Positions 1-64,000 of a stretch of DNA of 64,000 bases are shown here, piece after piece (positions within the stretch are counted from its first letter, which is position 1; the number at the start of each line of letters is the position of its first letter). The stretch comes from a bacterium (GTDB taxonomy: Bacteria; Electryoneota; Electryoneia; Electryoneales; Electryoneaceae): assembly GCA_963675295.2 (NCBI GenBank), contig CAXXKJ010000002.1, positions 4,128,001-4,192,000 of the forward strand. Direction: 5' to 3'. The notes below the pieces were generated by a model. That model saw only the letters and a list, made by a program, of their open reading frames with translations. It ran no database searches and had not been told where the DNA came from. A program made the translations under genes and the position numbers.

Positions 1-31
1 CACGTGCTCTGTCCAGGCGAATGTCAGCCAT
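1..31 (-). CDS. 5' end of the next operon gene (MADIRLDRAR...), truncated by the window; probably the NrfD/HybB/HmcC-type membrane subunit
   Basis: ATG at 31 overlaps the stop of 24..842, with GGAGG upstream. Identity is inferred only from gene order. Confidence 0.4.
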   Translation of the reverse strand, partial: MADIRLDRAR

Positions 32-842
32 TGCTCTTACCCTCCGGGTGGTGGTTCGCGGAATGATCCTGGTTCTGCTGGTTTTTCATCCGGCGCTTGA
101 TGATCCAGTACACACCGGTCATCGTACCGGCCATTCCGGCAAACACCGGCGGCACCGCACCCATCGCGGTTTTAGTGCGTGCGGGCAGAGTCTGATCGCT
201 CAACTTGCTGCCGTAGGACAGGAAGCTGAGGTCGGTGTTCGAGATGTAGAGAACGCTTGTCCCGCCGACTTCATGCTCACCCCAGACATGCTGGATGTAG
301 CGGTCGGGGTATTTCTCGAGCCGCTCGTGCGCGATCTTAAGCAGTTCCTCGCGGGTACCGAAGATCGTCGCCCCGGTTGGGCAGGCTTCGGTGCAGGCCG
401 GTTTTTCGCCGGCTTTCAGGTGATCGTTACAGAGGATGCACTTTCGAACGTAGGGAACGCTCTGATCCCAGTCGTACCGTGGCACGCCGTACGGGCATGC
501 CATCATGCAGTAGCGGCAGCCCATGCACTTGTCGCCGTCATAGACGACCGCGCCGGTTTCCGGATCTTTCTGCAACGCGCCCACCGGGCAGACCGACGCG
601 CAGGCCGGTTCTTCGCAGTGCCGGCATTGCTTTCGGACGAAGGCCGGGTCGCCGTTGGGCAGCTCTTTTTCAATGATCGACGTCCAGTTGCGGGCGGACA
701 GTCCGTCATCCAGCGACCAGCGCCGGGGAACGTCCGCTTCGAGATGGTTGCGCCGTTTGCAGGCGGCCACGCATTCGCGGCAGCCGATGCACTTGGTCGT
801 GTCCGTGAGGATGCCGACGCCGTTTTCAACATGCACGCTCAT
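24..842 (-). CDS. 4Fe-4S dicluster protein, HybA/HmcB/DsrO family, with a C-terminal membrane anchor
   Basis: Motifs CIGCRECVAAC, CRHCEEPACASVCP, CMGCRYCMMACP, CILC...PACTEACP; YIQHVWGEHEVGGTSVLY; hydrophobic C-terminal helix. Confidence 0.88.
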   Translation of the reverse strand: MSVHVENGVGILTDTTKCIGCRECVAACKRRNHLEADVPRRWSLDDGLSARNWTSIIEKELPNGDPAFVRKQCRHCEEPACASVCPVGALQKDPETGAVVYDGDKCMGCRYCMMACPYGVPRYDWDQSVPYVRKCILCNDHLKAGEKPACTEACPTGATIFGTREELLKIAHERLEKYPDRYIQHVWGEHEVGGTSVLYISNTDLSFLSYGSKLSDQTLPARTKTAMGAVPPVFAGMAGTMTGVYWIIKRRMKNQQNQDHSANHHPEGKSNG

Positions 843-1558
843 GCCGGGATCTCCTCTCGCATTTTTTCACGTCCCAGGGTGACCATCACCTTGTCGCCAG
901 CACCCTTCGGGAATTTCCACGCCGCAGCGGCGATGTACCGTCCGAGCGGGAACAGGGCGACGTGGGCGATCTTGGTGAACGGGATCAGGATCAGGATCAG
1001 CACCGCGCTCAGGGCATGCAGCAGCATCATCCACTGGTACACCTTCGCAGCGAGGACGACATTCGTCATGAAGATGCCGGTGATGAACGGCACCAGCAGC
1101 AGGCTGACGAAGAAGTAGTCCGGCCCGCGCGAGATGCGACGGGATGCGTCGTTCAGCGACCGTGCCAGCAGCAGGTAGATTCCGCCGCCGATCGTGGTCA
1201 GTGTCAGGATGTGCGCCAGTGTCTGCGGCATCCAGAAGCCCCACGACAGCCCGGTGTTCTTGTCCCACAGGATGACGTGGGACGAGTAGAACAGCGGCAC
1301 GAGGATCAGGCCGACGTGAAACAGGATCGACACGAGGCTGTACAGCGTGCGATGTTTCGGGATGTGTTTCACTGGCACGAACCAGCTGACAGTGGTGCGG
1401 AACAGATCGCCCCAGGGCACATTCCGCTCACCCGCGCGGCGCAACATCATGTAGATGTCGCTCACCGACAGCAGCAGCACCCGCACCAGCCCGAACAGGC
1501 AGATGGCGAATGCGAGGCGGAACAGCGGCCCAGTCGTAAACTCGATCAGGGCATCCAC
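839..1558 (-). CDS. Di-heme b membrane subunit, NarI/DsrM/HmcE family
   Basis: Several TM helices with four His ligands (FHVGL...SSHV, LLHALS...KIAHV); GTG start with GGAGG RBS. Confidence 0.85.
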   Translation of the reverse strand: MDALIEFTTGPLFRLAFAICLFGLVRVLLLSVSDIYMMLRRAGERNVPWGDLFRTTVSWFVPVKHIPKHRTLYSLVSILFHVGLILVPLFYSSHVILWDKNTGLSWGFWMPQTLAHILTLTTIGGGIYLLLARSLNDASRRISRGPDYFFVSLLLVPFITGIFMTNVVLAAKVYQWMMLLHALSAVLILILIPFTKIAHVALFPLGRYIAAAAWKFPKGAGDKVMVTLGREKMREEIPA

Positions 1559-1583
1559 GTTTTTCCTCCAGATCTATGTTGTG

Positions 1584-1713
1584 CAGTTATCAGTTTTCAG
1601 TTGTCAGTTGTCAGGCTCGTTCTTCAAGTGCCGCTATCATGGATTGCATTGACCGATGCTTTGTTTGCGTGTCTTTGCACTGATAACTGACCACTGAGAA
1701 CTGAGCACTGACG
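1584..1713. repeat. Two inverted arrays of heptamer repeats (CAGTTnT x4, ACTGAnn x5)
   Basis: CAGTTAT CAGTTTT CAGTTGT CAGTTGT at 1584-1611; ACTGATA ACTGACC ACTGAGA ACTGAGC ACTGACG at 1679-1713. Confidence 0.8.
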
Positions 1714-3216
1714 TCACGCCTTGGCTTCCTCGGGCGGCGTGAAATCTTCGTCGCCACCCATCCAGTCGAAGTCGTCTTCTTCCGGCTCACGCCACGCGAC
1801 GCCGTCCGGCGACAGTACCAGCGCCTTGTAGATCAGGTCGTGCAATCCGACCAGCTCCACCGGCATCTCGTTGTCTTCGAGCAGCTCACGGATCTGCTTC
1901 TTGCAGTTCGCGCACGGCGCAATCACAATCTCCGCGCCGGTTTTGTCGATCTGCTCGGCCTTTTTCCGGCCGCCAATGGTGGTGCGCCACGGACGGATCT
2001 CGTCGATCGACACCGTCCCGCCGCCACCGCCACAGCAGTAGTTGTCACGCCGGTTCGGGGTCATTTCAACGAAGTCCGGGATGAACTCCTTGATGATTTC
2101 GCGCGGTTGTTCCAGGATCCAGCCCGGGCGGGCGATGTTGCACGGATCGTGGTAGGTGACCTTCTGGGTGACGATCGTCTTGTCGAAGGTCAGCTTGCCG
2201 GCTTTCATCGCATCGTAAGTGTATTCCATGATGTTGACGACCGGCATGTGGCAGATCTTGCTGAAGTTGTTGAGGAAGAACTTCGCAGACCGGCTCGCAT
2301 GGCCACACTCACCGACGAGGATCTTCGTGCAGCCGAGACGCTGTGCTTCGGCCTCGATGTTGTTGACCAGCTTTTCGAGCACCTGGTCGCTGTAGAACAG
2401 ACCGTAGTTGATCGCGTCGTAGTTCTTCGTACCGATGGTCCATGACCCGTCGGTCGCGTGCATCACGCAGGCGATGCCCATCAACGTTTCCGCTTCCATC
2501 ATGTAGTCGGAGACCGGGGCGACGAACAGGTATTCCGCGCCTTGCTGATCAACCGGGAATTTCACCGGCGCGTTTTTCGTGCCTTCCATTTCCTCTTCCA
2601 TGAACTCGAGGCTGTCGAGCAGCGCGGGCAACGGAATCGCGGAGGTGTTGTGCGTGTCGCCGCTGATCTGTTCCCGTGTCGACACCACCAGCGCACGCGG
2701 AACGATGCCGATTTCCGCCAGGATCCAGCGTCCGAGGTGCGTCACCAGGCCGTGGTCGATGCCCATCGGGCAGGCGTTGACGCAACGACGGCAGGCGGTG
2801 CAATCGTAGTAGGATCCGGCCATCTCTTCGATGATCTCGTCAGTGATGCCGATGTCGCCGGTGATACGCGCGCGGATACGTCCACCGAGTGTGAAGTGCC
2901 GGCGGTAGATATCCAGCAGCATGCTGCTGCGGTAACACGGTACATGCTCCGGCTTTCCGGTCACTTCGTAGATCGGGCAGCTCACCGCGCAGCGTGCGCA
3001 CTTGGCGGTGACGCGCGAAAAATGGTCGAGCGCGAATCCGTAGTTGGTGTGCTTCAGGATCGCGGCCATCGCACGAAGGAATTTCTCCGGACGGTCTTCG
3101 GTTTCAACGCCGTTCTCGACGTGATAGCGGACCGGGAGTTTCTGAGCCTTGACCACCTCGTCCTTCTTCGGGATGGCGTACGCTTTTTCCAATCGTTCCG
3201 GTGTGATGCTGTTCAT
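1714..3216 (-). CDS. Fe-S/CCG-domain oxidoreductase, DsrK/HmcF/TmcB (HdrD-like) family
   Basis: KCARCAVSCP and CTACRRCVNACP ferredoxin motifs; GECGHA; YHDPCNIAR...CCGGGGG...APCANC CCG domain. Confidence 0.88.
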   Translation of the reverse strand: MNSITPERLEKAYAIPKKDEVVKAQKLPVRYHVENGVETEDRPEKFLRAMAAILKHTNYGFALDHFSRVTAKCARCAVSCPIYEVTGKPEHVPCYRSSMLLDIYRRHFTLGGRIRARITGDIGITDEIIEEMAGSYYDCTACRRCVNACPMGIDHGLVTHLGRWILAEIGIVPRALVVSTREQISGDTHNTSAIPLPALLDSLEFMEEEMEGTKNAPVKFPVDQQGAEYLFVAPVSDYMMEAETLMGIACVMHATDGSWTIGTKNYDAINYGLFYSDQVLEKLVNNIEAEAQRLGCTKILVGECGHASRSAKFFLNNFSKICHMPVVNIMEYTYDAMKAGKLTFDKTIVTQKVTYHDPCNIARPGWILEQPREIIKEFIPDFVEMTPNRRDNYCCGGGGGTVSIDEIRPWRTTIGGRKKAEQIDKTGAEIVIAPCANCKKQIRELLEDNEMPVELVGLHDLIYKALVLSPDGVAWREPEEDDFDWMGGDEDFTPPEEAKA

Positions 3217-3232
3217 GGCGTTTCCTGTGGGT

Positions 3233-4042
3233 TCACGGCTGCCGTTGTATGTCGGTCCCGTGTTTCACGGTTGTGTTCAGTTCCGGATGGCCGTTGATGC
3301 GGCCTTTCAGCGGCGGCAGGTGCAGGCCTGCCATGCTCGCCGGTTGAAACGCGGACGGATCGAGCAACTCGATGCCGTACGCGGCGCAATACTTGACAGC
3401 GGCATTCAGCGGCGGATGCACATACAGACGGCAGTTGTAGCCGGTCGAGGTGATGCGATGAAACTCGCCAATCTCCTCGTCCACCCGCCACGCGTGCGCC
3501 CCGCAACAGATCGCTGCACGCACCGGCTTGCCGCAATCCGGGCAGATGCGTTCCGCGACCAGGTCCATCGGCGACAGGTTCGGACCGTCGACCCGGTTGA
3601 CTGTCCAGCCAAGTGATTCCAGCAGGTCGCTGGTCCACGCGACCGCGTCCGCCGCGACCGGGCCGGACATCGGGATGTCGCTGTCTTCGTCCGTCACGCC
3701 ACCCAGCCGTCCCGCGAGATAGCCGAAGAGCACGTCCACCGCAGTGCCGCTGACTCCGTGGATGACGTCGACATCTTCCGCCCGCAACAGCCGGCGTGTC
3801 GCTTTTTTGATCCCATTCGCGAGCACGATGGTCACGCCCAGTTCACGCATCATGCGGATGCGGGCGACCTCATCCTCACCTTCCGGGGCGATTTCACGGC
3901 ACTCGTGAATGCCCTCGGAGGACACATCCCAGATCCGGAACCGTCCCGCCGCTTCGAACAGCGGCGCGACTTCCTCAACGAAACACGGCACGGCGATGCG
4001 TGCGTTTTCCGTGTTGAGTGTCCATGTGAAGGGTGTGTTCAC
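3233..4042 (-). CDS. NifB/NifX-like (FeMo-co-binding fold) domain fused to a Cys-rich C-terminal domain
   Basis: N-terminal RIAVP...VAPLFEAAGRF...LGVTIVLANGI...DVLFGYLAGRL pattern; C-terminal CPDC and CCGAH. Confidence 0.65.
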   Translation of the reverse strand: MNTPFTWTLNTENARIAVPCFVEEVAPLFEAAGRFRIWDVSSEGIHECREIAPEGEDEVARIRMMRELGVTIVLANGIKKATRRLLRAEDVDVIHGVSGTAVDVLFGYLAGRLGGVTDEDSDIPMSGPVAADAVAWTSDLLESLGWTVNRVDGPNLSPMDLVAERICPDCGKPVRAAICCGAHAWRVDEEIGEFHRITSTGYNCRLYVHPPLNAAVKYCAAYGIELLDPSAFQPASMAGLHLPPLKGRINGHPELNTTVKHGTDIQRQP

Positions 4043-4082
4043 GAAAATTCCGAAAGTTGTCTGTTCTCTGTCACACTACACT

Positions 4083-4098
4083 TGCCAACTTTGTGCCA
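4083..4098 (-). promoter_or_regulatory. Sigma54 -24/-12 promoter
   Basis: Minus strand reads TGGCACAAAGTTGGCA (GG-N10-GC), about 40 bp upstream of the 4042 start and next to a sigma54 activator gene. Confidence 0.8.
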
Positions 4099-4162
4099 AA
4101 TGGTGCAAGTACATCTAAATAAAATAGAGTCATAGAGTTAACAGTCGATAGACGCTTGCTGC

Positions 4163-4234
4163 TGTTGCAACTGTTGCAACGATTTCGCCTGATTGGTGTT
4201 GCAAATCGACACAGAAGCAACGGCGACTGTTGCA
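4163..4234. promoter_or_regulatory. Putative upstream activator sequences (TGTTGCA x4)
   Basis: TGTTGCA at 4163, 4172, 4197 and 4228, including the inverted repeat TGTTGCA-N5-TGCAACG; 65-135 bp upstream of the -24 box. Confidence 0.55.
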
Positions 4235-4246
4235 ACGCTGTTTCGT

Positions 4247-5683
4247 TCAGGCATCACGGGCTTCTTCCTCGTCGATCTCATACTTTTTCATCTTCCGCCA
4301 CAACGTCGTGCGATCAATGCCGAGCGCCCTGGCGGCGTGAGTACGATTGCCGTTGCAGGTACGCAAGGCTTCCCGGATCGCCGCTTCTTCGACCAGCGCT
4401 TCGCGAACCGGGGTCGCATGTTCCTGAGCCAGCTGTTGCATCAGGTCGTGCAACGGCTGCGACACGTCTTTGGATTCCGTTTTTGCCTGTGTGGTCGCTG
4501 CATTCGCCACACTCGGTGTCTGAGTCGCCTTTTCCACGGTCTCTTTCAGTTCCACCGGCAGGCATGGAATATCCAGCGTGCGTCCCTTGCAGATCGCGAA
4601 TCCGTACTCTAGAACGTTCTCCAGCTCGCGCACATTACCAGGGAACTCGTGATGCAACAGCGTCTCCATGTACGCCGGGCTGACGCTGAGAATATTCTTC
4701 CCTTTCAACGCGTTGAACCGGCGGATGAAGTGGTCGACCAGCAACGGGATGTCTTCCCGTCGTTCTATCAGTGGCGGCAGCTCAAACCGAATCACAGCCA
4801 GGCGGTAGAACAGGTCTTCCCGGAATTCGCCACGCCGGACCGCTTGCTTCAGGTCACGGTTGGTCGCGGCAACCACACGGATGTTCGCTTTGACCGGTTT
4901 CACCCCGCCGACCGGTTCGTATTCGCGCTGTTGCAGAAGCCGCAACAGCTTCACCTGCGTCGAAGCTGGTAGTTCGCCGATCTCGTCCAGGAACAACGTC
5001 CCACCCTCAGCAGCAGCGACCTTGCCAGCCTTGTCCCGTTTTGCATCGGTGAACGCGCCCTTGACATACCCAAACAGCTCGCTCTCGAACAGTTGCGGCG
5101 GCATGGCGCCACAATTGATCACGACGTACGGCTTGTCCTTGCGTTCAGACAACGAATGCACTGCCTTGGCGAACACTTCCTTGCCAGTTCCTGACGCACC
5201 CTCGATCAGCACCGTGCTTTCTGACATTGCGACGTCGGGCAGGATGTTGATCAATTTCAGGCACTTGGGCGATTTGGTGACGATGTCTTCGTAGCTGTAA
5301 CGCTGGTGCAGTTCCTTGCGCAGGTTCTCGATTGCGGACAGGTCACGGAAGGTTTCCACCGCGCCCAGGACGGAACCATCCTCATCCCGCAACACCGCGG
5401 TCGAGATGGAGATCGGCACGGTCCGGCCCTGCTGGTTGAGGATCCGTACCGGCATGTCAATTGCTTCCTGGCCGGTCTGCATCGTGCGGTCGAGCAGGCA
5501 GCCGCGTTCGCAGATATCGGAATGGAAAACATCGTAACAGCGCCGACCGATCGCGTCCCGTGCCGGGTACCCGGTGATCCGTTCCGCGGCGCTGTTGAAA
5601 CTGGTGATGCGCCGTTGCGAGTCGACGGTGAAAACGCCGTCCGCGACGGAATTCAGAATGATTTTGAACAGATGCTCGCGCAT
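4247..5683 (-). CDS. PAS-domain sigma54-dependent transcriptional activator (PAS-AAA+-Fis HTH)
   Basis: N-terminal PAS; GASGTGKE Walker A; ESELFGYVKGAFTDA; LFLDEIGE; FREDLFYRL; NRTHAARALGIDRTTLWRK. Confidence 0.95.
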   Translation of the reverse strand: MREHLFKIILNSVADGVFTVDSQRRITSFNSAAERITGYPARDAIGRRCYDVFHSDICERGCLLDRTMQTGQEAIDMPVRILNQQGRTVPISISTAVLRDEDGSVLGAVETFRDLSAIENLRKELHQRYSYEDIVTKSPKCLKLINILPDVAMSESTVLIEGASGTGKEVFAKAVHSLSERKDKPYVVINCGAMPPQLFESELFGYVKGAFTDAKRDKAGKVAAAEGGTLFLDEIGELPASTQVKLLRLLQQREYEPVGGVKPVKANIRVVAATNRDLKQAVRRGEFREDLFYRLAVIRFELPPLIERREDIPLLVDHFIRRFNALKGKNILSVSPAYMETLLHHEFPGNVRELENVLEYGFAICKGRTLDIPCLPVELKETVEKATQTPSVANAATTQAKTESKDVSQPLHDLMQQLAQEHATPVREALVEEAAIREALRTCNGNRTHAARALGIDRTTLWRKMKKYEIDEEEARDA

Positions 5684-5931
5684 GGGAAAACCAGCCTTGA
5701 GCTATGAGTTATGAGGCGTGAGCCAAACCCTGGCATACGATATCCAGACGTGTCCCATCCATCATGCCCCAGACATTTATGTCTTGGATTGTTCTGATGG
5801 TTGGTACGAGTTGCAGCCTTATTGCAACCGCTTGTTCAGGTTCAACTTACCGCGTGTCACAGACCAGATCGGGTCGCTTGACAGGATCTACACATGGCGC
5901 GACGCCAACAAAACCTAAATGGCTCGATAGT

Positions 5932-5949
5932 TTGTGATCTGTTTCACGA
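5932..5949. promoter_or_regulatory. Rex/CRP-FNR-like palindrome
   Basis: TTGTGATCTGTTTCACGA, close to TTGTGAA-N4-TTCACAA. Confidence 0.55.
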
Positions 5950-5999
5950 TACCTGTTCTGCAACAGCGAAGTGTTGCATGAACTGTTGCAAGATAAGGA

Positions 6000-6017
6000 T
6001 TGTGAAAGCCTTCACGA
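6000..6017. promoter_or_regulatory. Rex/CRP-FNR-like palindrome
   Basis: TTGTGAAAGCCTTCACGA, one mismatch to the Rex consensus TTGTGAA-N4-TTCACAA. Confidence 0.6.
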
Positions 6018-6208
6018 AAGGGGTTGCCTCCAAATCCCTCCGGTTTGGAGAGACAAACAGGTGCCGGACGAGACCGCAACACAAGAAATAACCAGGCGTA
6101 ACGTCGTGTTAGCCGGGTTCTACAGGATCCAAAACTGGGCTAGTCAGCCCTGCAACATTTCGGATTTCGACACGCGAAATCAGCCTCACGGTCTCCAGTC
6201 GCTACCTG

Positions 6209-7480
6209 TTACAGATTCTGCAACACCTGTCGTGCTGCAGCGATAGTCTTCTCGATCGCGGCGTCATCATGCGCGGCGGAAACAAACCACGACTCGTACC
6301 CGCTCGGCGGCAGGTGGACGCCGTGCTGAAGCATCCCGCCGAAGAACGCGGCGAACTTGTCGTGGTCGCTGGCCTTGGCGTCGTCGAAGTTGCGGACGGG
6401 GCCATCATGGAAGAACAGGGTGAGCATCGAGCCGACGCGTTGCACCACGCCGGTCACGCCCGATTCACGTAACGCGTCCTCAAGCCCGCCCTGTAGCTTC
6501 GCCGACTGGGTTTCGAGGGTGGTGTAGACGTCCTCGGTCAACCCGCGCAGCGTCGCCAGTCCGGCGGTCATCGCCAGAGGGTTGCCGGACAGGGTGCCCG
6601 CCTGGTACACCGGCCCGCTCGGGCTGATCATCTTCATCAGCTCGGCCCGGCCACCGTACGCCCCGACTGGAAGCCCGCCACCGATCACCTTGCCGAAGGT
6701 GGACAGGTCGGGGGTCACGTCGAACAAGGCGGACGCGCAGCCGCGATGGACACGGAAGCCGGTCATCACTTCGTCGAAGATCAGCAACGCGCCGTGTTCG
6801 TCACACAGCGAACGTAATCCGGGCAGGAAGCTGTCGTCAAAGCGGGTCACGCCCATGTTGCCGGGGACCGGTTCAACTATAATCGCGGCGACGTTGCCGC
6901 TGTCCTGCTCGAGGATGGCGCGGACGGAATCGAGATCGTCGAAACGTGCGACACGCGTGTCTTTCGCCGCGCCGGGGGTGACGCCGGGGCTATCGGGCGC
7001 GCCGAAGGTAGCGACGCCGGACCCGGCCTGGATCAGGAAGCTGTCGGCGTGGCCATGGTAGCCGCCGGCGAACTTGATGATCACGTCGCGTTTCGTCGCC
7101 GCACGTGCCAGCCGGATCGCGGACATGGTCGCTTCGGTGCCGGAGTTGACGAACCGGACCATCTCGACGGAGGGTACGCGGTCAACGATTTCCTGCGCCA
7201 GGTCGGCTTCCAGCGGGCTTGGCGCGCCGAAGCTGGTACCCTGCTTGACGGCAGCTTCGAGGGCGGCGGTGACATCGGGCGGTGTGTGGCCGAGGATCAT
7301 CGGTCCCCACGACCCGATGTAGTCGATGTAGCTGTTGCCGTCCACGTCGGTCATGGTGCAACCGGAGGCAGACGCGATGAACGGCGGCGTCCCTCCGACG
7401 GCCTTGAACGCACGGACAGGACTAGACACTCCGCCGGGCATGAGCTCGGCGGCACGGGTAAGCAAGTCTTTGGAAGTCAT
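6209..7480 (-). CDS. hemL: Glutamate-1-semialdehyde 2,1-aminomutase
   Basis: MPGGVSSPVRAF, NSGTEATMSAIRLARA, FDEVMTGFR, FGKVIGGGLPVGAYGG, YQAGTLSGNP. Confidence 0.97.
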   Translation of the reverse strand: MTSKDLLTRAAELMPGGVSSPVRAFKAVGGTPPFIASASGCTMTDVDGNSYIDYIGSWGPMILGHTPPDVTAALEAAVKQGTSFGAPSPLEADLAQEIVDRVPSVEMVRFVNSGTEATMSAIRLARAATKRDVIIKFAGGYHGHADSFLIQAGSGVATFGAPDSPGVTPGAAKDTRVARFDDLDSVRAILEQDSGNVAAIIVEPVPGNMGVTRFDDSFLPGLRSLCDEHGALLIFDEVMTGFRVHRGCASALFDVTPDLSTFGKVIGGGLPVGAYGGRAELMKMISPSGPVYQAGTLSGNPLAMTAGLATLRGLTEDVYTTLETQSAKLQGGLEDALRESGVTGVVQRVGSMLTLFFHDGPVRNFDDAKASDHDKFAAFFGGMLQHGVHLPPSGYESWFVSAAHDDAAIEKTIAAARQVLQNL

Positions 7481-7519
7481 GGGCTATGGGCTATGGGCTA
7501 TGGGCTATGGGCTATGGGC
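7479..7519. repeat. Perfect heptamer tandem repeat (ATGGGCT)x5 plus a partial unit, abutting the hemL start codon
   Basis: Read directly from the sequence. Confidence 0.95.
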
Positions 7520-7698
7520 AAGAAGCTAGCAAGTGGCCGTGTTTGCTTGCAAACGCGGCTCATTTGTCGGTCATACGAAGAGATCCCGCACTTCGTACAG
7601 GATGACTTTTTTACCGTTCGACTCTGTACTACAGTCGACTTGGTACTTCCGTGTTCCCTTGTACTTCAATTCGACTTTCGACTTTGCACTTCCCGACT

Positions 7699-8673
7699 TC
7701 ACTTCAACCCCTCCGCCACTTCGGTCGCGTGGTAGGTGAGGATGAAATCCGCGCCGGCACGTTTGAACGACAGCAGCGTCTCGAGGATGATCCGTTCGCG
7801 GTCAATCCAGCCCTTCTCCGCCGCCGCTTCAATCATCGCGTACTCTCCGCTGACCTGGTAGGCGGCGGTGATGCGGCCGAAGGTTTCCTTGACCTTGGTG
7901 AGCACGTCGAGGTACGCCACGCCTGGCTTGACCATGATCATGTCGGCTCCCTCGATCAGGTCGAGTTCAGCCTCACGCATGGCTTCGAGCACATTCGCCG
8001 GATCCATCTGATAGCCACGCCGGTCGCCGAACTGCGGTGCGGACCCGGCGGCGTCACGGAACGGTCCGTAGTAGGCCGACGCATACTTGACGGCGTACGA
8101 GAGAATCGCAATGTCGTCGTAGCCGGCGTCGTCGAGGGCTTCACGGATCGCGCCGACACGTCCATCCATCATGTCGGACGGCGCGACGATATCCGCTCCC
8201 GCCTCGGCGTGGCTGACAGCGGTCCGGCCGAGCAGCTCGAGGGTCGGGTCGTTGTCGACGGTTTCGCCGTGCAGGATGCCGCAGTGGCCATGGTCGGTAT
8301 ATTCGCAAAGGCAGACGTCGGTCATCACCAGCAGGTCGGGCACGGCTTTCTTGATCAGCCGGGTCGCTTCCTGAACCTCGCCGTGTTCCGCCCACGCACT
8401 CGAGCCGGACGCGTCCTTGTGCTCCGGAATCCCGAACAGGATGATCGCGGGGACTCCGGCTTCATGGATGCGCACCGCTTCCTTCGCCGCTTCATCGGCG
8501 GAGAGGTGGTACTGCCCCTTCAGGCTGGAAATCTCGGTACGCACGCCGTTGCCGGGAACGACAAACAGCGGTTGTACGAGATCATCAGCGGAGAGTCTGG
8601 TTTCGCGCACGAGACGGCGCATGGTATCGCCGCGACGCAGGCGGCGGGGTCGTTCAATGGGAAAGCTCATCAT
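7699..8673 (-). CDS. hemB: Porphobilinogen synthase (Zn type)
   Basis: [49 protein letters not shown]. Confidence 0.97.
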
Positions 8674-9952
8674 CCAGTCTCTTGAGAACGTCGTTCAGGT
8701 CACCATTCCGGTTCAAGGATACCGCGCGCGCGACGGCTTTCGCCATGCTGAGATCGTCTTCTTCCAGGCTCGCGCGCTTCAGGTTTGAGATCATCAGGCT
8801 GACCACCTTGCGCATCAGCGACTTGCTGAACAGTTCGACTTGTTCCTGATCGGTTCCGTGGAATTTCTTCGCGTTGCGCTTGACTTCCAGTATGCGCAAT
8901 TCTTCGAGCGTTTCCTGCAGCTGCTGAATCGTCGGCGCAACACGATTTTCCTGGTACCACTCGGTGAACTCAGCGACTCGTTCCTTGATCAGCTCTTCCG
9001 CACGCTCCGCCTCAGCTTCACGTGCCTTAAGGTTCGCCTTGACCAGATCCTGGAAGTCGTCCACTGTGTACAGGTACATGTCGCGCAGGTCCCGGATTTC
9101 CGGCTCGGAGTCGCGCGGCACCGCGAGATCGAGCAACAGTTGCAGCCCCTTGCGCTTCTTCTTCGCCAGCTTCATCTGGTCATACGTGATCACCGGCTCG
9201 CTGGCAGAGGTCGCGGTAACGATCAGGTCCGCCCACGCCAGATCTTCCACCGTCGGCGGGAAGTCGGCGACCCGTCCGCCGAGCAGATCCGCGACCACTT
9301 CGGCATTTTCCCGTGTCCGATTGCAGACTGCCCAGCGGTCGATCCCGGCCGTGGTGAGATATTTCGCGGCGAGACGCGCGGTCTGGCCAGCGCCGACCAG
9401 CAGCACCCGCCGTCCCGCGAGCAGGCCGAAAATGCGTTCCGCCATCTTCACCGACGCCGACGCGACCGACACCGCGCCCCGGCTGATCTCGGTTTCCTGG
9501 CGAATGTTCTTGCCGGTTTCGATCGCCCGCAGGAACGCCTTGTTCAGCACGACGTTGGTGGTGTGTTCTTCCAACGCGGCGTGGTAAGCGTCTTTCACCT
9601 GCGCGAGGATCTGTACCTCGCCAAGCAGCTGGCTGTCAAGGCCGGCGGAAACGCGGAACAGGTGCTGCACGGCCTTCGCATCACGCAGGATGTATGCTGG
9701 TTCGGCTTCCTCGGGGGTGATGCCGGTGTGTTTCACCAGCATATTGCGCAACCCGTCCGCGGAGGTGTGCTGATACGGCGAGAGGTAGAACTCGGTCCGG
9801 TTGCAGGTGGACAGGATCAGCACTCCCTCGAGATTGTCCGACTGGACAAGCTCGTGCAGGGTCGCCGTCAACTTGTCCGGCGTCATCGCCGCGCGGTCGC
9901 GCACGTCGATGGGGGACGTCGTATGGTTCAGCCCGATCGCTTCCAGTCTCAT
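8654..9952 (-). CDS. hemA: Glutamyl-tRNA reductase
   Basis: [46 protein letters not shown]. Start placed at the ATG at 9952, which overlaps the upstream stop. Confidence 0.95.
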
Positions 9953-10776
9953 GCGAAATGCCTCGTGAAGAAACCGATCACGGAAACGATCAACAGCAGA
10001 ATCATCAGGGCCGACACACCGACCGAGGCGGCAGCCAGCTTCTGCTGCGCCAACCAATGGAAACGATCCGCGAGCCACAGGGAAGTAATGATCCCCCACA
10101 GCACCAGCATCGGGTGCAGGTGCGAGATGGTCGCCTCACGAGTCTCCGGCAGGAACCACAGCGTCCCCATCGCGCTCACCACGCTGATCGTGACCAGCAC
10201 CCAGCCGGCGGTCAGGGACACCCGCCGCAGCCGGTTGAGGTCGCTCATGGATGGCATATCGTGAAACCACTGCCCGAAGGTGCGGCTCTTGATCTGCTTG
10301 TGCAGGATGATTTCGCCCGCGCCGAACATGCCGCTGCCGAGCAGCAAGGTGACCGCTGCCAGCGACATCGCGATGTGCACCGACGCGCGCGGGTTGACCA
10401 GGTTCTCCGGCTTGAGGCTGGTTGTTTCCAATCCAAGCGCCAGCGCGGAAATCAGCAGCACCGCCACCACCGCGAGCGGGATGATGGTCAGCTTGCGCTG
10501 GCTGACACGGGTCTGCGTGTACGTCACACCCAGCCACATGAAACAGGCGAATGTGGCGAGCAGCTGGCCCGGTGTCGCGACAAGTAACGCGCCCTGGAAC
10601 ACCGCGTACCCGGCCCACCAGAGTCCGAAGATGATGGCAAGGAAGTTGCCGGCGCGGATCAGGTGATGGTCGCGTTTTCGTCCTTCCGGATGGCAGGGAG
10701 CATTCCACAGGCCGAGCAGCAGGCTGAAGCCCACGAGCATGATCAGTGGAAGAACCGTGGTAAGAAAGACTTGCAT
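9949..10776 (-). CDS. CcsA/HemX-like cytochrome c assembly family membrane protein
   Basis: About 8 TM segments; SVHIAMS; QIKSRTFGQWFHDMPSMSDL pattern; position directly before hemA. Confidence 0.7.
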   Translation of the reverse strand: MQVFLTTVLPLIMLVGFSLLLGLWNAPCHPEGRKRDHHLIRAGNFLAIIFGLWWAGYAVFQGALLVATPGQLLATFACFMWLGVTYTQTRVSQRKLTIIPLAVVAVLLISALALGLETTSLKPENLVNPRASVHIAMSLAAVTLLLGSGMFGAGEIILHKQIKSRTFGQWFHDMPSMSDLNRLRRVSLTAGWVLVTISVVSAMGTLWFLPETREATISHLHPMLVLWGIITSLWLADRFHWLAQQKLAAASVGVSALMILLLIVSVIGFFTRHFA

Positions 10777-10803
10777 CAACTCATCTCCAGCTTGGCAGCC
10801 ACA

Positions 10804-12228
10804 TCAGGCGGCGGCATGGACCGTCGCGGCCAATCGTTCGCTGAGGGAGGTTGCGACCCGGAACGCGTCCTTCGCGCAACCGTTGATCGACACTCCCCGG
10901 TACGACGCGCCGGTAAAGTACAACCCCGGAAGATCGTTCTCGAGCGTTTCGCTCGTCCGGACCCGATTCAAATGCCCGACCGTGTACTGCGCAATGCCGC
11001 GTTCGAAACGGAATTCACGCTTCATCGACGGCTCGCCGATAACGCCCTGCACCTTCGCATGGTCCGCCGCAGCGGTCGCGTGCAGCTTGTCTGCTTCCAG
11101 CTCTGTAATCTGCGGGTCATGCGCGCCGCCCATGATCGTACGCAGCAGGCGATGCTGGTCCGGTGCCTGTCCCGGGAAGATGGCGTCACTCCACAGTGTG
11201 CCGAGGCTGCGAATGCCTTCCCGGCGCGGAATCAATACGCCGAACCCTCTCAACGGATCGCTGAGGTGATCGACCGGATGCCCATGACAGACCACATCCA
11301 CCGGGGCATACTGAATCGCCGCTAGGGCGTTGGAAACGTTCTCATCGATCTCCCCGATCATCGCCGCGGCGGCGTAGGACGGCGCTGCGACAATCACCGC
11401 GTCCGCATCCAAGGTACGATCGTCGCTCACGACCCGGAACCGTCCATCCTCTCTCCGCGTCACGGTTTGTACGGGTGCGTTTGTCACCAGCGCATCCCCG
11501 AGCAGCTCGGCCAGTGCGTCCGGCAGTTGCCCCATCCCCTGCTTGAACGTGTGCAGCACGGCGTTCGGTCCACCCGGTCCACCGGCGGTCTTACCAGACC
11601 GCTTCGCCTCTTTCTGTTTCGCGATCATCGCCCGGAAGAGGCCGCCGTAGTCGCGTTCCATCTCGACCATTTTCGGGAACACCGCCGCCAGCGACAACTC
11701 TTTCGTGTTACCGGCGAAAATGCCGCTGACCATCGGGTCGAGCATCAGTTCGGCGAACGCATTCCCCAACCGTCTGCGACCGAAACCGTCTACGGTCTCG
11801 TCGCTGTCGTCTGACTTCGCCGGAATGAAGAATTCCCGTGCCATACGCAGTTTCGCGGTGAACGGCAGGATATCCGAGACGAGGAATTTGGGTGGTTTCG
11901 TCGGCACGAGGTGCATCTTGCCGCTGTGATAGATGTAGCGGTTTGCGCTGTTTTCGTCCGCCTTGACCAGCTCACCATTCAATCCAACACGCTTGACCAG
12001 GTCGAGCGTCGCCGGTTCGTTGTCGAGGAAGCCGTTCGGCCCCCACTCGCAGGTGTAGCCATCCACGTGATCGGTGCGCGTCGAGCCGCCGTGCCGCTCG
12101 TTCGCTTCGAGCACAGTCAGCTCAATCTCGACAACGCGTTCCCGAGCCAATTCACGTGTCAGGTACGCGCTGGCGAGCCCGGCGATGCCGCCACCGATCA
12201 CGACAATCCGTGGTCTCTGGTCACTCAT
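10804..12228 (-). CDS. hemY: FAD-dependent (proto/copro)porphyrinogen oxidase, HemY type
   Basis: IGGGIAGL, EWGPNGFL, DPMVSGIFAG, QYTVGHL, YRGVSINGC. Confidence 0.92.
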   Translation of the reverse strand: MSDQRPRIVVIGGGIAGLASAYLTRELARERVVEIELTVLEANERHGGSTRTDHVDGYTCEWGPNGFLDNEPATLDLVKRVGLNGELVKADENSANRYIYHSGKMHLVPTKPPKFLVSDILPFTAKLRMAREFFIPAKSDDSDETVDGFGRRRLGNAFAELMLDPMVSGIFAGNTKELSLAAVFPKMVEMERDYGGLFRAMIAKQKEAKRSGKTAGGPGGPNAVLHTFKQGMGQLPDALAELLGDALVTNAPVQTVTRREDGRFRVVSDDRTLDADAVIVAAPSYAAAAMIGEIDENVSNALAAIQYAPVDVVCHGHPVDHLSDPLRGFGVLIPRREGIRSLGTLWSDAIFPGQAPDQHRLLRTIMGGAHDPQITELEADKLHATAAADHAKVQGVIGEPSMKREFRFERGIAQYTVGHLNRVRTSETLENDLPGLYFTGASYRGVSINGCAKDAFRVATSLSERLAATVHAAA

Positions 12229-13165
12229 CCATCAACTCTCCAACAACCTGCATCAGCGTCTTCGCGAACCGGGGGTCATCGTTGTACGCGCTCACCCGCA
12301 CCACCTTGCGCACCCCGCGCTCGAGCAGATCCGGCCCGGCGACGAGGTCGAGATCGTACATCGTCTCGAGACAGTCGGCGACGAAGCTCAGCGGCATGAT
12401 CACCACCGGATCGTGGCTTTCGGCGAGGTTGTTGACCTCGTCCTCGAGATACGGCCCGGTCCATTTTACCGGCCCGACCCGGCTCTGGTACGCCAATCTC
12501 CAGTCGGTACCTTCGTGCAGAGTGGCGGCCAACCGTTCAGCGTTCTCACGCACCTGATGCGGGTAGGTGTCCCCGCGGTTAACGTCCCGCATCGGGATGC
12601 CATGCGCAACGAACAGGACACACGCGCCCTCGCCCGCCTCCTCCATCGCCTTGGCGAGGTACGTCGCCTGCAGGTCGATGATCGGCTGTTGCAGGCCCCA
12701 GACCGGCACAACGCGCAGCGGCATGTCCAGTTCCTCGGCGTGGCGTTTCGCTTCCACCTCGATCGAGCCGGTCATCGCCCGGGTTTCGTGCGGGAACAGC
12801 GGCAATAGGGTGACCTCGTCGATCCCGTCCCGTTTCAGCTCCGCCATCATCTCGCCGATCAACGGCTGCGTGTAGCGATAACAGTGAGTGACACGGGTGT
12901 ACATCTCGTTCAGATCCGCCCGGATCAGGTTTGTCTGCTTTTCGGTCCATTTCAGCAGCGGGGACGGTCCGCCGATCAGGTTGTACTTGTCGATCACCGA
13001 TTCGGTGCGTTTGCGCACAATCATGTTGCTGATGAAGCCGCGCAGAAAGTCCGGCACGGGCAGGATGTACGGGTCCGCGAAGATCGCGCGCATGTACGGC
13101 GCGACGTCCGCGTTTGACGCCGGCCCACCCATGTTGACCAGCAGCAGCGCCCGCTTCGTGCTCAT
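12221..13165 (-). CDS. hemH: Ferrochelatase
   Basis: LLVNMGGP, IGGPSPL, AHGIP, GDTYP, YQSRVGPVKWTGP, SFVADCLETMYDLD. Confidence 0.95.
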   Translation of the reverse strand: MSTKRALLLVNMGGPASNADVAPYMRAIFADPYILPVPDFLRGFISNMIVRKRTESVIDKYNLIGGPSPLLKWTEKQTNLIRADLNEMYTRVTHCYRYTQPLIGEMMAELKRDGIDEVTLLPLFPHETRAMTGSIEVEAKRHAEELDMPLRVVPVWGLQQPIIDLQATYLAKAMEEAGEGACVLFVAHGIPMRDVNRGDTYPHQVRENAERLAATLHEGTDWRLAYQSRVGPVKWTGPYLEDEVNNLAESHDPVVIMPLSFVADCLETMYDLDLVAGPDLLERGVRKVVRVSAYNDDPRFAKTLMQVVGELMDE

Positions 13166-14557
13166 CTACACCGTCCTCGAGAAGGTGACATTCGCCTGTT
13201 CCGGCAGGTAGCGGTCGAACGGCATCGCGAGGTTGCGCAGGAACAACCGTCCCAGCGCGGTGATGGTCCAGCCGTTACCGTGCGGTTCGATCAGGCCGGG
13301 CTCAACGTACGGTTCGAGGCTGGTCACGATCGACTGCAATGTGTCACGCAGGCCGGGGGTTTCGTCCGCGCCGTCCGGAACTCGCACGACCAGGTTGCAC
13401 ATCAATTCGTTGATCAGCTCTTTGCGGATACGGTCGTCGTGGTCCAGACTGTGTCCGCGCGCGACCGCCCAGCCGTCCTCGTCGATGCGCTGGTTGTAGA
13501 CATCCGGTAGCGTTGTGTTTTGTACGAACATCTCGTTCATCTCGCCAATCGACGACGCCCCGAATCCGAGCATTTCCACGCCCCGGATTTCGGTGTATCC
13601 CATAAAGTTGCGCCACAGGTGCCCGTTCCGGACCGCTTCCGCCAACCGGTCATGCGGCGCGGCGAAGTGGTCAAGCCCGATGATCTGGTAGTCCATCGAC
13701 GCGAAGTGCTTGTTCGCGTCCAGCAGCATGCCGAGACGTTCCCGTGGTGGCGGCATCTTGTCCGCCGGCAGGGCACGCTGATGCTTGATTTTGTCCGGCA
13801 GGTGGGCATAGCCGAAGCTGGCAAGACGTTCCGGCTTGAGCTCACCGACCTGCTCCAGCGTCGTGCGCCATGTATCGCGTGTCTGGTAGGGCAGGCCGTA
13901 GATCAGGTCGATGTTGACACTGACAAAGCCGAAGCTGCGGCAGCGGTCGATGAACGCTTTCATTTGATCGACGGCGAAGACGCGGTTGATCGACTTCTGC
14001 ACCTGTTCGTCGAAGTCCTGCAGCCCGATCGAAATGCGGCGGAAGCCACGATCTGCCAGAATTCGCAGGTGGTCATCCGTGGTCACTCGCGGATCGACCT
14101 CGACCGATCGTTCCGCGTTCTTAATGCCGGGAATTTCCTCGAGGAAGACGTCCAGCAATTCCGCCAGCTTGTCGACGGGAGTGTGGGTCGGCGTGCCGCC
14201 GCCGAGGTGCAACCAGGAATGGCGCAGCTTGCGGTTGACATGCCTACCGGTGTTGCGAATCTCGGTGATCAGCCGGTCAACGTAGTTGCAGATCGTGTCC
14301 GGTTTGCCGGTGATGAACGAGTTGCAACCGCAATACAGGCAGCGCGACTTGCAGAACGGCAGGTGCAGGTACGCCGCGACCGGGTTGCCACGGCTGACCA
14401 GTGCATCCAGCCCGGCCTGGTAGGTTTCCGTCGGGAAATGGTTCTTCCACACCGGCGCGGTCGGGTACGAAGTGTAGCGTGGGCCGCGCACATCCAGCCG
14501 TTCCACCAGCTCGAAGATTTCGTTTTCCGGGAGTGTCGGGACAGCGTGTTCGATCAT
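13166..14557 (-). CDS. hemN: Oxygen-independent coproporphyrinogen III dehydrogenase (radical SAM)
   Basis: GPRYTSYPTA, HLPFCKSRCLYCGC, GGGTPT, DLIYGLP, GLDHFA, RNFMGY. Confidence 0.95.
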   Translation of the reverse strand: MIEHAVPTLPENEIFELVERLDVRGPRYTSYPTAPVWKNHFPTETYQAGLDALVSRGNPVAAYLHLPFCKSRCLYCGCNSFITGKPDTICNYVDRLITEIRNTGRHVNRKLRHSWLHLGGGTPTHTPVDKLAELLDVFLEEIPGIKNAERSVEVDPRVTTDDHLRILADRGFRRISIGLQDFDEQVQKSINRVFAVDQMKAFIDRCRSFGFVSVNIDLIYGLPYQTRDTWRTTLEQVGELKPERLASFGYAHLPDKIKHQRALPADKMPPPRERLGMLLDANKHFASMDYQIIGLDHFAAPHDRLAEAVRNGHLWRNFMGYTEIRGVEMLGFGASSIGEMNEMFVQNTTLPDVYNQRIDEDGWAVARGHSLDHDDRIRKELINELMCNLVVRVPDGADETPGLRDTLQSIVTSLEPYVEPGLIEPHGNGWTITALGRLFLRNLAMPFDRYLPEQANVTFSRTV

Positions 14558-15597
14558 GCCCGGCTCCCGTTGCGGATCTCGTCCAGCATGATGTGCACGT
14601 TGTCGATCGGCGTCATCCGCAGGATACCGTGCCCGAGGTTGAACACATGCGGCCGGTCGCCGACGACGTCGATAATGTGTCGGGTTTCCCGGCGGATGGT
14701 TGCCTCATCGCCAAGCAGCACGGTCGGGTCGAGGTTGCCCTGGAAGACTGTCGTTTCGCCGAGTGTCCGTCGGGCGTGTTCGATGTCGATCCGCCAGTCG
14801 AGGCTGATCACATTCGCGCCGAAGTCGCCGAGTGCCGGCAGCAAATGTGCCGCGCCCTTGGCGTAGTAAGTGGAGGGTATCCCCACTTCCCGTAGCCGGG
14901 TAAAGATCCTGTGCAATGACGGCAGCAGGTGTTCCCGGAAATCCTTCAGCGTCAGCACCCCGGCCCAGGTGTCGAACACCTGCACTGCGTTCGCGCCGGC
15001 TTCCGCCTGCGCTACGAGGTATTCCGCGACCATCTGCGCGAGTTGATCGAGGAACTCGTGGAACAGCTTCGGCTCGGTGTACATCATCGTCTTGATCGTC
15101 GCGAACGGTTCCGGCTTGCCGCCCTCGATCCAGTAGGAGGCCAACGTGAAAGGCGCCCCGGCGAAGCCGATGAACGACGTCTCCGACGGCAACTCACGCC
15201 GGATCAACGACACCGCCTCGAGCACTTCCGGCAGCTTCTCGCGCGCGTCGAAGGTCTTGACCTGCTTCAGGTCGTCATACGTTCGCAACGGATTGGCGAT
15301 TTGCGGACCCGGATTGAAGTCGATTTTCGCACCCATCGGCGCGAGCGGCACGAGGATGTCACTGAACAGAATCGACGCGTCGAACCCATAGCGCCGGATT
15401 GGCTGCAGGGTAACCTCACACGCCAGTTCCGGTGTGTGGCAAACATCGAGGAAGCTGTATTTCCCACGAACCTCAAGGTATTCGGGGAGGTATCGCCCGG
15501 CCTGGCGCATCAGCCAGACAGGCAGAGTGCTGGTGGTTTCGCCCCGCACATTCTGCATGTAGCTGCGGGTAGGGGTCAGCGTGGTCGTTTCGGCCAA
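14554..15597 (-). CDS. hemE: Uroporphyrinogen decarboxylase
   Basis: WLMRQAGRYLPEY, ILFSDIL, GFAGAPFTLASY, QGNLDP, NLGHGI; TTG start. Confidence 0.97.
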   Translation of the reverse strand: MAETTTLTPTRSYMQNVRGETTSTLPVWLMRQAGRYLPEYLEVRGKYSFLDVCHTPELACEVTLQPIRRYGFDASILFSDILVPLAPMGAKIDFNPGPQIANPLRTYDDLKQVKTFDAREKLPEVLEAVSLIRRELPSETSFIGFAGAPFTLASYWIEGGKPEPFATIKTMMYTEPKLFHEFLDQLAQMVAEYLVAQAEAGANAVQVFDTWAGVLTLKDFREHLLPSLHRIFTRLREVGIPSTYYAKGAAHLLPALGDFGANVISLDWRIDIEHARRTLGETTVFQGNLDPTVLLGDEATIRRETRHIIDVVGDRPHVFNLGHGILRMTPIDNVHIMLDEIRNGSRA

Positions 15598-15928
15598 CGG
15601 GAACTCCCGAGTTCTGGATCGTGAACTGCTGAATCAACGCGTGGTCGCGCGAGTATTGTCACTCTGGAAACGTGCAAAGGCCGCCGTGTGGCGACCTTGC
15701 GACTGACCAAGTGTACAAGAAACCGCGCGGCGTATTGTCATGAAAATGTAATGGTTTTCGTTAAGCTCTCCTAACCCTTCCAGGGACAATCTCTCTCGCT
15801 GGTTCGGTGGCAGTTTCCCGATGGACTCGACACAACAAGTTGCTCCATCCTCTTCGATAACTTGATTTTCCCGGCGCGCTCCATCTTGTTATACTCAGGT
15901 CATGCTAATCATGACAGGAGATTTTATC

Positions 15929-17446
15929 ATGCCAACCCCCGCAGCTATGAGAAACACGCCTTTCCTGCTTCTGCTCGCTCTGCTCCTCCCAATGTTCGCT
16001 CACGCCAACATGCCCCACCCCGCCTGGTTGAAATTGTACGGCGGCGGCGACTACGACGAGGGCAAAACGGTCATCCGCACCCACGACGGCAACATCGCGG
16101 TGACGGGCGGTACCGAGTCCGCCGGTCCCGGCCTGATGGACGGTCATTTCAGCCTGTTTGACCCGGACGGCCGCATGATCGCACAACAGGTGTATGGCGG
16201 CAGCCGGGTCGACCGTGGCAAATGCATCATCGAGCTCGACAACGGGGATTTCCTCATCGCCGGCTACGCCCAGTCCTTCGAGGATCCCGGCTTCCGGCGG
16301 GTCTGGGTGCTGCGTGTCGGCCCTACCGGCGACCTGATCTGGGATACGATTTACGGTTCCGGCAGTGTCTTCGCGACCGGTTTTGTCATCGATCCGTGCC
16401 CGGACGGCGGCTACTACATTGGCGGCGATTACCAGGCGATGAACGACGGCCCGCGTGACGCGTACGCCATCCGCATTGACGGCGACGGGAACGTGATCTG
16501 GGAGAATCGCTTCGGGTTGGACCGGGATGTGCGCATGTTCTACGGCGCGGTCACTCCGGATGGCAATTTCGCCCTCGCCGGGTTCGAACGTGTCGCCGAA
16601 GACGACTTCCCGGACATGTACCTGGTCAAGGTGGACAAAGACGGCAACCAGCTATGGGAGGGGGAATACGGAACACCGTCCCGGGATGACGCCCGCGGAA
16701 TCGCGATCCTGCCGGACGGCCGCATGGTGCTCGCTGGAGAAACCTATCCGGACGGGTCCACCACCTCCGACATTGCGCTGGCAATCGTTGCGGACGATGG
16801 CACACAGCTCGCATGGCACGAGTACGGCTGGAACATGAGCGAGCAGGCGCGCCACGTGGAAATCACCTCCGCTGGCGACATTATGGTCGTCGGCCACAGC
16901 TTCTCCTTCGGCAACGCCGGCGACATGCTGGTCATGCTGATCGGACAGGATGGCAACGAACGCTGGAGCTGGCATTTTGGCGGCGAGTTCAACGAGTTCG
17001 TCAAATCCTCCGCCGAGATCCGGCCCGGTGAGTTTGTTTTCACCGGCCAGACTCTCTCCGGCCCGGACCCGGAAGGGTCGATGTTCCTGCTCAAGATGGA
17101 TGATGTCTCCGAATCGTTCAGCTACCCGCCGGACTTCGGCACGCCGGTGTTCGAACAACCCGCCGCACCCGAGCAGATTACACAGTTCCGCGTTGGCAGC
17201 GTCTACCCGAACCCGTTCAACTCGCAGGGACGGTTCAGCGTCCAGATCACCCAACCCGGCCCAATCCGTGTGGTGGTGTATGATCGTCTCGGCCGCCTGG
17301 TACGGGTGCTGGCGGACGAATCGGTCCCGGTCGGCGAACGGGTGTATCCGTTGTTCGCGGACGATCTGCCATCCGGCATGTACTTCGTTCAGGCGACTTC
17401 CCCCATCGCGGGGCAGGTGGTGACGCCGTTTACGGTGGTGAAGTGA
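15929..17446 (+). CDS. Secreted beta-propeller-like repeat protein with a T9SS type-A C-terminal sorting domain
   Basis: Signal peptide; ~50-aa repeats (D..G..LW...YG); CTD VYPNPFN...VYDRLGRLV...LPSGMYFV; AGGAG RBS before ATG 15929. Confidence 0.8.
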   Translation: MPTPAAMRNTPFLLLLALLLPMFAHANMPHPAWLKLYGGGDYDEGKTVIRTHDGNIAVTGGTESAGPGLMDGHFSLFDPDGRMIAQQVYGGSRVDRGKCIIELDNGDFLIAGYAQSFEDPGFRRVWVLRVGPTGDLIWDTIYGSGSVFATGFVIDPCPDGGYYIGGDYQAMNDGPRDAYAIRIDGDGNVIWENRFGLDRDVRMFYGAVTPDGNFALAGFERVAEDDFPDMYLVKVDKDGNQLWEGEYGTPSRDDARGIAILPDGRMVLAGETYPDGSTTSDIALAIVADDGTQLAWHEYGWNMSEQARHVEITSAGDIMVVGHSFSFGNAGDMLVMLIGQDGNERWSWHFGGEFNEFVKSSAEIRPGEFVFTGQTLSGPDPEGSMFLLKMDDVSESFSYPPDFGTPVFEQPAAPEQITQFRVGSVYPNPFNSQGRFSVQITQPGPIRVVVYDRLGRLVRVLADESVPVGERVYPLFADDLPSGMYFVQATSPIAGQVVTPFTVVK

Positions 17447-17546
17447 CCGCGTCCGCTCCACAACTCCTGTAGCTCACCCGGAATCAATCCCGCCTGCCTG
17501 CTGGAACAAACTGCAGCGGATGTCCGTTGAGATGAGGAGGTGAGGT

Positions 17547-18788
17547 GTGTCCTTTTCGCACGGGATCAGGCTGGTTTTTCCCGTGGTCCCGTTAGCACTG
17601 TCTGTTTCTGTCACGGAGTCCCAACTGGCAAGAGTTGTGGTTCGATTTGTCCGCATACTGCTGATATCATTGTTTATCGCGTTGCCCGCTCACGCGGTTC
17701 CCGCGGGCGGAGGTGGCGACGTTTCCGCCGTGGCCTCGACGACGGACGTGGCGTTGCTGATTTTTTACATCGTGCTCGCGCTGCTGGTATCGTTCCTTTG
17801 TTCCATCGCGGAAGCGGTGCTGCTGAGCATCACGCCGACCTACATCGAAAGCCAGCAAACGCGGAACCCGAAGCTCGCCCGTCTGCTGAAAAAGGTGAAG
17901 CAGGACCGGATCGACCAGTCCCTTGCCGCGATCCTGACGTTGAACACCATCGCCCACACCGTTGGCGCCATCGGCGCGGGCGCAAAGGCCACGATTGTCT
18001 TTGGCAGTGTGTGGTTCGGCCTGTTTTCGGCGGTGATGACGTTGCTGATCCTGTTTCTTTCCGAGATCATCCCGAAGACCCTCGGCGCGGTGCATTGGGC
18101 ACGCCTGGTCAAACCGGTGGCGGTGTACGTTCAGGTGCTGGTCTATGGACTGTACCCGCTGGTCTGGCTTTCAGAACGGTTGACCCGTCTGTTCTCCCGC
18201 AAGCAGGACGGCCATCGAATCACGCGCGAAGAAATCCTCGCCATGGTCCGGATCGGGGAACAGACCGGGAATGTGCTCGGGCAAGAGCATTCGATGATCC
18301 GCAACCTGTTCCGTTTCCGTCAGCTGAAAGTCGCGGAAATCATGACACCGCGCACCGTCATCTCGGCGTTTCCTGAAGATCTGACGGTCGGCGAAGCTGC
18401 GGAGCAGGCCGCGAATGTCCCCTTCTCACGGTTTCCGGTCTACGTGGACACCATCGACCGTGTCACCGGGTTTGTGCTCAAGGACGATCTCCTGCTGCAT
18501 GCCGCGCAGGCCGAAACAGCGATTTCGTTGGCCACGTTGCGGCGGGACATCCTCTCGGTGCCGGAAATCATCACCCTGCCGGACCTGTTTCAGCATCTGC
18601 TCGCCCAACGTGCGCACATCGCACTGGTCGTTGATGAGCACGGCGGAACCGGCGGACTGGTCACGCTGGAAGATCTCGTCGAAACGCTTGTCGGTGAGGA
18701 GATCATGGACGAGAGCGACCAGGTCGCCAATCTCCGCGAAGTAGCTCGCAAACGGTGGCACCGGCGCGGGGGACAACGTGTAAGCTGA
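17547..18788 (+). CDS. CNNM/DUF21-CBS domain membrane protein (hemolysin/CorC-like)
   Basis: SFLCSIAEAVLLS, ILTLNTIAHTVGA, SEIIPKT, IMTPR, FSRFPV, VVDEHGGTGGLVTLED. Start uncertain (alternative GTG near 17637). Confidence 0.9.
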   Translation: MSFSHGIRLVFPVVPLALSVSVTESQLARVVVRFVRILLISLFIALPAHAVPAGGGGDVSAVASTTDVALLIFYIVLALLVSFLCSIAEAVLLSITPTYIESQQTRNPKLARLLKKVKQDRIDQSLAAILTLNTIAHTVGAIGAGAKATIVFGSVWFGLFSAVMTLLILFLSEIIPKTLGAVHWARLVKPVAVYVQVLVYGLYPLVWLSERLTRLFSRKQDGHRITREEILAMVRIGEQTGNVLGQEHSMIRNLFRFRQLKVAEIMTPRTVISAFPEDLTVGEAAEQAANVPFSRFPVYVDTIDRVTGFVLKDDLLLHAAQAETAISLATLRRDILSVPEIITLPDLFQHLLAQRAHIALVVDEHGGTGGLVTLEDLVETLVGEEIMDESDQVANLREVARKRWHRRGGQRVS

Positions 18789-18966
18789 TACGTCTTCCTC
18801 GAACGCTGGCCAGAAGTTTCGCCGCGCACAGCTACTCATCCTGAAGCGACTCTTCCCGGATCTCAGCCCCACACATCTCGCCGCTCCGGTGATCCGTCCC
18901 TTCGTTGGTTACATTGTGGGATTCCAACGGAATTCACGTGACGTAGACCAACCGTGGGGGTTGCCG

Positions 18967-19914
18967 ATGCCGTCCCGTTTCCTGCCTGTTTTGCTCGCAG
19001 TGTTGTTGCTCGTATCCACCCTGTTCGTCGCTGGCTGCGGCGGGTCCAAATCCAAATCCGACATGCCGGTGATCGGCGTCAGCCTGCTCACTCGCACGCA
19101 CACGTTCTACCAGGATCTCGAAGCCGGTTTGCGTGCCGCGGCAAACGAGCACGGATATGAGCTGCTGGTCAACGCCGGCGAGTTTGACGTGGCGAAACAG
19201 AAAGACCAGATCGAGGATTTCATCGTCCGTGGCGTCAGTGCGATCATTGTCAGCCCGTGTGACTCACGGTCGATCGGCACCTCGATCCAGGCGGCGAACG
19301 AAGCCGGCATCCCGGTGTTCACCGCCGACATTGCCTGCCTCGCCGATGGCGCGGATGTCGTCACTCATGTCGCCTCTGACAATGTCGAAGGCGGCAAGCT
19401 GGCGGCACAGACCCTCGCCGAAGCGATTGGCGGCGCGGGCAAAATCGCGATCATCGACCATCCGGAAGTGGAATCGGTGATCCAACGTGTCGCCGGATTC
19501 GAGGCTGAGATCGCGGATTGGTCGGACATTGAGATCGTCGCCAAGCTGACCGGGCGTGGCGTCAAGGATGTCGCCTTCCGCACCGCCGAGGACATCCTGC
19601 AGGCCCATCCGGACCTGGACGGCTTCTTCGGCATCAACGACGATAGCGCGTTGGGCGCGTTGGCTGCGGTCGAGAAGGCTGGCAAGCAGGGCCGGGTGAA
19701 GATTGTCGGCTTTGACGCGGTCCCCGAAGCCCGCGCGGCAATCGAGGCCGGGAAGATGGTCGGGGATGTGATCCAGCAGCCGGAAGAAATCGGCAAGACG
19801 ACCATTCAGGCGGTGGCTGATTACCTCGCTGGCAAGCAGGTGCCGGAGCAGATCCTGATTCCGTGCCAGATGTTCATGGCAAGCAACGAACCGGTCGCGG
19901 TGGAAACCCACTGA
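18967..19914 (+). CDS. Sugar ABC transporter substrate-binding lipoprotein (RbsB-like)
   Basis: Lipobox VAGC; ASDNVEGG, INDDSALGA, VGFDA, QQP. Confidence 0.9.
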   Translation: MPSRFLPVLLAVLLLVSTLFVAGCGGSKSKSDMPVIGVSLLTRTHTFYQDLEAGLRAAANEHGYELLVNAGEFDVAKQKDQIEDFIVRGVSAIIVSPCDSRSIGTSIQAANEAGIPVFTADIACLADGADVVTHVASDNVEGGKLAAQTLAEAIGGAGKIAIIDHPEVESVIQRVAGFEAEIADWSDIEIVAKLTGRGVKDVAFRTAEDILQAHPDLDGFFGINDDSALGALAAVEKAGKQGRVKIVGFDAVPEARAAIEAGKMVGDVIQQPEEIGKTTIQAVADYLAGKQVPEQILIPCQMFMASNEPVAVETH

Positions 19915-19916
19915 CC

Positions 19917-21419
19917 GTGACAGCTTCGACGGATCAGCCGCTGCTGGCGGTACGTGGCGCGAGAAAAGAATTTCCCGGTGTGCTCGCCCTCGCGGACGCG
20001 TCCTTCGACCTGCGTCCCGGTGAGGTTCATGCCCTCGTCGGCGAAAACGGCGCGGGCAAATCAACGTTGATCAAGCTGTTGACGGGAGTGCATCCGTCCG
20101 ACGGCGGCAGCATCGAGCTGTTCGGCGAACCCTCAACGGTCACCTCCCCCATTGAGGCGCAGCGCCTCGGACTCGCCACGATCTACCAGGAATTCACCCT
20201 CGTGCCGGGGATGACGGTGCGCGAAAACCTGTGGCTCGGACGCGAACGCACGGCCCGTGGATTCACCAGCGCGGCGTGGGAACGACGTGAAGCGGTGGCG
20301 TTGTTCGAGCGGCTTGGAGTGAAGATTGACTCGGACGCGATCGTGCGTTCGCTGCCGGTCTCGCATCAGCAGCTCGTCGAAATCGGCCGAGCGTTGCTCA
20401 GCGACGCACGCATCCTGATCATGGACGAACCCACCGCCTCGCTCAGCCCACACGAGGTGACGCAACTCTTCGCCATCCTCCGTGACCTGCGCGAACAGGG
20501 GCTGGGCATCCTGTTTATCAGCCATCGTCTCGAGGAAGTGTTCGCCCTCGCTGACCGGGTGACAGTGCTGCGGGACGGCGTCACTGTCGGCACGTGGGCA
20601 ACCTCCGAATTGACCCGTGAACAGTTGATCGAGCAGATGGTCGGGCGTCCATTGGACCAGGAATTCCCCAAGGTCGTGGCGGAGATTGGCAAACCAGCGC
20701 TCGAGGTGCGGCAGCTCTGCGGTGGACTCAGTGCGGCGGAAGTGGGAAACTCATTTACGGTGCGCGCGGGCGAAGTTGTCGGCCTGTTCGGGCTGGTGGG
20801 ATCGGGACGTACCGAGCTGGCGCGTTTGATCGCCGGCGCCGACCGGATTGCGTGTGGTGAGGTTCGTGTGGACGGCGAAGCAGTGCGAATCCGGTCTCCG
20901 CGGGACGCCATCCGTGCCGGGATCTGCCTGCTCAGCGAGGATCGCAAAGCCGAGGGGTTGGTGCTCAATCTGCCGTCGGTAGAGAATTTCGCTCTGCCGT
21001 CGTTACACAAGTGGTCGCGTAGCGGCTGGATGAATGAAAAGGCGGAACGGGCGGCCTTCCTTACGTACGTCGACGCGATCCACATCCGCATTTCCGATCC
21101 TGAGCAACCGGCGGGGCATCTGTCCGGCGGAAACCAGCAGAAGTTACTGATCGCGCGCTGGCTCGAGGTGGATTCACGAGTGATCCTGTTCGACGAGCCG
21201 ACTCGCGGGATCGACGTCGGTGCGAAGGCGGAGATCTACCAGCTGATCAACGAACTGGCCGCGCGTGGCAAGGCGATCCTGATGATCTCGTCTGAACTGC
21301 CGGAAGTTCTGGGCATGGCGGACCGCATCCTCGTGATGCACGAGGGCCGGATCTCCGGCCAGTTGATGAACAACGACGCAGTTTCGCAGGAAGATGTGAT
21401 GCAACTGGCGGTCGCCTGA
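19917..21419 (+). CDS. Sugar ABC transporter ATPase with two domains (RbsA-like)
   Basis: GENGAGKST, MDEPT, ISHRL, SEDRK, LSGGNQQK, DEPTRGIDVGAK. Confidence 0.93.
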   Translation: MTASTDQPLLAVRGARKEFPGVLALADASFDLRPGEVHALVGENGAGKSTLIKLLTGVHPSDGGSIELFGEPSTVTSPIEAQRLGLATIYQEFTLVPGMTVRENLWLGRERTARGFTSAAWERREAVALFERLGVKIDSDAIVRSLPVSHQQLVEIGRALLSDARILIMDEPTASLSPHEVTQLFAILRDLREQGLGILFISHRLEEVFALADRVTVLRDGVTVGTWATSELTREQLIEQMVGRPLDQEFPKVVAEIGKPALEVRQLCGGLSAAEVGNSFTVRAGEVVGLFGLVGSGRTELARLIAGADRIACGEVRVDGEAVRIRSPRDAIRAGICLLSEDRKAEGLVLNLPSVENFALPSLHKWSRSGWMNEKAERAAFLTYVDAIHIRISDPEQPAGHLSGGNQQKLLIARWLEVDSRVILFDEPTRGIDVGAKAEIYQLINELAARGKAILMISSELPEVLGMADRILVMHEGRISGQLMNNDAVSQEDVMQLAVA

Positions 21420-21433
21420 TTCCGGGGAGAACG

Positions 21434-22768
21434 ATGGTGCAGTCGAAAACAGCTCGTTTCCTCACAACCTACGGCATGGTGCTGGTGCTGCTGTTGCTGG
21501 TGGTGCTGTTCAGCGTGTTGACCGTCAGCGAACAGCATCCGGCGGGCGATGCGGCGGCCCGTGTGCTGCTGAAGGAACTGCCAAGCGCGCAACCGGTCGG
21601 GGCCGTGTTTGTCACGGGCCGGACAACGTCCGAGGACAGCGCGTTCGTCATGGCGACCATGGCTGGGCTGCGTGACCAGGGCTGGATCGATGCGGCAACC
21701 GTGTACGGCTCCCCCAGCGAGATCCGGGCCGCTATCGAACGTGGCATCGGCTTGGAAGCCCGCACCGTCACCGTGCTTACCACCCAGCCGATGCAGGCTA
21801 CAGTTCGCGCGATTGTCAATGATCTCGCGCCGGGGTCGACTGTGCTGGTGCCACCCTCCCGTCGCTACCCCACCTTCCTGCTCGCGGACAATTTGCGCAA
21901 CATCGCGAACCAGATATCGGTGATCGCGATTGTCGCGGTCGGGATGACGATGGTGATCATCACCGCTGGGATTGATCTGTCGGTGGGCAGCCTGATCGCG
22001 CTGGCGGCGGTGATCGGCGCGTGGCTGATCGGCTTGATGGGCGGAACCGGGGCCGGTCCGGGCGCGATGATCCTCGGATCGTTGGGCGCAATTGTGCTGA
22101 GCGGGCTGGTCGGCGCATTTTCCGGCGCGATGATCACCGGGTTCCGGATTCCGCCGTTCATTGCGACCTTGGCGATGATGCAGGTCGCGAGCGGGCTGGC
22201 GTACATCCTCTCTCAGGGTCGTCCGATTTACCAGCTTCCCGAAAGCTATGTCGGGCTCGGACGTGGCGCGGAACCGTTGTTCGGGATTCCGTGGGCGGTG
22301 CTGCTGATGTTGCTGCTGTATGGCATCGCGCATGTGGTGATGAGCCGCACGGTCTATGGCCGCGCGATCTACGCCGTCGGCGGCAACGAGGAAGCGGCCC
22401 GGCTGGCCGGGATCCGGGTGAAACGAGTGCTGCTCAGCGTGTATATCGTCTCCGGTGCGTTGGCCGGGCTCGGTGGCATCGTGATGGCCAGCCAGCTCAA
22501 GAGCGGCGCGCCGACCTATGGTTTGATGTACGAGCTGTATGTCATCGCGGCGGTGGTGGTCGGCGGAACCAGCCTCGCAGGTGGCGAGGGACGGATCTTC
22601 GGGACGTTGATCGGCGCGTTCATCATCGCGGTGATTCAGAACGGGATGAACCTGACGAATGTGGAGTCCTACACGCAGAAAGTGGTGCTCGGGCTGGTGA
22701 TTCTCGCCGCAGTTCTGCTGGACCGGCTCAAACATCAGGGCTGGCGGCTGCGGAAGAGAAAAGCATAG
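21434..22768 (+). CDS. Sugar ABC transporter permease (RbsC-like) with an extra N-terminal soluble insert
   Basis: GIDLSVGS, IPPFIATL, YAVGGNEEAARLAGI, IAAVVVGGTSLAGGEG. Confidence 0.92.
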   Translation: MVQSKTARFLTTYGMVLVLLLLVVLFSVLTVSEQHPAGDAAARVLLKELPSAQPVGAVFVTGRTTSEDSAFVMATMAGLRDQGWIDAATVYGSPSEIRAAIERGIGLEARTVTVLTTQPMQATVRAIVNDLAPGSTVLVPPSRRYPTFLLADNLRNIANQISVIAIVAVGMTMVIITAGIDLSVGSLIALAAVIGAWLIGLMGGTGAGPGAMILGSLGAIVLSGLVGAFSGAMITGFRIPPFIATLAMMQVASGLAYILSQGRPIYQLPESYVGLGRGAEPLFGIPWAVLLMLLLYGIAHVVMSRTVYGRAIYAVGGNEEAARLAGIRVKRVLLSVYIVSGALAGLGGIVMASQLKSGAPTYGLMYELYVIAAVVVGGTSLAGGEGRIFGTLIGAFIIAVIQNGMNLTNVESYTQKVVLGLVILAAVLLDRLKHQGWRLRKRKA

Positions 22769-22880
22769 TCAGCGGGCTGTGGGCGGTAGTCGGTTGTCTT
22801 TCGTCGGTTGTCTGTTGTCAGTTACGTCTTTTGCATCTGCTGCATCTTTGGCGTCAGTTGCATCAGTTGCGTCTTTGGCG
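22769..22880. repeat. Degenerate heptamer (GTCGGTT-like) array followed by a 9-mer (TGCATCTTT-like) array
   Basis: 9-mers TACGTCTTT TGCATCTGC TGCATCTTT GGCGTCAGT TGCATCAGT TGCGTCTTT at 22823-22876. Confidence 0.7.
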
Positions 22881-22907
22881 GTGTTTACAAATCCATCGAG
22901 GTGTGGG

Positions 22908-25900
22908 ATGAAGTCTGTACTCGTTTCGAAACGAATTGCATCGGGAATCGGAGTTCTTGCAGCCTTCGCCCTGACGCTGGTGTTTTTCGCCTCGCCGTCC
23001 CCGGCCCAGGTCCCCGCCGACAGCAGCGGCACGCTCTATGTCGTCGGCACCTCCCACCTCGACACCCAGTGGCGATGGACGATCCAGGAGACGATCAACG
23101 AGTACCTCCCCGCCACGATGCGCGAGAACTTCGCCCTGTTCGACCAGTTCCCTGACTACACCTTCAGTTTCGAGGGCTCGTTCCGTTACCGGCTGATGCA
23201 GGAATACTACCCCGCCGAATTCGAGCGCTTGAAGGAGTACATGAAGCAGGATCGCTGGCGTGTCTGTGGCAGCTGGGTCGATGCGGTGGATGTGAATATC
23301 CCGTCCCCGGAATCCCTGGTCCGGCACACGCTTTACGGCAATGGCTATTTCCGTGAGGAACTCGGCCAGTCCAGCGTCGACATCTACCTGCCCGATTGTT
23401 TCGGATTCGGGTATGCGCTCCCGTCAATTGCCAAACACAGCGGCCTGCGTGGTTTCTCGACACAGAAGCTGACCTGGGGCAGTTGGGTCGGGACACCGTT
23501 CGATATCGGCCGCTGGCGGGGTGTTGACGGCAGCGAGATCATCGCAGCGGTCAACCCGGACGCGTACGTCAGCAAATTGCGGGTTGATCTCTCGGCGGAC
23601 AGCGCGTGGCGTGCGAATGTCGAACGACAGCGTGACGTCTCCGGCCTCGCGGTCGGCTACAAATATTTCGGCGTCGGCGATACCGGCGGTGGCCCGGACT
23701 CGACCTCAGTGGCGATGCTCGAGCAGGCGATCAACAATCCCACCGGTCCATTGACGGTGGAAAGCGTCGCGGCTGATCACCTCTACCGCGTCATGACCGA
23801 CGAGCAGATGGCGCAGCTTCCGCTCTACGACGGCGAGTTATTGATGACCCGTCACGGCGCCGGCTGCTACACCTCGCAGTCGACGATGAAGCGCTGGAAT
23901 GTACAGAACGAGCAGCTCGCGCAGGCGGCGGAACGTGCGGCGGTATTGGCACACTTGCTCGGCGGGTACGAGTACCCGCGTGAAACCCTGCGCGAGGCGT
24001 GGGAACGCTTCCTCTGGCACCAGTTCCATGATGATCTCACCGGTACCTCGATCCCGGAAGCGTACCAGTTCTCGTGGAACGATGAGTTGCTGTCGTTGAA
24101 CCAGTTCAGCGAGGTGCTCAAGGACGCCGTCGGGTCGATCATCCCGGCGCTGGACACCGATGTCGAGGGCATGCCGGTCGTGGTCTACAACCCGGCCAAT
24201 GTGGGCGGAGTGTTCACTGCGGAAGCAAAGTTACGTTTCGACGGCCCCATGCCCGAACACCTGATCGCGGTTGCACCGAACGGTCAGTCCGGCCCGGTGC
24301 AGCGGCTGGCGCGTGACGGGAACACGATGCATGTTGCGTTCGACGCCAATGTGCCCTCGATCGGGTTCGCGGTTTATGATCTCCGCGCCACGGATACGCC
24401 GTTGGAATCAAAATTCGGGACGATCAAACCGTTCGCCAAGCCGCATGAGCTGGTCGGCGGCGACCTCCGGGTTTTGATCGATGACAATGGCGACATCACC
24501 AGCATCACGTATCTCGCGGGTACGGGTGGGAACGAGCTGCTGCGCTCGGTTCGCTATGCGATTTACGAGGATTCGCCCAACCGCTGGGCGGCGTGGGAAG
24601 TTGATTACGACGACCTGATGGCTGAACCGAAAGGGTACCTCGCGGGACCGGCAGAGATTACGGTCATCGAGGATGGTCCGGTGCGTCAGGCGGTGGAGAT
24701 TGTCCGCCACTACAATGAGTCCGATTTTCGGCAGATCGTGCGGCTCAGCGCCAACGGCCTCGAGGTGGAAAACGTCATTGACTGGCGTGAAACCGGCAGC
24801 CTGCTGAAGGTGGAGTTTTATCCGCGTGCGATGACGGAGGAAGTGGTGTACAACCTTGGCGTCGGCGAGATCAAGCGCGGTGTCAACACCGAGAAACGCT
24901 ACGAAGTCCCGGCGCAGAACTGGGCCTACATGGCACGCGAGGAATACGACAGCTTCTTCGGCCTCGGTGTAGTTTCCGACAGCCGCTTCGGTTGGGATCA
25001 TCCCGATGACAAAACCCTGCGTCTCACCCTGCTGCACACCCCGGAGGTAAACAGCAACTGGCGCTGGATCGAGGATCAGCGTTCCCAGGACATCGGCGTA
25101 CACCACACTGGATTCAAGCTGGTGCCGTACGCCTCCACTGATCTGATGGTCCGCGCCTCCGCGAACTACCTGCAGCCGTTGCGCACCTTTGCCGCCGATC
25201 GAACTCCCGGCGCGCTTGGCAAGGAGTTCTCGCTGCTCGATCCGAAGGGAGAAGTGAAGCGGTTCATGCCGGTGAAACAGCGCGGAGTAGTCACGTCCGT
25301 CAAGATGGCTGAGCACAGCGACGAAATCATCGTGCGCGTGCAGAACCAGTCAGACGGTGAGCAGCGAGACCTGCACCTGCAGTTCGCCACGCCGGTTGTC
25401 AGCGCGCGTGAGGTGAACGGCCAGGAGCAGGAAATTGGTCCGGCAACAGTGTCCAACGGCCAGCTGGTGTACGATATCGGCGCATACCAGCCGAAAGCTT
25501 TCGCGGTGGCGCTGGAACCCCTGTCCGCCAGCACATCGCCGCTGCTCTCGATTCCGCTGCCACTGCCGTACAACCATGATGGCATCAGCTTCGACAGCAA
25601 TCGCACTGACGGCGACCTCGACGGCCGCGGCTTCACTATCCCCGGCGAGTTGTGGCCGGAAGTGATCACGCGGGAAGGCATCCAGTTCCTCACCGGTCCG
25701 CCGGACGATGGCCAGATGAACCTCGTGCGTTGCGAGGGCCAGACGATTTTCATTCCCGGCCATCACGACGGCGCGCAGCTGGTGCTGCTGGCGGCGTCCA
25801 CCAATGGCCACCGTACAGCCGAATTCCGTGCGGACACAGAACGAATTCGCCCACGGATCAACGCTATCGACGGATTCGTCGGCCAGTGGAATAGTCGCCT

Positions 25901-26861
25901 GATCGACGGCCGCTTCGTCGAGGATCCGGACCAGATTCTGCCAGCGTGGATCGAACGCGAACCGGTCGCGTGGGTCGGGACTCACCGTCACACTCCGGAC
26001 GGAGAGAACGAAGCGTACACGTTCAACTATTTTTACAAGGTTGTGCTGCCGCTCGATGGCGAAACCGAGACGGTGAAGTTCCCTGACGATCCGAATGTGA
26101 TCATCGCCGCCGTCTCGCTGGTCGATAATCCTCGCTCGGTGGAACCAGGATTACCCTTGTATGACGCAGCTTCCGCCGTCTTCCCGACCGTAGAGAATAC
26201 GACCTTTGCGTTTGCGAAATCTGCGGATGTGGTGCTCAGTTGCCGCTGGGCTGACGCTGACATCTTCTACACACTGGACGGTTCCACCCCAACGCCGGAA
26301 TCCATCCCGTACTCCGATCCGTTCGTGCTCGATGAGACGACGACAGTCAAGGCGATCGCGGTGTTGGACGGGTACGATTCACCAGTAGTCACCGCTCAGT
26401 TTGAACGGTTGGTGCCCCGCTCGTCGATGCAGGTCGACAACCCGCGACCGGGTCTGGCCTGTGCGTTGTACCTCGGCGAATGGGACAACCTGCCTGATTT
26501 CTCGACGCTGCAACCGGAAATGACAGTCACCGCGACGGAAATCGCGCTCCTTCCAGACGCCCCTGATGAACGATTCGCACAAGTTTATACAGGCTTTCTG
26601 CACATTCCTGAAACCGGCATGTATACACTCGGTTTGACGTCCGACGACGGCAGCCGGATGTACCTGTACGACGACCTGCTGATCGAGAACGACGGGGTAC
26701 ACGGTTCAGTGGAAGTCACTGCTGCGGTGATGTTCGAAGCGGGGTACCATCCCATCCGGATCGAATTTTTCCAACGTCTGGGTGGGATTGCTCTGTCGGC
26801 AAGGATCGTCACACCTGAAGGTGCTTCCATGCCGATTGCGGATAATTGGCTGGCTCGTTAG
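22908..26861 (+). CDS. Secreted GH38 alpha-mannosidase with C-terminal Fn3-associated (chitobiase-like) and PA14 domains
   Basis: Signal peptide; SHLDTQWRW, YLPDCFG, GVGDTGGGP, QFHDDLTG; IFYTLDGSTPT; LTSDDGSRMY..ENDGVHG. Confidence 0.9.
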   Translation: MKSVLVSKRIASGIGVLAAFALTLVFFASPSPAQVPADSSGTLYVVGTSHLDTQWRWTIQETINEYLPATMRENFALFDQFPDYTFSFEGSFRYRLMQEYYPAEFERLKEYMKQDRWRVCGSWVDAVDVNIPSPESLVRHTLYGNGYFREELGQSSVDIYLPDCFGFGYALPSIAKHSGLRGFSTQKLTWGSWVGTPFDIGRWRGVDGSEIIAAVNPDAYVSKLRVDLSADSAWRANVERQRDVSGLAVGYKYFGVGDTGGGPDSTSVAMLEQAINNPTGPLTVESVAADHLYRVMTDEQMAQLPLYDGELLMTRHGAGCYTSQSTMKRWNVQNEQLAQAAERAAVLAHLLGGYEYPRETLREAWERFLWHQFHDDLTGTSIPEAYQFSWNDELLSLNQFSEVLKDAVGSIIPALDTDVEGMPVVVYNPANVGGVFTAEAKLRFDGPMPEHLIAVAPNGQSGPVQRLARDGNTMHVAFDANVPSIGFAVYDLRATDTPLESKFGTIKPFAKPHELVGGDLRVLIDDNGDITSITYLAGTGGNELLRSVRYAIYEDSPNRWAAWEVDYDDLMAEPKGYLAGPAEITVIEDGPVRQAVEIVRHYNESDFRQIVRLSANGLEVENVIDWRETGSLLKVEFYPRAMTEEVVYNLGVGEIKRGVNTEKRYEVPAQNWAYMAREEYDSFFGLGVVSDSRFGWDHPDDKTLRLTLLHTPEVNSNWRWIEDQRSQDIGVHHTGFKLVPYASTDLMVRASANYLQPLRTFAADRTPGALGKEFSLLDPKGEVKRFMPVKQRGVVTSVKMAEHSDEIIVRVQNQSDGEQRDLHLQFATPVVSAREVNGQEQEIGPATVSNGQLVYDIGAYQPKAFAVALEPLSASTSPLLSIPLPLPYNHDGISFDSNRTDGDLDGRGFTIPGELWPEVITREGIQFLTGPPDDGQMNLVRCEGQTIFIPGHHDGAQLVLLAASTNGHRTAEFRADTERIRPRINAIDGFVGQWNSRLIDGRFVEDPDQILPAWIEREPVAWVGTHRHTPDGENEAYTFNYFYKVVLPLDGETETVKFPDDPNVIIAAVSLVDNPRSVEPGLPLYDAASAVFPTVENTTFAFAKSADVVLSCRWADADIFYTLDGSTPTPESIPYSDPFVLDETTTVKAIAVLDGYDSPVVTAQFERLVPRSSMQVDNPRPGLACALYLGEWDNLPDFSTLQPEMTVTATEIALLPDAPDERFAQVYTGFLHIPETGMYTLGLTSDDGSRMYLYDDLLIENDGVHGSVEVTAAVMFEAGYHPIRIEFFQRLGGIALSARIVTPEGASMPIADNWLAR

Positions 26862-29800
26862 ACGCTGTCCAGTGCGTCGCGTACGTGCTTAAGCAGGGTT
26901 TCAATGGTGAATGGTTTCTGCAGAAACTTGAACTTGGTTTCGTCGATGCCCTGCTTACGCACCACATCACTGGGATAGCCGGACATGAACAAGGCTTTCA
27001 AGTTCGGATACCTCGATCGCACCTGGTTGTAGAAATGAATACCGTTTGTTTTCGGCATCACAACGTCTGTGAGCAACAGATCGATCTTATCATGGATGTT
27101 TTCCAGCATGAACGATGCTTCATCCGGGTTTTCCGCAGAATAAACATTGTACCCACGCTTGGTTAAGATTTTGACGGCCATCCGTTTCACACTAGGCTCA
27201 TCTTCTATCACAAATATAGTTTCCGTGCCATTGTAGGACAATTTCTTCTGGTTTTCTTCTTTTGCTATCCGTTCTGGATGAACTGTAATTGGCAACATGA
27301 TGATGAACTTTGTGCCACGATTGGGCTTACTCATCACCTGAATATCACCATGATGCTGTTTTACGATACCGTGGACTGTGGATAGCCCCAGTCCTGTCCC
27401 TCGACCCAACTCTTTTGTCGTAAAGAATGGGTCAAATATCTTAGTCAGAATGCGCTTTTCTATCCCAATCCCATTGTCTGATACAATGATCTTGGCATAC
27501 TTACCAGCTTTTAACCCTCTATTCTGAATCATATCAGAGATGAATGCTTCCTCAGTTGTAATCGTGATCTGCCCACCCTGTGGCATGGCATCCTGTGCGT
27601 TGATACAAAGATTCATCAATACCTGCTCCATCTGAACCTTATCGATAGAGAGTACAAGTTCGGCTTCGGACATAACAAAATTCATTTCGATATCTTCACG
27701 AATTGTACGACGTAAGATTGGCGTGAATTCCTTTATTAACTTGGTAAGATCAACCATTTTTAGCTGCAGCACCTGTTTCCTGCCAAATGCGAGTAGTTGC
27801 TTGACCAGATCCCGAGCTCGTTCAGCAGTGTCCAGGATCTCCTCTAGCTCAACATAATCCCGATCATCTTTCTGCATGGATTGAAGAATCATTTCTGTAT
27901 TTCCGAATATTGGGGTCAATAGATTATTGAAGTCATGAGCAATACCACCAGCGAGATGGCCGATTGATTCAATTTTTTGTGCTTGACGTAGCTGCTCTTC
28001 CAGCTTTTTCTGTTCGGTTACGTCTTCCACCATGCCGATACCACTGATGATTTCATCATTATCATTGCGGATAGCTTGAAGATGTACACGAATTGGTGTA
28101 GTTTTATTAGATGTTACAGAACGATAGATCCCTTCATAGTATCCATTGCCGTTTACCAATGATATGCGTATTTGTTCAAGCATATCCTGATCATTCAGTC
28201 TCTCATACATGTTCATACCGACTAATATATCTTTTGTCGAACCAATAATATCCACAAAACGATCATTGCAATCGATAATAACTCCTATTCGGTTATAATG
28301 AAAAATACCAATGGGCGAATTATTAAAAATACCCTTATATCTTTCTTCACTGTCTCGTAATGCCTCTTCTGCCATTTTACGATCGGTAATATCACGACCT
28401 ACACCAATAATCGAAACCACATTTTTATCAGCATCCAATATTGCCGTGTCCAGCCAGGCGAGCCAGCGCCAACCTCGCACGGTTTTTGCTCTCTGTTCCA
28501 TATATTCTCGGTAGGGAGGACTGAAAACGCGCGCAAAGGCCTCTTTCGTAGGTTCACGATCAGCCTCGTGGACAAAGGGGATAAATCGGGTACCAAGCAA
28601 TTCCTCCTCTGTTTTACCAAACAGATCGCAATAGGATGGGCTGGCAAATTCGAACTGGCCTTCAGGATCGACTCTGACAATCAGATCGGTCTGGTTTTCA
28701 ATCAGGATGCGGTATTTCTCTTCACTATGACGCAACGCGTCTTCCGCTTCCTTTCGGCTGGTAATGTCGCGTAGAGCGGAAATACGTACTTTACGTCCCT
28801 GGTATTCCATCGTTCTTGCTTGGATCTCGCAGGGGAAGGTCGAACCATCTTTCCGCAGTCCAATAGCTTCATACGGACCTTGGGCATTGTTCAACATGTT
28901 CTTAAGGATACGATCGCGATCCTGTTCAATAAACCACTCAGATCCTTTACGCCCGACTGCTTCATCCCGTGTATATCCAAACATTCGTTCAGCTGTCAGG
29001 TTTTGATCGATGCAGACAGCATTTTCCGAAATGACAATCGATTCGAACGAGGCGTCCGATAACGCACGGATACGTTTTTCACTTTCAACCAGTTTCTTTT
29101 GGGCTTCTTTTCGTTCTGTGATATCAACCAGAGCGCCAACAATATCGACCGTCTTTTCTTCGCTCACAACTGGTGTTTCATAGACTTCCACCCAAACGAT
29201 ACGACCCTTTTTACCAATTAATTCCAGTTCATATGGAGGTTGCTGTTCACCGGTTTCAATCGCCCTCATTGTAGATTTAAAACCTTCTTCATTAATTGGA
29301 TTATCAGTCGCAAATTCTGTCCAGAGAATCATCGCTTCTTCTGGATCGCAGTCAAAGAAGTTTCGTGTCTGATGAGTAATGAATGTAAGCTGATGGTTTG
29401 TATCATGAGCATAAAACAGGTTAGAACTGTGATCTACAATGTGTCGCAATTGTTTTTCACGTTCCTGAAGATCACGAAGGGCATTAACACGTTCTGTAAC
29501 ATCCTTGATCACACCAACAATGCTATTAGGATTTCCATCAGCATCTCGGATCAAAGAGACAGATATTTCCGCATCAAATAAAGTACCATCTTTTCGGATA
29601 ACTTTATAATAAAAATTCCGCAATACATTTTTTCTCAGAAGTTTTCTTCGATAAACCCGCAGATATTTTAGATCTTCTCTTCTAAAATGATGGAATGAGA
29701 ATACTCCTCGTACTTCTTCAATAGAATCATAGCGGAACAATTTCAATGTCATGTAATTGCAGTCTATTACACGTGCATTTGCATCCATCAGTACAATAGC

Positions 29801-30334
29801 ATCTGGTGATGAATTAAAAATATTCTTAAGCATCTCACGACTTTTAATAATACTGTTTTCTTTTTCCACAAGAGCCGTGATATCATGCGCATAGGTGAGA
29901 ACGCTTTCAACATTACCGTTCTCATCTTTCAGCGGATATAGCTCCCACGACCATTGAGTGATTTGATTTTTAACCGGCATGGTAAATTCGCGGAGAATGG
30001 ATTTGCCGGTCTCGAAAACTTCGCGCAAACTGGTTTCGAAATAGTCTTTCAGGTGAGCGTGAAAAACCATGTCCTCATGACTGAGTCCAATGATATTCTG
30101 CAGCGGGCTGTGGGTATAACGGGCAAAGGCGGGACTGATGAACGTGAGACGCATGTTCTTATCGAACCGCATCATGACGTCCGTGGAATACTCAGCAAAA
30201 AGACGATAGTTTTCGACTTCCTGAGGCGTCAATTCCGCGTATGGCACATGCTTCGCTTTCAGCGTTTCAACTTCCTGCCGTAACGCGTCAAGCTCAGCAA
30301 TCAGCTGTTCTTTGGTCTTTTTGGCATCTTCCAT
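26858..30334 (-). CDS. Cytoplasmic hybrid sensor histidine kinase (about 6 PAS + HisKA + HATPase + REC)
   Basis: Repeated PAS/PAC units ending DIT/DVT; GGIAHDFNNLL, NLCINAQDAM, FDPFFTTK..GTGLGL; DLLLTDVVMP, QKPF. Visibly AT-rich. Confidence 0.93.
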   Translation of the reverse strand: MEDAKKTKEQLIAELDALRQEVETLKAKHVPYAELTPQEVENYRLFAEYSTDVMMRFDKNMRLTFISPAFARYTHSPLQNIIGLSHEDMVFHAHLKDYFETSLREVFETGKSILREFTMPVKNQITQWSWELYPLKDENGNVESVLTYAHDITALVEKENSIIKSREMLKNIFNSSPDAIVLMDANARVIDCNYMTLKLFRYDSIEEVRGVFSFHHFRREDLKYLRVYRRKLLRKNVLRNFYYKVIRKDGTLFDAEISVSLIRDADGNPNSIVGVIKDVTERVNALRDLQEREKQLRHIVDHSSNLFYAHDTNHQLTFITHQTRNFFDCDPEEAMILWTEFATDNPINEEGFKSTMRAIETGEQQPPYELELIGKKGRIVWVEVYETPVVSEEKTVDIVGALVDITERKEAQKKLVESEKRIRALSDASFESIVISENAVCIDQNLTAERMFGYTRDEAVGRKGSEWFIEQDRDRILKNMLNNAQGPYEAIGLRKDGSTFPCEIQARTMEYQGRKVRISALRDITSRKEAEDALRHSEEKYRILIENQTDLIVRVDPEGQFEFASPSYCDLFGKTEEELLGTRFIPFVHEADREPTKEAFARVFSPPYREYMEQRAKTVRGWRWLAWLDTAILDADKNVVSIIGVGRDITDRKMAEEALRDSEERYKGIFNNSPIGIFHYNRIGVIIDCNDRFVDIIGSTKDILVGMNMYERLNDQDMLEQIRISLVNGNGYYEGIYRSVTSNKTTPIRVHLQAIRNDNDEIISGIGMVEDVTEQKKLEEQLRQAQKIESIGHLAGGIAHDFNNLLTPIFGNTEMILQSMQKDDRDYVELEEILDTAERARDLVKQLLAFGRKQVLQLKMVDLTKLIKEFTPILRRTIREDIEMNFVMSEAELVLSIDKVQMEQVLMNLCINAQDAMPQGGQITITTEEAFISDMIQNRGLKAGKYAKIIVSDNGIGIEKRILTKIFDPFFTTKELGRGTGLGLSTVHGIVKQHHGDIQVMSKPNRGTKFIIMLPITVHPERIAKEENQKKLSYNGTETIFVIEDEPSVKRMAVKILTKRGYNVYSAENPDEASFMLENIHDKIDLLLTDVVMPKTNGIHFYNQVRSRYPNLKALFMSGYPSDVVRKQGIDETKFKFLQKPFTIETLLKHVRDALDSV

Positions 30335-30432
30335 TACGTTCCCGGAAGTTCGGTGGAATGTCGCAAAATATCACATTTAAATCCCAAATATAGCACAGGA
30401 GAGTATAAGGTTATCAAGCTTGATTGTACAAC

Positions 30433-31044
30433 TCACAAAGTGTCAACCCCTTGTAACCAGTACCGTTGCGTGCTTCTTTCGGCGTAGCCAGTGGCAACGC
30501 GTACAATTCCGACGCTCTCAAACAAACCGCCGATCAGGGAGTTGACCGGCGGCTTGATGTTCTGCGCGACGGCGTACGCGTAGTCGCTGATGTCGGACGC
30601 TACCCGCACCTGAATCCGGTCTGTGATCATGAAGTCGGCCTCCGGCCGTCCGTCGCTGCCGCCGTTGTCTTCCGGCGAGTCATAGTAGTCGCCGAGCATC
30701 ATGTAGGCGGCATGTAGTTCGAGATCCATGAACACGCGCAAGGTGTAGCGCAGGTTGAGGTTGACCTCGGTGAAGATGTCGTTCACCTACACCGGCGCGA
30801 CGTACTTGAACGACTGTCCGAGCAGGATCGAACCCGGACCGGGCAGGCGTGTGCCGAGAATCGCCGAGATGAATGAGGCGGATATCATATCATGCGCGAC
30901 CCGTCGGCCGAAGATGGACTTCATCGCGGCTTCGTCGTCGAGATGGATCGGATTCAGATCGTCGACGGCGACCGCGAAGTTGCGGATGCGCTGATCATCG
31001 ACCACGGCGGTCAACTGCGCGCTGTCACCCACGTTCCATTTCAT
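30433..31044 (-). pseudogene. Truncated MaoC-like dehydratase followed in frame by unrelated gene fragments
   Basis: DLNPIHLD...GRRVAH.MISAS.ISAILGTRLPGPGSI is MaoC-like; TAG stop after VAPV; the downstream frame does not continue MaoC. Confidence 0.7.
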
Positions 31045-31129
31045 CTCAACCTCTGTTCAAACGGAGTGTCATGCTCACTCCATCGTCTGTCTCAATCCGA
31101 AGATTCTGCGGGAAACGTTCATTCTGAAC

Positions 31130-32069
31130 CTGCGCTGTCCGGTTTATCCTGACGGAGGGATCGGTTGTTGTTTATGGTTTGTTTTTGTTCGTCGTTTGGT
31201 TCTTTGAAAGTCTTACCGCACAAGGGCTATCGGCATTTTTGCATGAATCTGTGTTGCCAGCGCAGTGAGTAGATGCTGGGTGGAGATGGCTCGTCCTGCC
31301 TGCTGTTGCAGGACGCGTATCAGCAGATACGCGAACATGGCGATTCAGATCTGCGTGAGTACGGTGTTTTGATCGGTCCCGAAGAAGGTCTTGATCCTCA
31401 GGTGTTGCTTGATCCACTTGAAGAAGAGTACGATCTGCCATCGTTGACGGTAGAGGTCGACGATGATCATGGGATCATGGTCGAGCAGGGTGTGCAGCCG
31501 CACCGCCCCTTTCCGGGCCCGGAAATGCGCCGAGAGAAAGAGGCTGATGGGCACGGAAATCGAGGTCACATCCAGCGAAAACAGCTTACCCGGCAGATCG
31601 AATTCGTGTTTCGAAAGCAAACGGTCGTAGATGGGTAGCGGCTGAAAAAACAGATCCTGGTAATACGTCCAATGGACGTGTCGATTGGCGTCGGCCAGGG
31701 TGGAGCGTCGCGCGGGCTGCACACCCTGTCGCTGCAGGGCAGCCAGACGGGTGGCGTGCTCGTTTTTCCGTAGCGGCATCAGCCCCTGCAATTGGGCCAG
31801 CAGCAACGCAGAAAACTGAGCATGGGCCGTAAAGGTGCAGCCCCCCTTGTATGCCTGATGCTTGGTGGCGAGACTATCAAAGAGCGCCTTCGGAACCATC
31901 CGATTCACCTGGCTGAAAACCGTCGTATGTTGTGCCATGGCTTAATCCTCCGGTCGTGGCTGAGAAAACGTCGGCAAACGCTATCTCAACGCACGGCTTG
32001 ATGGATTCAAGCCATTATTATTTCAAGAGCTCTATGGCTCGATAGCAAATCACGAGCCGGACAGAAGAG
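31130..32069 (-). mobile_element. Decayed IS4-family (DUF4372-type) insertion sequence
   Basis: Imperfect terminal IRs CTGCGCTGTCCGG (31130) and CCGGACAGAAGAG (32057); degenerate flanking duplication ATTCTGAAC / ATCCTGAAT. Confidence 0.7.
31172..31938 (-). pseudogene. IS4-family transposase remnant with internal deletion and premature stop
   Basis: TTVFSQ...RSTLADAN...LHTLLD joined directly to LYRQRWQIVLFFKWIKQHLRIKTFFGT; stop at TQI* followed by IAMFAYLL. The 3' end is approximate. Confidence 0.85.
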
Positions 32070-32123
32070 ATCCTGAATGTAGTGAAGGATCTGGATTCCA
32101 TATGATTCGCGCGTGAATGTTAC

Positions 32124-32214
32124 GTCATTCTGAACGAAGTGAAAAAGATCAGGCTATATTGACCGTTATCAAGGCTGGAAATTCTTCATTCCACTTCGTT
32201 CCATTCAGAATGAC
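32124..32214. repeat. REP/MITE-like palindromic element
   Basis: Perfect 11-bp inverted ends GTCATTCTGAA...TTCAGAATGAC; related pieces at 32070-32092, 31118-31129 and 7570-7606. Confidence 0.7.
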
Positions 32215-32235
32215 ACCCTTGGACCTTACATCTAT

Positions 32236-32275
32236 TACCGACTACCGACCACCGACCACCATTTACCGGCCACCT
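32236..32275. repeat. Degenerate heptamer array (ACCGACC-like)
   Basis: ACCGACT ACCGACC ACCGACC ACCATTT ACCGGCC; reverse-complement family of the array at ~22790. Confidence 0.65.
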
Positions 32276-32286
32276 TCCTCCCCGCC

Positions 32287-34659
32287 TCACTCCGTCCGGA
32301 TGACGGTAATCGGGTTGACGGACGACGCGCGCCACGCCAGCGCGCCGGTTACCAGCAGCACGGCGGCGACGGTCACCGCGACAGCCAGCGGCAGCATCCA
32401 CCACGCCATCGGCGCGTGCAGCACGAACCGCGACGCCCACATCGGCTCCAGCTTCAGCGAGATCAGCCAGCTGACGACATTCGCGATCAGCACCAGCACC
32501 AGGAATTCACGCAGCACGAGCACGAGGATATTCCCCTGGCTCGCACCGAGCACCTTGCGCACGCCGATTTCGAACTTGCGTTGTTCGGCGACAAACGCCG
32601 CCAATCCGAGCAGACCAAGGCACGACACCAGCAGCGCCAAGATGCCGAACAGGGTCAGCATCCGCGCGTTGCGTTCCTCGGACTGGTACCACTGCCCGAC
32701 ACGTTCGTCGAGGAAGCGGTATTCGTAGGGACGATCAGGGATGTGTGTCTTCCAGATCTCGCCCAGCCGTTCGAGGGTGGCGGGGATGTCGTCACTCTTG
32801 ATCCGCACACTCATCTTCGCCCCGCGCGGCGGATAGTAGATCATGAACTGCGGTTCGACCGGTGAGTGCAGCGACTGGAAGTGGTAGTTCTCGACGACGC
32901 CGAGCACCGGGAATTCGCGTCCGCTCTGCCCCTTGATCACCTTCCCGGACCAGTCGTCCCAGCCGAAACCATCAATCGCGGCTTCGTTGATCAGACAGCC
33001 GTACAGGTCACCCGGGCGTGCCGGGTCGAAGTTGCGTCCATGAATCAGGTTCAGGCCGTACGTTTCGACGTACTTATCGCAGATGATATTCTTGTGCACC
33101 GTGATCGGGTTGCCGTTCCAGCCGGTGGGGATGACGTTATCCTCCGCCGTGCTCACTCCCGGCACCACCTCGGACATCGCCGCCGCGATCACGCCGGGAT
33201 CCTGCATCACTTCGTCCCGCATCGCCATGAAGTCACCGCCAGTGATTTCGGCGGACACCGGCAGGATAACGACCTGGTCCACGTTGAACCCGAGCGGCTG
33301 TTTTTTCAGGTAGTCGACCTGGTGATAGACCACTCCGACGAGTAACAGCAGCAGGATCGACATCACAAATTGCAGCAGTACCAGCCCGCGCCGCAGGTTG
33401 CGCGCGCCGCCACCGGATTTTAGTTGGCCGGACAGCACCCGCACCGGCGGGAACGCCGCGATCACCAGCGACGGGTACAACCCCGCGATCAGGCCGGTGA
33501 GTGTTGTGAACCCGATCAGTGCGAACAGCGGCCAGTCGAAGCTGTGGAAGATGTTGATCAATGGGCGTTGGAACAGGGTGCGGATCATCGGAAGCGTCAG
33601 CTCGACCAGCAGCAACGCCAGCGGTAACGCAATCAACGCGATCAGCAGCGAATCGAGAATCGCCTGCCCGAACAGGCTGGAGCGTGTCGCGCCGACGATC
33701 TTGCGGATTCCGGTTTCCCGTGACCGCAGCATCGACCGTGCGGTAGACAGGTTGACGAAATTGATCAGCGCAAGCAGGATTGTGCCGATGCCAATCGCGA
33801 GGAACAGCCACACGTTGCTCATGCTCGACTTGTAGGCGGCAAAATCGGCGATGATGCCGGTCGAGCGCAGATGAAAATCGGCCATCGGCTGCAGGTAAGC
33901 CGAGATCCCGGCCTGTTCCGGCAGCAATTCCTGGATCAACGGGGTGACCCGATCGGTCAACGTCGCCGGATCGACGCCGGGCGTGAGCAGCACATAGGTC
34001 ACCGTCGCGGTGTACCAGTGATTGAGCCAGTCCCAGTGATCATCCCGACTGAAGATTTCGTAGGGGACGATCACATCGAGCGTCATGTGCCCGGTTTCCG
34101 GCATGTCGGCGAACACGCCGGCGACGGTCAGCACCCGTTCGCCCTCAAACGTCAACGCCTGCCCGAGCGCCGGTTCGTCCCCGAAGAACAGGTCTGCCAC
34201 ATGCCTGCTGATCACCATCTGGTCGGGTGACTGTAGCGCGGTCGCGGGATCGCCTTCGAGGAAATCGAAGGTGAGTACGTTCAGCAGGGACGGGTCCGCG
34301 GCGATCATCGCGTCGATCTGGTGGCGTTCATCCTCGCGGCTCACCACCCAGTTGAACATCGCCATCAGCCGGGCGGCGTCGACCACCTCCGGGAACTGTT
34401 CCTTCATCGCCGGGCCGAGGGTCGCGACGGCGTATGGCAGACTCTGTTCGTCACCGTTTCCGCCGGGCCGGGTGGTCACCACGCGATGAATCTGCGTGTA
34501 GTTCTCATGATGCCGGTCGAAGGTGAATTCTTCGTTCAGGTACAATCCGATGGCCGCCACCACGGCCAGCGCGAGGGTAAAGCCGAGCACCTGGATCAGT
34601 GTGAACGCCCACTGCCGCCGCAGACGGCGGAAGGCTTGACGCAGCGCGACCGCGAACAT
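32287..34659 (-). CDS. ABC transporter permease, duplicated MacB-PCD/FtsX type
   Basis: INFVNLSTARS..R.RETGIRKIVGA, QFVMSI, SCLGLLGLAAF..EQR..EIGVRKVLGAS; ATG 34659 with GGGGAG RBS. Confidence 0.92.
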   Translation of the reverse strand: MFAVALRQAFRRLRRQWAFTLIQVLGFTLALAVVAAIGLYLNEEFTFDRHHENYTQIHRVVTTRPGGNGDEQSLPYAVATLGPAMKEQFPEVVDAARLMAMFNWVVSREDERHQIDAMIAADPSLLNVLTFDFLEGDPATALQSPDQMVISRHVADLFFGDEPALGQALTFEGERVLTVAGVFADMPETGHMTLDVIVPYEIFSRDDHWDWLNHWYTATVTYVLLTPGVDPATLTDRVTPLIQELLPEQAGISAYLQPMADFHLRSTGIIADFAAYKSSMSNVWLFLAIGIGTILLALINFVNLSTARSMLRSRETGIRKIVGATRSSLFGQAILDSLLIALIALPLALLLVELTLPMIRTLFQRPLINIFHSFDWPLFALIGFTTLTGLIAGLYPSLVIAAFPPVRVLSGQLKSGGGARNLRRGLVLLQFVMSILLLLLVGVVYHQVDYLKKQPLGFNVDQVVILPVSAEITGGDFMAMRDEVMQDPGVIAAAMSEVVPGVSTAEDNVIPTGWNGNPITVHKNIICDKYVETYGLNLIHGRNFDPARPGDLYGCLINEAAIDGFGWDDWSGKVIKGQSGREFPVLGVVENYHFQSLHSPVEPQFMIYYPPRGAKMSVRIKSDDIPATLERLGEIWKTHIPDRPYEYRFLDERVGQWYQSEERNARMLTLFGILALLVSCLGLLGLAAFVAEQRKFEIGVRKVLGASQGNILVLVLREFLVLVLIANVVSWLISLKLEPMWASRFVLHAPMAWWMLPLAVAVTVAAVLLVTGALAWRASSVNPITVIRTE

Positions 34660-34798
34660 GAAATCTCCCCCAGAGATGCAGTGAGGTGGTTGATGGAATG
34701 ACCACCCTTGTCGTCGTGTCGCCCTTGAGACTTCGGGGTTTGGAGCCGCGTTACACAGGTCTCGCTCTGTCCGGTCAGACACCGGGAATCGTCGGTTC

Positions 34799-34829
34799 AT
34801 CCCTGCTGGCGGAGCCATCAGGGGCACAT
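34799..34829 (+). repeat. 31-bp hairpin repeat, copy 1
   Basis: ATCCCTGCTGGCGGAGCCATCAGGGGCACAT; 30/31 identical to 44359-44389. Confidence 0.85.
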
Positions 34830-34943
34830 ACTTGCCGTGGTAAACGAGAACCGTTGCTGACAGTCATTCCCGGCTTGGAATGCACACGCAGCCTGCCTAG
34901 CTTGTAACAGCCCTTCACCTGGATCCCATGGATTGGAACCTGA

Positions 34944-36152
34944 ATGGATATTCAAATCGATGAGATTTTCAGCCTGGGTCTCGCCATCCTGATGGGGATA
35001 CTGGCCGGGAAATTCGCCTATCGGTTCAAGGTTCCGCGTGTCACCGGCTATCTCCTGATGGGCCTGTTGATCGGGCCTCATTTCACCAATCTCATTCCCG
35101 AGCATGTTGTCCACAACCTGGATGTGATCAACGACATCGCCCTCGGACTGATCCTGTTTGCCATCGGCAACGAATTCGAGTGGTCGCATCTCAACCGGAT
35201 CGGCATCGCCAAATTGTTGCAGCTGGCGTTGTTTGAAACGCTGGGTGTGCTGGTCTTTGTCAGTGGCGGCTTCATGCTGCTCGGCTATGATCCGGTGATC
35301 AGCCTGCTGGTCGGATCAATCGCCATTGCGACTGCACCCGCCGCGACGCTGCTGGTGGTCCGTGAATTTCACTCGCAGGGGCCATTAACCGACCGTCTGC
35401 TCGCGCTGGTCGCGGTGAACAACATCCTCGCGATGGGCCTGTTCCGCATCATCTACAGCTTCGTGCATCTCGGCAACGGCGCGGACTTGACCGCAACCAT
35501 CCTGCAACCGGTGTATGAAATCGTCGTCTCAATTGTCCTCGGCATCATCTTGGGCAAGATTCTCGGATTCTGGGAACGTCACCTGGATGAACTTCCGGAA
35601 CTGTTGCTGGTGATCATCGGGGTGGTGCTGGTCGGCACCGGCCTCGCGCGGATGCTGCAGCTCCCGCCGATGATGGTCGCAATGGCGGCCGGGGCGACCA
35701 TCGCCAATTCGTCCTACGTTCACCGTTTGATCTACGTCGAGCAACGCCAGCTCGAGCAGCCGATCTACATCGCGTTCTTCGTGTTGGCGGGGTTGTCGTT
35801 GCACGTGGAAATGCTCTTGCAAATGGGCTTTGCGGGGATCGTCTACCTCTTGGCCCGCACCGCCGGAAAGATCGGCGGTATCTGGTTGGCGGGACGTGTC
35901 ACCTCGCAGCCAGTTGAGGTATCCAAATTCCTCGGGATGACGTTGTTGTGCCAGGCAGGGGTCGCCATCGGGTTATCGTATGAAATCATCGCGGACTACC
36001 CGGAGATCGGCCAGATGATTACGACGATTGTGCTGGCGACGGTCATCCTCAACGAAACCGTCGGGCCGTATCTCGTCAAGCTTGGCTTGAGTATGGCCAA
36101 TGAGGTACCGGAGGACATCAGCGCACAACCGGCAGAAGTTCGCTCGTCATGA
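34944..36152 (+). CDS. Cation:proton antiporter (CPA2/Kef-like)
   Basis: PRVTGYLLMGLLIGP, ALGLILFAIGNEF, ATAPAATL, FFVLAG, QAGVAIGL. Confidence 0.9.
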   Translation: MDIQIDEIFSLGLAILMGILAGKFAYRFKVPRVTGYLLMGLLIGPHFTNLIPEHVVHNLDVINDIALGLILFAIGNEFEWSHLNRIGIAKLLQLALFETLGVLVFVSGGFMLLGYDPVISLLVGSIAIATAPAATLLVVREFHSQGPLTDRLLALVAVNNILAMGLFRIIYSFVHLGNGADLTATILQPVYEIVVSIVLGIILGKILGFWERHLDELPELLLVIIGVVLVGTGLARMLQLPPMMVAMAAGATIANSSYVHRLIYVEQRQLEQPIYIAFFVLAGLSLHVEMLLQMGFAGIVYLLARTAGKIGGIWLAGRVTSQPVEVSKFLGMTLLCQAGVAIGLSYEIIADYPEIGQMITTIVLATVILNETVGPYLVKLGLSMANEVPEDISAQPAEVRSS

Positions 36153-36175
36153 ACGAAGGTTAACCGGAGACTGGT

Positions 36176-36751
36176 GTGGCACCATCCACCCCGAATCCAC
36201 TGTTGATGGGAATCGCCATCGGTGTCGCTGTCCTGCTGATGGTGGTGATGACATTGCTGTCGCGAGCGCGACGGAACCGCTCGAGCTTCAGCTACCTCAC
36301 GGCTGCAATGCTCGGCGGGATTGACATTCTGACGTTGCGCAGTCGCACGCGGGACGATGCCATCGCCGAACTCGCCAGCCACGCCGCCGGAGTGTTGCGT
36401 TGGCCGGACGAAGATACCATACGGCGACGGCTGCGGAAACGGGAAGACGAAATGTCGACGGGTCTGGTCCACGGGATCGCGGTTCCACATGCCCGGTTCG
36501 TCAAGCTGGGACGGTCGCTGGTGATGTTCGCGCGGTCGGTGCACGGCATTGACTGGGACTGCATGGATGGTCAACCAGCGCACACCTTCTTCCTGCTGCT
36601 GACGCCGGAGGAAGATGAAAAAGCGCAGTTGAAGATGCTCGCCGAGCTGAGTTACTGCGCCGAAGATAAAGACTGCCGCGCGGTATTCGAGTCCGCCACC
36701 GAGTGCAAGGAAGTGATCGCCGCGATCCTCAAGGTGGTGAAATCCAGGTAA
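36176..36751 (+). CDS. PTS EIIA (Fru/Ntr-type) domain protein with an N-terminal TM helix
   Basis: KREDEMSTGLVHGIAVPHAR (phospho-His motif); GIDWDCMDGQP; hydrophobic N-terminus. Confidence 0.85.
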   Translation: MAPSTPNPLLMGIAIGVAVLLMVVMTLLSRARRNRSSFSYLTAAMLGGIDILTLRSRTRDDAIAELASHAAGVLRWPDEDTIRRRLRKREDEMSTGLVHGIAVPHARFVKLGRSLVMFARSVHGIDWDCMDGQPAHTFFLLLTPEEDEKAQLKMLAELSYCAEDKDCRAVFESATECKEVIAAILKVVKSR

Positions 36752-36869
36752 CCGGCTGCTCTGCCTCCGTCCCGCCTCGTAGAATCTGAACCCTCCGCTC
36801 TCCGGTTTGTGCCAACCCCATGAAACTTGTCTACTTTCCCCCATTCACAACACAATCTGGGGTCTACCG

Positions 36870-37835
36870 ATGGTGCTCACCCGTCATCCCGACAATCCGA
36901 TCATCACCCGTGAATCGATAACCTCCACCCTGCCTGAGCTGGACGATGTCAGCTCGGTGTTCAACCCCGGCGCGGTGCTGGTCGACGGCAAGGTGCACCT
37001 GCTGCTGCGGGTGCAGAACCGTGGTCGCGAAACGTACCTGCTGCACGCGGTCAGTGATGATGGCGTCCAGTTCGACATTGACCCGGAACCGGTGGTGTTC
37101 AAAGGCATCGAGGAGATTGCCTCACCGGTGTATCACATCTACGACCCACGCATCACCGAATTGGACGGCCGCTACTACATCATGCTCGCGCTGGACATCC
37201 ACAACGGCTGCCGGCTCGGGCTGGCAGTGACCGATGATTTCCGTGAGTACGAATTCCTCGGCATCAAATCGCACATCGACAACCGGAACGGTGTCCTTTT
37301 CCCGGAACGGATCAACGGGCAGGTGTTCCGGCTTGACCGTCCCAACCACCCGACGGCGGACGGTCCCGCCTCCGGCGAGATGATCTGGCTGGTCTCCAGC
37401 CGTGACTTTACCCGCTGGATTCCGCACAGCCCGGTGCTGCAGGGACGTCCTCACTACTGGGACGAGCGTATCGGCTCGGGCCCGCCGCCGGTGAAGACCC
37501 GTGACGGCTGGCTGTTGATTTATCACGGCGTCGCGACCCATTTCTCCAGGTCGAACATTTATCAGGCCGGCGTGGCGTTGCTGGATCTGGAGGATCCGTG
37601 CAAACTGATCGGACGCACCCGCTACAATATCCTTGAACCGCGTGAGATGTACGAGCTGATCGGCCAGGTGCCGAATGTCGTTTTCCCCAGCGGGATGGTG
37701 GTCTGGGACACGGATGATGACGGGTACGCCCTGCCGGACAGCCGGGTGTCGATCTACTACGGCGCGGCGGACACGGTGGTGGGCCTCGCCGAAACGACGA
37801 TTGGCGAGCTGGTAAACGCCTGCAATGAAGCATAG
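36870..37835 (+). CDS. GH130 beta-mannoside phosphorylase/hydrolase
   Basis: SVFNPGAV, YDPRIT, NRNGVLFPE, IGSGPPP, WLLIYHGV, GQVPNVVFPSG, YYGAADT; no signal peptide. Confidence 0.9.
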   Translation: MVLTRHPDNPIITRESITSTLPELDDVSSVFNPGAVLVDGKVHLLLRVQNRGRETYLLHAVSDDGVQFDIDPEPVVFKGIEEIASPVYHIYDPRITELDGRYYIMLALDIHNGCRLGLAVTDDFREYEFLGIKSHIDNRNGVLFPERINGQVFRLDRPNHPTADGPASGEMIWLVSSRDFTRWIPHSPVLQGRPHYWDERIGSGPPPVKTRDGWLLIYHGVATHFSRSNIYQAGVALLDLEDPCKLIGRTRYNILEPREMYELIGQVPNVVFPSGMVVWDTDDDGYALPDSRVSIYYGAADTVVGLAETTIGELVNACNEA

Positions 37836-37932
37836 CCCGGATCGGGTTGCTACCCTCTGCCCCGTAGCTTGCCCGTTTTGGCTCTGACAACGCGGCCTGA
37901 TGGATACGGACACCTTTGGAGAGGTTACTGAA

Positions 37933-39165
37933 ATGAAGCGAGATCTCACGGTTTCATGTACCCTGCTTCTGTTCTCCCTTCTCTTCGTGTGCAACGCATC
38001 CGCCGAGTTTCCCGTCCCGCAAATCCCGTTCGAATTCCGCACTGCAACCGCCCCATCCGTGATCGATTCGCTCACCATTGACGGCCGTGGCGACGAACAG
38101 ACATGGCAGACCATCGCCTGGTCTGAGCCGTTTGTTGATATCCGTGGCTTCGACTACCAGCCCGCCCCGCGCTATGAGACCCGGATCAAGATGGCGTGCG
38201 ATGAGGACTACTTCTACGTGCTGGCGTGGCTGGAAGAACCGCATCTCTGGGCGACCTACGACCGGCACGACATGGTCATCTTCCACGAGAACGATTTCGA
38301 GGTGTTCATCGACCCGGACGGCGACCTGCACAATTACCTCGAACTCGAGATCAACGCGCTGGGGACAACGTGGGACCTGATGCTCACTCGTCCGTACCGT
38401 GACGCCGGCAAGGCTATCGACTCGTGGGAGATTCCCGGCCTGAAGTCCGCGATCCATCTCGACGGCACGTTGAACGATCCCACCGACACCGACACGGGCT
38501 GGGGCGTGGAGCTGGCGATTCCGTGGGAGGTAATCACCGAAGTCGACACCCGGGAACGGGGTCCTCACCAGACACATTCTCCGACCATGCACGTCAACTT
38601 CAGCCGCGTGCAGTGGCAGCTCGACATCGTAGACGGACAGTATGTCAAACGCTCCAATCCAGATACCGGCGAACCGTTACCCGAAGACAACTGGGTGTGG
38701 TCGGCGCAGGGCCTGATCGCGATGCATTACCCGGAACGGTGGGGTCTGGTCACCATGCGTGGCGGGCATCGCCGGGCCAGCCCACCGGATATGGGTGAGC
38801 AGGCTGTTACCAGCATCGAAGATCCGCTCGCCGATCCGAGGTTACAGGGGAAGACACCAGGCGTGCAGACTGATCCCCTGCGCGAGATGGCGATGCTTTG
38901 CTACTACGCGCAGAAGCGGTATTACGAAGCGAACCAGCGAGTTTACGCGAGTAAGATCGTGTCGCTGGACCTGCCGGACGAATCGCCATATCCAACCATC
39001 GAATGGCCGCCGGATCTGGTCTGGATGCGTGGCGGGTACCAGATGATTGTGTACGATGCAGAGCGCCGCAGCGGCCTGCGGATCCGTGAGGATGGCCGTC
39101 TTGAGATGATGCCGTATCATTCGACCGACTACCTGAAACCATCCCAGGGAGCGCCAACACGATGA
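37933..39165 (+). CDS. Exported CBM9-like carbohydrate-binding protein
   Basis: Signal peptide; IDGRGDE..W, NDFEVFIDPDG, YLELEINALGT.WDL, W.VELAIPW, DNWVWS.QG.I.MH.PERWG. Confidence 0.8.
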   Translation: MKRDLTVSCTLLLFSLLFVCNASAEFPVPQIPFEFRTATAPSVIDSLTIDGRGDEQTWQTIAWSEPFVDIRGFDYQPAPRYETRIKMACDEDYFYVLAWLEEPHLWATYDRHDMVIFHENDFEVFIDPDGDLHNYLELEINALGTTWDLMLTRPYRDAGKAIDSWEIPGLKSAIHLDGTLNDPTDTDTGWGVELAIPWEVITEVDTRERGPHQTHSPTMHVNFSRVQWQLDIVDGQYVKRSNPDTGEPLPEDNWVWSAQGLIAMHYPERWGLVTMRGGHRRASPPDMGEQAVTSIEDPLADPRLQGKTPGVQTDPLREMAMLCYYAQKRYYEANQRVYASKIVSLDLPDESPYPTIEWPPDLVWMRGGYQMIVYDAERRSGLRIREDGRLEMMPYHSTDYLKPSQGAPTR

Positions 39166-39190
39166 CCGCGACGAGCAACGGCGGCGGACG

Positions 39191-41224
39191 ATGAACCTTT
39201 CCCCTCTCGACTGGACAATTTTCGCGGGGATGCTGCTGTTCCTGATCCTCAGCATTGTCGCCAGCCGCACGTTGATGAAATCGGTCGCGGATTTTCTCGC
39301 GGCCGGACGTTCGGCGGGACGCTACCTGCTGGCGGTATCGTCCGGGATCGCGATGCTCGGCGCGATCACCATCGTCGGCAACCTCGAGATGAACCTGCTC
39401 GCCGGGTTTTCGATGACCTGGTGGGGAATGACGACGAATGTCGTGCTGCTGATCATGATGGTGTTCGGCTGGGTGACCTACCGCTTCCGTCAGACTCGCG
39501 CGCTGACCATCGCCCACTTCTTCGAACTGAGATACAGCCGTGCGTTTCGTGTCTACGCCGGCATCCTTGCGGCGGTCAGTGGACTGATCAACTTCGGCAT
39601 CTTCCCGTCGGTCGGGACACGGTTTTTCATGTACTTTTGCGGTCTGCCGGACGCTTTCCCGTTGTTCGGCCTGATGATTCCAACCTTCCCGGTGATCATG
39701 GCCGGATTGCTGTCGATCTCGTTGTACTTCGTCTTCGCCGGCGGCCAGATCGCGGTGATCATCACCGATTTCCTGCAGGGTGTGTTCATCAATGTCGTCT
39801 TTGTCGCGATGATCCTCTACCTGCTGGCGATTGTCGACTGGGGCTCGATCCAGCAGGCGTTGCAGGGCGCGCCGGAAAATGCGTCTCTGATCAACCCGTT
39901 CAAGACCGGTCACATCGAGGATTTCAACTTCTGGTATTTCCTGATCGGCATCTTCGGAGTGTTCTATGGGGCGATGAGCTGGCAGGGCACGCAGGGCTAC
40001 AACGCGTCCGCCCGGAACGCTCATGAAGCCAAGATGGCGGGCATGCTCAGCGCGTGGCGTGGCCTGCCGCAAACGTTGATGCTGATGATTGTCCCGATCA
40101 TCGCGTACACGGTGCTTCATCATGCCGATTACGCCGGGATCGCGGAGAGTGTCAACGCGGTCATCGGCGGCATCGAGGGCGACGCAATCCAGAGCCAGTT
40201 GAAGGTGCCGCTGGTGCTGAGCCACCTGCTGCCGGTGGGCCTGATGGGGGCGTTCGCGGCGGTGATGCTGGCGGCATTCATCAGCACGCACGACTCCTAC
40301 CTGCATTCGTGGGGCAGCATCATCGTGCAGGATGTAATCATGCCGTTCCGGAAAGAACCGTTCACACCGGAACAACACATCAAGGTCTTGCGCTGGACGA
40401 TCATCGGTGTCGCGGTATTTATCTTCTTCTTCAGCCTGTTGTTCAAGCAGAGCCAGTACATCTTCCTCTTCTTCGCGATCACCGGCGCGATCTTCGCCGG
40501 TGGGTCCGGTGCGGTGATCATCGGCGGGTTGTACTGGAGTCGCGGCACTACGGCGGCGGCGTGGGCGGCGATGACCATCGGGTCCGGTATCGCGGTCGCC
40601 GGAATCATCATCCATCAGCTGGTGGACGATTTCCCGATCAACGGGCAGATGTTCTGGGCAATCAGCATGGGGGCGGCGTCGGTGCTGTACGTGGTCGTCT
40701 CGCTGCTGACCAGCCGTGGCCGGAAACACAACATGGACAAGCTGCTGCACCGTGGCGAGTACGATGAGAAGGGTGAACTGCAGCATGTCGACATCGGCCA
40801 GAAAAAAATCTGGAAGTTGCTCGGCATGACCGAGGAATTCACCACCGGCGACAAGCTCATCTTCGTCATGAACTACGCGTGGACCTTCCTCTGGTTCGGC
40901 GCGTTCGTGGTCGGCACGGTCTACAACCTGTCGCACGACGTCAGCGACGAATCGTGGATGACGTTCTGGAAAATCTACGTGTACGTGCAGCTGGCGATGG
41001 CGTTGGTCGCGATGGTGTGGTTCACCATCGGCGGCGCGTTTGATCTGAAAAAGATGGTCCACGCGTTGCGCACGATGGTCCGGGACGATTCCGACAGCGG
41101 GTTTGTCGCGCGTGAGCTGGATGTTGCCGCCACCGAACTACCGCCGATCGCGAAACCTTCCCCGGTGAGCCCTACGCGCCCGCTGGCCGAACCTCCAAGT
41201 GATGAGACGAACGATGCCCGATAA
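39191..41224 (+). CDS. Sodium:solute symporter family protein
   Basis: DFLAAGRSAGRYLL, FFELRYS, GGQIAVIITDFLQG, AAFIST.DSY, GGLYWSRGT; many TM helices. Confidence 0.9.
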   Translation: MNLSPLDWTIFAGMLLFLILSIVASRTLMKSVADFLAAGRSAGRYLLAVSSGIAMLGAITIVGNLEMNLLAGFSMTWWGMTTNVVLLIMMVFGWVTYRFRQTRALTIAHFFELRYSRAFRVYAGILAAVSGLINFGIFPSVGTRFFMYFCGLPDAFPLFGLMIPTFPVIMAGLLSISLYFVFAGGQIAVIITDFLQGVFINVVFVAMILYLLAIVDWGSIQQALQGAPENASLINPFKTGHIEDFNFWYFLIGIFGVFYGAMSWQGTQGYNASARNAHEAKMAGMLSAWRGLPQTLMLMIVPIIAYTVLHHADYAGIAESVNAVIGGIEGDAIQSQLKVPLVLSHLLPVGLMGAFAAVMLAAFISTHDSYLHSWGSIIVQDVIMPFRKEPFTPEQHIKVLRWTIIGVAVFIFFFSLLFKQSQYIFLFFAITGAIFAGGSGAVIIGGLYWSRGTTAAAWAAMTIGSGIAVAGIIIHQLVDDFPINGQMFWAISMGAASVLYVVVSLLTSRGRKHNMDKLLHRGEYDEKGELQHVDIGQKKIWKLLGMTEEFTTGDKLIFVMNYAWTFLWFGAFVVGTVYNLSHDVSDESWMTFWKIYVYVQLAMALVAMVWFTIGGAFDLKKMVHALRTMVRDDSDSGFVARELDVAATELPPIAKPSPVSPTRPLAEPPSDETNDAR

Positions 41225-44200
41225 ATTCCAGCAGTTGCACGTCACCCGGATCGAACGCTTCCGGGACCGGATCGGCAAGCTGATCATTCGCGACACACGC
41301 GAACTGACCGTCGATTGCGCGTTGACGGATGAAGAGCTGCCGTTCGAGAAACGCACCTCGCTCGACTACAAACCGTTGCGTGAGGGCGGCTCCTGGGGCA
41401 GCGAATACCAGATGGCGTGGCTGCACTTGAGCGGTACTGTTCCCTCGGAGTGGGCGGGCAAGACGGTTGTCGCCCAGCTGGATATCGGCGGCGAGGGGCT
41501 GGTCTATGACGACGCGGGCAAGATGCTGCAGAGCGTCAGCAGCGGGTCCATTTTCGATAAGGATTACGCCCGCGATATCGTGCTGCTGTTTGACGAAGCT
41601 CCCGATGGCGAAACGGTCGAGCTCTGGATTGACGCCTCCGCCAATGACCTGTTTGGCTTGATTACCGAGATGGACCCATCCGCGGAATCGCCGAAACGCT
41701 ACGGCGAGTGGAAAGCGGAGCTGAAACACGCCCGTCTCGCGTTGTTCGATACTGATCTCTGGCACCTGTGGATGGATTTGCGGATTGTGCTCGGCCTGAT
41801 CCGCACCTTGCCCGAGGATGGTGTCCGCCGTGCCCGGCTGATCCGTTGCGGCAGCGAGGCGGTGGATGTCTTCACCGAGAACCCGGCCAATGCATCCCTC
41901 TCTCGCGAAGTACTGGCACGCGAACTGAGCAAACCGGCCGCGGCGTCGGATTTGAACGCCGTCGCGATCGGACACGCGCACCTCGACACCGCGTGGCTGT
42001 GGCCGGTACGTGAGGGCAAACGCAAAGCCGAACGCACCTTCGCCAGCCAGTGCGACCTGATCGAACGCTATCCGGGCTATGTATTTGGCGCGTCTCAGCC
42101 GCATCAGTACGAGTATGTCCGTGACCGCAAGCCTGAATTGTGGGAACGGATCAAATGGCATGTGAACAACGGTGGCTGGGAACCGCTCGGCGGGATGTAC
42201 ACCGAGGCCGACTGCAACCTCGCGTCCGGGGAAGCGTTGGCGCGGCAACTGCTTTACGGCAAGCGCTTCTTCCTCGATGAGTTCGGTGTCGATGTCAGGC
42301 ACCTGTGGCTGCCGGACGTGTTCGGTTACTCCGCCGCGCTGCCGCAGTTGCTGAAGAAGGCCGGGATCGACTACTTCATCACGATCAAGATCTCGTGGAA
42401 CCAGTTCAACAAGTTCCCGCACCACACGTTTGTCTGGCGTGGCATCGACGGCAGCGAGGTACTCGCTCATTTCCCGCCCGAGGGCAACTACAACAGCATG
42501 CTGGACGCAGATTATCTAGTACCAGGCCGGGATGCATTCACCGAAAAAGACCGTGTCGATGTGTTCCTCAGCAGCTTCGGCGTCGGGGACGGCGGCGGCG
42601 GCCCGTTACCGGAAACCATCGAGTACGGCAAACGGCTGGCGAACACCGAGGGCGCGCCACGGGTGCGTTTTGGCCGCGTGGCGGACTTCTTCGACGAACT
42701 GGAAAGCTACCGTGACCAGCTCGACCGTTGGTCCGGAGAGCTGTACCTCGAGCTGCACCGCGGCACGTTGACCACGCAGGCGAAGGTCAAGCGCAGCAAC
42801 CGTAAGCTGGAATACCTGCTACAGGCGACGGAAATGCTGCACGCGTTTCTGCCGTTGGATGAGTACCCGGCGACTGAGCTGACGGCGGCGTGGAAAACAC
42901 TACTTATCAACCAGTTCCACGACATCCTGCCGGGGTCGAGTGTCACTGAAACGTATCGTGTCACGCTGGCGGAATATGACCGCATTGCACAAACCTGCGC
43001 CGAGCTGGAACAGGCAGCCGTAGAGAAGCTCGGCACGGCGGATGACAATGCCATCACCCTGTTCAATCCGCTCAGCAACGCGTTTTACGGCGATGTCGCA
43101 CTCCCGGATTCCTGTCCACGGAAGCAGCTGTTCAACCGGCAGGGTGATCCGTTACCGACGCAGCTCATCGGCGACCAGACCTGGATTTCGCTGGAACTCA
43201 AGCCGTCCTCGTTGGACACCATTCACAGCTCGGATCTGGAGATTCAACCCTCCGACCCGGTGGAGGGACGGATTCTCGAGAACGACCGGATCCGTTTCGA
43301 GTTCGACAAAGCCGGCCATCTGATCCACGCCATTGACGCGGACAGCGGCTGGGACGCCATCCCGGAAGGCGAACCCGGCAACCGCTTCCTGCTCTTCGCC
43401 GACCGTCCCAATGACTGGGACGCGTGGGACGTTGACCTGTTCTATGAGACCAACCTGCTTGGCGAAGCGGAGTGTGTTGGATATGAATCGCTGGGAGTGG
43501 GGTCGGTCGGGTCGGCGTTACGGTTCACATTCAAGAGGAACAAGTCGACGATCGTGCAGGATGTGATTCTCACGTGGTATTCCAACGAACTCCGCTTCAT
43601 TACGCGCGTTGACTGGCACGAAGATCACACGATGCTGCGTGTCAACTTCCCGGTCAATGTGCAGACGGACCGTGCCGCGTTCGACATTCAATACGGCCAC
43701 GTATTTCGTCCGACCCATCGTAACACGAGCTGGGATAAGGCCCGTTTCGAGAGCGCGGCGCACCGGTATGTCGATCTGTCCGAGCAGGATCGTGGCGTCG
43801 CGTTGCTCAACGATTGCAAGTACGGGCATGGTGTTCACGACAATGTCATCAGCCTCAATCTGCTGCGCTCGCCGACTTATCCTGACCCGGACGCCGACCG
43901 TGGGCAGCACGAATTCACCTTCTCACTGTACCCGCACGAGGGCGATCTGGTGCGTTCGGATGTCATCGAGCGTGCGGCAGCACTCAACCAGCCGCCGCTG
44001 GCCTGGCCGGGGATCAGGGTTGAATCGAAGGCGCTACCGTGTACGTTGACCGGTGATGGCTTGGCCCTGACCACAATCAAGCGCGGCGAGGACGGGGACG
44101 CGTGGATTGTACGGGTGGTGGAAACTCGCGGACGGCGTAGCAGCGGCACACTGCAGTGCGAGCTGCCCGGTGCGGAAATCGTTGAGTGTGATCTGATCGA

Positions 44201-44294
44201 GCGGCCGTTCGGTGATGAGGCGTCCGGTTCGATCGAGTTCGAGATGGGACCGTTCGAGATCCGGACCTTTGCGGTCCGAGTGAACCAAGTCTGA
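41214..44294 (+). CDS. Cytoplasmic GH38 alpha-mannosidase (MAN2C1/Ams1-like)
   Basis: GHAHLDTAWLWP, WLPDVFGYS, GVGDGGGGP, GELYLELHRGT, NQFHDILPGSS, LLNDCKYG; no signal peptide. Confidence 0.93.
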   Translation: MPDKFQQLHVTRIERFRDRIGKLIIRDTRELTVDCALTDEELPFEKRTSLDYKPLREGGSWGSEYQMAWLHLSGTVPSEWAGKTVVAQLDIGGEGLVYDDAGKMLQSVSSGSIFDKDYARDIVLLFDEAPDGETVELWIDASANDLFGLITEMDPSAESPKRYGEWKAELKHARLALFDTDLWHLWMDLRIVLGLIRTLPEDGVRRARLIRCGSEAVDVFTENPANASLSREVLARELSKPAAASDLNAVAIGHAHLDTAWLWPVREGKRKAERTFASQCDLIERYPGYVFGASQPHQYEYVRDRKPELWERIKWHVNNGGWEPLGGMYTEADCNLASGEALARQLLYGKRFFLDEFGVDVRHLWLPDVFGYSAALPQLLKKAGIDYFITIKISWNQFNKFPHHTFVWRGIDGSEVLAHFPPEGNYNSMLDADYLVPGRDAFTEKDRVDVFLSSFGVGDGGGGPLPETIEYGKRLANTEGAPRVRFGRVADFFDELESYRDQLDRWSGELYLELHRGTLTTQAKVKRSNRKLEYLLQATEMLHAFLPLDEYPATELTAAWKTLLINQFHDILPGSSVTETYRVTLAEYDRIAQTCAELEQAAVEKLGTADDNAITLFNPLSNAFYGDVALPDSCPRKQLFNRQGDPLPTQLIGDQTWISLELKPSSLDTIHSSDLEIQPSDPVEGRILENDRIRFEFDKAGHLIHAIDADSGWDAIPEGEPGNRFLLFADRPNDWDAWDVDLFYETNLLGEAECVGYESLGVGSVGSALRFTFKRNKSTIVQDVILTWYSNELRFITRVDWHEDHTMLRVNFPVNVQTDRAAFDIQYGHVFRPTHRNTSWDKARFESAAHRYVDLSEQDRGVALLNDCKYGHGVHDNVISLNLLRSPTYPDPDADRGQHEFTFSLYPHEGDLVRSDVIERAAALNQPPLAWPGIRVESKALPCTLTGDGLALTTIKRGEDGDAWIVRVVETRGRRSSGTLQCELPGAEIVECDLIERPFGDEASGSIEFEMGPFEIRTFAVRVNQV

Positions 44295-44358
44295 GCGTAT
44301 GCCCCGACCGCAACAAAGCTGGGCGGGATCGGCCGTCGCTGGAAATCACCGGAGAATA

Positions 44359-44389
44359 ATCCCTGCTGGCAGAGCCATCAGGGGCACAT
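44359..44389 (+). repeat. 31-bp hairpin repeat, copy 2
   Basis: ATCCCTGCTGGCAGAGCCATCAGGGGCACAT. Confidence 0.85.
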
Positions 44390-44418
44390 GATCGAGGTCA
44401 TGTCAGGGAGGAGATGAG

Positions 44419-45441
44419 ATGCGCTTCAGTATTGGTTTGACGTTGACCTGGCTGCTGGTTTTGACGGCGATTCCGTTGCTCGCCGGGGAACTGGTTGAAT
44501 CGACCACCGTCCCGGTGTTCGATCATCAGGTGCTTCATTTCAACCCTGATTCGACGGATCTGTACGTCGACGCACCGGTCGTCGCGCTGGACAACGGACG
44601 CGAGGCGGTATGTCCGGTGACCCTGCCCGACTACAACAAATCCACCCGGATCCTCGCGCACCTGACCCTCGATCCGATTCCGAAGGACATGCTGACGGTC
44701 CATGATCGCTGGGACCGCGCGGGGAACGTCCGTCTCACCAACCTCGACGGTCCGGATGTCGAGATCGCGCGCTTCATGACCAGTTACGGCGGCCACACCG
44801 AGCACACCCTCGATGTCACCCACCTCGCGCCGTTGCTCACCGGCGAACGGGACCTGGTCGCATTTGTCGATACCTGGGTCAGTCCCGGTTGGCAGGTGAC
44901 GTTCGATCTCGAATTCATGCCGGACACGTCCGCCTACGCACCCGACTGGGTGTTGCCGGTTTACTACACCACCGGGATGAACGCGCAGGACAATCCGGAC
45001 GGTGTCGACATTCCGGTTACCATTCCGCCGGGATTGGCACGGGTCGCGTTGGTCTACATCTCGACCGGTCACTGCACGGATGGCCGTGACGAGGACGAAT
45101 TCTACGCCAAGCCGAATGTGATCTCGGTGGATGGCATGGTGGTTGAACGGTTACACCCGTGGCGGGATGATTGCCGTGAGTACCGTGACCACAATCCGTA
45201 CACGGCGAAATGGACCGACGGCACGTGGTCCTCCGACTACAGCCGCAGCGGGTGGTGCCCGGGTGTGGAAGTTGACCCGACGGTCATCGACCTCACCGGC
45301 AATCTGTCGCCCGGCGAGCACACGATGCATATCGAGGTCGAGAACATGCGGCCCATTGACGAGGAAGAGCATTTCGGTTACTGGCGCATCTCCGCGCACC
45401 TGATCGGCTGGAAGGAGTACCCGCTGCTGTGGATCAACTGA
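44419..45441 (+). CDS. Peptide-N-glycosidase F-like amidase, exported
   Basis: Signal peptide; DRWDRAG, EIARFMTSYG, STGH...DEF, SRSGWCPG match the PNGase F pattern. Confidence 0.85.
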   Translation: MRFSIGLTLTWLLVLTAIPLLAGELVESTTVPVFDHQVLHFNPDSTDLYVDAPVVALDNGREAVCPVTLPDYNKSTRILAHLTLDPIPKDMLTVHDRWDRAGNVRLTNLDGPDVEIARFMTSYGGHTEHTLDVTHLAPLLTGERDLVAFVDTWVSPGWQVTFDLEFMPDTSAYAPDWVLPVYYTTGMNAQDNPDGVDIPVTIPPGLARVALVYISTGHCTDGRDEDEFYAKPNVISVDGMVVERLHPWRDDCREYRDHNPYTAKWTDGTWSSDYSRSGWCPGVEVDPTVIDLTGNLSPGEHTMHIEVENMRPIDEEEHFGYWRISAHLIGWKEYPLLWIN

Positions 45442-46937
45442 CTTTGCCACTGATCCCCCGGCCGGAAACGGTCACCTTCACCGGCGGTTCGCTCTCGCTG
45501 CCGCTGCGCATGTCGGTGTTCACGACAGACGAGGTCCGTTTCGAACGGATCTGGGCACCGTTGCGCCCGTTCGCGCATGCGTGGCTGCCGGGCCTGATGC
45601 TGCGGCCCGTCGTCAAACCGGACACCGCCGCAGTTCGGATCGGCGAAGCAACGGACGGGCTCGCCGAATCGTTCTCGCTGAATGTCCGCCACGACCGGGT
45701 AGACCTGCAACACTCTGGCGATGCCGGCCTGTTTTACGCGCTGCTCACGCTGCTGCAACTGCTGGCGACGGCGGAGCGGGACGGCGAGACCGTGCTCCTC
45801 CCCACGTTCGAACTGGGTGACCGTCCGCGCTTTCGCTGGCGCGGGATGCACCTCGATATCGCGCGCCATTTCTTCCCTGTCGAAGTGATCAAGCGCTACC
45901 TCGACGTGCTCGCGCTGCACCGCATCAACACCTTCCACTGGCACCTGACCGACGACCAGGGCTGGCGCATCGAGATCCGCCGTTACCCGAAACTGACCGA
46001 GGTTGGCGCCTGGCGAACGGAAGCCGACGGCACTCGAACCGGCGGGTTTTACACCCGTGCGGAAATCCGCGAGGTGGTTGAGTACGCCGCCGAACGGTTT
46101 ATCACGATCGTCCCCGAGATCGAGATGCCCGGCCATGCTCGTGCGGCGCTGGCAGCGTATCCGGAATTCTCGTGCACCGGCGAAGAGCAGCCGGTTCCAA
46201 GCACCTGGGGTGTGTTCGAGGATGTTTTCTGCGCGGGGAATCCGAAAACGCTGGAGTTCCTCGAGGATGTGCTGGAAACGGTGTTTGCCTTGTTTCCGGG
46301 ACCGTACGTGCACATCGGCGGCGACGAAGTCCCGGACACACGCTGGCGTCACTGCCCCACCTGCCGGATGACGCAGATGAAGGAGTTTCTGCAATCTCCG
46401 GCGCATCTGCAGAACTGGCTGCTGACGGAAGTGCTGGCCATCCTGCACCGGAACGACAAGCGGTTGGTCGGCTGGGACGAGATCGCTGATCTGCCGTTCT
46501 CGAACAACGCCGTGGTGATGGCGTGGCGGTCCAGCGATAACGCCCTCGCCGCCGCGATGAACGGGCACCAGGTAGTGATGAGCCCCACCGCGCACTGCTA
46601 CTTCGACTACGCACAGGCGAAAGATGGCGAGCCGGACGCGTTCCCGGCGGTGCTGACCCTCGACCAGGTGCTGGACTTCGATCCCGCGCCGTCGCGGTGG
46701 CCGGAGTTTGTCCAGTCACAGGTGCTCGGCGGACAGGGGAATTTGTGGACGGAACGGATCACCACCGAGCAGCACCTGCAGTACATGCTACTGCCCCGGC
46801 TGAGCGCGTTGGCGGAACGGTTGTGGTCAACGCGAACTGAAACTGTGGACAAGGCGGAGTTCCGGCAACGGCTCGCCTGTTTCCTGCCGCTGCTCGACAA
46901 GCTGGAAGTCCACTACCGCCATCCGTCACGCGGCTGA
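45429..46937 (+). CDS. GH20 beta-N-acetylhexosaminidase
   Basis: DRPRFRWRGMHLDIARHF, HWHLTDDQGWR, PEIEMPGH, HIGGDE, GWDE, NLWTE; no signal peptide. Confidence 0.93.
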   Translation: MDQLTLPLIPRPETVTFTGGSLSLPLRMSVFTTDEVRFERIWAPLRPFAHAWLPGLMLRPVVKPDTAAVRIGEATDGLAESFSLNVRHDRVDLQHSGDAGLFYALLTLLQLLATAERDGETVLLPTFELGDRPRFRWRGMHLDIARHFFPVEVIKRYLDVLALHRINTFHWHLTDDQGWRIEIRRYPKLTEVGAWRTEADGTRTGGFYTRAEIREVVEYAAERFITIVPEIEMPGHARAALAAYPEFSCTGEEQPVPSTWGVFEDVFCAGNPKTLEFLEDVLETVFALFPGPYVHIGGDEVPDTRWRHCPTCRMTQMKEFLQSPAHLQNWLLTEVLAILHRNDKRLVGWDEIADLPFSNNAVVMAWRSSDNALAAAMNGHQVVMSPTAHCYFDYAQAKDGEPDAFPAVLTLDQVLDFDPAPSRWPEFVQSQVLGGQGNLWTERITTEQHLQYMLLPRLSALAERLWSTRTETVDKAEFRQRLACFLPLLDKLEVHYRHPSRG

Positions 46938-47241
46938 ACCCGCTCGCCGGACCCTTCGGACGAACCGGGTCTAGCACAGACAAACCGTGGCCCCGCTCAA
47001 GAGAACGGGGGTACGTGCTTCACAAGCAAGACGCCAGCCGGTACCGCACCTCTACCACGCTTCGGTTTTAAACTGTCTCACCTGGCACGGCGGGCAGCAG
47101 GCCAGGATTCTTTGGCACAGTCTACTCCCCGAGCGAAGCTCTTGCGAATGGAATTAGGCAAGCCGAATCTTGTATCCAATGATAATCGAAAACTTACATT
47201 CCATTCTGAATTCCAACCTTCACCCGTGGAAGGAACGTGAG

Positions 47242-49863
47242 ATGGTCAAGCGCCTCATCGTCCCATTGTATCTGATTCTGGGCCTTCTGGTGCTGTCGTA
47301 TTCCCCCTCCTTCGCATTGGACACCGGCAAGATCGCGGGGGTTGTGGTGGACACTGCCGGGGAACCAATCCCCTCGGTCCACGTGGTGCTGGCCGGAACC
47401 GAATCCGGCGGCGCCAGCGACCTCGACGGCAACTACTACATCATTGGTATCACCCCGGGGCAATACGATCTCCAGTTCAGCGCACTGGGGTATCGCACAC
47501 AGATTGTCACCGGCGTGACCGTCCGCTCCAACTACACCACCCGTGTCAACGCCACGTTGGACGAAGAGTCGATCGAACTGGAACCGGTAACGGTGGTGTT
47601 CGAGAAGCCGCCGGTGGATCTGGAAGACACAGGGCAGCGGATCACGGTCGCCGGGGATTTTGTCCGCAGCATGCCGATGCAGAACACCGACGAGATTCTC
47701 GAGTTTCAGGCGGGAGTGAGCGCCAGCGCGGACGGCGAACTGCACATCCGTGGCGGGCGCAGCGGTGAGGTCGGGTACATTGTGGACGGTCTTCGGGTGG
47801 ATAATCCGTTGTACGGCACCGGCGCGACTGGCGCCAACCGTCACACCCTGCAGGAGCTGCAGCTCCTCTCCGGCACCTTCAACGCCGAGTATGGCCAGGC
47901 ACAGAGCGGGATTGTGCAGATCGTGACCCGCGAGGGCGACGAACGCTACCGGGTGCACGTTGATTATGAATCCCCACGGCTCAACGACAGCCCGTACCGG
48001 ACCAGCAACTGGGTACGCGCAGGCAGTGACGCGGTTGTTAATCCCACGACCGGTGAGTCGGCGTACGAATCGACAGACGTTTCCGACCTGCACGACCTCT
48101 GGGTGCCAGTGCAAGGCTTCCTCGGCGTGACACTCTCCGGCCCGGTCCCGATGGTCCCGCAGACAACGTTCTTTGTTAACGGTGTCCATGAAGCGGAAAA
48201 CAGCTACCTGCCGTTCGGCGATCGCTGGGCGCGTCAACTATCCGGCAAGGTGACTCACAAGCGTGGGTCCGGCAAATTGACCCTCAGCGGTGCGTACGCC
48301 TACGAAAATTCGCAGAGCTACAGCCACGCATGGAAGTATGTCCCGGACCACTATTACCGCCGGTTCAACACCACGCAACGGCTGTCTGCCAGCTACTCGT
48401 ACAATGTGTCGCAGTCGCTGGTGCTGGAGGTGTTGAGCGGGTACAGCCGATTGGATCAGGACCGCAAGATTTTTGAGGATTGGGCGGACTACCTCGCCAG
48501 CGACTACTCCCCGGCCGATTTCACCTACGCGCAATATTTTTACGATCAGGAGGACTGGTCGGACATCTGGCGCGAAAGTTCGTCGACCACGTTCACCAAC
48601 TGGATCAAGGCGTCCTGGCAGCGGAATCCGGTGCATTTGTGGACCGCTGGTGTCGAGGCGAACGCGAAGCAGCTCGATCTGGAAGATATTCGTGACCTGC
48701 GCATCGGGACGAACGGCGAACGTGAAGGCGTTGTGGACCAGTTCGACCAGAGTCCAGTGGAATACGCCGCCTTCGTGCAGGACAAGATCGAGCTGGGCTA
48801 CCTCGTCGTAAATGCAGGATTGCGGTTTGACTACGTCGACCCAAAGGCTGAGGGCTGGGCTGACCCGGAAACGCCGAAGCGTAGGCTGAAGGAAGTGGAC
48901 CCGTCGTATCAGTTGAGCCCGCGTCTCGGCCTCGCGCACCCGATCAGCCCGGAATGGACGCTGCACTTCGCGTACGGCCACTTCTTCCAGTTCCCGGACT
49001 ATGTCAACCTGTACATGAACGCCGCCGACCTCAATCCGGATACGTTGGCGAACCGATCATTCGATGTCATCGGCAACCCCGCATTGAAGCCGGAGCGCAC
49101 GGTTTCCTACGAAGTCGGCCTCAAGGGCATCATCGCGGAAAACTGGGGTTGCAGCTTCACCGCGTTCTACAAGGACATCACCGATCTCGTCGGCACCCGG
49201 CAGGTTCGCTACGGCGCGTCGTACAACTACGCCCCGTTCGTGAACATTGATTACGCGAACGTGAAGGGCTTCGAGGTCAACCTCAGCCGCAGCCTTGAGC
49301 GGTTCTGGAGCCTGCAGGCGAACTACACCTTCAGCATCGCACGCGGGAACTCGTCCGAACCAACCACCGGCTACTATGACGCCTACACCGGCACTCCGGA
49401 AGCACGGCAGGAGTATCCGATGGATTTCGACCGGCGGCATGTGGCGAATGTGATGCTTGCGTGGAACGCCGGCTTCGAGGATTATCCGCGTGTATTCGGC
49501 AGCTCCATCCTCAGCGGTGCGGGGGTCGGGTTGATCGGGCAGTACGCCAGCGGGTTGCCGTATACGCCCTACTCGGCGGCCGGCGAGCAATTGTCGCTGC
49601 GCAACTCGGAACGGATGGCGTACACGATGACGGTCGACCTGCGCCTGAGCAAACGGCTTCGCTGGAGTGGGGTGGATTTGACCGTCTACAGCACCATTTC
49701 CAACCTGTTCGACCGGGACAATCCGTTGTTCGTCGATTCACGCACGGGTGAACCGTGGGAGAGCACATTGGTCAGCAACAACATCGCCTTCGATCAGCTG
49801 CACGACCCGAGTCGTGTCGGTCCGCCACGGATGATCAAGGTCGGTGTGGAGGTTTCCTTTTGA
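47242..49863 (+). CDS. TonB-dependent receptor with an N-terminal carboxypeptidase-regulatory-like domain
   Basis: Signal peptide; TGKIAGVV, HIRGGRSGEVGYIVDG, GTFNAEYGQAQSGIV, SPRLG, GNPALKPERT; C-terminal EVSF. Confidence 0.92.
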   Translation: MVKRLIVPLYLILGLLVLSYSPSFALDTGKIAGVVVDTAGEPIPSVHVVLAGTESGGASDLDGNYYIIGITPGQYDLQFSALGYRTQIVTGVTVRSNYTTRVNATLDEESIELEPVTVVFEKPPVDLEDTGQRITVAGDFVRSMPMQNTDEILEFQAGVSASADGELHIRGGRSGEVGYIVDGLRVDNPLYGTGATGANRHTLQELQLLSGTFNAEYGQAQSGIVQIVTREGDERYRVHVDYESPRLNDSPYRTSNWVRAGSDAVVNPTTGESAYESTDVSDLHDLWVPVQGFLGVTLSGPVPMVPQTTFFVNGVHEAENSYLPFGDRWARQLSGKVTHKRGSGKLTLSGAYAYENSQSYSHAWKYVPDHYYRRFNTTQRLSASYSYNVSQSLVLEVLSGYSRLDQDRKIFEDWADYLASDYSPADFTYAQYFYDQEDWSDIWRESSSTTFTNWIKASWQRNPVHLWTAGVEANAKQLDLEDIRDLRIGTNGEREGVVDQFDQSPVEYAAFVQDKIELGYLVVNAGLRFDYVDPKAEGWADPETPKRRLKEVDPSYQLSPRLGLAHPISPEWTLHFAYGHFFQFPDYVNLYMNAADLNPDTLANRSFDVIGNPALKPERTVSYEVGLKGIIAENWGCSFTAFYKDITDLVGTRQVRYGASYNYAPFVNIDYANVKGFEVNLSRSLERFWSLQANYTFSIARGNSSEPTTGYYDAYTGTPEARQEYPMDFDRRHVANVMLAWNAGFEDYPRVFGSSILSGAGVGLIGQYASGLPYTPYSAAGEQLSLRNSERMAYTMTVDLRLSKRLRWSGVDLTVYSTISNLFDRDNPLFVDSRTGEPWESTLVSNNIAFDQLHDPSRVGPPRMIKVGVEVSF

Positions 49864-49874
49864 ACCGGAATCAG

Positions 49875-52874
49875 ATGCAGCCCCGGATCACGATCCGCCT
49901 GATGCTGGCGGTGTTGCTGGCGATTTTTGCGGGAACCGTTGCCTTCAGCGCGGACCCCGGCGACCATGAGATCAAGGACCGGGATGCGTTGAAACGTCTC
50001 GGCGCGGTGGTCGAGGATCGCGGGATCGGTCTGCTCGACAAGGGCGAGCTGGCCAACCTTATCACCAACATCGGGATCATCAGCGATTTCCATTTCGGCA
50101 CTCCGGCGCTGCACTGGCCGCGCAATGGAGAGGACGTGCAACACTACGGCTTCGGTGTCGGTCTGGTCGTGCTGGCGGACGGGCAGGTGGTCGCCTCGGT
50201 GCACGATCCCGATTCCCCGTTGCTCGATTACGGCTGGGAAGCCGAGCAGGGATCGCTCGGCGGCTTGTTCAACGATGTTCGTACGGACGACAACACGGCG
50301 GCCGACGAGGTGACGCCGTTCCTCGCGTTCTCCGACCGTCCGGCGACGTGGCCTGTGGTCGGCGGCGAACCCACCTGGCCCGGCCCGTTCCGGCGTGACC
50401 TCGCCAACCCCACTCAGGAGGTGGAAGGCGAATTCACCTCCGACCGTGACATTTACTCCGTCTTTCGTGACAAGCGAGATGTCGGCCTGCGAGTCGAACA
50501 GATCGCCTACTCGTACAGCCGCCCCTACGCGACTGACCTGATTTTCGTCCGCTACGTGCTGCACAACGACAGCGGCGCGGATTTGGATGAGGTCTACGCA
50601 GGTTTCTTCGCGGATCTCAAGGCGGATTTCTACGCCGACGACCGTATCGGCACGTGGTCGCTTGTCGATGGCGAGAAGTATCCGTCGTTCTTCTTCAAGC
50701 AGGACCTGAACGGCGTCCCGCAACGTGACGACTCATCCCTGTTCGAACAGTGGGTTGGACCGGTCGGCTGGATCGGCGCGGGGATTGTCGCGACGCCGGA
50801 CGACATGGGCGTGACCAGCTTCCACTACTACCACGACGACGAAAGTCCGGTCGAGGACGAAGATTTCAGCGCGATTCTGCGCAATGATCCGTCAGGCACG
50901 AACAACCCGGACTGGTATTTCCACGGCGACAATCCACAGTATGACGACGTCTCGGTGCAGGCCGAGGTGGACAAGGATGCGTTCCCCGGGTCGGAGATTA
51001 CGTTTACCTCAGGCGTGGGACCGTTCTCGCTTCCGGCGGGTGGCAGCGAGGAATTCGCGCTGGCATTCGTGATCGGCGCCGATTCAACGGAGCTGTACGA
51101 CAATGCCGCCACTGCCTACCAGATGGCGCGCGAGATGCACTACCAGGGGTCCGGCCCACCGGCGACTCCGACCCTGCGTGCGACACCGGGCGACGGCGAG
51201 GTTCTACTGAGCTGGGACAATGTCGCGGAAGGCAGCGTGGACGCATTCACCGGGCTGCGTGATTTCGAGGGCTACCGACTCTACAAGTCCACTGACGGCG
51301 GCCTGACCTGGGGCGATGTGGTCACCAACTGGTTCGGCGAACCATCCGGCTACGTGCCCATCTTCCAGTGCGATCTGGTCGACAGCTTCACCGGCCCGGA
51401 CCCTGCGTACGGTCCGGATTTCCCCAACGCGAATGTCTGGCTCGGCGACGACACCGGCCTCAAGCACAGCTACCTCGATACGGATGTCACCAACGGCGTC
51501 GAAACGTGGTACACGATCACCGCTTACGATCGTGGCTTGTACGATCCGGATGATCCTCTCGCCGCCGAACCGAGCTACGAAACCTCGTTCGGCAATTCCG
51601 CCAGCGACGCGAACACCGTTGCCGTCACTCCCGGCACCCGCGCCGGGGACTGGCGTGCGGGCACGGCGGGCGGGCTGATCGAACTGAACGGCGCGGTCAG
51701 TGACGGCTACATCGACATCGAAATTATCGACAGCGACGAGCTGACCGGCTACACCTACAACGTCACCTTCAATGATGTCGGCGACACGTTGTCCCTCGAG
51801 CCGGACACGGTTATCGTCGAGGAAACGTCACTGAATCTCGAGTGCCTGACTACCGGCACGAATGTGTTCACCGACATGCACAGCGGTAAGGAATTCGTCT
51901 ACTTCAACGTGCCACTGAGCATGGCACAGCCGGCGGTGGACGGTTTCCGTCTTATTGTGCAGGATGTGGACGGGACCGGCGTGCGGGACCTGGGTTGGAC
52001 CACGGTGAACGACGAAGAGAGCACCTTTACCTGGTGGACGGCGAACAACTACCCGTCGAATCCGTCCAGTTACGAGGAAGTGGTCGCGGGGGCGATGGAC
52101 TGGCGTGTCAGCATCACCGACTCACCTGTCGAATTTCGGACGACAACTCTTGGGTTTACCGAACAATTCCATGACACTTCGTTCGCAGCACCGCTTAAAC
52201 TGGAAGTGTCCGACAATGCTGCGGATGGTGTGTGGACCGATGTAACCGACTACGGCGCGTTTTCCGATCTCGTGTTTGCGTTCGGGCCGATTCCATCGCT
52301 GAGTCCGGTTGGTTGGGATCTCGAGCCGGGCGGGGCAGCGTGGAACCCGTCCACCCCACCGGACGGCACCCCGTTGTTCCCGGACATTCTGTGGTTGCGT
52401 GACGATGACGACGACACGTCCGGTGCGGAGGTGTGGCTGAAGACGAACAACGGGCCGCCGGATGCAATTCCGCCGAGCGTTGGCGACGTCTTCACGATTA
52501 TCACGTACAAGCCGTTCCGGCGGGGCCTGGTCTATGAATTCACCACCGAGGCTCCCTCCACGTCCGCAACTGTCGATCTCGGCGCGATTCGTGTGGTTCC
52601 GAACCCGTATATCGTGGATAGCGCCATGCGTGGCTCGGATGGCGAGGGGCAGGTGATGTTCACCAACCTGCCTTCCCGTTGCGACATCACGATTTACACC
52701 GTTGCCGGGCGCAAGGTGGCGGAGCTGACGCATGACAGCAGCGGCACGGAAGGATTTGCGTACTGGGATTTGCGCAACGAACACGGCCAGGACATTGCGT
52801 ACGGGGTGTACGTGTATGTCGTATCCACCCCGGACGGTGACAAGCATACAGGAAAATTGATGGTGATCCGGTAG
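49875..52874 (+). CDS. Large (~1000 aa) acidic secreted protein with an Fn3-like module and a variant T9SS-like CTD
   Basis: Signal peptide; PPATPTL...V.LSWD...DFEGYRLYKS; CTD IRVVPNPY...FTNLP...IYTVAG...WDLRN...GVYVYVV...GKLMVIR. Confidence 0.8.
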   Translation: MQPRITIRLMLAVLLAIFAGTVAFSADPGDHEIKDRDALKRLGAVVEDRGIGLLDKGELANLITNIGIISDFHFGTPALHWPRNGEDVQHYGFGVGLVVLADGQVVASVHDPDSPLLDYGWEAEQGSLGGLFNDVRTDDNTAADEVTPFLAFSDRPATWPVVGGEPTWPGPFRRDLANPTQEVEGEFTSDRDIYSVFRDKRDVGLRVEQIAYSYSRPYATDLIFVRYVLHNDSGADLDEVYAGFFADLKADFYADDRIGTWSLVDGEKYPSFFFKQDLNGVPQRDDSSLFEQWVGPVGWIGAGIVATPDDMGVTSFHYYHDDESPVEDEDFSAILRNDPSGTNNPDWYFHGDNPQYDDVSVQAEVDKDAFPGSEITFTSGVGPFSLPAGGSEEFALAFVIGADSTELYDNAATAYQMAREMHYQGSGPPATPTLRATPGDGEVLLSWDNVAEGSVDAFTGLRDFEGYRLYKSTDGGLTWGDVVTNWFGEPSGYVPIFQCDLVDSFTGPDPAYGPDFPNANVWLGDDTGLKHSYLDTDVTNGVETWYTITAYDRGLYDPDDPLAAEPSYETSFGNSASDANTVAVTPGTRAGDWRAGTAGGLIELNGAVSDGYIDIEIIDSDELTGYTYNVTFNDVGDTLSLEPDTVIVEETSLNLECLTTGTNVFTDMHSGKEFVYFNVPLSMAQPAVDGFRLIVQDVDGTGVRDLGWTTVNDEESTFTWWTANNYPSNPSSYEEVVAGAMDWRVSITDSPVEFRTTTLGFTEQFHDTSFAAPLKLEVSDNAADGVWTDVTDYGAFSDLVFAFGPIPSLSPVGWDLEPGGAAWNPSTPPDGTPLFPDILWLRDDDDDTSGAEVWLKTNNGPPDAIPPSVGDVFTIITYKPFRRGLVYEFTTEAPSTSATVDLGAIRVVPNPYIVDSAMRGSDGEGQVMFTNLPSRCDITIYTVAGRKVAELTHDSSGTEGFAYWDLRNEHGQDIAYGVYVYVVSTPDGDKHTGKLMVIR

Positions 52875-52975
52875 TTGAGTGGAGCGAACATCGAGGGACA
52901 CGATCCGCTTCACCATCGCAACATTTTCTACAGGATCAACAGCCCCGGAGGGGGGCGCATAACGAGGAGAATCGC

Positions 52976-53959
52976 ATGCGTATTGCTCTGACTTTCTTCC
53001 TGCTGGTACTGGTCTCCGGGATCAGTTCGGCGGATGTAATTTTCGAGGAACACTTCACCGACGGCAGCATCCAGGACGGCTGGTTCTCTCCGTGGCCGGA
53101 AGGCCAGGATATTGTGATCACTCCGGACCCGACCGCGCCGAGCGGCGATGGTTGGACCGGCAGTGTCGCCGGCGACCAGGCTTCCACCGCGCTCAACGGC
53201 ACCATGGACCTGGAAGATTACACGGTTGAATCCTGGATCTACACGATTGTCTCGAACGACGTCATGTTCCCGGTTTATAACGCCGTCGCGGCGCGTTGGG
53301 ACACGACCAACGGCAATTCGTACTACTATTTTACCACCATGTTCGGCTCGACCAAGAAAATGCGGCTGCGTCGCTATCCGGGCTCCGGCTTTGCCGCGGA
53401 AACCTTCATTGAATGGTCTGCCGCGGAGATTCCCGGCGGCGCCCCGACTGAGAGCAGCTGGCACAAGATGACGCTGCGTGTTTCCGGCGACGAGATCTGG
53501 TGCTACTGGGATGATCAATTGATGCCCGGCTGCCCGTACACCCCGTCAGCGGAATTCCGCCAGTACTCCGGGTTCTTCGGCATCTACGAGTTCTACATGG
53601 GCGACCAGGTTACCGAACCGGAAACGCGGTTTGACGATTTCATGGTCACCGATGAAAACAACGACGTCGACGAGATCACGATCGCACCGGTACCGAACTC
53701 ATCCATCGTCAGCTCGCTGTACCCGAACCCGTTCAACGCCAGCACCACGGTCACCTTCACCAATTCGGTTCCGGGTGATGTGACGCTGGCGGTGTGGGAC
53801 GTGCTCGGTCGACAGATGGCGACCCTTCAGCACGGGTTCCTCTCCCCCGGCGATTTCCGGGTGACGTGGGACGCGGCCGGCTATTCGACCGGCAACTACT
53901 TCATTACCGTGCAGCTCGGCGACAAGCAGGTGGTGCATCGCGCCGTGCTGACCAAGTAG
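52976..53959 (+). CDS. Secreted beta-sandwich (ConA/lectin-like) protein with a T9SS type-A CTD
   Basis: Signal peptide; WHKMTLRVSGDEIWCYWD, G.FGIY, RFDDFMV; CTD LYPNPFN...VWDVLGRQ...GNYFI. Confidence 0.7.
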   Translation: MRIALTFFLLVLVSGISSADVIFEEHFTDGSIQDGWFSPWPEGQDIVITPDPTAPSGDGWTGSVAGDQASTALNGTMDLEDYTVESWIYTIVSNDVMFPVYNAVAARWDTTNGNSYYYFTTMFGSTKKMRLRRYPGSGFAAETFIEWSAAEIPGGAPTESSWHKMTLRVSGDEIWCYWDDQLMPGCPYTPSAEFRQYSGFFGIYEFYMGDQVTEPETRFDDFMVTDENNDVDEITIAPVPNSSIVSSLYPNPFNASTTVTFTNSVPGDVTLAVWDVLGRQMATLQHGFLSPGDFRVTWDAAGYSTGNYFITVQLGDKQVVHRAVLTK

Positions 53960-54105
53960 CGCTTACTCAGGTTGTGACCAACTTTCGGGATCAGGCGAGG
54001 CGAGTCGTTTCGCCTGATTCCGGCGGTGTTGATCATGCGGGCGTGCGGAAGGTTGGTGGTTAGCACCGTCGCACACCCGCAGCAGCCCACAATGCGAGGT
54101 CTCGC

Positions 54106-56772
54106 ATGAGTCGTTGGAAACCGAATCACGGATGGGCGATCGCCAGCGTTCTGCTGGCGTTGTTGCTGCTTCCGGCAACGTTATTCGCCGCACCGGAGAT
54201 CGTGGTGCCGGGCAGCGTCGTCTTTCAGCTGTCGTACGCTGACGCCCTGCCGCAGGACGCGTCCGAGGGTGCCCTGTTGCGCACAGGTGACGCCGCGTTT
54301 GACGAGTGGTTGGGCACGATTGACGCCAGCAGCATGAAGAACGAATTCGGCGACCTGATGCCGGACATGCGTGTCGTGCGGTATGACGCAGACCGGCCGG
54401 GCGGGCAGATTCTGGACGAGCTGCGGGATTTCCCGTTTGTCGTGCAGGCGGACGCCAACTACGCATTCCCGTGGTCTGAGCTCACGCGAACCCCGTCTGA
54501 CCCGGAAGCGCCGGGCCAGTGGCACCATTACGCGATCAATTCGTATCGCGGCTGGGCGTTGGCGCAGGGGTCGGACGATATCATCATCGGCATCGTTGAC
54601 AGCGGTGTCGACTATGACCATCCCGATCTCGAGAGCAGCATCTGGGTTAATCCCGGTGAGGATCTGAACAACGACGGTATCTGGGACGCTTCCGACGTTG
54701 ACGGTCTCGACAACGACGACAACGGCTACATCGACGACGGCATCGGCTGGGATTTTGTCACCGAGACCGAAGTCTTTCCCGGTGACGATCCGGGTCCGCC
54801 AGACAACGATCCCAACGATTTCGACGGACACGGCACCCACTGTTCCGGCGATGCTGCCGCGACCACGAACAACGGCATCGGTGTTGCCGCTCCCGGTTGG
54901 GGCTGCAAGATCGGCGCGTTGCGGGCGGGCTGGACGACGACAGGCGGCCTCGGGGTTGTCGGTCTGCTTGAGGCGACCAATGCCATCACCTATGCCATGA
55001 ACCACGGTTTCGATGTCATCTCGATGAGCTTTGGTGGACCGGGCGGCGATCCGTTCTACTTCCAGCAGGCGATGCAGATGGCGTATGACGCTGGCCTGAT
55101 CCTCGTCGCGGCAGCTGGCAATGAAAGCTCGAATGTGCCGCAGTATCCCGCCGCCGAGGACATGGTGATCGCCGTCGCCGCGACCGACCAGAACGATGAG
55201 CTGGCCGATTTCTCCAGCTGGGGCGACTGGGTCACCTTGGCCGCGCCCGGTGTCGCGATTTACAGTACCACGAATGCGGGCGGCTACGGCCAGCAGGGCG
55301 GTACCAGCATGGCGTGCCCGATTGTTGCCGGTTCCATCGCCAACCTGATGAGCATCGCGCCGCCGGGCTGGACTAACGACGACATCATCTTCCGGCTCAC
55401 CTCCACTGCGCGTGAAATTCCGGTTCCGGGCACCGGCGCCGGTATTGTCGACCTCGGCGCATTGCTTGACGTGTACGTCTCGGTCGACTCGGTCTGGGTG
55501 TACGATGGCGTCGTGCCGCACATCATTCACGGGCAGGAAGGCACCTTCGGCATGCGCTGGCAGAAGCATGACCAGAGCGCGCAGGAAGTGTCGCTGAAGC
55601 TGACCTGCGACGAACCCCGGGTCACGCTTGGTGCTGATTCGCTGTGGATCGGGATCGTGACACAGGGCCAGTCTGGAAACTTCGAGGTGCCGGTAACTGT
55701 CGCGCCCGGTGACGAGGATGTCGAGACGATTGACGTCGTCGCCCGCTTCCGTGGCTCGGATTTCTTCAACAACGATTTCGACTTCGAGCAGATCATCCCG
55801 CTACGTGTCGGCCAGGCACCGGTGCTGCTGATCGACGATGACCAGGGCGGCGCGGGCCGTATTGACACGTGGTATCTCAGTGCGATGGAGCAGGTCGGGG
55901 TGGAAACCGAAGCGATCAAACGGTCGGATATCTCGGTGCTGGCCGATTTTGTCGCGGGCTACGAGGCAATCATTTACGCGTCCGGCAGCCGCACCAGCAA
56001 CCATCTCACCGGGGATGACCTGGCCGTCTTCAGCGACTACCTGAACGACGGCGGCAAGATGCTGTTCTCCGGACAGAACATCGCTGAAGATCTGGCGGCG
56101 ACCAACCCGGACGTGCTCGACACCCTGTTCCACATCGAGCTGACTGAGCCCAACGCGAACCAGCTTGTGGTGCGTGGCATCGAAGGCCATCCGATCACCG
56201 ATGGCTTCTACCTCTTCCTCGCCGGTGAGGGGGGCGCGTGGAACCAGGACAACATCGACGTGCTCGCCGCTCAGGACGGCGCGGAACCGTTGTTCGTATT
56301 CAGCGCGGACCAGCCTGAGCGGTTGGCGGGTGTGCGAGTACAGGAAGGAATGCGCGACCTGGTTTTCTGCTCGTTCGGTCTGGAAGCAATCAACGATGAC
56401 TGGGTGAACGCGTCCACCCGTGCCGAGGTGCTCGACCGGATCTTCGTCGCCTGGGGCTTTGAGACTGGTGTCGCCGAACCGGGCAGGGACGGGTCAGGGC
56501 TGATCGCGGATGAGTTCGCCGTCTCCCGCCTGTGGCCGAATCCGACGAACGGGTTCGTGCAAAGTGTGATCACGTTGCCGTCACCGGGTCAGGTACGAAT
56601 CCGTGTGTTTGACCTGCTCGGACGGGAAGTGGATGCGTACGACTTCGCCGGTTCCGCCGGTCATAACCGTTTTTCTTGGCAGATGCCGGCGGGATTGAGT
56701 TCGGGGATGTATTTCCTCCGAGCCGAGCATCAGGCGGATGCACGGCAACAGCGTTTCCTGTATGTCAAGTGA
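54106..56772 (+). CDS. Secreted S8 subtilisin-like serine protease with a T9SS CTD
   Basis: Catalytic motifs IVDSGVD, GHGTHCSG, AAAGNE, GTSMACP; CTD LWPNPTN...VFDLLGREV...SSGMYFL. Confidence 0.93.
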   Translation: MSRWKPNHGWAIASVLLALLLLPATLFAAPEIVVPGSVVFQLSYADALPQDASEGALLRTGDAAFDEWLGTIDASSMKNEFGDLMPDMRVVRYDADRPGGQILDELRDFPFVVQADANYAFPWSELTRTPSDPEAPGQWHHYAINSYRGWALAQGSDDIIIGIVDSGVDYDHPDLESSIWVNPGEDLNNDGIWDASDVDGLDNDDNGYIDDGIGWDFVTETEVFPGDDPGPPDNDPNDFDGHGTHCSGDAAATTNNGIGVAAPGWGCKIGALRAGWTTTGGLGVVGLLEATNAITYAMNHGFDVISMSFGGPGGDPFYFQQAMQMAYDAGLILVAAAGNESSNVPQYPAAEDMVIAVAATDQNDELADFSSWGDWVTLAAPGVAIYSTTNAGGYGQQGGTSMACPIVAGSIANLMSIAPPGWTNDDIIFRLTSTAREIPVPGTGAGIVDLGALLDVYVSVDSVWVYDGVVPHIIHGQEGTFGMRWQKHDQSAQEVSLKLTCDEPRVTLGADSLWIGIVTQGQSGNFEVPVTVAPGDEDVETIDVVARFRGSDFFNNDFDFEQIIPLRVGQAPVLLIDDDQGGAGRIDTWYLSAMEQVGVETEAIKRSDISVLADFVAGYEAIIYASGSRTSNHLTGDDLAVFSDYLNDGGKMLFSGQNIAEDLAATNPDVLDTLFHIELTEPNANQLVVRGIEGHPITDGFYLFLAGEGGAWNQDNIDVLAAQDGAEPLFVFSADQPERLAGVRVQEGMRDLVFCSFGLEAINDDWVNASTRAEVLDRIFVAWGFETGVAEPGRDGSGLIADEFAVSRLWPNPTNGFVQSVITLPSPGQVRIRVFDLLGREVDAYDFAGSAGHNRFSWQMPAGLSSGMYFLRAEHQADARQQRFLYVK

Positions 56773-56782
56773 GGGAGGACGC

Positions 56783-57796
56783 ATGAACAGGTCGCTGCAA
56801 CGGGTAGGCTTGACGCTGCTGCTGGTGGCGGTGCTGCTGCCCGGACACGCTGCTGGGTTTGACAAGCCCGGCACCACCGCCGCCACTTTTCTGCAGATCA
56901 TTCCCGGCAGTCGTGTTCCGGCGATGGGTGGCGCGGGAGTCGCATTGGCCGGTGGCGCGGAAATGCTCGCGATCAACCCGGCCGCGATCGCCTCGGACCG
57001 GTTCTCGGCGTCGTTCGCTTACAACGACTGGTTCGCCGGGCTAGAGCATCAAACATTGGCCGTCACCGCTCCAGTCCGGCCCAATCTGCGCGTCGGGATT
57101 CACGCGATCTCGTTCGGCGGGGACGAATTCGAGCAGACGACGCTCGAGATGCAAAACGGGAACGGCGTCATGGTCGACTACGGCGATCTGGCGGTGGGTG
57201 CATCCGCGATCATGCAATTGACTGACCGTTTCACCGTCGGCATCACCGGGAAATACATCCGCCAGGACCTGTTCCATACCTCCGCGCAGACCGGCGCGCT
57301 TGACGTCGGCACGCTGCTGCACACCACGCTGGACGGTTTTTCCATCGGCATGGCGATGACCAACCTCGGCGGCGACATGCAGCTCACCGGGCAGGATCTG
57401 ATCGCCGACGCGGAGTCGGACAATGCCGCCGAAACCCGGCTGCACACGTCGAAATGGCCGTTGCCGCTGTCCTTCCAGTTCGGCTTCGGCTGGCGGCTGG
57501 TGGGCGAGCAGGACGCGTTCTGGCGGGACGATCTGCACGAGTTCACCCTCGCGGTCGACAGCCGGCATTTGAACGAAGGGATTACCACCGTGCACGCCGG
57601 CGCGGAATACGGGCTGTACGACATCGTCTTCCTGCGCGGCGGCCGCAGCCTGAACCACGACACCGAGGAGTGGTCGTTCGGCGGTGGCGTGCGGGTCAAC
57701 CTGCGCAGCCTGACCGTGAACGCCGACTTCGCCTACGCCGACATGGGCGACCTGAACTCAGTAAAGCGGGTGACGTTACGGATTTGCGGACGCTGA
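56783..57796 (+). CDS. PorV/PorQ-family outer-membrane beta-barrel
   Basis: Signal peptide; KPGTTAATFLQI.PGSR..AMGGA...NPA; GITGKYI, DVG, NLG, LP.SF, GAEY, DFAY. Confidence 0.85.
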   Translation: MNRSLQRVGLTLLLVAVLLPGHAAGFDKPGTTAATFLQIIPGSRVPAMGGAGVALAGGAEMLAINPAAIASDRFSASFAYNDWFAGLEHQTLAVTAPVRPNLRVGIHAISFGGDEFEQTTLEMQNGNGVMVDYGDLAVGASAIMQLTDRFTVGITGKYIRQDLFHTSAQTGALDVGTLLHTTLDGFSIGMAMTNLGGDMQLTGQDLIADAESDNAAETRLHTSKWPLPLSFQFGFGWRLVGEQDAFWRDDLHEFTLAVDSRHLNEGITTVHAGAEYGLYDIVFLRGGRSLNHDTEEWSFGGGVRVNLRSLTVNADFAYADMGDLNSVKRVTLRICGR

Positions 57797-57938
57797 CCCC
57801 GGCTGGGCGCAGCATTCACCAACAGGTAAGGCGAATGGCGATCACCAACTGGTGAGACGGATCTGGAACGAATTGCATTCGATAATCGTCCTGCGGCACG
57901 TGTGAATCGCCCGACTGCTATCATTCCCAACAACAAAC

Positions 57939-57975
57939 AAGCGGCCCTCGGTAATCTACCGGGACCGCTTCTTTT
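57939..57975. terminator. Intrinsic terminator-like hairpin, possibly bidirectional
   Basis: AAGCGGCCCTCGGTA ATC TACCGGGACCGCTT followed by CTTTT. Confidence 0.6.
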
Positions 57976-57979
57976 CGTG

Positions 57980-58024
57980 TGCGCCATCAGGGACTTGAAC
58001 CCCGAACCTGCGGATTAAGAGTCC
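57980..58024 (-). tRNA. 3' half of tRNA-Lys(CTT); non-functional fragment, probable att site
   Basis: Minus strand reads GGA CTCTTAA TCC GCAGGTT CGGGG TTCAAGT CCCTG ATGGCGC A: anticodon loop, T-arm and acceptor 3' strand. The D-arm and 5' strand are absent. Confidence 0.88.
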
Positions 58025-58535
58025 AAAAAATACTAATTGCGTATCAAGTTGATTTTTAGCTTGTTATCAATCTAAGTGGTATTAAAATCAGCTATATAGC
58101 GTTCACTTTTCGTTCGTTTTTAGCCCTGATCATCCTTCCGAATACCTTGTGATCTTCGCATCCCATTTCGCTATGCCCACCTATTGCCCACCAAAATTCC
58201 AGGTGGTTTCTGCTTTCTATCTGTGTCGAGAAAGATGAGTCTGGACTCTCCAAAGAGGCATTTCTGATCACCACTGATCATCACTGATTGTTGATCAACA
58301 ATCCCGTAGACAGCCGTATCCCACCACATAGTCATTTATTATCACTAAGTGTCGCTAAAACAACATTTTGATTCAAAGGGTAATCAATGCATCTTCCTCC
58401 CAGCAGTTCAAAATCTGTGCTTGGAAAGTTGCTCTTTGACAAGCGAGTCATATCCAGTGTGAAGTGCGAATCTGGTCGCATCAAACAGCGTCACCTACCA
58501 GAAATTGGGTGACCACGTAGACAAGGAGTTTAAAG

Positions 58536-58910
58536 ATGAACGAGCATGAATTGGGTCAGGACACTGAAGAAAACAGTGCTGATGATACAATTAACCAGCA
58601 TCCCGAACCAAAGGATGGAACACAGAGTGCTTCAGCTTATGCTGAACATGTCACAAGTGACAGTGCACTAAGCAAGGGCGAGTTCCTGTTCGGTGGGAGA
58701 AAGTATTACTCCATCAAACGGACGCAGGAAATCCTGCATGAGCGTGGCACAGATGCATCCGATTCCTTCATTCGCGGCAAACTGAAATCAAAGCAGTTAG
58801 CCTCGTACAGGATGAACGGTCGCAGAAGATTATTCATACCCGTTGAAGATTTTGAACGGTTCTTCGACGAAGGTGGATTCGCAATGCAGCTTGTCCCCGC
58901 GTATGAATAA
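58536..58910 (+). CDS. Excisionase-like HTH DNA-binding protein
   Basis: AAGGAG RBS; YYSIKRTQEIL...FIRGKLKSKQLASYRMNGRRRLFIPVEDFERF resembles Xis/HTH_17. Confidence 0.65.
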   Translation: MNEHELGQDTEENSADDTINQHPEPKDGTQSASAYAEHVTSDSALSKGEFLFGGRKYYSIKRTQEILHERGTDASDSFIRGKLKSKQLASYRMNGRRRLFIPVEDFERFFDEGGFAMQLVPAYE

Positions 58911-58923
58911 GCCGTAGAGAAAT

Positions 58924-58948
58924 CAAGGGCGGTGTAGTGCCGCCCTTG
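58924..58948. terminator. GC-rich hairpin after the HTH gene
   Basis: CAAGGGCGGT GTAGT GCCGCCCTTG; no clear U-tract. Confidence 0.45.
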
Positions 58949-59018
58949 GTGATACTGATGGTTGAACAGAGTTGGGCTTTTTTTCAGCGAAACCAAAGAA
59001 TTGATGAGGAACGTAAAG

Positions 59019-59561
59019 ATGGATGTGAAGAAGATACCAGTCCCATGGACAGTATATGTGATTACTGATGATGTGGGCGATCAGGAAATAGAAGTAATCG
59101 TGCAACGGCTTAAGGACGACCATGATAATGATAAGAGCACTAAAGACACGATGGATAGTGCTATTCGAATCATGGAAAACGCACACAAAAATGGTGGCGT
59201 TGCTTACGACTGGCATGAATACGATTTTCTTACAGTCTACTTAGCGCCGGATGCAGTATCGTCGTTTATTGAGAAAGGCGTCTACTTACTCGTGGACTTA
59301 GTCAACACAGAAGAGTACAAACATCAAGTTCTTATACGTCCATTTAATATGGCGTATGTCCCGTACATAAGTGAAGGATTTATTTACTGCCGTTACGAAC
59401 GAGATCTAACATATGAAGATCGAAAAATAATAAATGGATGGAATGGCAACCATCATTGGTGTTGTCAAAGCCAAAGGGGTGCGATTCATGCCCTGGAGCA
59501 AAACAGTCCATTGAGATCTGTTGTTGAACAAGAAAGAATGTTATTGAATAATAGACATTAA
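59019..59561 (+). CDS. Hypothetical protein (AT-rich)
   Basis: Open frame with GAGG upstream of ATG 59019; no recognised motif; start uncertain. Confidence 0.55.
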   Translation: MDVKKIPVPWTVYVITDDVGDQEIEVIVQRLKDDHDNDKSTKDTMDSAIRIMENAHKNGGVAYDWHEYDFLTVYLAPDAVSSFIEKGVYLLVDLVNTEEYKHQVLIRPFNMAYVPYISEGFIYCRYERDLTYEDRKIINGWNGNHHWCCQSQRGAIHALEQNSPLRSVVEQERMLLNNRH

Positions 59562-59649
59562 TATTTATTTCTTGGTTTCTAAAACATCAATGATGAAGGA
59601 TTACCTGGCATAAGAGCTTGTAGGTCAAACATAACCAAAGGAGTAGGTC

Positions 59650-60407
59650 ATGACTGAACAGGTTCTTATGCCAGATCCTTATGCACCAGTCGAACTTCAA
59701 GCACTCCGACGCACCAATGGCAATTCCAGTAGCCGACTTGCTGTGGTGCTCGAACCCGAGGGTGAAGCGAAGGAAGTCGGAATTGTCAGCCAGGATTACC
59801 GGCTGGTTAAAACAGAGAAGTTGTGCAAGTCGCAGAAGACCTGCTGAACCGAACGGGGATCCCCGTCGAAGAACACCAGACATTGTGGAACGGAAAGAAA
59901 TTCCGGCAGCGGTATCTGCTGACCCAGACCACGGGCGAAGTGAAGGTTGGTGATGTTGTAGCTTGCACATTGGATGCAGTCAACAGCTACGATGGCAGTA
60001 CCACCTTCGGCCTGGAATTCAACGCAGTCCGGCTGGTTTGTAGTAACGGCATGATGTTGTCATTCATGCTTGGCGGATTCCGGTTCAAGCACTGGGGAAG
60101 CCAGAACTTCGACCGTGAATTACGAGTAGCGGCGCGTCAACTGGATCGTGTAGGGAATCGTCTTCACATGGTGCTGCCGATGCTGGTGGATCTTACCCAC
60201 AAGCGGATGCGTCGTGCCGACATTCAGAAGTTTTTCCGCGAAACCAACTTGCCGATCACTACCCAAGCGAAGGTGTTCAACGGTATTGAAGACGACACAG
60301 CCTGGGGCGTGTACAACGCGGCAACCGATGTGTTGACCAAGCAGGAACGCTTCAGTGCCGAGAACCTGAACAGGCGTGTATCGCAGTACTTCCTGTCGCC
60401 AAACTAA
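59650..60407 (+). pseudogene. DUF932/DUF945-like phage/plasmid protein split by a 1-nt frameshift
   Basis: VGIVSQDYRLV, NSYDGST, RLVCSNGM, TAWGVYNAAT motifs; adding one A to the A4 run at 59809-59812 joins the two ORFs (LVKNREVVQVAE). Confidence 0.8.
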
Positions 60408-60427
60408 CCGAGAGGAGGTGATCATCC

Positions 60428-61333
60428 ATCGACGTTCTACGTCAATCCCTCATCAAGTCCTACCTGTGGTGCCCTGCCAGCTTCAAGTACCGATACATCG
60501 ATCAAATCCCTTCAGCCTTCCGGTCAGTGGCTGCACTGCATGGCCGTGTGCTGCACCAGCTCATCGAAGAGATGCACCTGGTGAACTGGGATCTGGACAT
60601 CACAGCTCGCTACCGGGAACGGTTCGACCACGAGGAATACCGTGGGGATGAATCGGGCACACCCGTTTTCTGGAAAAAAGACCGTGACGCGTCAATCGGC
60701 GAATTGGTAGGTGAAGCTACCGAAATGCTTGCGAACTACCGCGAGAAGGGATGGAATCGACGTACAAATGTGATCCTGTCCGAAGCGACGTTCATGCTGA
60801 AGGTAGGACGGAACGTCTTTAGTGGAACGGTGGATCAGATTCGCCGTGATGGTGACCGTTGGCAGTTGTTGGATTTCAAATCATCGAAGTTCCCACCGAA
60901 CCAGCAATTCCTTGACCTGGACTATCAGCTCGGTCTGTACGCACTGGCTTGCTGGCGTGGTGTGTTCAAGATGCCTGATGGCACGATGCGAATGCTGGAA
61001 ATCCCACCTGAAAAGCTGGATATCGTGTACTACCAGCTTCGCGATCATATCCCCTACAAGCGCAACGGTAACGGCTATGTCGCTGGTGATGAAAAAGGCG
61101 ATCCACGTCGCTCAACAAGTCGAAGCCGTCAACAGCTGATTTCACTGAAGCGCGACCTCGCGGCGATTGCCAGCAACATCAACCGTGGTGTATTCCCACG
61201 CAACCCAGGCATGATCAATTGCCCTGCGTGTGCGTTCGCTGACATCTGCCTATCGGATGCGCAGGGTGTCGGTCTGTCATCCAGGCAGGTACGATCCATC
61301 GAATCCTTGACCATAACGGGAGAAGCTGCATGA
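60428..61333 (+). CDS. PD-(D/E)XK nuclease, AddB/Cas4-like, with 1+3 Cys Fe-S motif
   Basis: SLIKSYLWCP, G.VLH, E, GTVDQI, LLDFKSS, QLGLYALA, CPACAFADIC. The frame extends to an ATC at 60428 behind AGGAGGTG. Confidence 0.85.
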   Translation: MDVLRQSLIKSYLWCPASFKYRYIDQIPSAFRSVAALHGRVLHQLIEEMHLVNWDLDITARYRERFDHEEYRGDESGTPVFWKKDRDASIGELVGEATEMLANYREKGWNRRTNVILSEATFMLKVGRNVFSGTVDQIRRDGDRWQLLDFKSSKFPPNQQFLDLDYQLGLYALACWRGVFKMPDGTMRMLEIPPEKLDIVYYQLRDHIPYKRNGNGYVAGDEKGDPRRSTSRSRQQLISLKRDLAAIASNINRGVFPRNPGMINCPACAFADICLSDAQGVGLSSRQVRSIESLTITGEAA

Positions 61334-62067
61334 GCAAAACAAGGAACGGTACGCCAGCACGACAGAAACCCGGTTCAGATGAATCGGGCGTTGTTGTCCT
61401 GGATGCCATCAACCAACTGGACTGTATCGACATCGAAACCGAAGTGGCGGCGATGATGGAAAACATCCCCCCGTCGTTGGTTCGTGTTCGTATCGATCAC
61501 AGTCCATCTGGTCGGCATCGCATGTTCATCGATAACGGCGAATCCTACGACGATAGCCAGGAAGACCAGGTCGATGTACCTGACAACGTCTTCAGCGGAA
61601 TCGTTGTGTTCAGCCAAACGGTGAGTGCGCTGTGGGTTGAAGGCGAGCAAGTACCCCGCTACAGCGCCATCGACGGAAAGATCACCAGCGGTGATGGGTC
61701 CATTCACCTGGCTTCACAAGCCAAAGACAAAATGCGCCTGTTCGTTTTGACGTACCTGGAAACCAAGCCGCAACTGGTGGTTTTCAACCTGTCACCGACT
61801 TCCATCAAGCACTGGCGCAACCACCTGCAACGGCTTGCCCGTTCGAAAGCACCAGCCATTGCCGTCATCACTCGTTTCAGCCTGTCGGATGTTCAACGCA
61901 ACGGCTATCGTTGGGCTGAAGTTCAGTGCAGCATTGACCGTATTGTCACGCAGCAGGAACTGGATGTTGCCATGCAGCTGCGCGAAGAATGCCGTCAAGC
62001 GTTTGGAGTGATCCAGGAACAGGATTTTGATGATCCTGGCGATCGTGTTTCCGGGGAGGGCGACTGA
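61330..62067 (+). CDS. Phage-type hypothetical protein, possibly ssDNA-binding or annealing
   Basis: ATGA overlap with the nuclease; RLFVL...LSPTSIK.W, V.TRFSL; acidic C-terminal tail. Function is inferred. Confidence 0.6.
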   Translation: MSKTRNGTPARQKPGSDESGVVVLDAINQLDCIDIETEVAAMMENIPPSLVRVRIDHSPSGRHRMFIDNGESYDDSQEDQVDVPDNVFSGIVVFSQTVSALWVEGEQVPRYSAIDGKITSGDGSIHLASQAKDKMRLFVLTYLETKPQLVVFNLSPTSIKHWRNHLQRLARSKAPAIAVITRFSLSDVQRNGYRWAEVQCSIDRIVTQQELDVAMQLREECRQAFGVIQEQDFDDPGDRVSGEGD

Positions 62068-62168
62068 TGATACTGGCACGTATCCCTTGGCGCGAAATCG
62101 GAAAGGTAGCCGAAACAGCGATTGAAGGCGCTGCGGTCCTGATGAAGTGGATCAAGTCGAAGTGGTAA
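62067..62168 (+). CDS. 33-aa amphipathic peptide MILARIPWREIGKVAETAIEGAAVLMKWIKSKW
   Basis: TGATG stop/start overlap, GGGGAGGG RBS, TAA followed by a terminator; not in the ORF track. Confidence 0.6.
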   Translation: MILARIPWREIGKVAETAIEGAAVLMKWIKSKW

Positions 62169-62174
62169 ACGAAC

Positions 62175-62203
62175 AAGGGGACGATCGGTGTCGCCCCCTT
62201 TTA
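62175..62203. terminator. Intrinsic terminator between convergent genes
   Basis: AAGGGGACGAT CGGT GTCGCCCCCTTTT. Confidence 0.65.
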
Positions 62204-62233
62204 GCCTTTGGAATATTACTTCGTAGCTCGGGT

Positions 62234-64000
62234 CTATCTGACCAACATTACCTTCTGCACCTGGTCCATTTGACCGGGAACGGTCGCGCGCACGAAATAC
62301 ATCCCGCTCGCCAGATTCGAACCGTCCAGTGTGAATGTGTGCGTCCCGGCGTCAACCGAACCCCGCACGAGTTCCGCAACCTGCTGACCCATCACGTTGT
62401 ACACGGTCACATTCAGCTCCGCCGTTTCCGGCAGGCTGACCGCGATCATGGTGCTGGGGTTGAACGGGTTCGGATAAACGGGCAGCAGTTCGTATTCCGT
62501 AGGAAGTGGTTTCGTGGCATTGTTCGCAGGTTCCACATCGAACAAACCTTCCCCTGCCCAGCCGGTAACCTCATTGCCGCCGGCTAGAGCCGCGTCCTTC
62601 GTGAACGGGAAGTAGCCGCCGAACTGCGGGCCACCGCCGTTGGGATTCATCCCGATCCAACCCCACATCTCGTACTCACCGGCGGGCGCGAAGGCAGGAA
62701 TGTCCTGCGTCAGGCTTCCCGTCGCTTCCATGAAAGGAAGCAGCGTAAACAGGGTCTGGAACTGGATCTGCGGGTAGAACTGGCCGTTCGGTAGTTTTAC
62801 TTTTGTCCAAACCGTTAATCCGGTATAATTACCAGGCAGTGTACTTACAATATTGATATCGTAGTGCAGTGTTCCGCCAGCAGCAGGGAGATTGGTTCCG
62901 GATGTCGGCGTGAGGGTAACAACAACTGGGTCTTGCTGTGGTCCGGGTTGTTCCCACCACGTGATGGAGTCGGCAAGCCAGGCTGCTCCGAGCACATCGG
63001 TATCTCCGTCGCCATCCATATCCGCAGCATAGACGTCCCTCGCACCTGTGAAATCGTCATCCACGTTATGTTCTGTCCACGCGGTGCCCTCACCGTCGGC
63101 GTTCTCCCACCATGTGATTTCATAGTCGTTCTGGCAGGCACCGAGTACATCCATGTCACCGTCACCGTCCACATCGGTTGCGTATACAGAGTACGCACCG
63201 TCAAAATCCCCATCCACGATGTGTTCAATCCACGATGTGCCAGCGCCATCGGCGTTCTCCCACCACGTGATGTCGTCAGCAACATCAGCTGCACCAAGCA
63301 TGTCGATGTCACCATCTCCATCCACGTCCACCGCATGTACGGAGCGCGCACCATTGAAGTCTCCTTCCACCGTGTGTTCCGTCCACGCGGTGCCATCACC
63401 GTCAGTGTTCTCCCACCATGTGATGTCGTCGGCCAGCCTGGCCGTACCGAGCACGTCCGTGTCGCCGTCACCGTCCACGTCCGCGGCGGTCACGGAGCAA
63501 GCGTAATTGTAATCAATAGCGACGACGTGATTGTCCCACGCTGTGCCATCGCCGTCTATGTTCTCCCACCATAGAATCTGGTCGTCCTCAGCAGCCGCCC
63601 CGAGAACATCGGTGTCACCGTCGCTATCCACATCCATCGCATATACGGAATGCGCACCTTGGAAGGCTATGGCTACGGTGTGAACGGTCCATGAGGTGCC
63701 TGTACCGTCAGAGTTTTCCCACCATTTGATGGCATCGGCATGGAAAGCCGCACCAAGTATGTCGGTATCTCCGTCGCCGTCTACATCCATCGCGTACACT
63801 TCATTTGCACCATTGAAGTCGATGTCCACTGTGTGCTCGATCCACGACGTACCCGAACCGTCGGCGTTCTCCCACCATGTGATATCATCGTCATCAAATG
63901 CCGCACCGATCACGTCGGTGTCACCGTCACCGTCCACGTCCGTCGCAAACACGGAAACCGCATGGAAAAACTCATCATCTACAGTGTGTTCAACCCAGTC
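62234..64000 (-). CDS. FG-GAP/VCBS repeat protein with a T9SS type-A CTD; 5' end outside the window
   Basis: Seven ~50-aa repeats D(V/M)DGDGD.DV.GAA...I.WWEN.DG.GT.W..H.V; CTD VYPNPFNP...VYNVMGQQV...LASGMYFV. Confidence 0.9.
   Translation of the reverse strand, partial: DWVEHTVDDEFFHAVSVFATDVDGDGDTDVIGAAFDDDDITWWENADGSGTSWIEHTVDIDFNGANEVYAMDVDGDGDTDILGAAFHADAIKWWENSDGTGTSWTVHTVAIAFQGAHSVYAMDVDSDGDTDVLGAAAEDDQILWWENIDGDGTAWDNHVVAIDYNYACSVTAADVDGDGDTDVLGTARLADDITWWENTDGDGTAWTEHTVEGDFNGARSVHAVDVDGDGDIDMLGAADVADDITWWENADGAGTSWIEHIVDGDFDGAYSVYATDVDGDGDMDVLGACQNDYEITWWENADGEGTAWTEHNVDDDFTGARDVYAADMDGDGDTDVLGAAWLADSITWWEQPGPQQDPVVVTLTPTSGTNLPAAGGTLHYDINIVSTLPGNYTGLTVWTKVKLPNGQFYPQIQFQTLFTLLPFMEATGSLTQDIPAFAPAGEYEMWGWIGMNPNGGGPQFGGYFPFTKDAALAGGNEVTGWAGEGLFDVEPANNATKPLPTEYELLPVYPNPFNPSTMIAVSLPETAELNVTVYNVMGQQVAELVRGSVDAGTHTFTLDGSNLASGMYFVRATVPGQMDQVQKVMLVR

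Follow-up and report, generated by a model that had tools for sequence, protein, structure and literature searches.

A candidate N-glycan salvage operon beside a TonB receptor cassette: two probably independent modules in a relative of Zixibacteria and Ca. Electryoneota

Organization of the locus

Eleven ORFs, all on the + strand and separated by short gaps, fill positions 36870–57796 of the window (the whole 64 000-nucleotide stretch analysed), from the ATG of a GH130 gene at 36870 to the stop codon of a PorV-like gene at 57796, and the question that they raise is whether they act as one system. A preliminary description had read them as a single, co-evolved PUL analogue for N-glycoproteins; the ORF list and the Pfam and NCBIfam searches bore out its gene coordinates, orientation and families, and the N-glycan pathway that it had drawn from the enzymes is supported by the families found. 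We consider it probable, however, that the locus consists of two independently conserved modules set side by side, an N-glycan salvage operon (module A: GH130, CBM9-like, SSS, GH38, PNGase F-type and GH20 genes, 36870–46937) and a receptor cassette (module B, 47242–57796). This reading builds on the genes present and their domain families, on signal peptides and key motifs, and on synteny and paralogy, from which we infer substrates, localizations, tethering and coupling. The genes, with an upstream unit, are as follows.

18889..26861, + strand, sugar ABC transporter (binding protein, ATPase and permease) and secreted 1360-aa GH38 with CHB_HEX_C and PA14 (Pfam)
36870..37835, + strand, GH130 β-mannoside phosphorylase-type enzyme (Pfam PF04041, 177 bits)
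37933..39165, + strand, exported CBM9-like protein (PF06452, CBM9_1, 31.8 bits, cut-off 23.4)
39191..41224, + strand, sodium:solute symporter (SSS)-family inner-membrane transporter, 677 aa (SSF PF00474, 72 bits)
41199..44294, + strand, GH38 α-mannosidase of Ams1/MAN2C1 (cytosolic) type (four GH38 Pfam domains)
44419..45441, + strand, PNGase F-type peptide-N-glycosidase with signal peptide and no CTD (PF09112, PF09113)
45429..46937, + strand, GH20 β-N-acetylhexosaminidase, no signal peptide (PF00728, 378 bits)
47242..49863, + strand, TonB-dependent receptor with N-terminal CarboxypepD_reg (Pfam CarboxypepD_reg, Plug and barrel)
49875..52874, + strand, 'Big' protein, 999–1039 aa, exported multi-domain β-sandwich protein with PorZ-like C-terminal domain
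52976..53959, + strand, 327-aa secreted protein with type A CTD (TIGR04183, 33 bits, cut-off 23)
54106..56772, + strand, S8 subtilase with type A CTD, a T9SS-secreted protease by its CTD (PF00082, 161.6 bits; TIGR04183, 34.2 bits, cut-off 23)
56783..57796, + strand, PorV/PorQ-family outer-membrane barrel (NF033709, 155.7 bits, cut-off 90)

The nearest named relatives of the host are Zixibacteria and Ca. Electryoneota, and its genome is 92.8 % complete. Within that completeness, family searches found GH18 and GH92 neither at the locus nor elsewhere in the genome, and GH125 nowhere in the genome. The SusD search (the PF07980 model only) gave no match in the whole genome and did give matches in the positive control, B. 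thetaiotaomicron. By this model there is no SusD-family gene beside a SusC-family receptor, the strict criterion for a PUL, and the absence of SusD, GH18 and GH92 from the locus had been noted correctly; since SusD was found nowhere in the genome, however, 'SusD-less' describes a genome-wide trait and is misplaced as a descriptor of this locus. Low-GC, mobile-looking DNA lies directly 3′ of module B and suggests recent rearrangement.

Module A genes

The GH130 product lacks a signal peptide and is cytoplasmic by that criterion. Its top solved relatives are TM1225 (E-value 5.6e-54) and Uhgb_MP (E-value 4.4e-45), the GH130 hydrolases 5a7v and 3taw being much weaker matches, and the GH130 fold together with β-1,4-mannoside phosphorylases as nearest characterized relatives assigns it to GH130_2. 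YDPR, NRNG, RP and YHGV stretches, some of which presumably bind phosphate, are identical in the alignments with Uhgb_MP and TM1225. The ORF of the CBM9-like protein opens at 37900, with the signal peptide beginning at Met 37933; its AF2 model (pLDDT 79.5) matches the CBM9 structures 7nwn, 1i82 and 4jpq (Foldseek TMt 0.65–0.69). The SSS transporter has many hydrophobic segments, and transporters of this family are usually assigned small solutes; the predicted import of an oligosaccharide (Man(n)GlcNAc2) by this one is unproven.

All four GH38 domains (N, middle, C and C2) score above cut-off in the α-mannosidase, with Ams1-like_1st just under it (26.5 versus 27 bits). The best solved relatives are Ams1 (7vqo, E-value 2.4e-154, residues 49–1001) and the α-mannosidases 7ufr–7ufu, and full-length similarity with no export signal places the enzyme in the Ams1/MAN2C1 class, whose members act on free N-glycans in the cytosol of eukaryotes, removing mannoses. 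Both β-sandwich domains of PNGase F are present in the PNGase (PF09113, 111.2 bits, cut-off 25; PF09112, 43.5 bits, cut-off 22.4), and its solved relatives are 3ks7, 4r4x and 1pnf. When it is aligned to 1pnf, the active-site residues Asp60, Glu118 and Trp120 correspond to D99, Asp151 and W153 respectively, and active Bacteroides PNGases of group 1 are reported to have an Asp at the Glu118 position as well (PMC9522356). The protein shares a DEF motif with 3ks7 and 4r4x, and the Glu206 equivalent falls outside the 1pnf alignment. With a signal peptide and no CTD, the protein is one that we infer to be periplasmic. The GH20 product carries HIGGDE at residue 295, an instance of the HxGGDE motif that we take to be the signature of the family, in a catalytic domain whose best solved relative is 6q63 (E-value 1.5e-116).

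Judged by signal peptides, the PNGase and CBM9-like protein are exported from the cytoplasm and GH38, GH130 and GH20, the three glycosidases, stay within it, in agreement with the earlier proposal that deglycosylation follows passage through the outer membrane. Some cautions attach to these genes: the transporter scores 93 bits with TIGR00813, under the 184-bit cut-off; the GH130 enzyme scores 187.7 bits where the NCBIfam equivalog cut-off is 550; and in G002 and G009 no GH130 gene was seen adjoining the block, over the ~1.5 kb of upstream DNA that was fetched.

Genome-wide tblastn found one PNGase, one GH20 and, besides the GH38 of module A, only the upstream 1360-aa GH38, which has a signal-peptide-like N-terminus. 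With a single PNGase and GH20, and no GH18, GH92 or GH125, the locus and this second GH38 constitute the only N-glycan route detected, and the upstream unit (18889..26861) is possibly a cooperating partner.

Gene order in module A is conserved, both among relatives belonging to the host's family and in a Zixibacteria MAG (L001): the MAG, G001 and G008 have all six genes in identical order. SSS, GH38 and PNGase genes are adjacent in eight of the 12 relatives' PNGase loci, and PNGase and GH20 genes in 10 of the 12, the most conserved link. A GH38 orthologue is present in seven of the 10 relatives bearing a PNGase orthologue, adjacent in every case, and the CBM9-like gene adjoins the SSS gene in five of the seven loci in which DNA 5′ of SSS was read.

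Module B genes and the recurrent cassette

The receptor, whose start at 47242 was read from the sequence, has a SusC-like architecture but lies outside the SusC family by score (TIGR04056, 90.4 bits versus a cut-off of 368). Big matches no Pfam family, and all 120 of its listed homologues are unnamed or 'hypothetical'; a structure search with its AF2 model (pLDDT 87.6) found no whole-chain analogue. Over the last ~110 residues Big resembles the C-terminus of the PorZ model (35.7 bits); this stretch was missed by PF18962, TIGR04183 and a CTD profile built from this genome, so that the tail is not a standard type A CTD. Of the three CTD-bearing secreted proteins proposed earlier, the 327-aa protein and the S8 protease carry type A CTDs, and Big a PorZ-like C-terminal domain. 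Atlas feature matches of the 327-aa protein to PF06439/Laminin_G_3 clusters (0.88–0.89, under the 0.9 reliability line) are a weak lead to a possible lectin-like jelly roll as its N-terminal domain. The protease has the motifs DSG165, HGT242 and GTSMA399.

The barrel reaches neither equivalog cut-off (PorV, 46.6 versus 250 bits; PorQ, 54.7 versus 220 bits) and is thus a member of the family but neither PorV nor PorQ itself. It is one of 20–21 PorV/PorQ-family members in the genome and is a paralogue apparently dedicated to the cassette; the canonical PorV adjoins PorU at C2:892737–897098. The genome encodes the T9SS machinery, with SprA/Sov translocon (SprA, 830 bits, cut-off 200), PorU sortase (708.7 bits, cut-off 420), whose gene immediately precedes the best PorV-family gene, and PorV; the GldM model found no match in the genome, but its positive control was likewise silent.

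The genome has exactly seven Big paralogues, this one included, each within a cassette running from receptor to PorV-like gene, and the cassettes have as neighbours GH53, CBM20/GH13, CBM4_9, an M6-like protease, an alkaline phosphatase or a β-helix protein. The triad also hardly varies in metagenome loci (n=76), where Big is immediately preceded by a receptor gene in 45 of the 46 with room for one and immediately followed by a barrel gene in 61 of 64. The present locus has the triad, with two CTD genes inserted between Big and barrel, a deviation from the norm that is common to G001 and G002. No PorV-like gene lies beside the orthologous receptor–Big pair in G008, G011 or G012, which makes it less likely that members of this orthogroup require a barrel of their own.

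Linkage of the two modules

It is doubtful, though possible, that module B is a cassette for protein or peptide uptake or for surface display, unrelated to glycans, that rearrangement has placed beside module A. The S8 protease is its only enzyme, and one paralogous cassette of this genome is flanked by the M6-like protease. Receptor–Big orthologues follow recO in G008, G011 and G012, unlinked to the CAZyme block and with no CAZyme nearby (in the complete genome of G008 the two are ~1 Mb apart), and in the congener G002 the five-gene cassette has nap genes and an integrase-like fragment as neighbours. Four of the six other cassettes of this genome, however, have genes for carbohydrate-binding proteins or glycoside hydrolases no more than a few genes away, and since glycopeptides are also peptides, such a role and a coupling of the modules are not mutually exclusive.

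We also think it unlikely that all 11 genes make up one co-regulated PUL analogue, in which T9SS-exported proteins, including the S8 protease, would clip surface glycoproteins, the receptor would import the glycopeptides, and PNGase and glycosidases would finish the work inside. Apart from orientation and spacing, such a system would be in keeping with the 304-nt gap between GH20 and receptor genes, which holds no terminator-like hairpin, so that co-transcription of A and B remains compatible with the sequence. The PNGase, exported but not T9SS-tagged, needs substrate brought across the outer membrane, and a protease with a receptor would be a sensible supplier, along the lines proposed for Bacteroides (PMC9522356). 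Adjacency of A and B is retained in two species, this one (G000) and G001; among the 12 relatives' PNGase loci (receptor within the fetched flanks), however, G001 is the only instance, and as the closest congener (~90 % amino-acid identity) it is not an independent case. In G002 both units are intact but on different contigs, and G008, G009, G011 and the Zixibacteria MAG all conserve module A in the absence of a neighbouring receptor. The phyletic patterns overlap only partly: PNGase is absent from six of the 12 genomes carrying a Big orthologue, and a Big orthologue from four of the 10 carrying PNGase. The mobile-looking DNA 3′ of the cassette, which suggests recent rearrangement, likewise counts against a single unit. 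In favour of a link, a Big orthologue occurs in six of the 10 PNGase-bearing relatives versus ~3 expected by chance, a comparison confounded by kinship. The preliminary description would have been abandoned had the two blocks never co-occurred in relatives, and this is nearly the case; the blocks have been conserved separately.

It is improbable that module A targets other β-mannosides (mannan oligosaccharides, or glycoconjugates of bacteria or archaea) instead of eukaryotic N-glycans, with the PNGase-like protein an amidase of another kind or a binding protein, since, although the nearest solved GH130, TM1225, is a β-1,4-mannooligosaccharide phosphorylase acting on mannan oligosaccharides and not N-glycan cores, none of GH130, GH38, GH20 and PNGase reaches an NCBIfam equivalog cut-off, and no GH130 was seen adjoining the block of G002 and of G009 in the fetched DNA, both PNGase F domains score above their Pfam cut-offs, the Asp60 and Trp120 equivalents are kept, with Asp at the Glu118 position as in active group 1 Bacteroides enzymes (PMC9522356), PNGase–GH20 is the most conserved pairing, the GH38 is of Ams1/MAN2C1 type, and Pfam searches found no mannanase in the locus.

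Comparison with known systems

A literature search found no published description of either the module A operon or the module B cassette. For comparison we used the Bacteroides PNGase loci (BF0811; B. massiliensis B035DRAFT_03341) and the B. thetaiotaomicron high-mannose PUL (GH18 BT3987 with GH92s), as described in PMC9522356 and PMC10154615. Shared with these are a PNGase with a type I signal peptide and imported glycopeptides as presumed substrate (periplasmic PNGase action on such glycopeptides has been proposed for Bacteroides; PMC9522356), the group 1 Asp at the Glu118-equivalent position, a GH130 or other β-mannosidase that with exo-mannosidases completes the core, and a TonB-dependent importer in the neighbourhood. 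Unlike them, the present locus, in a different phylum, has no SusC/SusD pair and no surface lipoproteins, has GH38 in place of GH92 and glycosidases without signal peptides, so that trimming would be cytoplasmic and not periplasmic, and would import across the inner membrane through an SSS transporter partnered by a CBM9-like protein. A GH130 without signal peptide beside a transporter resembles the Uhgb_MP/BT1033 route for the Man-β-1,4-GlcNAc core (PMC8950772), and YDPR, NRNG and HG motif stretches are common to the locus enzyme, Uhgb_MP and TM1225; unlike the enzymes of that route, the locus GH130 reaches no equivalog score and has TM1225 as its closer solved relative.

Module B resembles SusC/SusD (RagA/RagB) in its receptor with N-terminal CarboxypepD_reg, in the gene for a large surface protein directly after it, and in its many copies per genome beside substrate-specific enzymes. 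It differs in that the partner is an all-β T9SS-type protein of ~1000 aa and not a helical SusD lipoprotein, in having a PorV/PorQ-family barrel as the third gene of the unit, and in the low SusC score of the receptor (90 bits versus 368). An N-glycan degradation cluster of Xanthomonas campestris, reportedly described by Dupoiron in 2015, belongs to a bacterium that is said to use TonB-dependent transporters without SusD, as here; it differs from the locus in being proteobacterial, with an enzyme set said to include GH92 and others and to lack T9SS and PNGase.

Cytoplasmic N-glycan catabolism is also found in Gram-positive bacteria, as in the Streptococcus systems. There the glycan is released at the cell surface by GH18, GH20 or GH85 endo-enzymes and imported by ABC transporters, whereas here release by PNGase behind the outer membrane and import by an SSS transporter are predicted. 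The GH38/GH125 operon of Bifidobacterium longum (PMC10154615) is alike in that GH38-type mannosidases without signal peptide trim the free glycan after its import.

The clustering of Big and barrel genes is similar to that of PorZ–PorQ and PorU–PorV of the T9SS attachment complex, and of type B CTD cargo with PorP/SprF; PorZ keeps its CTD, which is bound to PorQ (PMC10202324), and a retained CTD held by a cognate PorV-like barrel is likewise predicted here. Unlike PorZ–PorQ and PorU–PorV, the pair is joined to a TonB receptor and multiplied sevenfold, and no role in secretion is implied.

Predicted roles of the modules

On the two-module reading, module A would be a self-contained salvage operon for mannose-rich N-glycans. 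The exported PNGase F-type amidase would release the glycan from glycopeptides in the periplasm, and the CBM9-like protein and the 677-aa SSS transporter would carry the free glycan into the cytoplasm. There the Ams1/MAN2C1-type GH38 would strip α-mannoses, the GH130 of the β-1,4-mannoside group would phosphorolyse Man-β-1,4-GlcNAc(-GlcNAc) to mannose-1-phosphate and chitobiose or GlcNAc, and GH20 would cleave the chitobiose. Module B would be one of seven paralogous cassettes of TonB receptor, ~1000-aa surface protein and PorV/PorQ-like barrel, here with two insertions, the S8 protease secreted by the T9SS and a small CTD protein. Big is probably tethered to the barrel, beside the receptor, through an uncleaved C-terminal domain, much as PorQ holds PorZ. 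As the two modules abut in this species and its closest relative, B may there deliver glycopeptides to A, a coupling that is unproven but plausible and recent.

Gene content of the locus

The interval 36807–57796 is filled by eleven ORFs, all on the + strand, and Pfam and NCBIfam searches bear out every family that the preliminary description had assigned to them; the start that it gave, 36870, coincides with the start codon (ATG) of GH130. For the TonB-dependent receptor, the large protein of about 1000 residues that we call Big, and the barrel protein, the likely true start lies inside the longest ORF and is the one listed. The genes form Module A, or the CAZyme block (36870–46937), and Module B (47242–57796).

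Genes of the two modules, with the family evidence for each
Module A, +, GH130 (177 bits)
Module A, +, CBM9-like protein (31.8 bits against a cut-off of 23.4)
Module A, +, SSS-family transporter (Pfam/NCBIfam)
Module A, +, GH38, four domains (Pfam)
Module A, +, PNGase F-type protein, two domains (Pfam)
Module A, +, GH20 (378 bits)
Module B, start 47242, +, TonB-dependent receptor (CarboxypepD_reg, Plug and barrel)
Module B, start 49875, +, Big, a 1039-aa ORF without a Pfam family
Module B, +, 327-aa protein with a type A T9SS C-terminal domain (CTD)
Module B, +, S8 protease with a type A CTD
Module B, start 56783, +, PorV/PorQ-family barrel (NF033709, 155.7 bits, above 90)

The source genome (G000) comprises 4.8 Mb in two contigs, with a completeness of 92.8% and a G+C content of ~60%. 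The closest outside relatives of these genes are in MAGs labelled Zixibacteria, GN15, Ca. Electryonea clarkiae, KSB1 and Calditrichia; Ca. Electryonea clarkiae belongs to the phylum Ca. Electryoneota of the FCB group. A type IX secretion system is present, with SprA (830 bits) and with PorU (708.7 bits), whose gene immediately precedes the PorV-family gene of highest score; the GldM model gave no match in this genome, its positive control being silent too. Genes were called with a simple GC3-based caller, which yielded 3838, and profiles were built from the genome itself; approximately 402 of the 3838 called proteins carry a CTD-like tail by the genome-built profile. Two further CTD-bearing proteins, a PQQ/BamB-like beta-propeller (15902–17446) and an FG-GAP repeat protein (62234–64000), flank the region. 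A search of the whole genome with the SusD family model (PF07980) gave no match, and its control in Bacteroides thetaiotaomicron did respond. The absence of SusD noted in the preliminary description therefore stands, but it describes the genome rather than the locus.

Module A is a conserved unit

Strong PNGase orthologues (E ≤ 1e-100) were found in 10 of 40 relatives searched. Up to 20 kb around each, together with two loci from a GH20-anchored scan of species genomes (80 loci kept out of 597 confirmed), gave 12 loci that were compared by tblastn with all window proteins.

Module A genes in the 12 relatives' loci
G001, G008 and Zixibacteria MAG locus L001: all six genes, in the order of the window
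G002, G009 and G011: CBM9-SSS-GH38-PNGase-GH20
G003, at a contig end: SSS(cut)-GH38-PNGase-GH20
G012: SSS-GH38-PNGase
G021, G031 and locus L003: PNGase-GH20 only
G025: PNGase alone

Module A is a conserved unit: PNGase and GH20 are adjacent at 10 of the 12 loci, SSS, GH38 and PNGase at eight, and the complete set of six is present at three. The ~1.5 kb of upstream sequence retrieved for G002 and G009 yielded no GH130. A GH38 orthologue occurs in seven of the 10 PNGase genomes and is next to the PNGase gene every time. Two of these orthologues (G003:C26:661-3732 and G009:C226:17266-20340) each contain one in-frame TAA; they could be pseudogenes or split genes, or the TAA could be a sequencing error.

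The N-termini of the CBM9-like protein and the PNGase carry signal peptides, and those of GH130, GH38 and GH20 do not; the PNGase has neither a CTD nor a lipobox cysteine. The nearest relatives of GH38 are Ams1 (E 2.4e-154, over almost the full length) and the alpha-mannosidases 7ufr-7ufu, which are cytosolic enzymes that trim free N-glycans. The best solved relatives of GH130 are TM1225 and Uhgb_MP, although all of the NCBIfam equivalog cut-offs are missed, and GH20 carries an HIGGDE motif and has 6q63 as its nearest solved structure. In an alignment of the PNGase with PNGase F (1pnf), D99 and W153 are the conserved counterparts of Asp60 and Trp120, and the position of Glu118 is occupied by Asp151. 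A study of Bacteroides PNGases (Crouch et al., PMC9522356) describes Asp at this position in the group 1 enzymes, notes signal peptides of type I and proposes that the enzymes work in the periplasm, on glycopeptides that have been imported. The sequence of the CBM9-like protein has no significant match among solved structures, but in a fold search with its model (pLDDT 79.5) the first ~250 residues match CBM9 structures (TMt 0.65–0.69). Its family is very large (at least 6459 proteins at E ≤ 0.001 among 8000 scored), and one 700-aa relative, P0208, is fused to a PF16317 domain.

By tblastn the genome has a single PNGase and a single GH20, and family searches for GH18, GH92 and GH125 were negative; no sialidase, galactosidase or fucosidase is encoded within the locus. 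The sole other GH38 is a secreted protein of 1360 aa with CHB_HEX_C, Fn3_assoc and PA14 domains, whose gene lies 10 kb upstream, after those of a sugar ABC transporter.

Upstream transporter region
18889–26861: sugar ABC transporter (Peripla_BP_4 binding protein, double ATPase, permease), then the secreted 1360-aa GH38

This enzyme may supply the adjoining transporter with mannose set free outside the cytoplasm.

The most economical reading of Module A is as a salvage route for mannose-rich N-glycans, with both substrates and localizations predicted from sequence. The PNGase would act in the periplasm, the free glycan would be imported by the CBM9-like protein and the SSS transporter, and GH38, GH130 and then GH20 would break it down in the cytoplasm.

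Module B belongs to a family of receptor cassettes

When the window proteins were searched against the genome by tblastn, paralogues of the receptor, Big and the barrel were found clustered at six other places. The middle domain of Big occurs in exactly seven proteins of the genome, all seven of them within a cassette that runs from a receptor to a PorV-like barrel, and Pfam searches show that the neighbours vary from one cassette to another.

Neighbours of the seven cassettes
GH53 with a CTD
CBM20 with a CTD, and a GH13 amylase
CBM4_9 with a CTD, and ABC importer and GH130 genes
M6-like InhA/MAM protease with a CTD
Alkaline phosphatase
Beta-helix protein
In the window: S8 protease and 327-aa CTD protein

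The PorV/PorQ family is itself numerous, with 21 strong members by the genome-built profile as against 20 matches in the family search of genomes, three of these genes lying in tandem at C2:3761269-3764995; across 41 genomes, including the source, there are 9–21 matches per genome.

The arrangement extends well beyond this genome. With an alignment of 63 Big sequences as the seed, a scan of metagenomes returned 76 loci, and the receptor lies directly upstream of Big at 45 of the 46 with room for it, and a PorV-like gene directly downstream at 61 of 64. The exceptions are L183, with the order receptor-barrel-Big, L178, where the frames overlap, and L169.

Big has at least 120 homologues, every one of them unnamed or 'hypothetical' among the matches listed. 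Its AF2 model is all-beta and multi-domain (pLDDT 87.6, pTM 0.79), and a Foldseek search with the 999-aa model found no solved structure similar over the whole chain. Only parts of the model match, to the N-terminal beta-sandwiches of GH94 and GH15 enzymes (TMt ~0.2), to FN3 arrays and to PorZ, and these were not taken as indications of function. The C-terminal ~110 residues match the C-terminus of PorZ and are matched neither by the type A CTD models nor by the genome-built CTD profile. An iterated profile from the last 135 residues drifted to the general CTD family, lost its seed proteins and was unusable as a definition of the family. A review of the T9SS (PMC10202324) states that the PorZ CTD is retained for PorQ binding and that of PorU stays bound to PorV, and suggests that cognate PorV-like barrels may shield such CTDs from cleavage. 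Because of this analogy with PorZ–PorQ and PorU–PorV, we infer that Big may be held at the cell surface, beside the receptor, by a private barrel.

Relationship between the two modules

The eleven genes had been described as one system, a PUL analogue. The functional logic of that proposal is sensible, but the modules are not ancestrally one: profiles of the receptor, Big and PorV place a receptor at just one of the 12 relatives' PNGase loci, that of G001, the closest relative (88–96% identity across the locus). In G002 an intact orthologous unit of five genes (receptor, Big, 327-aa protein, S8 and barrel; 67–72% identity) lies on contig C12, flanked by nap nitrate-reductase genes and an integrase-like fragment, and the CAZyme block is apart from it on contig C21. 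In three genera (G008, G011 and G012; loci L190, L191 and L192) receptor-Big orthologues (52–58% identity) come after recO, with no CAZyme, S8 or detectable PorV-like gene beside them, and in G008, a single contig, they are ~1 Mb from the CAZyme block. The lack of a barrel in these three pairs contrasts with nearly all metagenome loci of the Big family. The distributions overlap in part, among genomes that are kin: a Big orthologue is present in six of the 10 PNGase genomes, and PNGase is missing from six of the 12 with a Big orthologue (at least 54% identity).

A PAS histidine kinase encoded upstream, in low-G+C DNA, has just 29% identity to the kinase beside GH20 in G021 and was not taken for a shared regulator. 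A 'BIG' match beside the PNGase of G025 (L103) is an ordinary 595-aa CTD protein with no receptor nearby and was rejected as a cassette.

Directly downstream of the cassette, at 58–62 kb, the G+C content is 44–54% and there are DUF932 and PD-(D/E)XK genes and several small unannotated ORFs. This low-G+C DNA fits a recent rearrangement, and the stretch 58000–62100 is possibly a mobile-element remnant. A separate low-G+C island at 26858–31938 (41–49% versus ~60%), which encodes the 1158-aa multi-PAS hybrid histidine kinase and a truncated DUF4372/DDE transposase, looks foreign.

Three observations make coupling of the two modules within this genus possible, if rather unlikely: no terminator-like hairpin lies in the 304 nt that separate GH20 from the receptor, the adjacency persists in two species, and a PNGase in the periplasm depends on glycopeptides being supplied to it. 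A promoter and terminator scan of 36000–55999 gave counts of 3 and 11, at or below the shuffle means of 5.0 and 13.5, with none in the GH20-receptor gap. A search of sequencing runs listed four, all from a single study and none of them RNA. Such coupling is neither ancestral nor a conserved design, and we regard the locus as an N-glycan utilization locus beside a member of a widespread, undescribed family of receptor cassettes.

Comparison with known systems and implications

The chemistry expected of the Module A enzymes is the one known from published N-glycan pathways (PMC10154615, PMC9522356), with PNGase here in place of GH18 and GH38 in place of GH92. The glycan would be imported by an SSS transporter together with its CBM9-like partner and trimmed in the cytoplasm, not in the periplasm; the SusC/SusD pair is absent. 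Module B is like SusC/SusD in its gene order and in the frequency of its repetition, but its receptor scores 90 bits against the SusC-family cut-off of 368, and there is no SusD. Neither module is described for these phyla in the full-text literature searched, subscription journals being outside its scope.

A more speculative and quite doubtful extension is that the triad of receptor, Big as a T9SS-type protein of the cell surface, and private barrel is the general counterpart of SusC/SusD in the FCB phyla that lack SusD. The window copy, with its secreted S8 protease and possibly lectin-like 327-aa protein, would then be specialized to harvest glycoproteins and pass glycopeptides to the periplasmic PNGase; the CBM9-like protein, also periplasmic, would catch the reducing end of the freed glycan and the SSS transporter would carry whole oligosaccharides. 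If true, this would be a complete 'selfish' glycoprotein-foraging system, initiated by PNGase and built of parts unlike those of any described PUL.

N-Glycan foraging has so far been understood mostly from gut Bacteroides and a few Gram-positives. For uncultured, sediment-type lineages of the FCB group the locus suggests another arrangement, in which PNGase would release the glycan behind the outer membrane and an Ams1-type GH38, a GH130 phosphorylase and GH20 would process it in the cytoplasm. The Module B family is widespread and unstudied, and outside the Bacteroidota it may take the place of SusC/SusD. The cassette in the window is among the few with an attached protease, and the pathway of predictable substrate next door makes it a handy one for testing import by the cassettes.

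Follow-up and report, generated by a model that had tools for sequence, protein, structure and literature searches.

A recurrent TonB-dependent receptor, variant-CTD protein and PorV-family barrel as a candidate outer-membrane uptake module

A three-gene unit in a glycan-degrading locus

In this study we describe a unit composed of a TonB-dependent receptor (TBDR), a large variant-CTD protein (designated BIG) and a barrel of the PorV/PorQ family, which we interpret as a conserved outer-membrane uptake module, present in seven copies in the genome analysed, including the focal one. In this interpretation, to which we assign a probability of about 60%, the tail of BIG would be docked in its own barrel and the captured substrate would be passed to the TBDR. 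Such a unit is found repeatedly in many little-studied relatives of Bacteroides, where it probably takes over the task of SusC/SusD using other components. A search of the literature found no description of the trio and no experiment on any of its members, nor were RNA data found.

The focal copy occupies positions 47242-57796 of the window (the whole 64,000-nucleotide stretch of DNA that was analysed), where the genes for the TBDR, BIG, two cargo proteins with type-A CTDs and the barrel follow one another in this order on the plus strand. The TBDR-BIG unit is preceded by GH130, GH38, PNGase F and GH20 genes, which form an N-glycan locus. The features are as follows.

36807..37835, plus strand: GH130 mannoside phosphorylase-like gene, upstream part of the N-glycan locus (Pfam Glyco_hydro_130, 177 bits)
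37900..39165, plus strand: CBM9-like protein (Pfam CBM9_1, 31.8 bits)
39191..41224, plus strand: sodium:solute symporter (Pfam SSF, 72.3 bits)
41199..44294, plus strand: GH38 alpha-mannosidase (Pfam Glyco_hydro_38N, 281.6 bits; 38C, 188.2 bits)
44419..45441, plus strand: PNGase F-like peptide-N-glycosidase (Pfam N-glycanase_C, 111.2 bits; N-glycanase_N, 43.5 bits)
45429..46937, plus strand: GH20 beta-hexosaminidase (Pfam Glyco_hydro_20, 378 bits)
47242..49863, plus strand: TBDR (Pfam TonB_dep_Rec_b-barrel, 123 bits; Plug, 24.8 bits; CarboxypepD_reg, 63.8 bits)
49875..52874, plus strand: BIG, 999 aa, class IV of the variant-CTD family (Sec signal peptide, no lipobox, no Pfam match)
50007..51164, plus strand: BIG residues ~45-430, galactose-mutarotase-like supersandwich domain (VIA-align, Foldseek)
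51174..52544, plus strand: BIG residues ~434-890, FN3-like domain (DFEGYRLY motif) and further beta-sandwich domains (secondary structure of the model, Foldseek FN3 matches)
52557..52871, plus strand: variant (PorZ/PorU-type) CTD of BIG (NCBIfam PorZ C-terminus, E 3.5e-9; profile, structure and HMM separation)
52976..53959, plus strand: 327-aa protein with an ordinary type-A CTD (TIGR04183, 33 bits; Pfam Por_Secre_tail, 29.5 bits)
54106..56772, plus strand: S8 subtilase with an ordinary type-A CTD (Pfam Peptidase_S8, 161.6 bits; TIGR04183, 34.2 bits)
56783..57796, plus strand: PorV/PorQ-family barrel (NF033709, 155.7 bits; an ORF start at 56738 is also possible, 56783 being more likely)

BIG begins 11 nt past the TBDR stop codon. 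Its N-terminus, MQPRITIRLMLAVLLAIFAGTVAFSADP, is a Sec signal peptide without cysteine, and BIG is therefore not a lipoprotein, in agreement with the original prediction of a ~1000-aa non-lipoprotein right after the TBDR. The same prediction held that the operon ends with its own PorV-like gene; the barrel does close the operon, with the qualification that the two type-A cargo genes (the 327-aa protein and the S8 protease) separate it from BIG, an arrangement that makes the focal copy atypical. The substrate of this copy is probably N-glycan or glycoprotein material, which the PNGase F, GH38, GH20 and GH130 enzymes and the secreted S8 protease would process. The SSF symporter is, judging from its sequence, the likely inner-membrane sugar importer and would move the products across that membrane.

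The receptor and its relation to SusC/SusD

The focal TBDR consists of a signal peptide, a CarboxypepD_reg N-terminal domain, a TonB-box-like strand, a plug (24.8 bits against a Pfam cut-off of 23.9) and a barrel, and its plug, 22-strand-type barrel domain and TonB-box-like strand identify it as a TonB-dependent receptor. The strand, LEPVTVVFEKP, follows the N-terminal domain and is conserved in 7/7 module TBDRs of the genome; judged by the general consensus, this is presumably the TonB box. Membership of the SusC/RagA family was rejected, since the protein scored 90.4 bits on TIGR04056 (cut-off 368) and matched profile positions 2-389 only; the other six module TBDRs scored 61-96 bits. The sole PDB sequence match of the focal TBDR is the N-terminal extension of SusC (9hfj, E 6e-4).

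The module resembles SusC/SusD (RagA/RagB) pairs and utilisomes in having a CarboxypepD_reg-type TBDR with the gene of a surface partner directly after it, and in the location of the pair inside an enzyme locus that is substrate-specific and includes an inner-membrane transporter, several copies per genome serving different substrates. The parts themselves are different. SusD is a helical lipoprotein, whereas BIG is all-beta, about 1000 aa long and devoid of both a lipobox and a SusD Pfam match; the module TBDR falls below the TIGR04056 cut-off; and anchoring would use a protein barrel and T9SS export instead of a lipid. BIG was thus rejected as a SusD/RagB protein on three grounds (no Pfam match, no cysteine in the signal peptide, an all-beta model). 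The SusD models PF07980 and PF14322 had no match in the whole genome, while a Bacteroides thetaiotaomicron control was matched. This negative result counts in favour of the suggested SusCD replacement.

The tail of BIG represents a variant CTD class

The tail of BIG reads VVPNPY...FTNLP...WDLRN...GKLMVIR, as originally quoted, and the predicted difference from the YPNPFN-type CTDs was evident in the alignment, where variant tails depart from YPNPFNP-type tails by an insert of 12-20 residues with I.F.NLP..C.I.I(Y/F)T and by the ending GKF.VI[KR]. An HMM was built from the seven variant tails of the genome, whose own scores (110-164 bits) are high by construction; the next proteins were PorZ (39 bits) and PorU (25 bits), and all the rest, type-A CTD cargo included, stayed at or below 24 bits. 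Independent proteins from other genomes gave 90-150 bits. The BIG tail is a discrete CTD class, as the HMM separation demonstrates. It is not an orphan one: it stands closest to the CTDs of PorZ and PorU, both of the retained kind, which refines the predicted separate class to a PorZ/PorU type of CTD. The best PDB matches of a profile of the seven tails were PorZ (5m11) and PorU (6za2), and the CTD of BIG aligned with the PorZ CTD structure over 87 residues (Z 11.6, 26% identity).

A type-A sorting domain was rejected for BIG, which had no Pfam match at E<=0.01 and no TIGR04183 among its NCBIfam matches. PF18962 matched 0/7 of the variant-CTD proteins of the genome (searched at E<=0.01 for BIG and at E<=0.001 for the six others), and the neighbouring 327-aa and S8 proteins do match type-A models. 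Distant homology of the BIG CTD to the type-A domain is indicated by the 18 bits obtained with a type-A HMM from our own seed. A type-B sorting domain was also rejected, given that NCBIfam matches at E<=0.01 included no type-B model and that the linked barrel belongs to the PorV/PorQ and not to the PorP family.

Fold of BIG

No Pfam match, Por_Secre_tail included, was obtained for BIG at E<=0.01, and the family comprises 4961 representative clusters at E<=1e-3. BIG is distinct from PorZ, as which it was rejected: NF052228 gave 35.7 bits against 260, only over the C-terminal residues 929-1039 of the long ORF, and PorZ_N_b_propeller was not matched. The AF2 model (pLDDT 85.7) is all-beta. Residues ~45-430 matched, in VIA-align, 9ju0 (Z 19.3, rmsd 2.9, 246 aligned), 5nz7 (Z 18.3) and 1lf6 (Z 17.8).

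This supersandwich resembles the N-domains of GH15, GH94, GH65 and GH116 enzymes as well as aldose epimerases (Z 12-19), and 49 homologues show little or no variation at many Asp, Glu, His and Trp positions. Both observations would suit an enzyme tethered to the surface and belonging to an undescribed family (a glycoside hydrolase, a lyase or a phosphorylase-like protein), which would cut polymers for the TBDR rather than serve as a binding lid. We consider such an enzyme quite improbable, since the matched domain is the non-catalytic N-domain of those proteins, the all-beta model contains neither an (alpha/alpha)6 nor another catalytic domain, and none of the CAZy-related Pfam models matched BIG. 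The fold is also shared by the P1 domain of YidC; a modelled supersandwich, common to enzyme N-domains, aldose epimerases and YidC P1, would therefore not by itself demonstrate glycan binding.

The barrel

The focal barrel belongs to the PorV/PorQ family (NF033709, 155.7 bits for 56738-57796, cut-off 90), as do the six other module barrels (168-219 bits). It was rejected both as PorV proper (NF033710, 46.6 bits against 250) and as PorQ proper (NF033711, 54.7 bits against 220). The barrel nearest to PorV in this genome is the one beside PorU, with 200.9 bits on the PorV model (below the cut-off) and 269.8 bits on the family model. This canonical PorV, which is not a module barrel, had a PorP match that was sub-threshold only. 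The AF2 model of the focal barrel (pLDDT 89.0) has a 14-stranded FadL-type outer-membrane fold, and its best Foldseek matches were PorV structures 8gl6_F (E 5e-15, TM 0.68) and 6h3i_F, followed by FadL, TodX and BamG.

Recurrence and linkage of the three genes

The genome contains seven sets of a TBDR, a variant-CTD protein and a PorV paralogue, plus one canonical PorU-PorV pair. The enzymes beside the sets differ: GH13 amylases, GH53 galactanases, beta-helix proteins, a phosphatase/nuclease pair and, in the focal copy, N-glycan enzymes. A PorV-family gene lies within 10 kb of 7/7 variant-CTD genes compared with 22/394 type-A CTD genes, and within 500 nt of 5/7 compared with 8/394.

The variant tail was found in 78/79 genomes of the phylum. 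From 150 listed rows we hand-picked 60 loci, covering all nine families and 40 other genomes; in this selection both partners lay on the same strand in 45/60, the barrel started at most 400 nt downstream in 45/60, and neither partner was present in 6/60, at least two of which (L059 and L068) have full flanks. A second set comprised 73 loci from other FCB lineages (MAGs labelled Marinimicrobia, Calditrichota, KSB1, Ignavibacteria, WOR-3, Stahlbacteria, Eisenbacteria, Kryptonia, Bacteroidota and others). Here the barrel directly followed the BIG-family gene in 55 of the 58 loci whose flank was long enough, the TBDR immediately preceded that gene in 47 of 51, and the full TBDR-BIG-barrel triplet was found in 42 of the 46 loci with both flanks. 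Owing to the kinship among the genomes and the manual choice of the 60 loci, these counts overstate the independent support. Departures from the common order include L113 of the cross-lineage set, in which neither TBDR nor barrel stands beside the BIG-family gene, L177, with the order TBDR-barrel-BIG, and class V, in which BIG lies several kb from the TBDR-barrel pair. The variant tail is strongly linked to a dedicated PorV-family paralogue and a TBDR in the genome, in the phylum and in other FCB lineages, which is the co-occurrence that the original prediction proposed to look for.

The three components have also diversified together. The barrel tree mirrors the BIG classes (II 16/16, III 8/8, V 3/3, and IV including the focal barrel; support 98-100, with 98 for the class-IV barrel clade), and in the TBDR tree classes II, III, IV and V each form one clade with support 100, the focal TBDR falling in that of class IV. 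BIG-IV occurs in 17/79 genomes and barrel-IV in 16/79, and all 16 barrel-IV genomes carry BIG-IV. Put differently, barrel-IV is present in 16/17 genomes with BIG-IV and in 0/62 without it; in the single genome with BIG-IV alone the gene lies 346 nt from a contig end. BIG-IV and barrel-IV are retained even without linkage: 1.47 Mb lie between them in G032, and in G036 the distance exceeds 22 kb, with the two genes on different contigs; barrel-IV is likewise on another contig than BIG-IV in G034, G038 and G039. Since the barrel is unlinked or on another contig in these relatives, adjacency in an operon is not required. The barrel at the end of the focal operon is thus the class-specific partner of BIG, as the word cognate in the prediction implied.

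It is true that close kin keep gene order without selection, and many of the sampled genomes are related, so that the genes might adjoin by descent only, hitch-hiking in conserved operons with no functional tie. This explanation is barely credible, in view of the order kept across lineages labelled as different phyla and of the class-IV barrel and BIG being gained, lost and kept together (16/17 against 0/62) even when unlinked. The retention of the unlinked barrel, together with the existence of solo BIG-family genes, would also fit a dedicated shuttle, i.e. a private T9SS shuttle that frees BIG from the SprA translocon, as SprF does for SprB, after which BIG would be released or attached elsewhere, and the TBDR would merely be co-regulated without forming a complex. 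The reliance of type-B cargo on co-encoded PorP/SprF shuttles is a parallel (available parts of PMC12618676 and PMC9143113), although for that cargo the same texts propose shuttle and anchor to be one protein. We regard a role as shuttle only as unlikely: in each class the TBDR has diversified along with BIG and the barrel, and its position directly upstream in 47/51 cross-lineage loci is a tighter association than that of the co-regulated enzymes, which differ between copies.

T9SS components of the genome

Export of BIG by the T9SS presupposes this system, and the original prediction proposed to confirm sprA and porKLMN. SprA (830 bits), PorU (708 bits) and PorV (270 bits on the family model) are present, the last two encoded by adjacent genes, as is PorZ (L009:8885-11368), alongside 394 type-A CTD proteins. 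For the remaining core genes no clear match was obtained: GldK-type (PorK) matches were of the FGE-sulfatase type only (<=86.8 bits, cut-off 350), the TIGRFAM models of GldL, GldM and GldN (PorL, PorM and PorN) matched neither this genome nor any control genome, and Pfam GldM_1st, which had no match here, matched two control genomes below its cut-off.

The TBDR might also be a PorF-like T9SS component, the trio being a paralogous secretion or attachment sub-complex and not a nutrient importer. Precedents are the co-immunoprecipitation of Cytophaga hutchinsonii PorV with SprA and a PorF-homologous TBDR (available part of PMC8564354) and the requirement of a CarboxypepD_reg-type TBDT for PopC secretion in Myxococcus (available part of PMC6434023). 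We hold this to be very improbable, because the genome has seven class-distinct copies, each located among different substrate-degrading genes and accompanied by an inner-membrane transporter, as well as a separate canonical PorU-PorV-PorZ set, and because plug and TonB-box-like strand are kept in the TBDR.

Proposed mechanism and known parallels

Our preferred reading, the uptake module, envisages the following course. Sec would carry BIG across the inner membrane. Its tail would be neither cut off nor linked to a glycolipid, as a type-A tail is, but would stay on the protein and dock non-covalently into the cognate barrel, just as PorQ receives the tail of PorZ and PorV that of PorU. The barrel would keep BIG on the cell surface beside the co-encoded TBDR, to which the supersandwich and beta-sandwich domains, acting as a lid, may pass the substrate that they capture. 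BIG would then be to the TBDR what SusD and surface glycan-binding lipoproteins are to SusC. A single stable outer-membrane machine, built of the TBDR, the PorV-family barrel and the surface protein docked by its tail, is a more tentative proposal, which we consider possible but somewhat doubtful.

The closest parallels are PorZ-PorQ and PorU-PorV of the Porphyromonas gingivalis T9SS attachment complex, which combine a surface protein exported by the T9SS with a 14-stranded barrel of the PorV family. According to the available part of a review (PMC10202324), the CTDs of PorZ and PorU are retained, held by PorQ and PorV respectively, and cognate PorV-like barrels have been suggested to protect CTDs from cleavage. 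The adjacency of porU and porV in this genome is also that of BIG-family genes and barrels. The beta-propellers of PorZ and the C25 peptidase of PorU are both missing from BIG, and the module pairs occur in many classes per genome, tied to TBDRs and catabolic loci and not to cargo attachment. If the three proteins do form one stable machine, retention of a CTD in a cognate barrel would be a widespread route of surface mounting, with PorZ-PorQ and PorU-PorV as two particular instances, and SusD-type lipoprotein lids would be a parallel or later solution.

Type-B CTD cargo with PorP/SprF (SprB-SprF, PG1035-PorP) similarly combines a special CTD class with its own, genetically linked FadL-family barrel, proposed as shuttle and anchor, the CTD being probably uncleaved (PMC9143113, PMC12618676 and PMC10202324, in their available parts). 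The module differs in its PorV/PorQ-family barrel, its PorZ/PorU kind of tail and the TBDR as a third member. In the Bacteroidota BAM complex, as described in the available part of PMC12578637, the FadL-family barrel BamG packs against BamA and carries an extracellular dome, for which it is the platform. The proteins that BamG holds are lipoproteins, and its service is to protein insertion, with no T9SS tail and no TBDR; BamG-BamH is an architectural precedent only. The model of the focal barrel matches BamG (9hiv_F) with E 5e-8, and two module barrels gave weak BamG matches.

Organization of the focal locus

All genes of the locus are located on the plus strand, in a region of 61% G+C:

36807-37835, +, GH130 protein (Pfam)
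37900-39165, +, CBM9-like protein (Pfam)
39191-41224, +, sodium:solute symporter (Pfam)
41199-44294, +, GH38 alpha-mannosidase (Pfam)
44419-45441, +, PNGase F (Pfam)
45429-46937, +, GH20 hexosaminidase (Pfam)
47242-49863, +, TonB-dependent receptor (TBDR) with CarboxypepD_reg domain, plug and barrel
49875-52874, +, BIG, a 999-aa protein without a Pfam match
52976-53959, +, 327-aa protein with an ordinary type-A CTD
54106-56772, +, S8 protease with an ordinary type-A CTD
56738/56783-57796, +, PorV/PorQ-family barrel (NF033709, 155.7 bits versus a cut-off of 90)

The BIG gene starts 11 nt after the TBDR stop codon, and the Sec signal peptide of its product contains no cysteine. A Pfam search with BIG at E<=0.01 matched nothing, and the NCBIfam models gave only local matches, in which its last ~100 residues align with the C-termini of PorZ (E 3.5e-9) and PorU (E 0.01). 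The original prediction was right about the coordinates, the gene order, the non-lipoprotein nature of BIG and the C-terminal motifs that it quoted. Scans of positions 44000-59000 revealed no promoters (3 sites versus 4.2 in shuffled sequences) or terminators (11 versus 12.2) above the shuffled background, and do not define the operon boundaries.

A discrete class of PorZ/PorU-type tails

The C-terminal tail of BIG differs from the ordinary tails of this genome in that VPNPY is followed by an insert of 12-20 residues, holding a conserved strand (I.F.NLP..C.I.I(F/Y)T), while the tail ends with GKF.VI[KR]. An HMM was seeded with the seven variant tails encoded in the genome, whose own scores (110-164 bits) are therefore high by construction. 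The next matches within the genome were an 827-aa protein (39 bits), which is its PorZ (Pfam PorZ_N_b_propeller), and PorU (25 bits); all others, including the type-A CTD cargo, scored 24 bits or less, and non-seed proteins from other genomes reached 90-150 bits. The separate CTD class that had been proposed is thus apparent in the scores. When the seven-tail profile was compared with all PDB sequences, the top two matches were the CTDs of PorZ (5m11, E 0.0073) and PorU (6za2, E 0.015), with a type-A cargo CTD (8glj_D) reaching just E 0.79. The AF2 model of the BIG tail is superimposable on the PorZ CTD (Z 11.6, rmsd 2.5, 87 residues aligned, 26% identity). The variant tail is therefore a discrete class of the PorZ/PorU kind. 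Membership of BIG itself in the PorZ, PorU or SusD families was rejected by membership tests.

Seven modules in one genome

The genome (4.81 Mb in 2 contigs, 92.8% complete) carries 10 PorV_fam genes above the cut-off, plus one at 86.9 bits, and tblastn placed BIG paralogues just upstream of PorV paralogues. Besides one canonical pair of PorU (708 bits) and PorV, gene lists and NCBIfam scans revealed seven sets composed of a TBDR, a variant-CTD protein of 829-1230 aa (the partner) and a PorV/PorQ-family barrel. The three genes are contiguous in four sets; in the others (i) a gene for a 729-aa beta-helix protein separates TBDR and partner, (ii) the partner lies ~6 kb upstream of the TBDR-barrel pair, or (iii) partner and barrel are split apart by two type-A cargo genes (the focal set). 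None of the seven partners has a Pfam match. All seven TBDRs have, in this order, a signal peptide, a CarboxypepD_reg domain, a strand of the form E-V-T/V-V/I-x-x-E-K/R-P, which we take to be a TonB box from the consensus, and a plug. The catabolic genes beside the sets differ, and include two GH13 amylases, two GH53 galactanases accompanied by a weak, sub-threshold match to CBM20 (a starch-binding domain), beta-helix proteins and an alkaline phosphatase next to a nuclease-like protein; at the focal copy they are those of the N-glycan set.

As a control we used the 394 proteins of this genome that carry a C-terminal type-A tail, as recognized by an HMM built from its own seeds. Linkage of the variant CTD to TBDR and PorV genes, also part of the original prediction, proved pronounced: all seven variant-CTD genes lie within 10 kb of a PorV-family gene and within 10 kb of a TBDR gene, versus 22/394 and 23/394 type-A CTD genes, respectively. 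Within 500 nt of a PorV-family gene the figures are 5/7 and 8/394.

Another locus of this genome (L008, G000:C2:455142-459330) encodes a 525-aa BNR/sortilin-like protein with an FlgD_ig-type tail ending in GKILVMD, and downstream of it a pair of PorV-related barrels (563 and 296 aa); it may represent a tail-barrel pairing of a different kind, without a TBDR.

Distribution in the phylum and beyond

Matches to the tail profile at E<=1e-8 occur in 78 of the 79 species genomes of the phylum (this one included), representing nine families, and in all 51 high-quality genomes, with 1-9 matches per genome. We selected 60 matches in 40 genomes (a non-random choice from 150 listed of 350, covering every family) and scanned ~20 kb around each locus in all frames, using HMMs of the module proteins of this genome. 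Both partner genes, barrel and TBDR, were found on the same strand in 45 loci, the TBDR only in six, the barrel only in three and neither in six, several of these misses being due to contig ends or to the edges of the fetched span, e.g. for a class in which the TBDR-barrel pair lies downstream. The barrel starts no more than 400 nt downstream of the variant-CTD gene in 45/60 loci.

The family extends well beyond this phylum. A word-indexed search with BIG retrieved 59 homologues, nearly all unnamed or "hypothetical", and an exhaustive one 4961 representative clusters at E<=1e-3 (338 at E<=1e-30), which have residues ~370-640 and the tail in common; the ESM Atlas yielded just unnamed neighbour clusters or ones labelled "type A sorting domain". 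When species genomes were scanned with the BIG-family alignment, 73 loci in MAGs were identified, whose record titles name Zixibacteria, Marinimicrobia, Calditrichia/Calditrichota, KSB1, Ignavibacteria, Melioribacteraceae, WOR-3, Stahlbacteria, Cloacimonetes, Eisenbacteria and Kryptonium, together with Bacteroidota-labelled MAGs (Vicingus, Chitinophagaceae) and a few MAGs labelled Lentisphaeria or Deferribacteres. A strong variant tail is present in 63 of them, the remainder being cut by contig ends or weak. The barrel is directly downstream in 55 of the 58 loci with at least 1100 nt of downstream sequence, the TBDR directly upstream in 47 of the 51 with at least 2500 nt upstream, and the full triplet present in 42 of the 46 with both flanks. 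The exceptions to the triplet are L141, with the barrel 3.8 kb downstream, L177, with the order TBDR-barrel-partner, and L113, with neither partner gene.

L113 (from a Cloacimonetes-labelled MAG) and two class II loci of the phylum, L059 and L068, represent "solo" variant-CTD genes, whose surroundings lack PorV-like and TBDR genes for ~8-10 kb in both directions; in the latter two, whose flanks are complete, both are truly absent. The barrel of these solo proteins, if there is one, must be encoded elsewhere. At two further loci (L089 and L086, in G060 and G054) the variant tail lies in short frames of 109 and 186 aa alongside an intact TBDR and barrel, which suggests that the partner genes are frameshifted or broken in these assemblies.

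Co-diversification and co-retention

BLAST clustering of 67 partners (the 60 above and the seven of this genome) produced five classes of 21, 21, 8, 7 and 7 members and three singletons, the latter caused by broken or fused frames. In a maximum-likelihood tree of 56 barrels, those of classes II (16/16), III (8/8) and V (3/3) each form one clade with support of 99-100, and a class IV clade (support 98) unites the focal barrel with barrels whose genes immediately follow BIG orthologues in another family. The class labels require 8 changes on this tree, compared with a minimum of 6 and an average of 30.8 after shuffling. In a FastTree phylogeny of 55 TBDRs, classes II, III, IV and V each form a single clade with support of 100. 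The clades of barrels and TBDRs mirror the BIG classes; therefore the three genes have been passed on and duplicated together from a time that precedes the divergence of the families of this phylum. In one locus (L064, G018:C2, frame 5496-11297) the class IV TBDR and BIG orthologues are joined in a single open frame of 1934 aa, uninterrupted by a stop codon; gene fusion, an error of sequencing or mere sharing of a frame could each account for this.

A rival, very unlikely reading of the linkage of the trio is mere hitch-hiking of neighbouring genes, against which the unlinked copies of class IV speak. We searched the 79 genomes for orthologues of BIG (BIG-IV, E<=1e-120) and of the focal barrel (barrel-IV, E<=1e-65 and 40-92% identity, with other classes at 37% or less). 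BIG-IV is present in 17 genomes and barrel-IV in 16, all of them among the 17; the one BIG-IV without a barrel-IV (in G078) ends 346 nt from a contig end, and none of the 62 genomes lacking BIG-IV has barrel-IV. Both are absent from six genomes of the family to which the window belongs and from three of family f3, implying several joint losses or gains. The distance between the two genes varies as follows:

Relative position of BIG-IV and barrel-IV
Adjacent: G031 and six genomes of family f3
About 4 kb apart, separated by two cargo genes: the four genomes of the genus represented by the window
1.47 Mb apart on one contig: G032
Barrel-IV on another contig, with more than 22 kb of barrel-free sequence after BIG-IV: G036
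On different contigs, irrespective of contig ends: G034, G038 and G039

Co-retention, together with the linkage and the mirrored trees, makes a cognate pairing of BIG and its barrel highly probable.

A partnership of the focal barrel with the S8 protease encoded just upstream was considered and rejected, because in G032 and G036 barrel-IV stands alone, with no homologues of the S8 protease or of the 327-aa protein nearby.

Predicted structures and secretion machinery

The BIG model (from 49 sequences; pLDDT 85.7, pTM 0.65) is all-beta. Residues ~45-430 are predicted to form a galactose-mutarotase-like supersandwich, followed by an FN3-like domain, further sandwiches and the tail. The best matches of the supersandwich are the N-domains of dextran dextrinase (9ju0, Z 19.3, rmsd 2.9, 246 aligned residues), a GH94 phosphorylase (5nz7, Z 18.3) and a GH15 glucoamylase (1lf6, Z 17.8), with GH65 and GH116 enzymes, aldose epimerases and the YidC P1 domain ranking lower; this whole-model search bears mainly on the supersandwich and barely probes the other domains. 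BIG could alternatively be an anchored enzyme; several of these matches are parts of enzymes, and no catalytic-type domain is visible in the model. Likeness of the modelled fold proves neither binding nor catalysis, and substrate binding by BIG, for which fold and genomic context speak, has in our estimate an even chance of being correct.

The model of the focal barrel (pLDDT 89.0) has Flavobacterium PorV as its best fold match (8gl6_F, E 5e-15, TM 0.68), followed by FadL, TodX and BamG, and PorV was also the only match in a PDB sequence search (E 4e-6). Such a protein might act solely as a private shuttle. Precedents that bear on the mechanism proposed below are the cognate PorP/SprF barrels that are reported to anchor type-B cargo (PMC9143113; PMC12618676), and the FadL-family barrel BamG of the Bacteroidota BAM complex, described as packing against BamA and serving as a platform for an extracellular dome (PMC12578637). 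Protection of CTDs from cleavage by cognate PorV-like barrels has been put forward by other authors as a hypothesis (PMC10202324).

Of the core T9SS genes, on whose presence the original prediction depended, those for SprA (830 bits versus a cut-off of 200), PorU, PorV and PorZ were found in the genome, and its 394 type-A tails argue for an export route that works. The matches to the GldK model are FGE-sulfatase-type proteins below the cut-off, and three of their genes have no recognizable L, M or N genes adjoining. The TIGRFAM models of GldL, GldM and GldN had no match in the genome, the control genomes being silent too, and Pfam GldM_1st had none either. SusD_RagB and SusD-like_3 had no match in the genome, and gave matches in the Bacteroides thetaiotaomicron control. 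One of the GldK-like genes (L101, G000:C2:1912244-1919713) is followed by a gene for a peptidase C25 protein of 1948 aa that also has NIDO and type-A CTD domains, i.e. gingipain-like cargo or a PorU relative adjoining a PorK-like gene.

A possible substitute for SusD

Polymer import in Bacteroidota is accounted for by SusC/SusD. To our knowledge, many abundant and mostly uncultured lineages of the FCB group from sediments, oceans and soils possess TBDRs and lack SusD. We propose that BIG-family proteins are T9SS cargo that would keep their PorZ/PorU-type tail, which a class-specific PorV/PorQ-family barrel would hold, thereby fixing the protein to the cell surface next to the TBDR inherited with it, where it would capture substrate for import through this receptor. 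BIG would thus be a functional analogue of SusD and of surface glycan-binding proteins, made from unrelated parts. To this whole chain we assign a probability of about 0.6.

Cooperation of the BIG-barrel pair with the TBDR is likely, given that the genes are adjacent almost everywhere, that the TBDR tree is mirrored as well and that the contexts are catabolic. The TBDR could instead be a PorF-like secretion accessory, and a study of Cytophaga reports co-immunoprecipitation of PorV with SprA and a PorF-like TBDR (PMC8564354).

The known kinds behind the trio are TonB-dependent uptake with a surface partner and T9SS retention of CTDs by cognate barrels; a unit of TBDR, CTD protein and PorV paralogue was not found described in the full-text literature searched, which was mostly outside subscription journals. 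If the T9SS indeed supplies and mounts the surface partner of the receptor, this would provide (i) a testable uptake mechanism for SusD-less FCB lineages, (ii) a function for a very large unannotated family (the 4961 clusters, with no Pfam model), and (iii) a reason for the many PorV paralogues in such genomes. Cognate-barrel CTD retention, a rule drawn from two housekeeping T9SS proteins, would also come to cover hundreds of modules specific for their substrates, and the trio would be a better marker of polymer-utilization loci in these phyla than SusC/SusD. The window contributes a copy whose barrel was displaced by inserted cargo genes and a phylum-wide test in which partner and barrel prove to be kept or lost jointly, also where they are unlinked.

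Surroundings of the focal locus

The N-glycan theme reaches past the coordinates of the module, because a second GH38 alpha-mannosidase (1360 aa, with CHB_HEX_C/Fn3_assoc and PA14 domains) is encoded at 22779-26861. This gene is upstream of a low-G+C island (26000-31000; 0.41-0.49 versus ~0.61), which contains, on the minus strand (26858-30334), a gene for a hybrid histidine kinase of 1158 aa that combines a receiver domain with numerous PAS domains; the composition of this island suggests a foreign origin. A second low-G+C stretch (58000-62100; 0.44-0.54) begins directly after the PorV-like gene and comprises, besides small ORFs that match no family, genes for a DUF932 protein (59823-60407) and a nuclease-family protein of the PD-(D/E)XK type (60527-61333). 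It may be the remnant of a mobile element at the edge of the locus.
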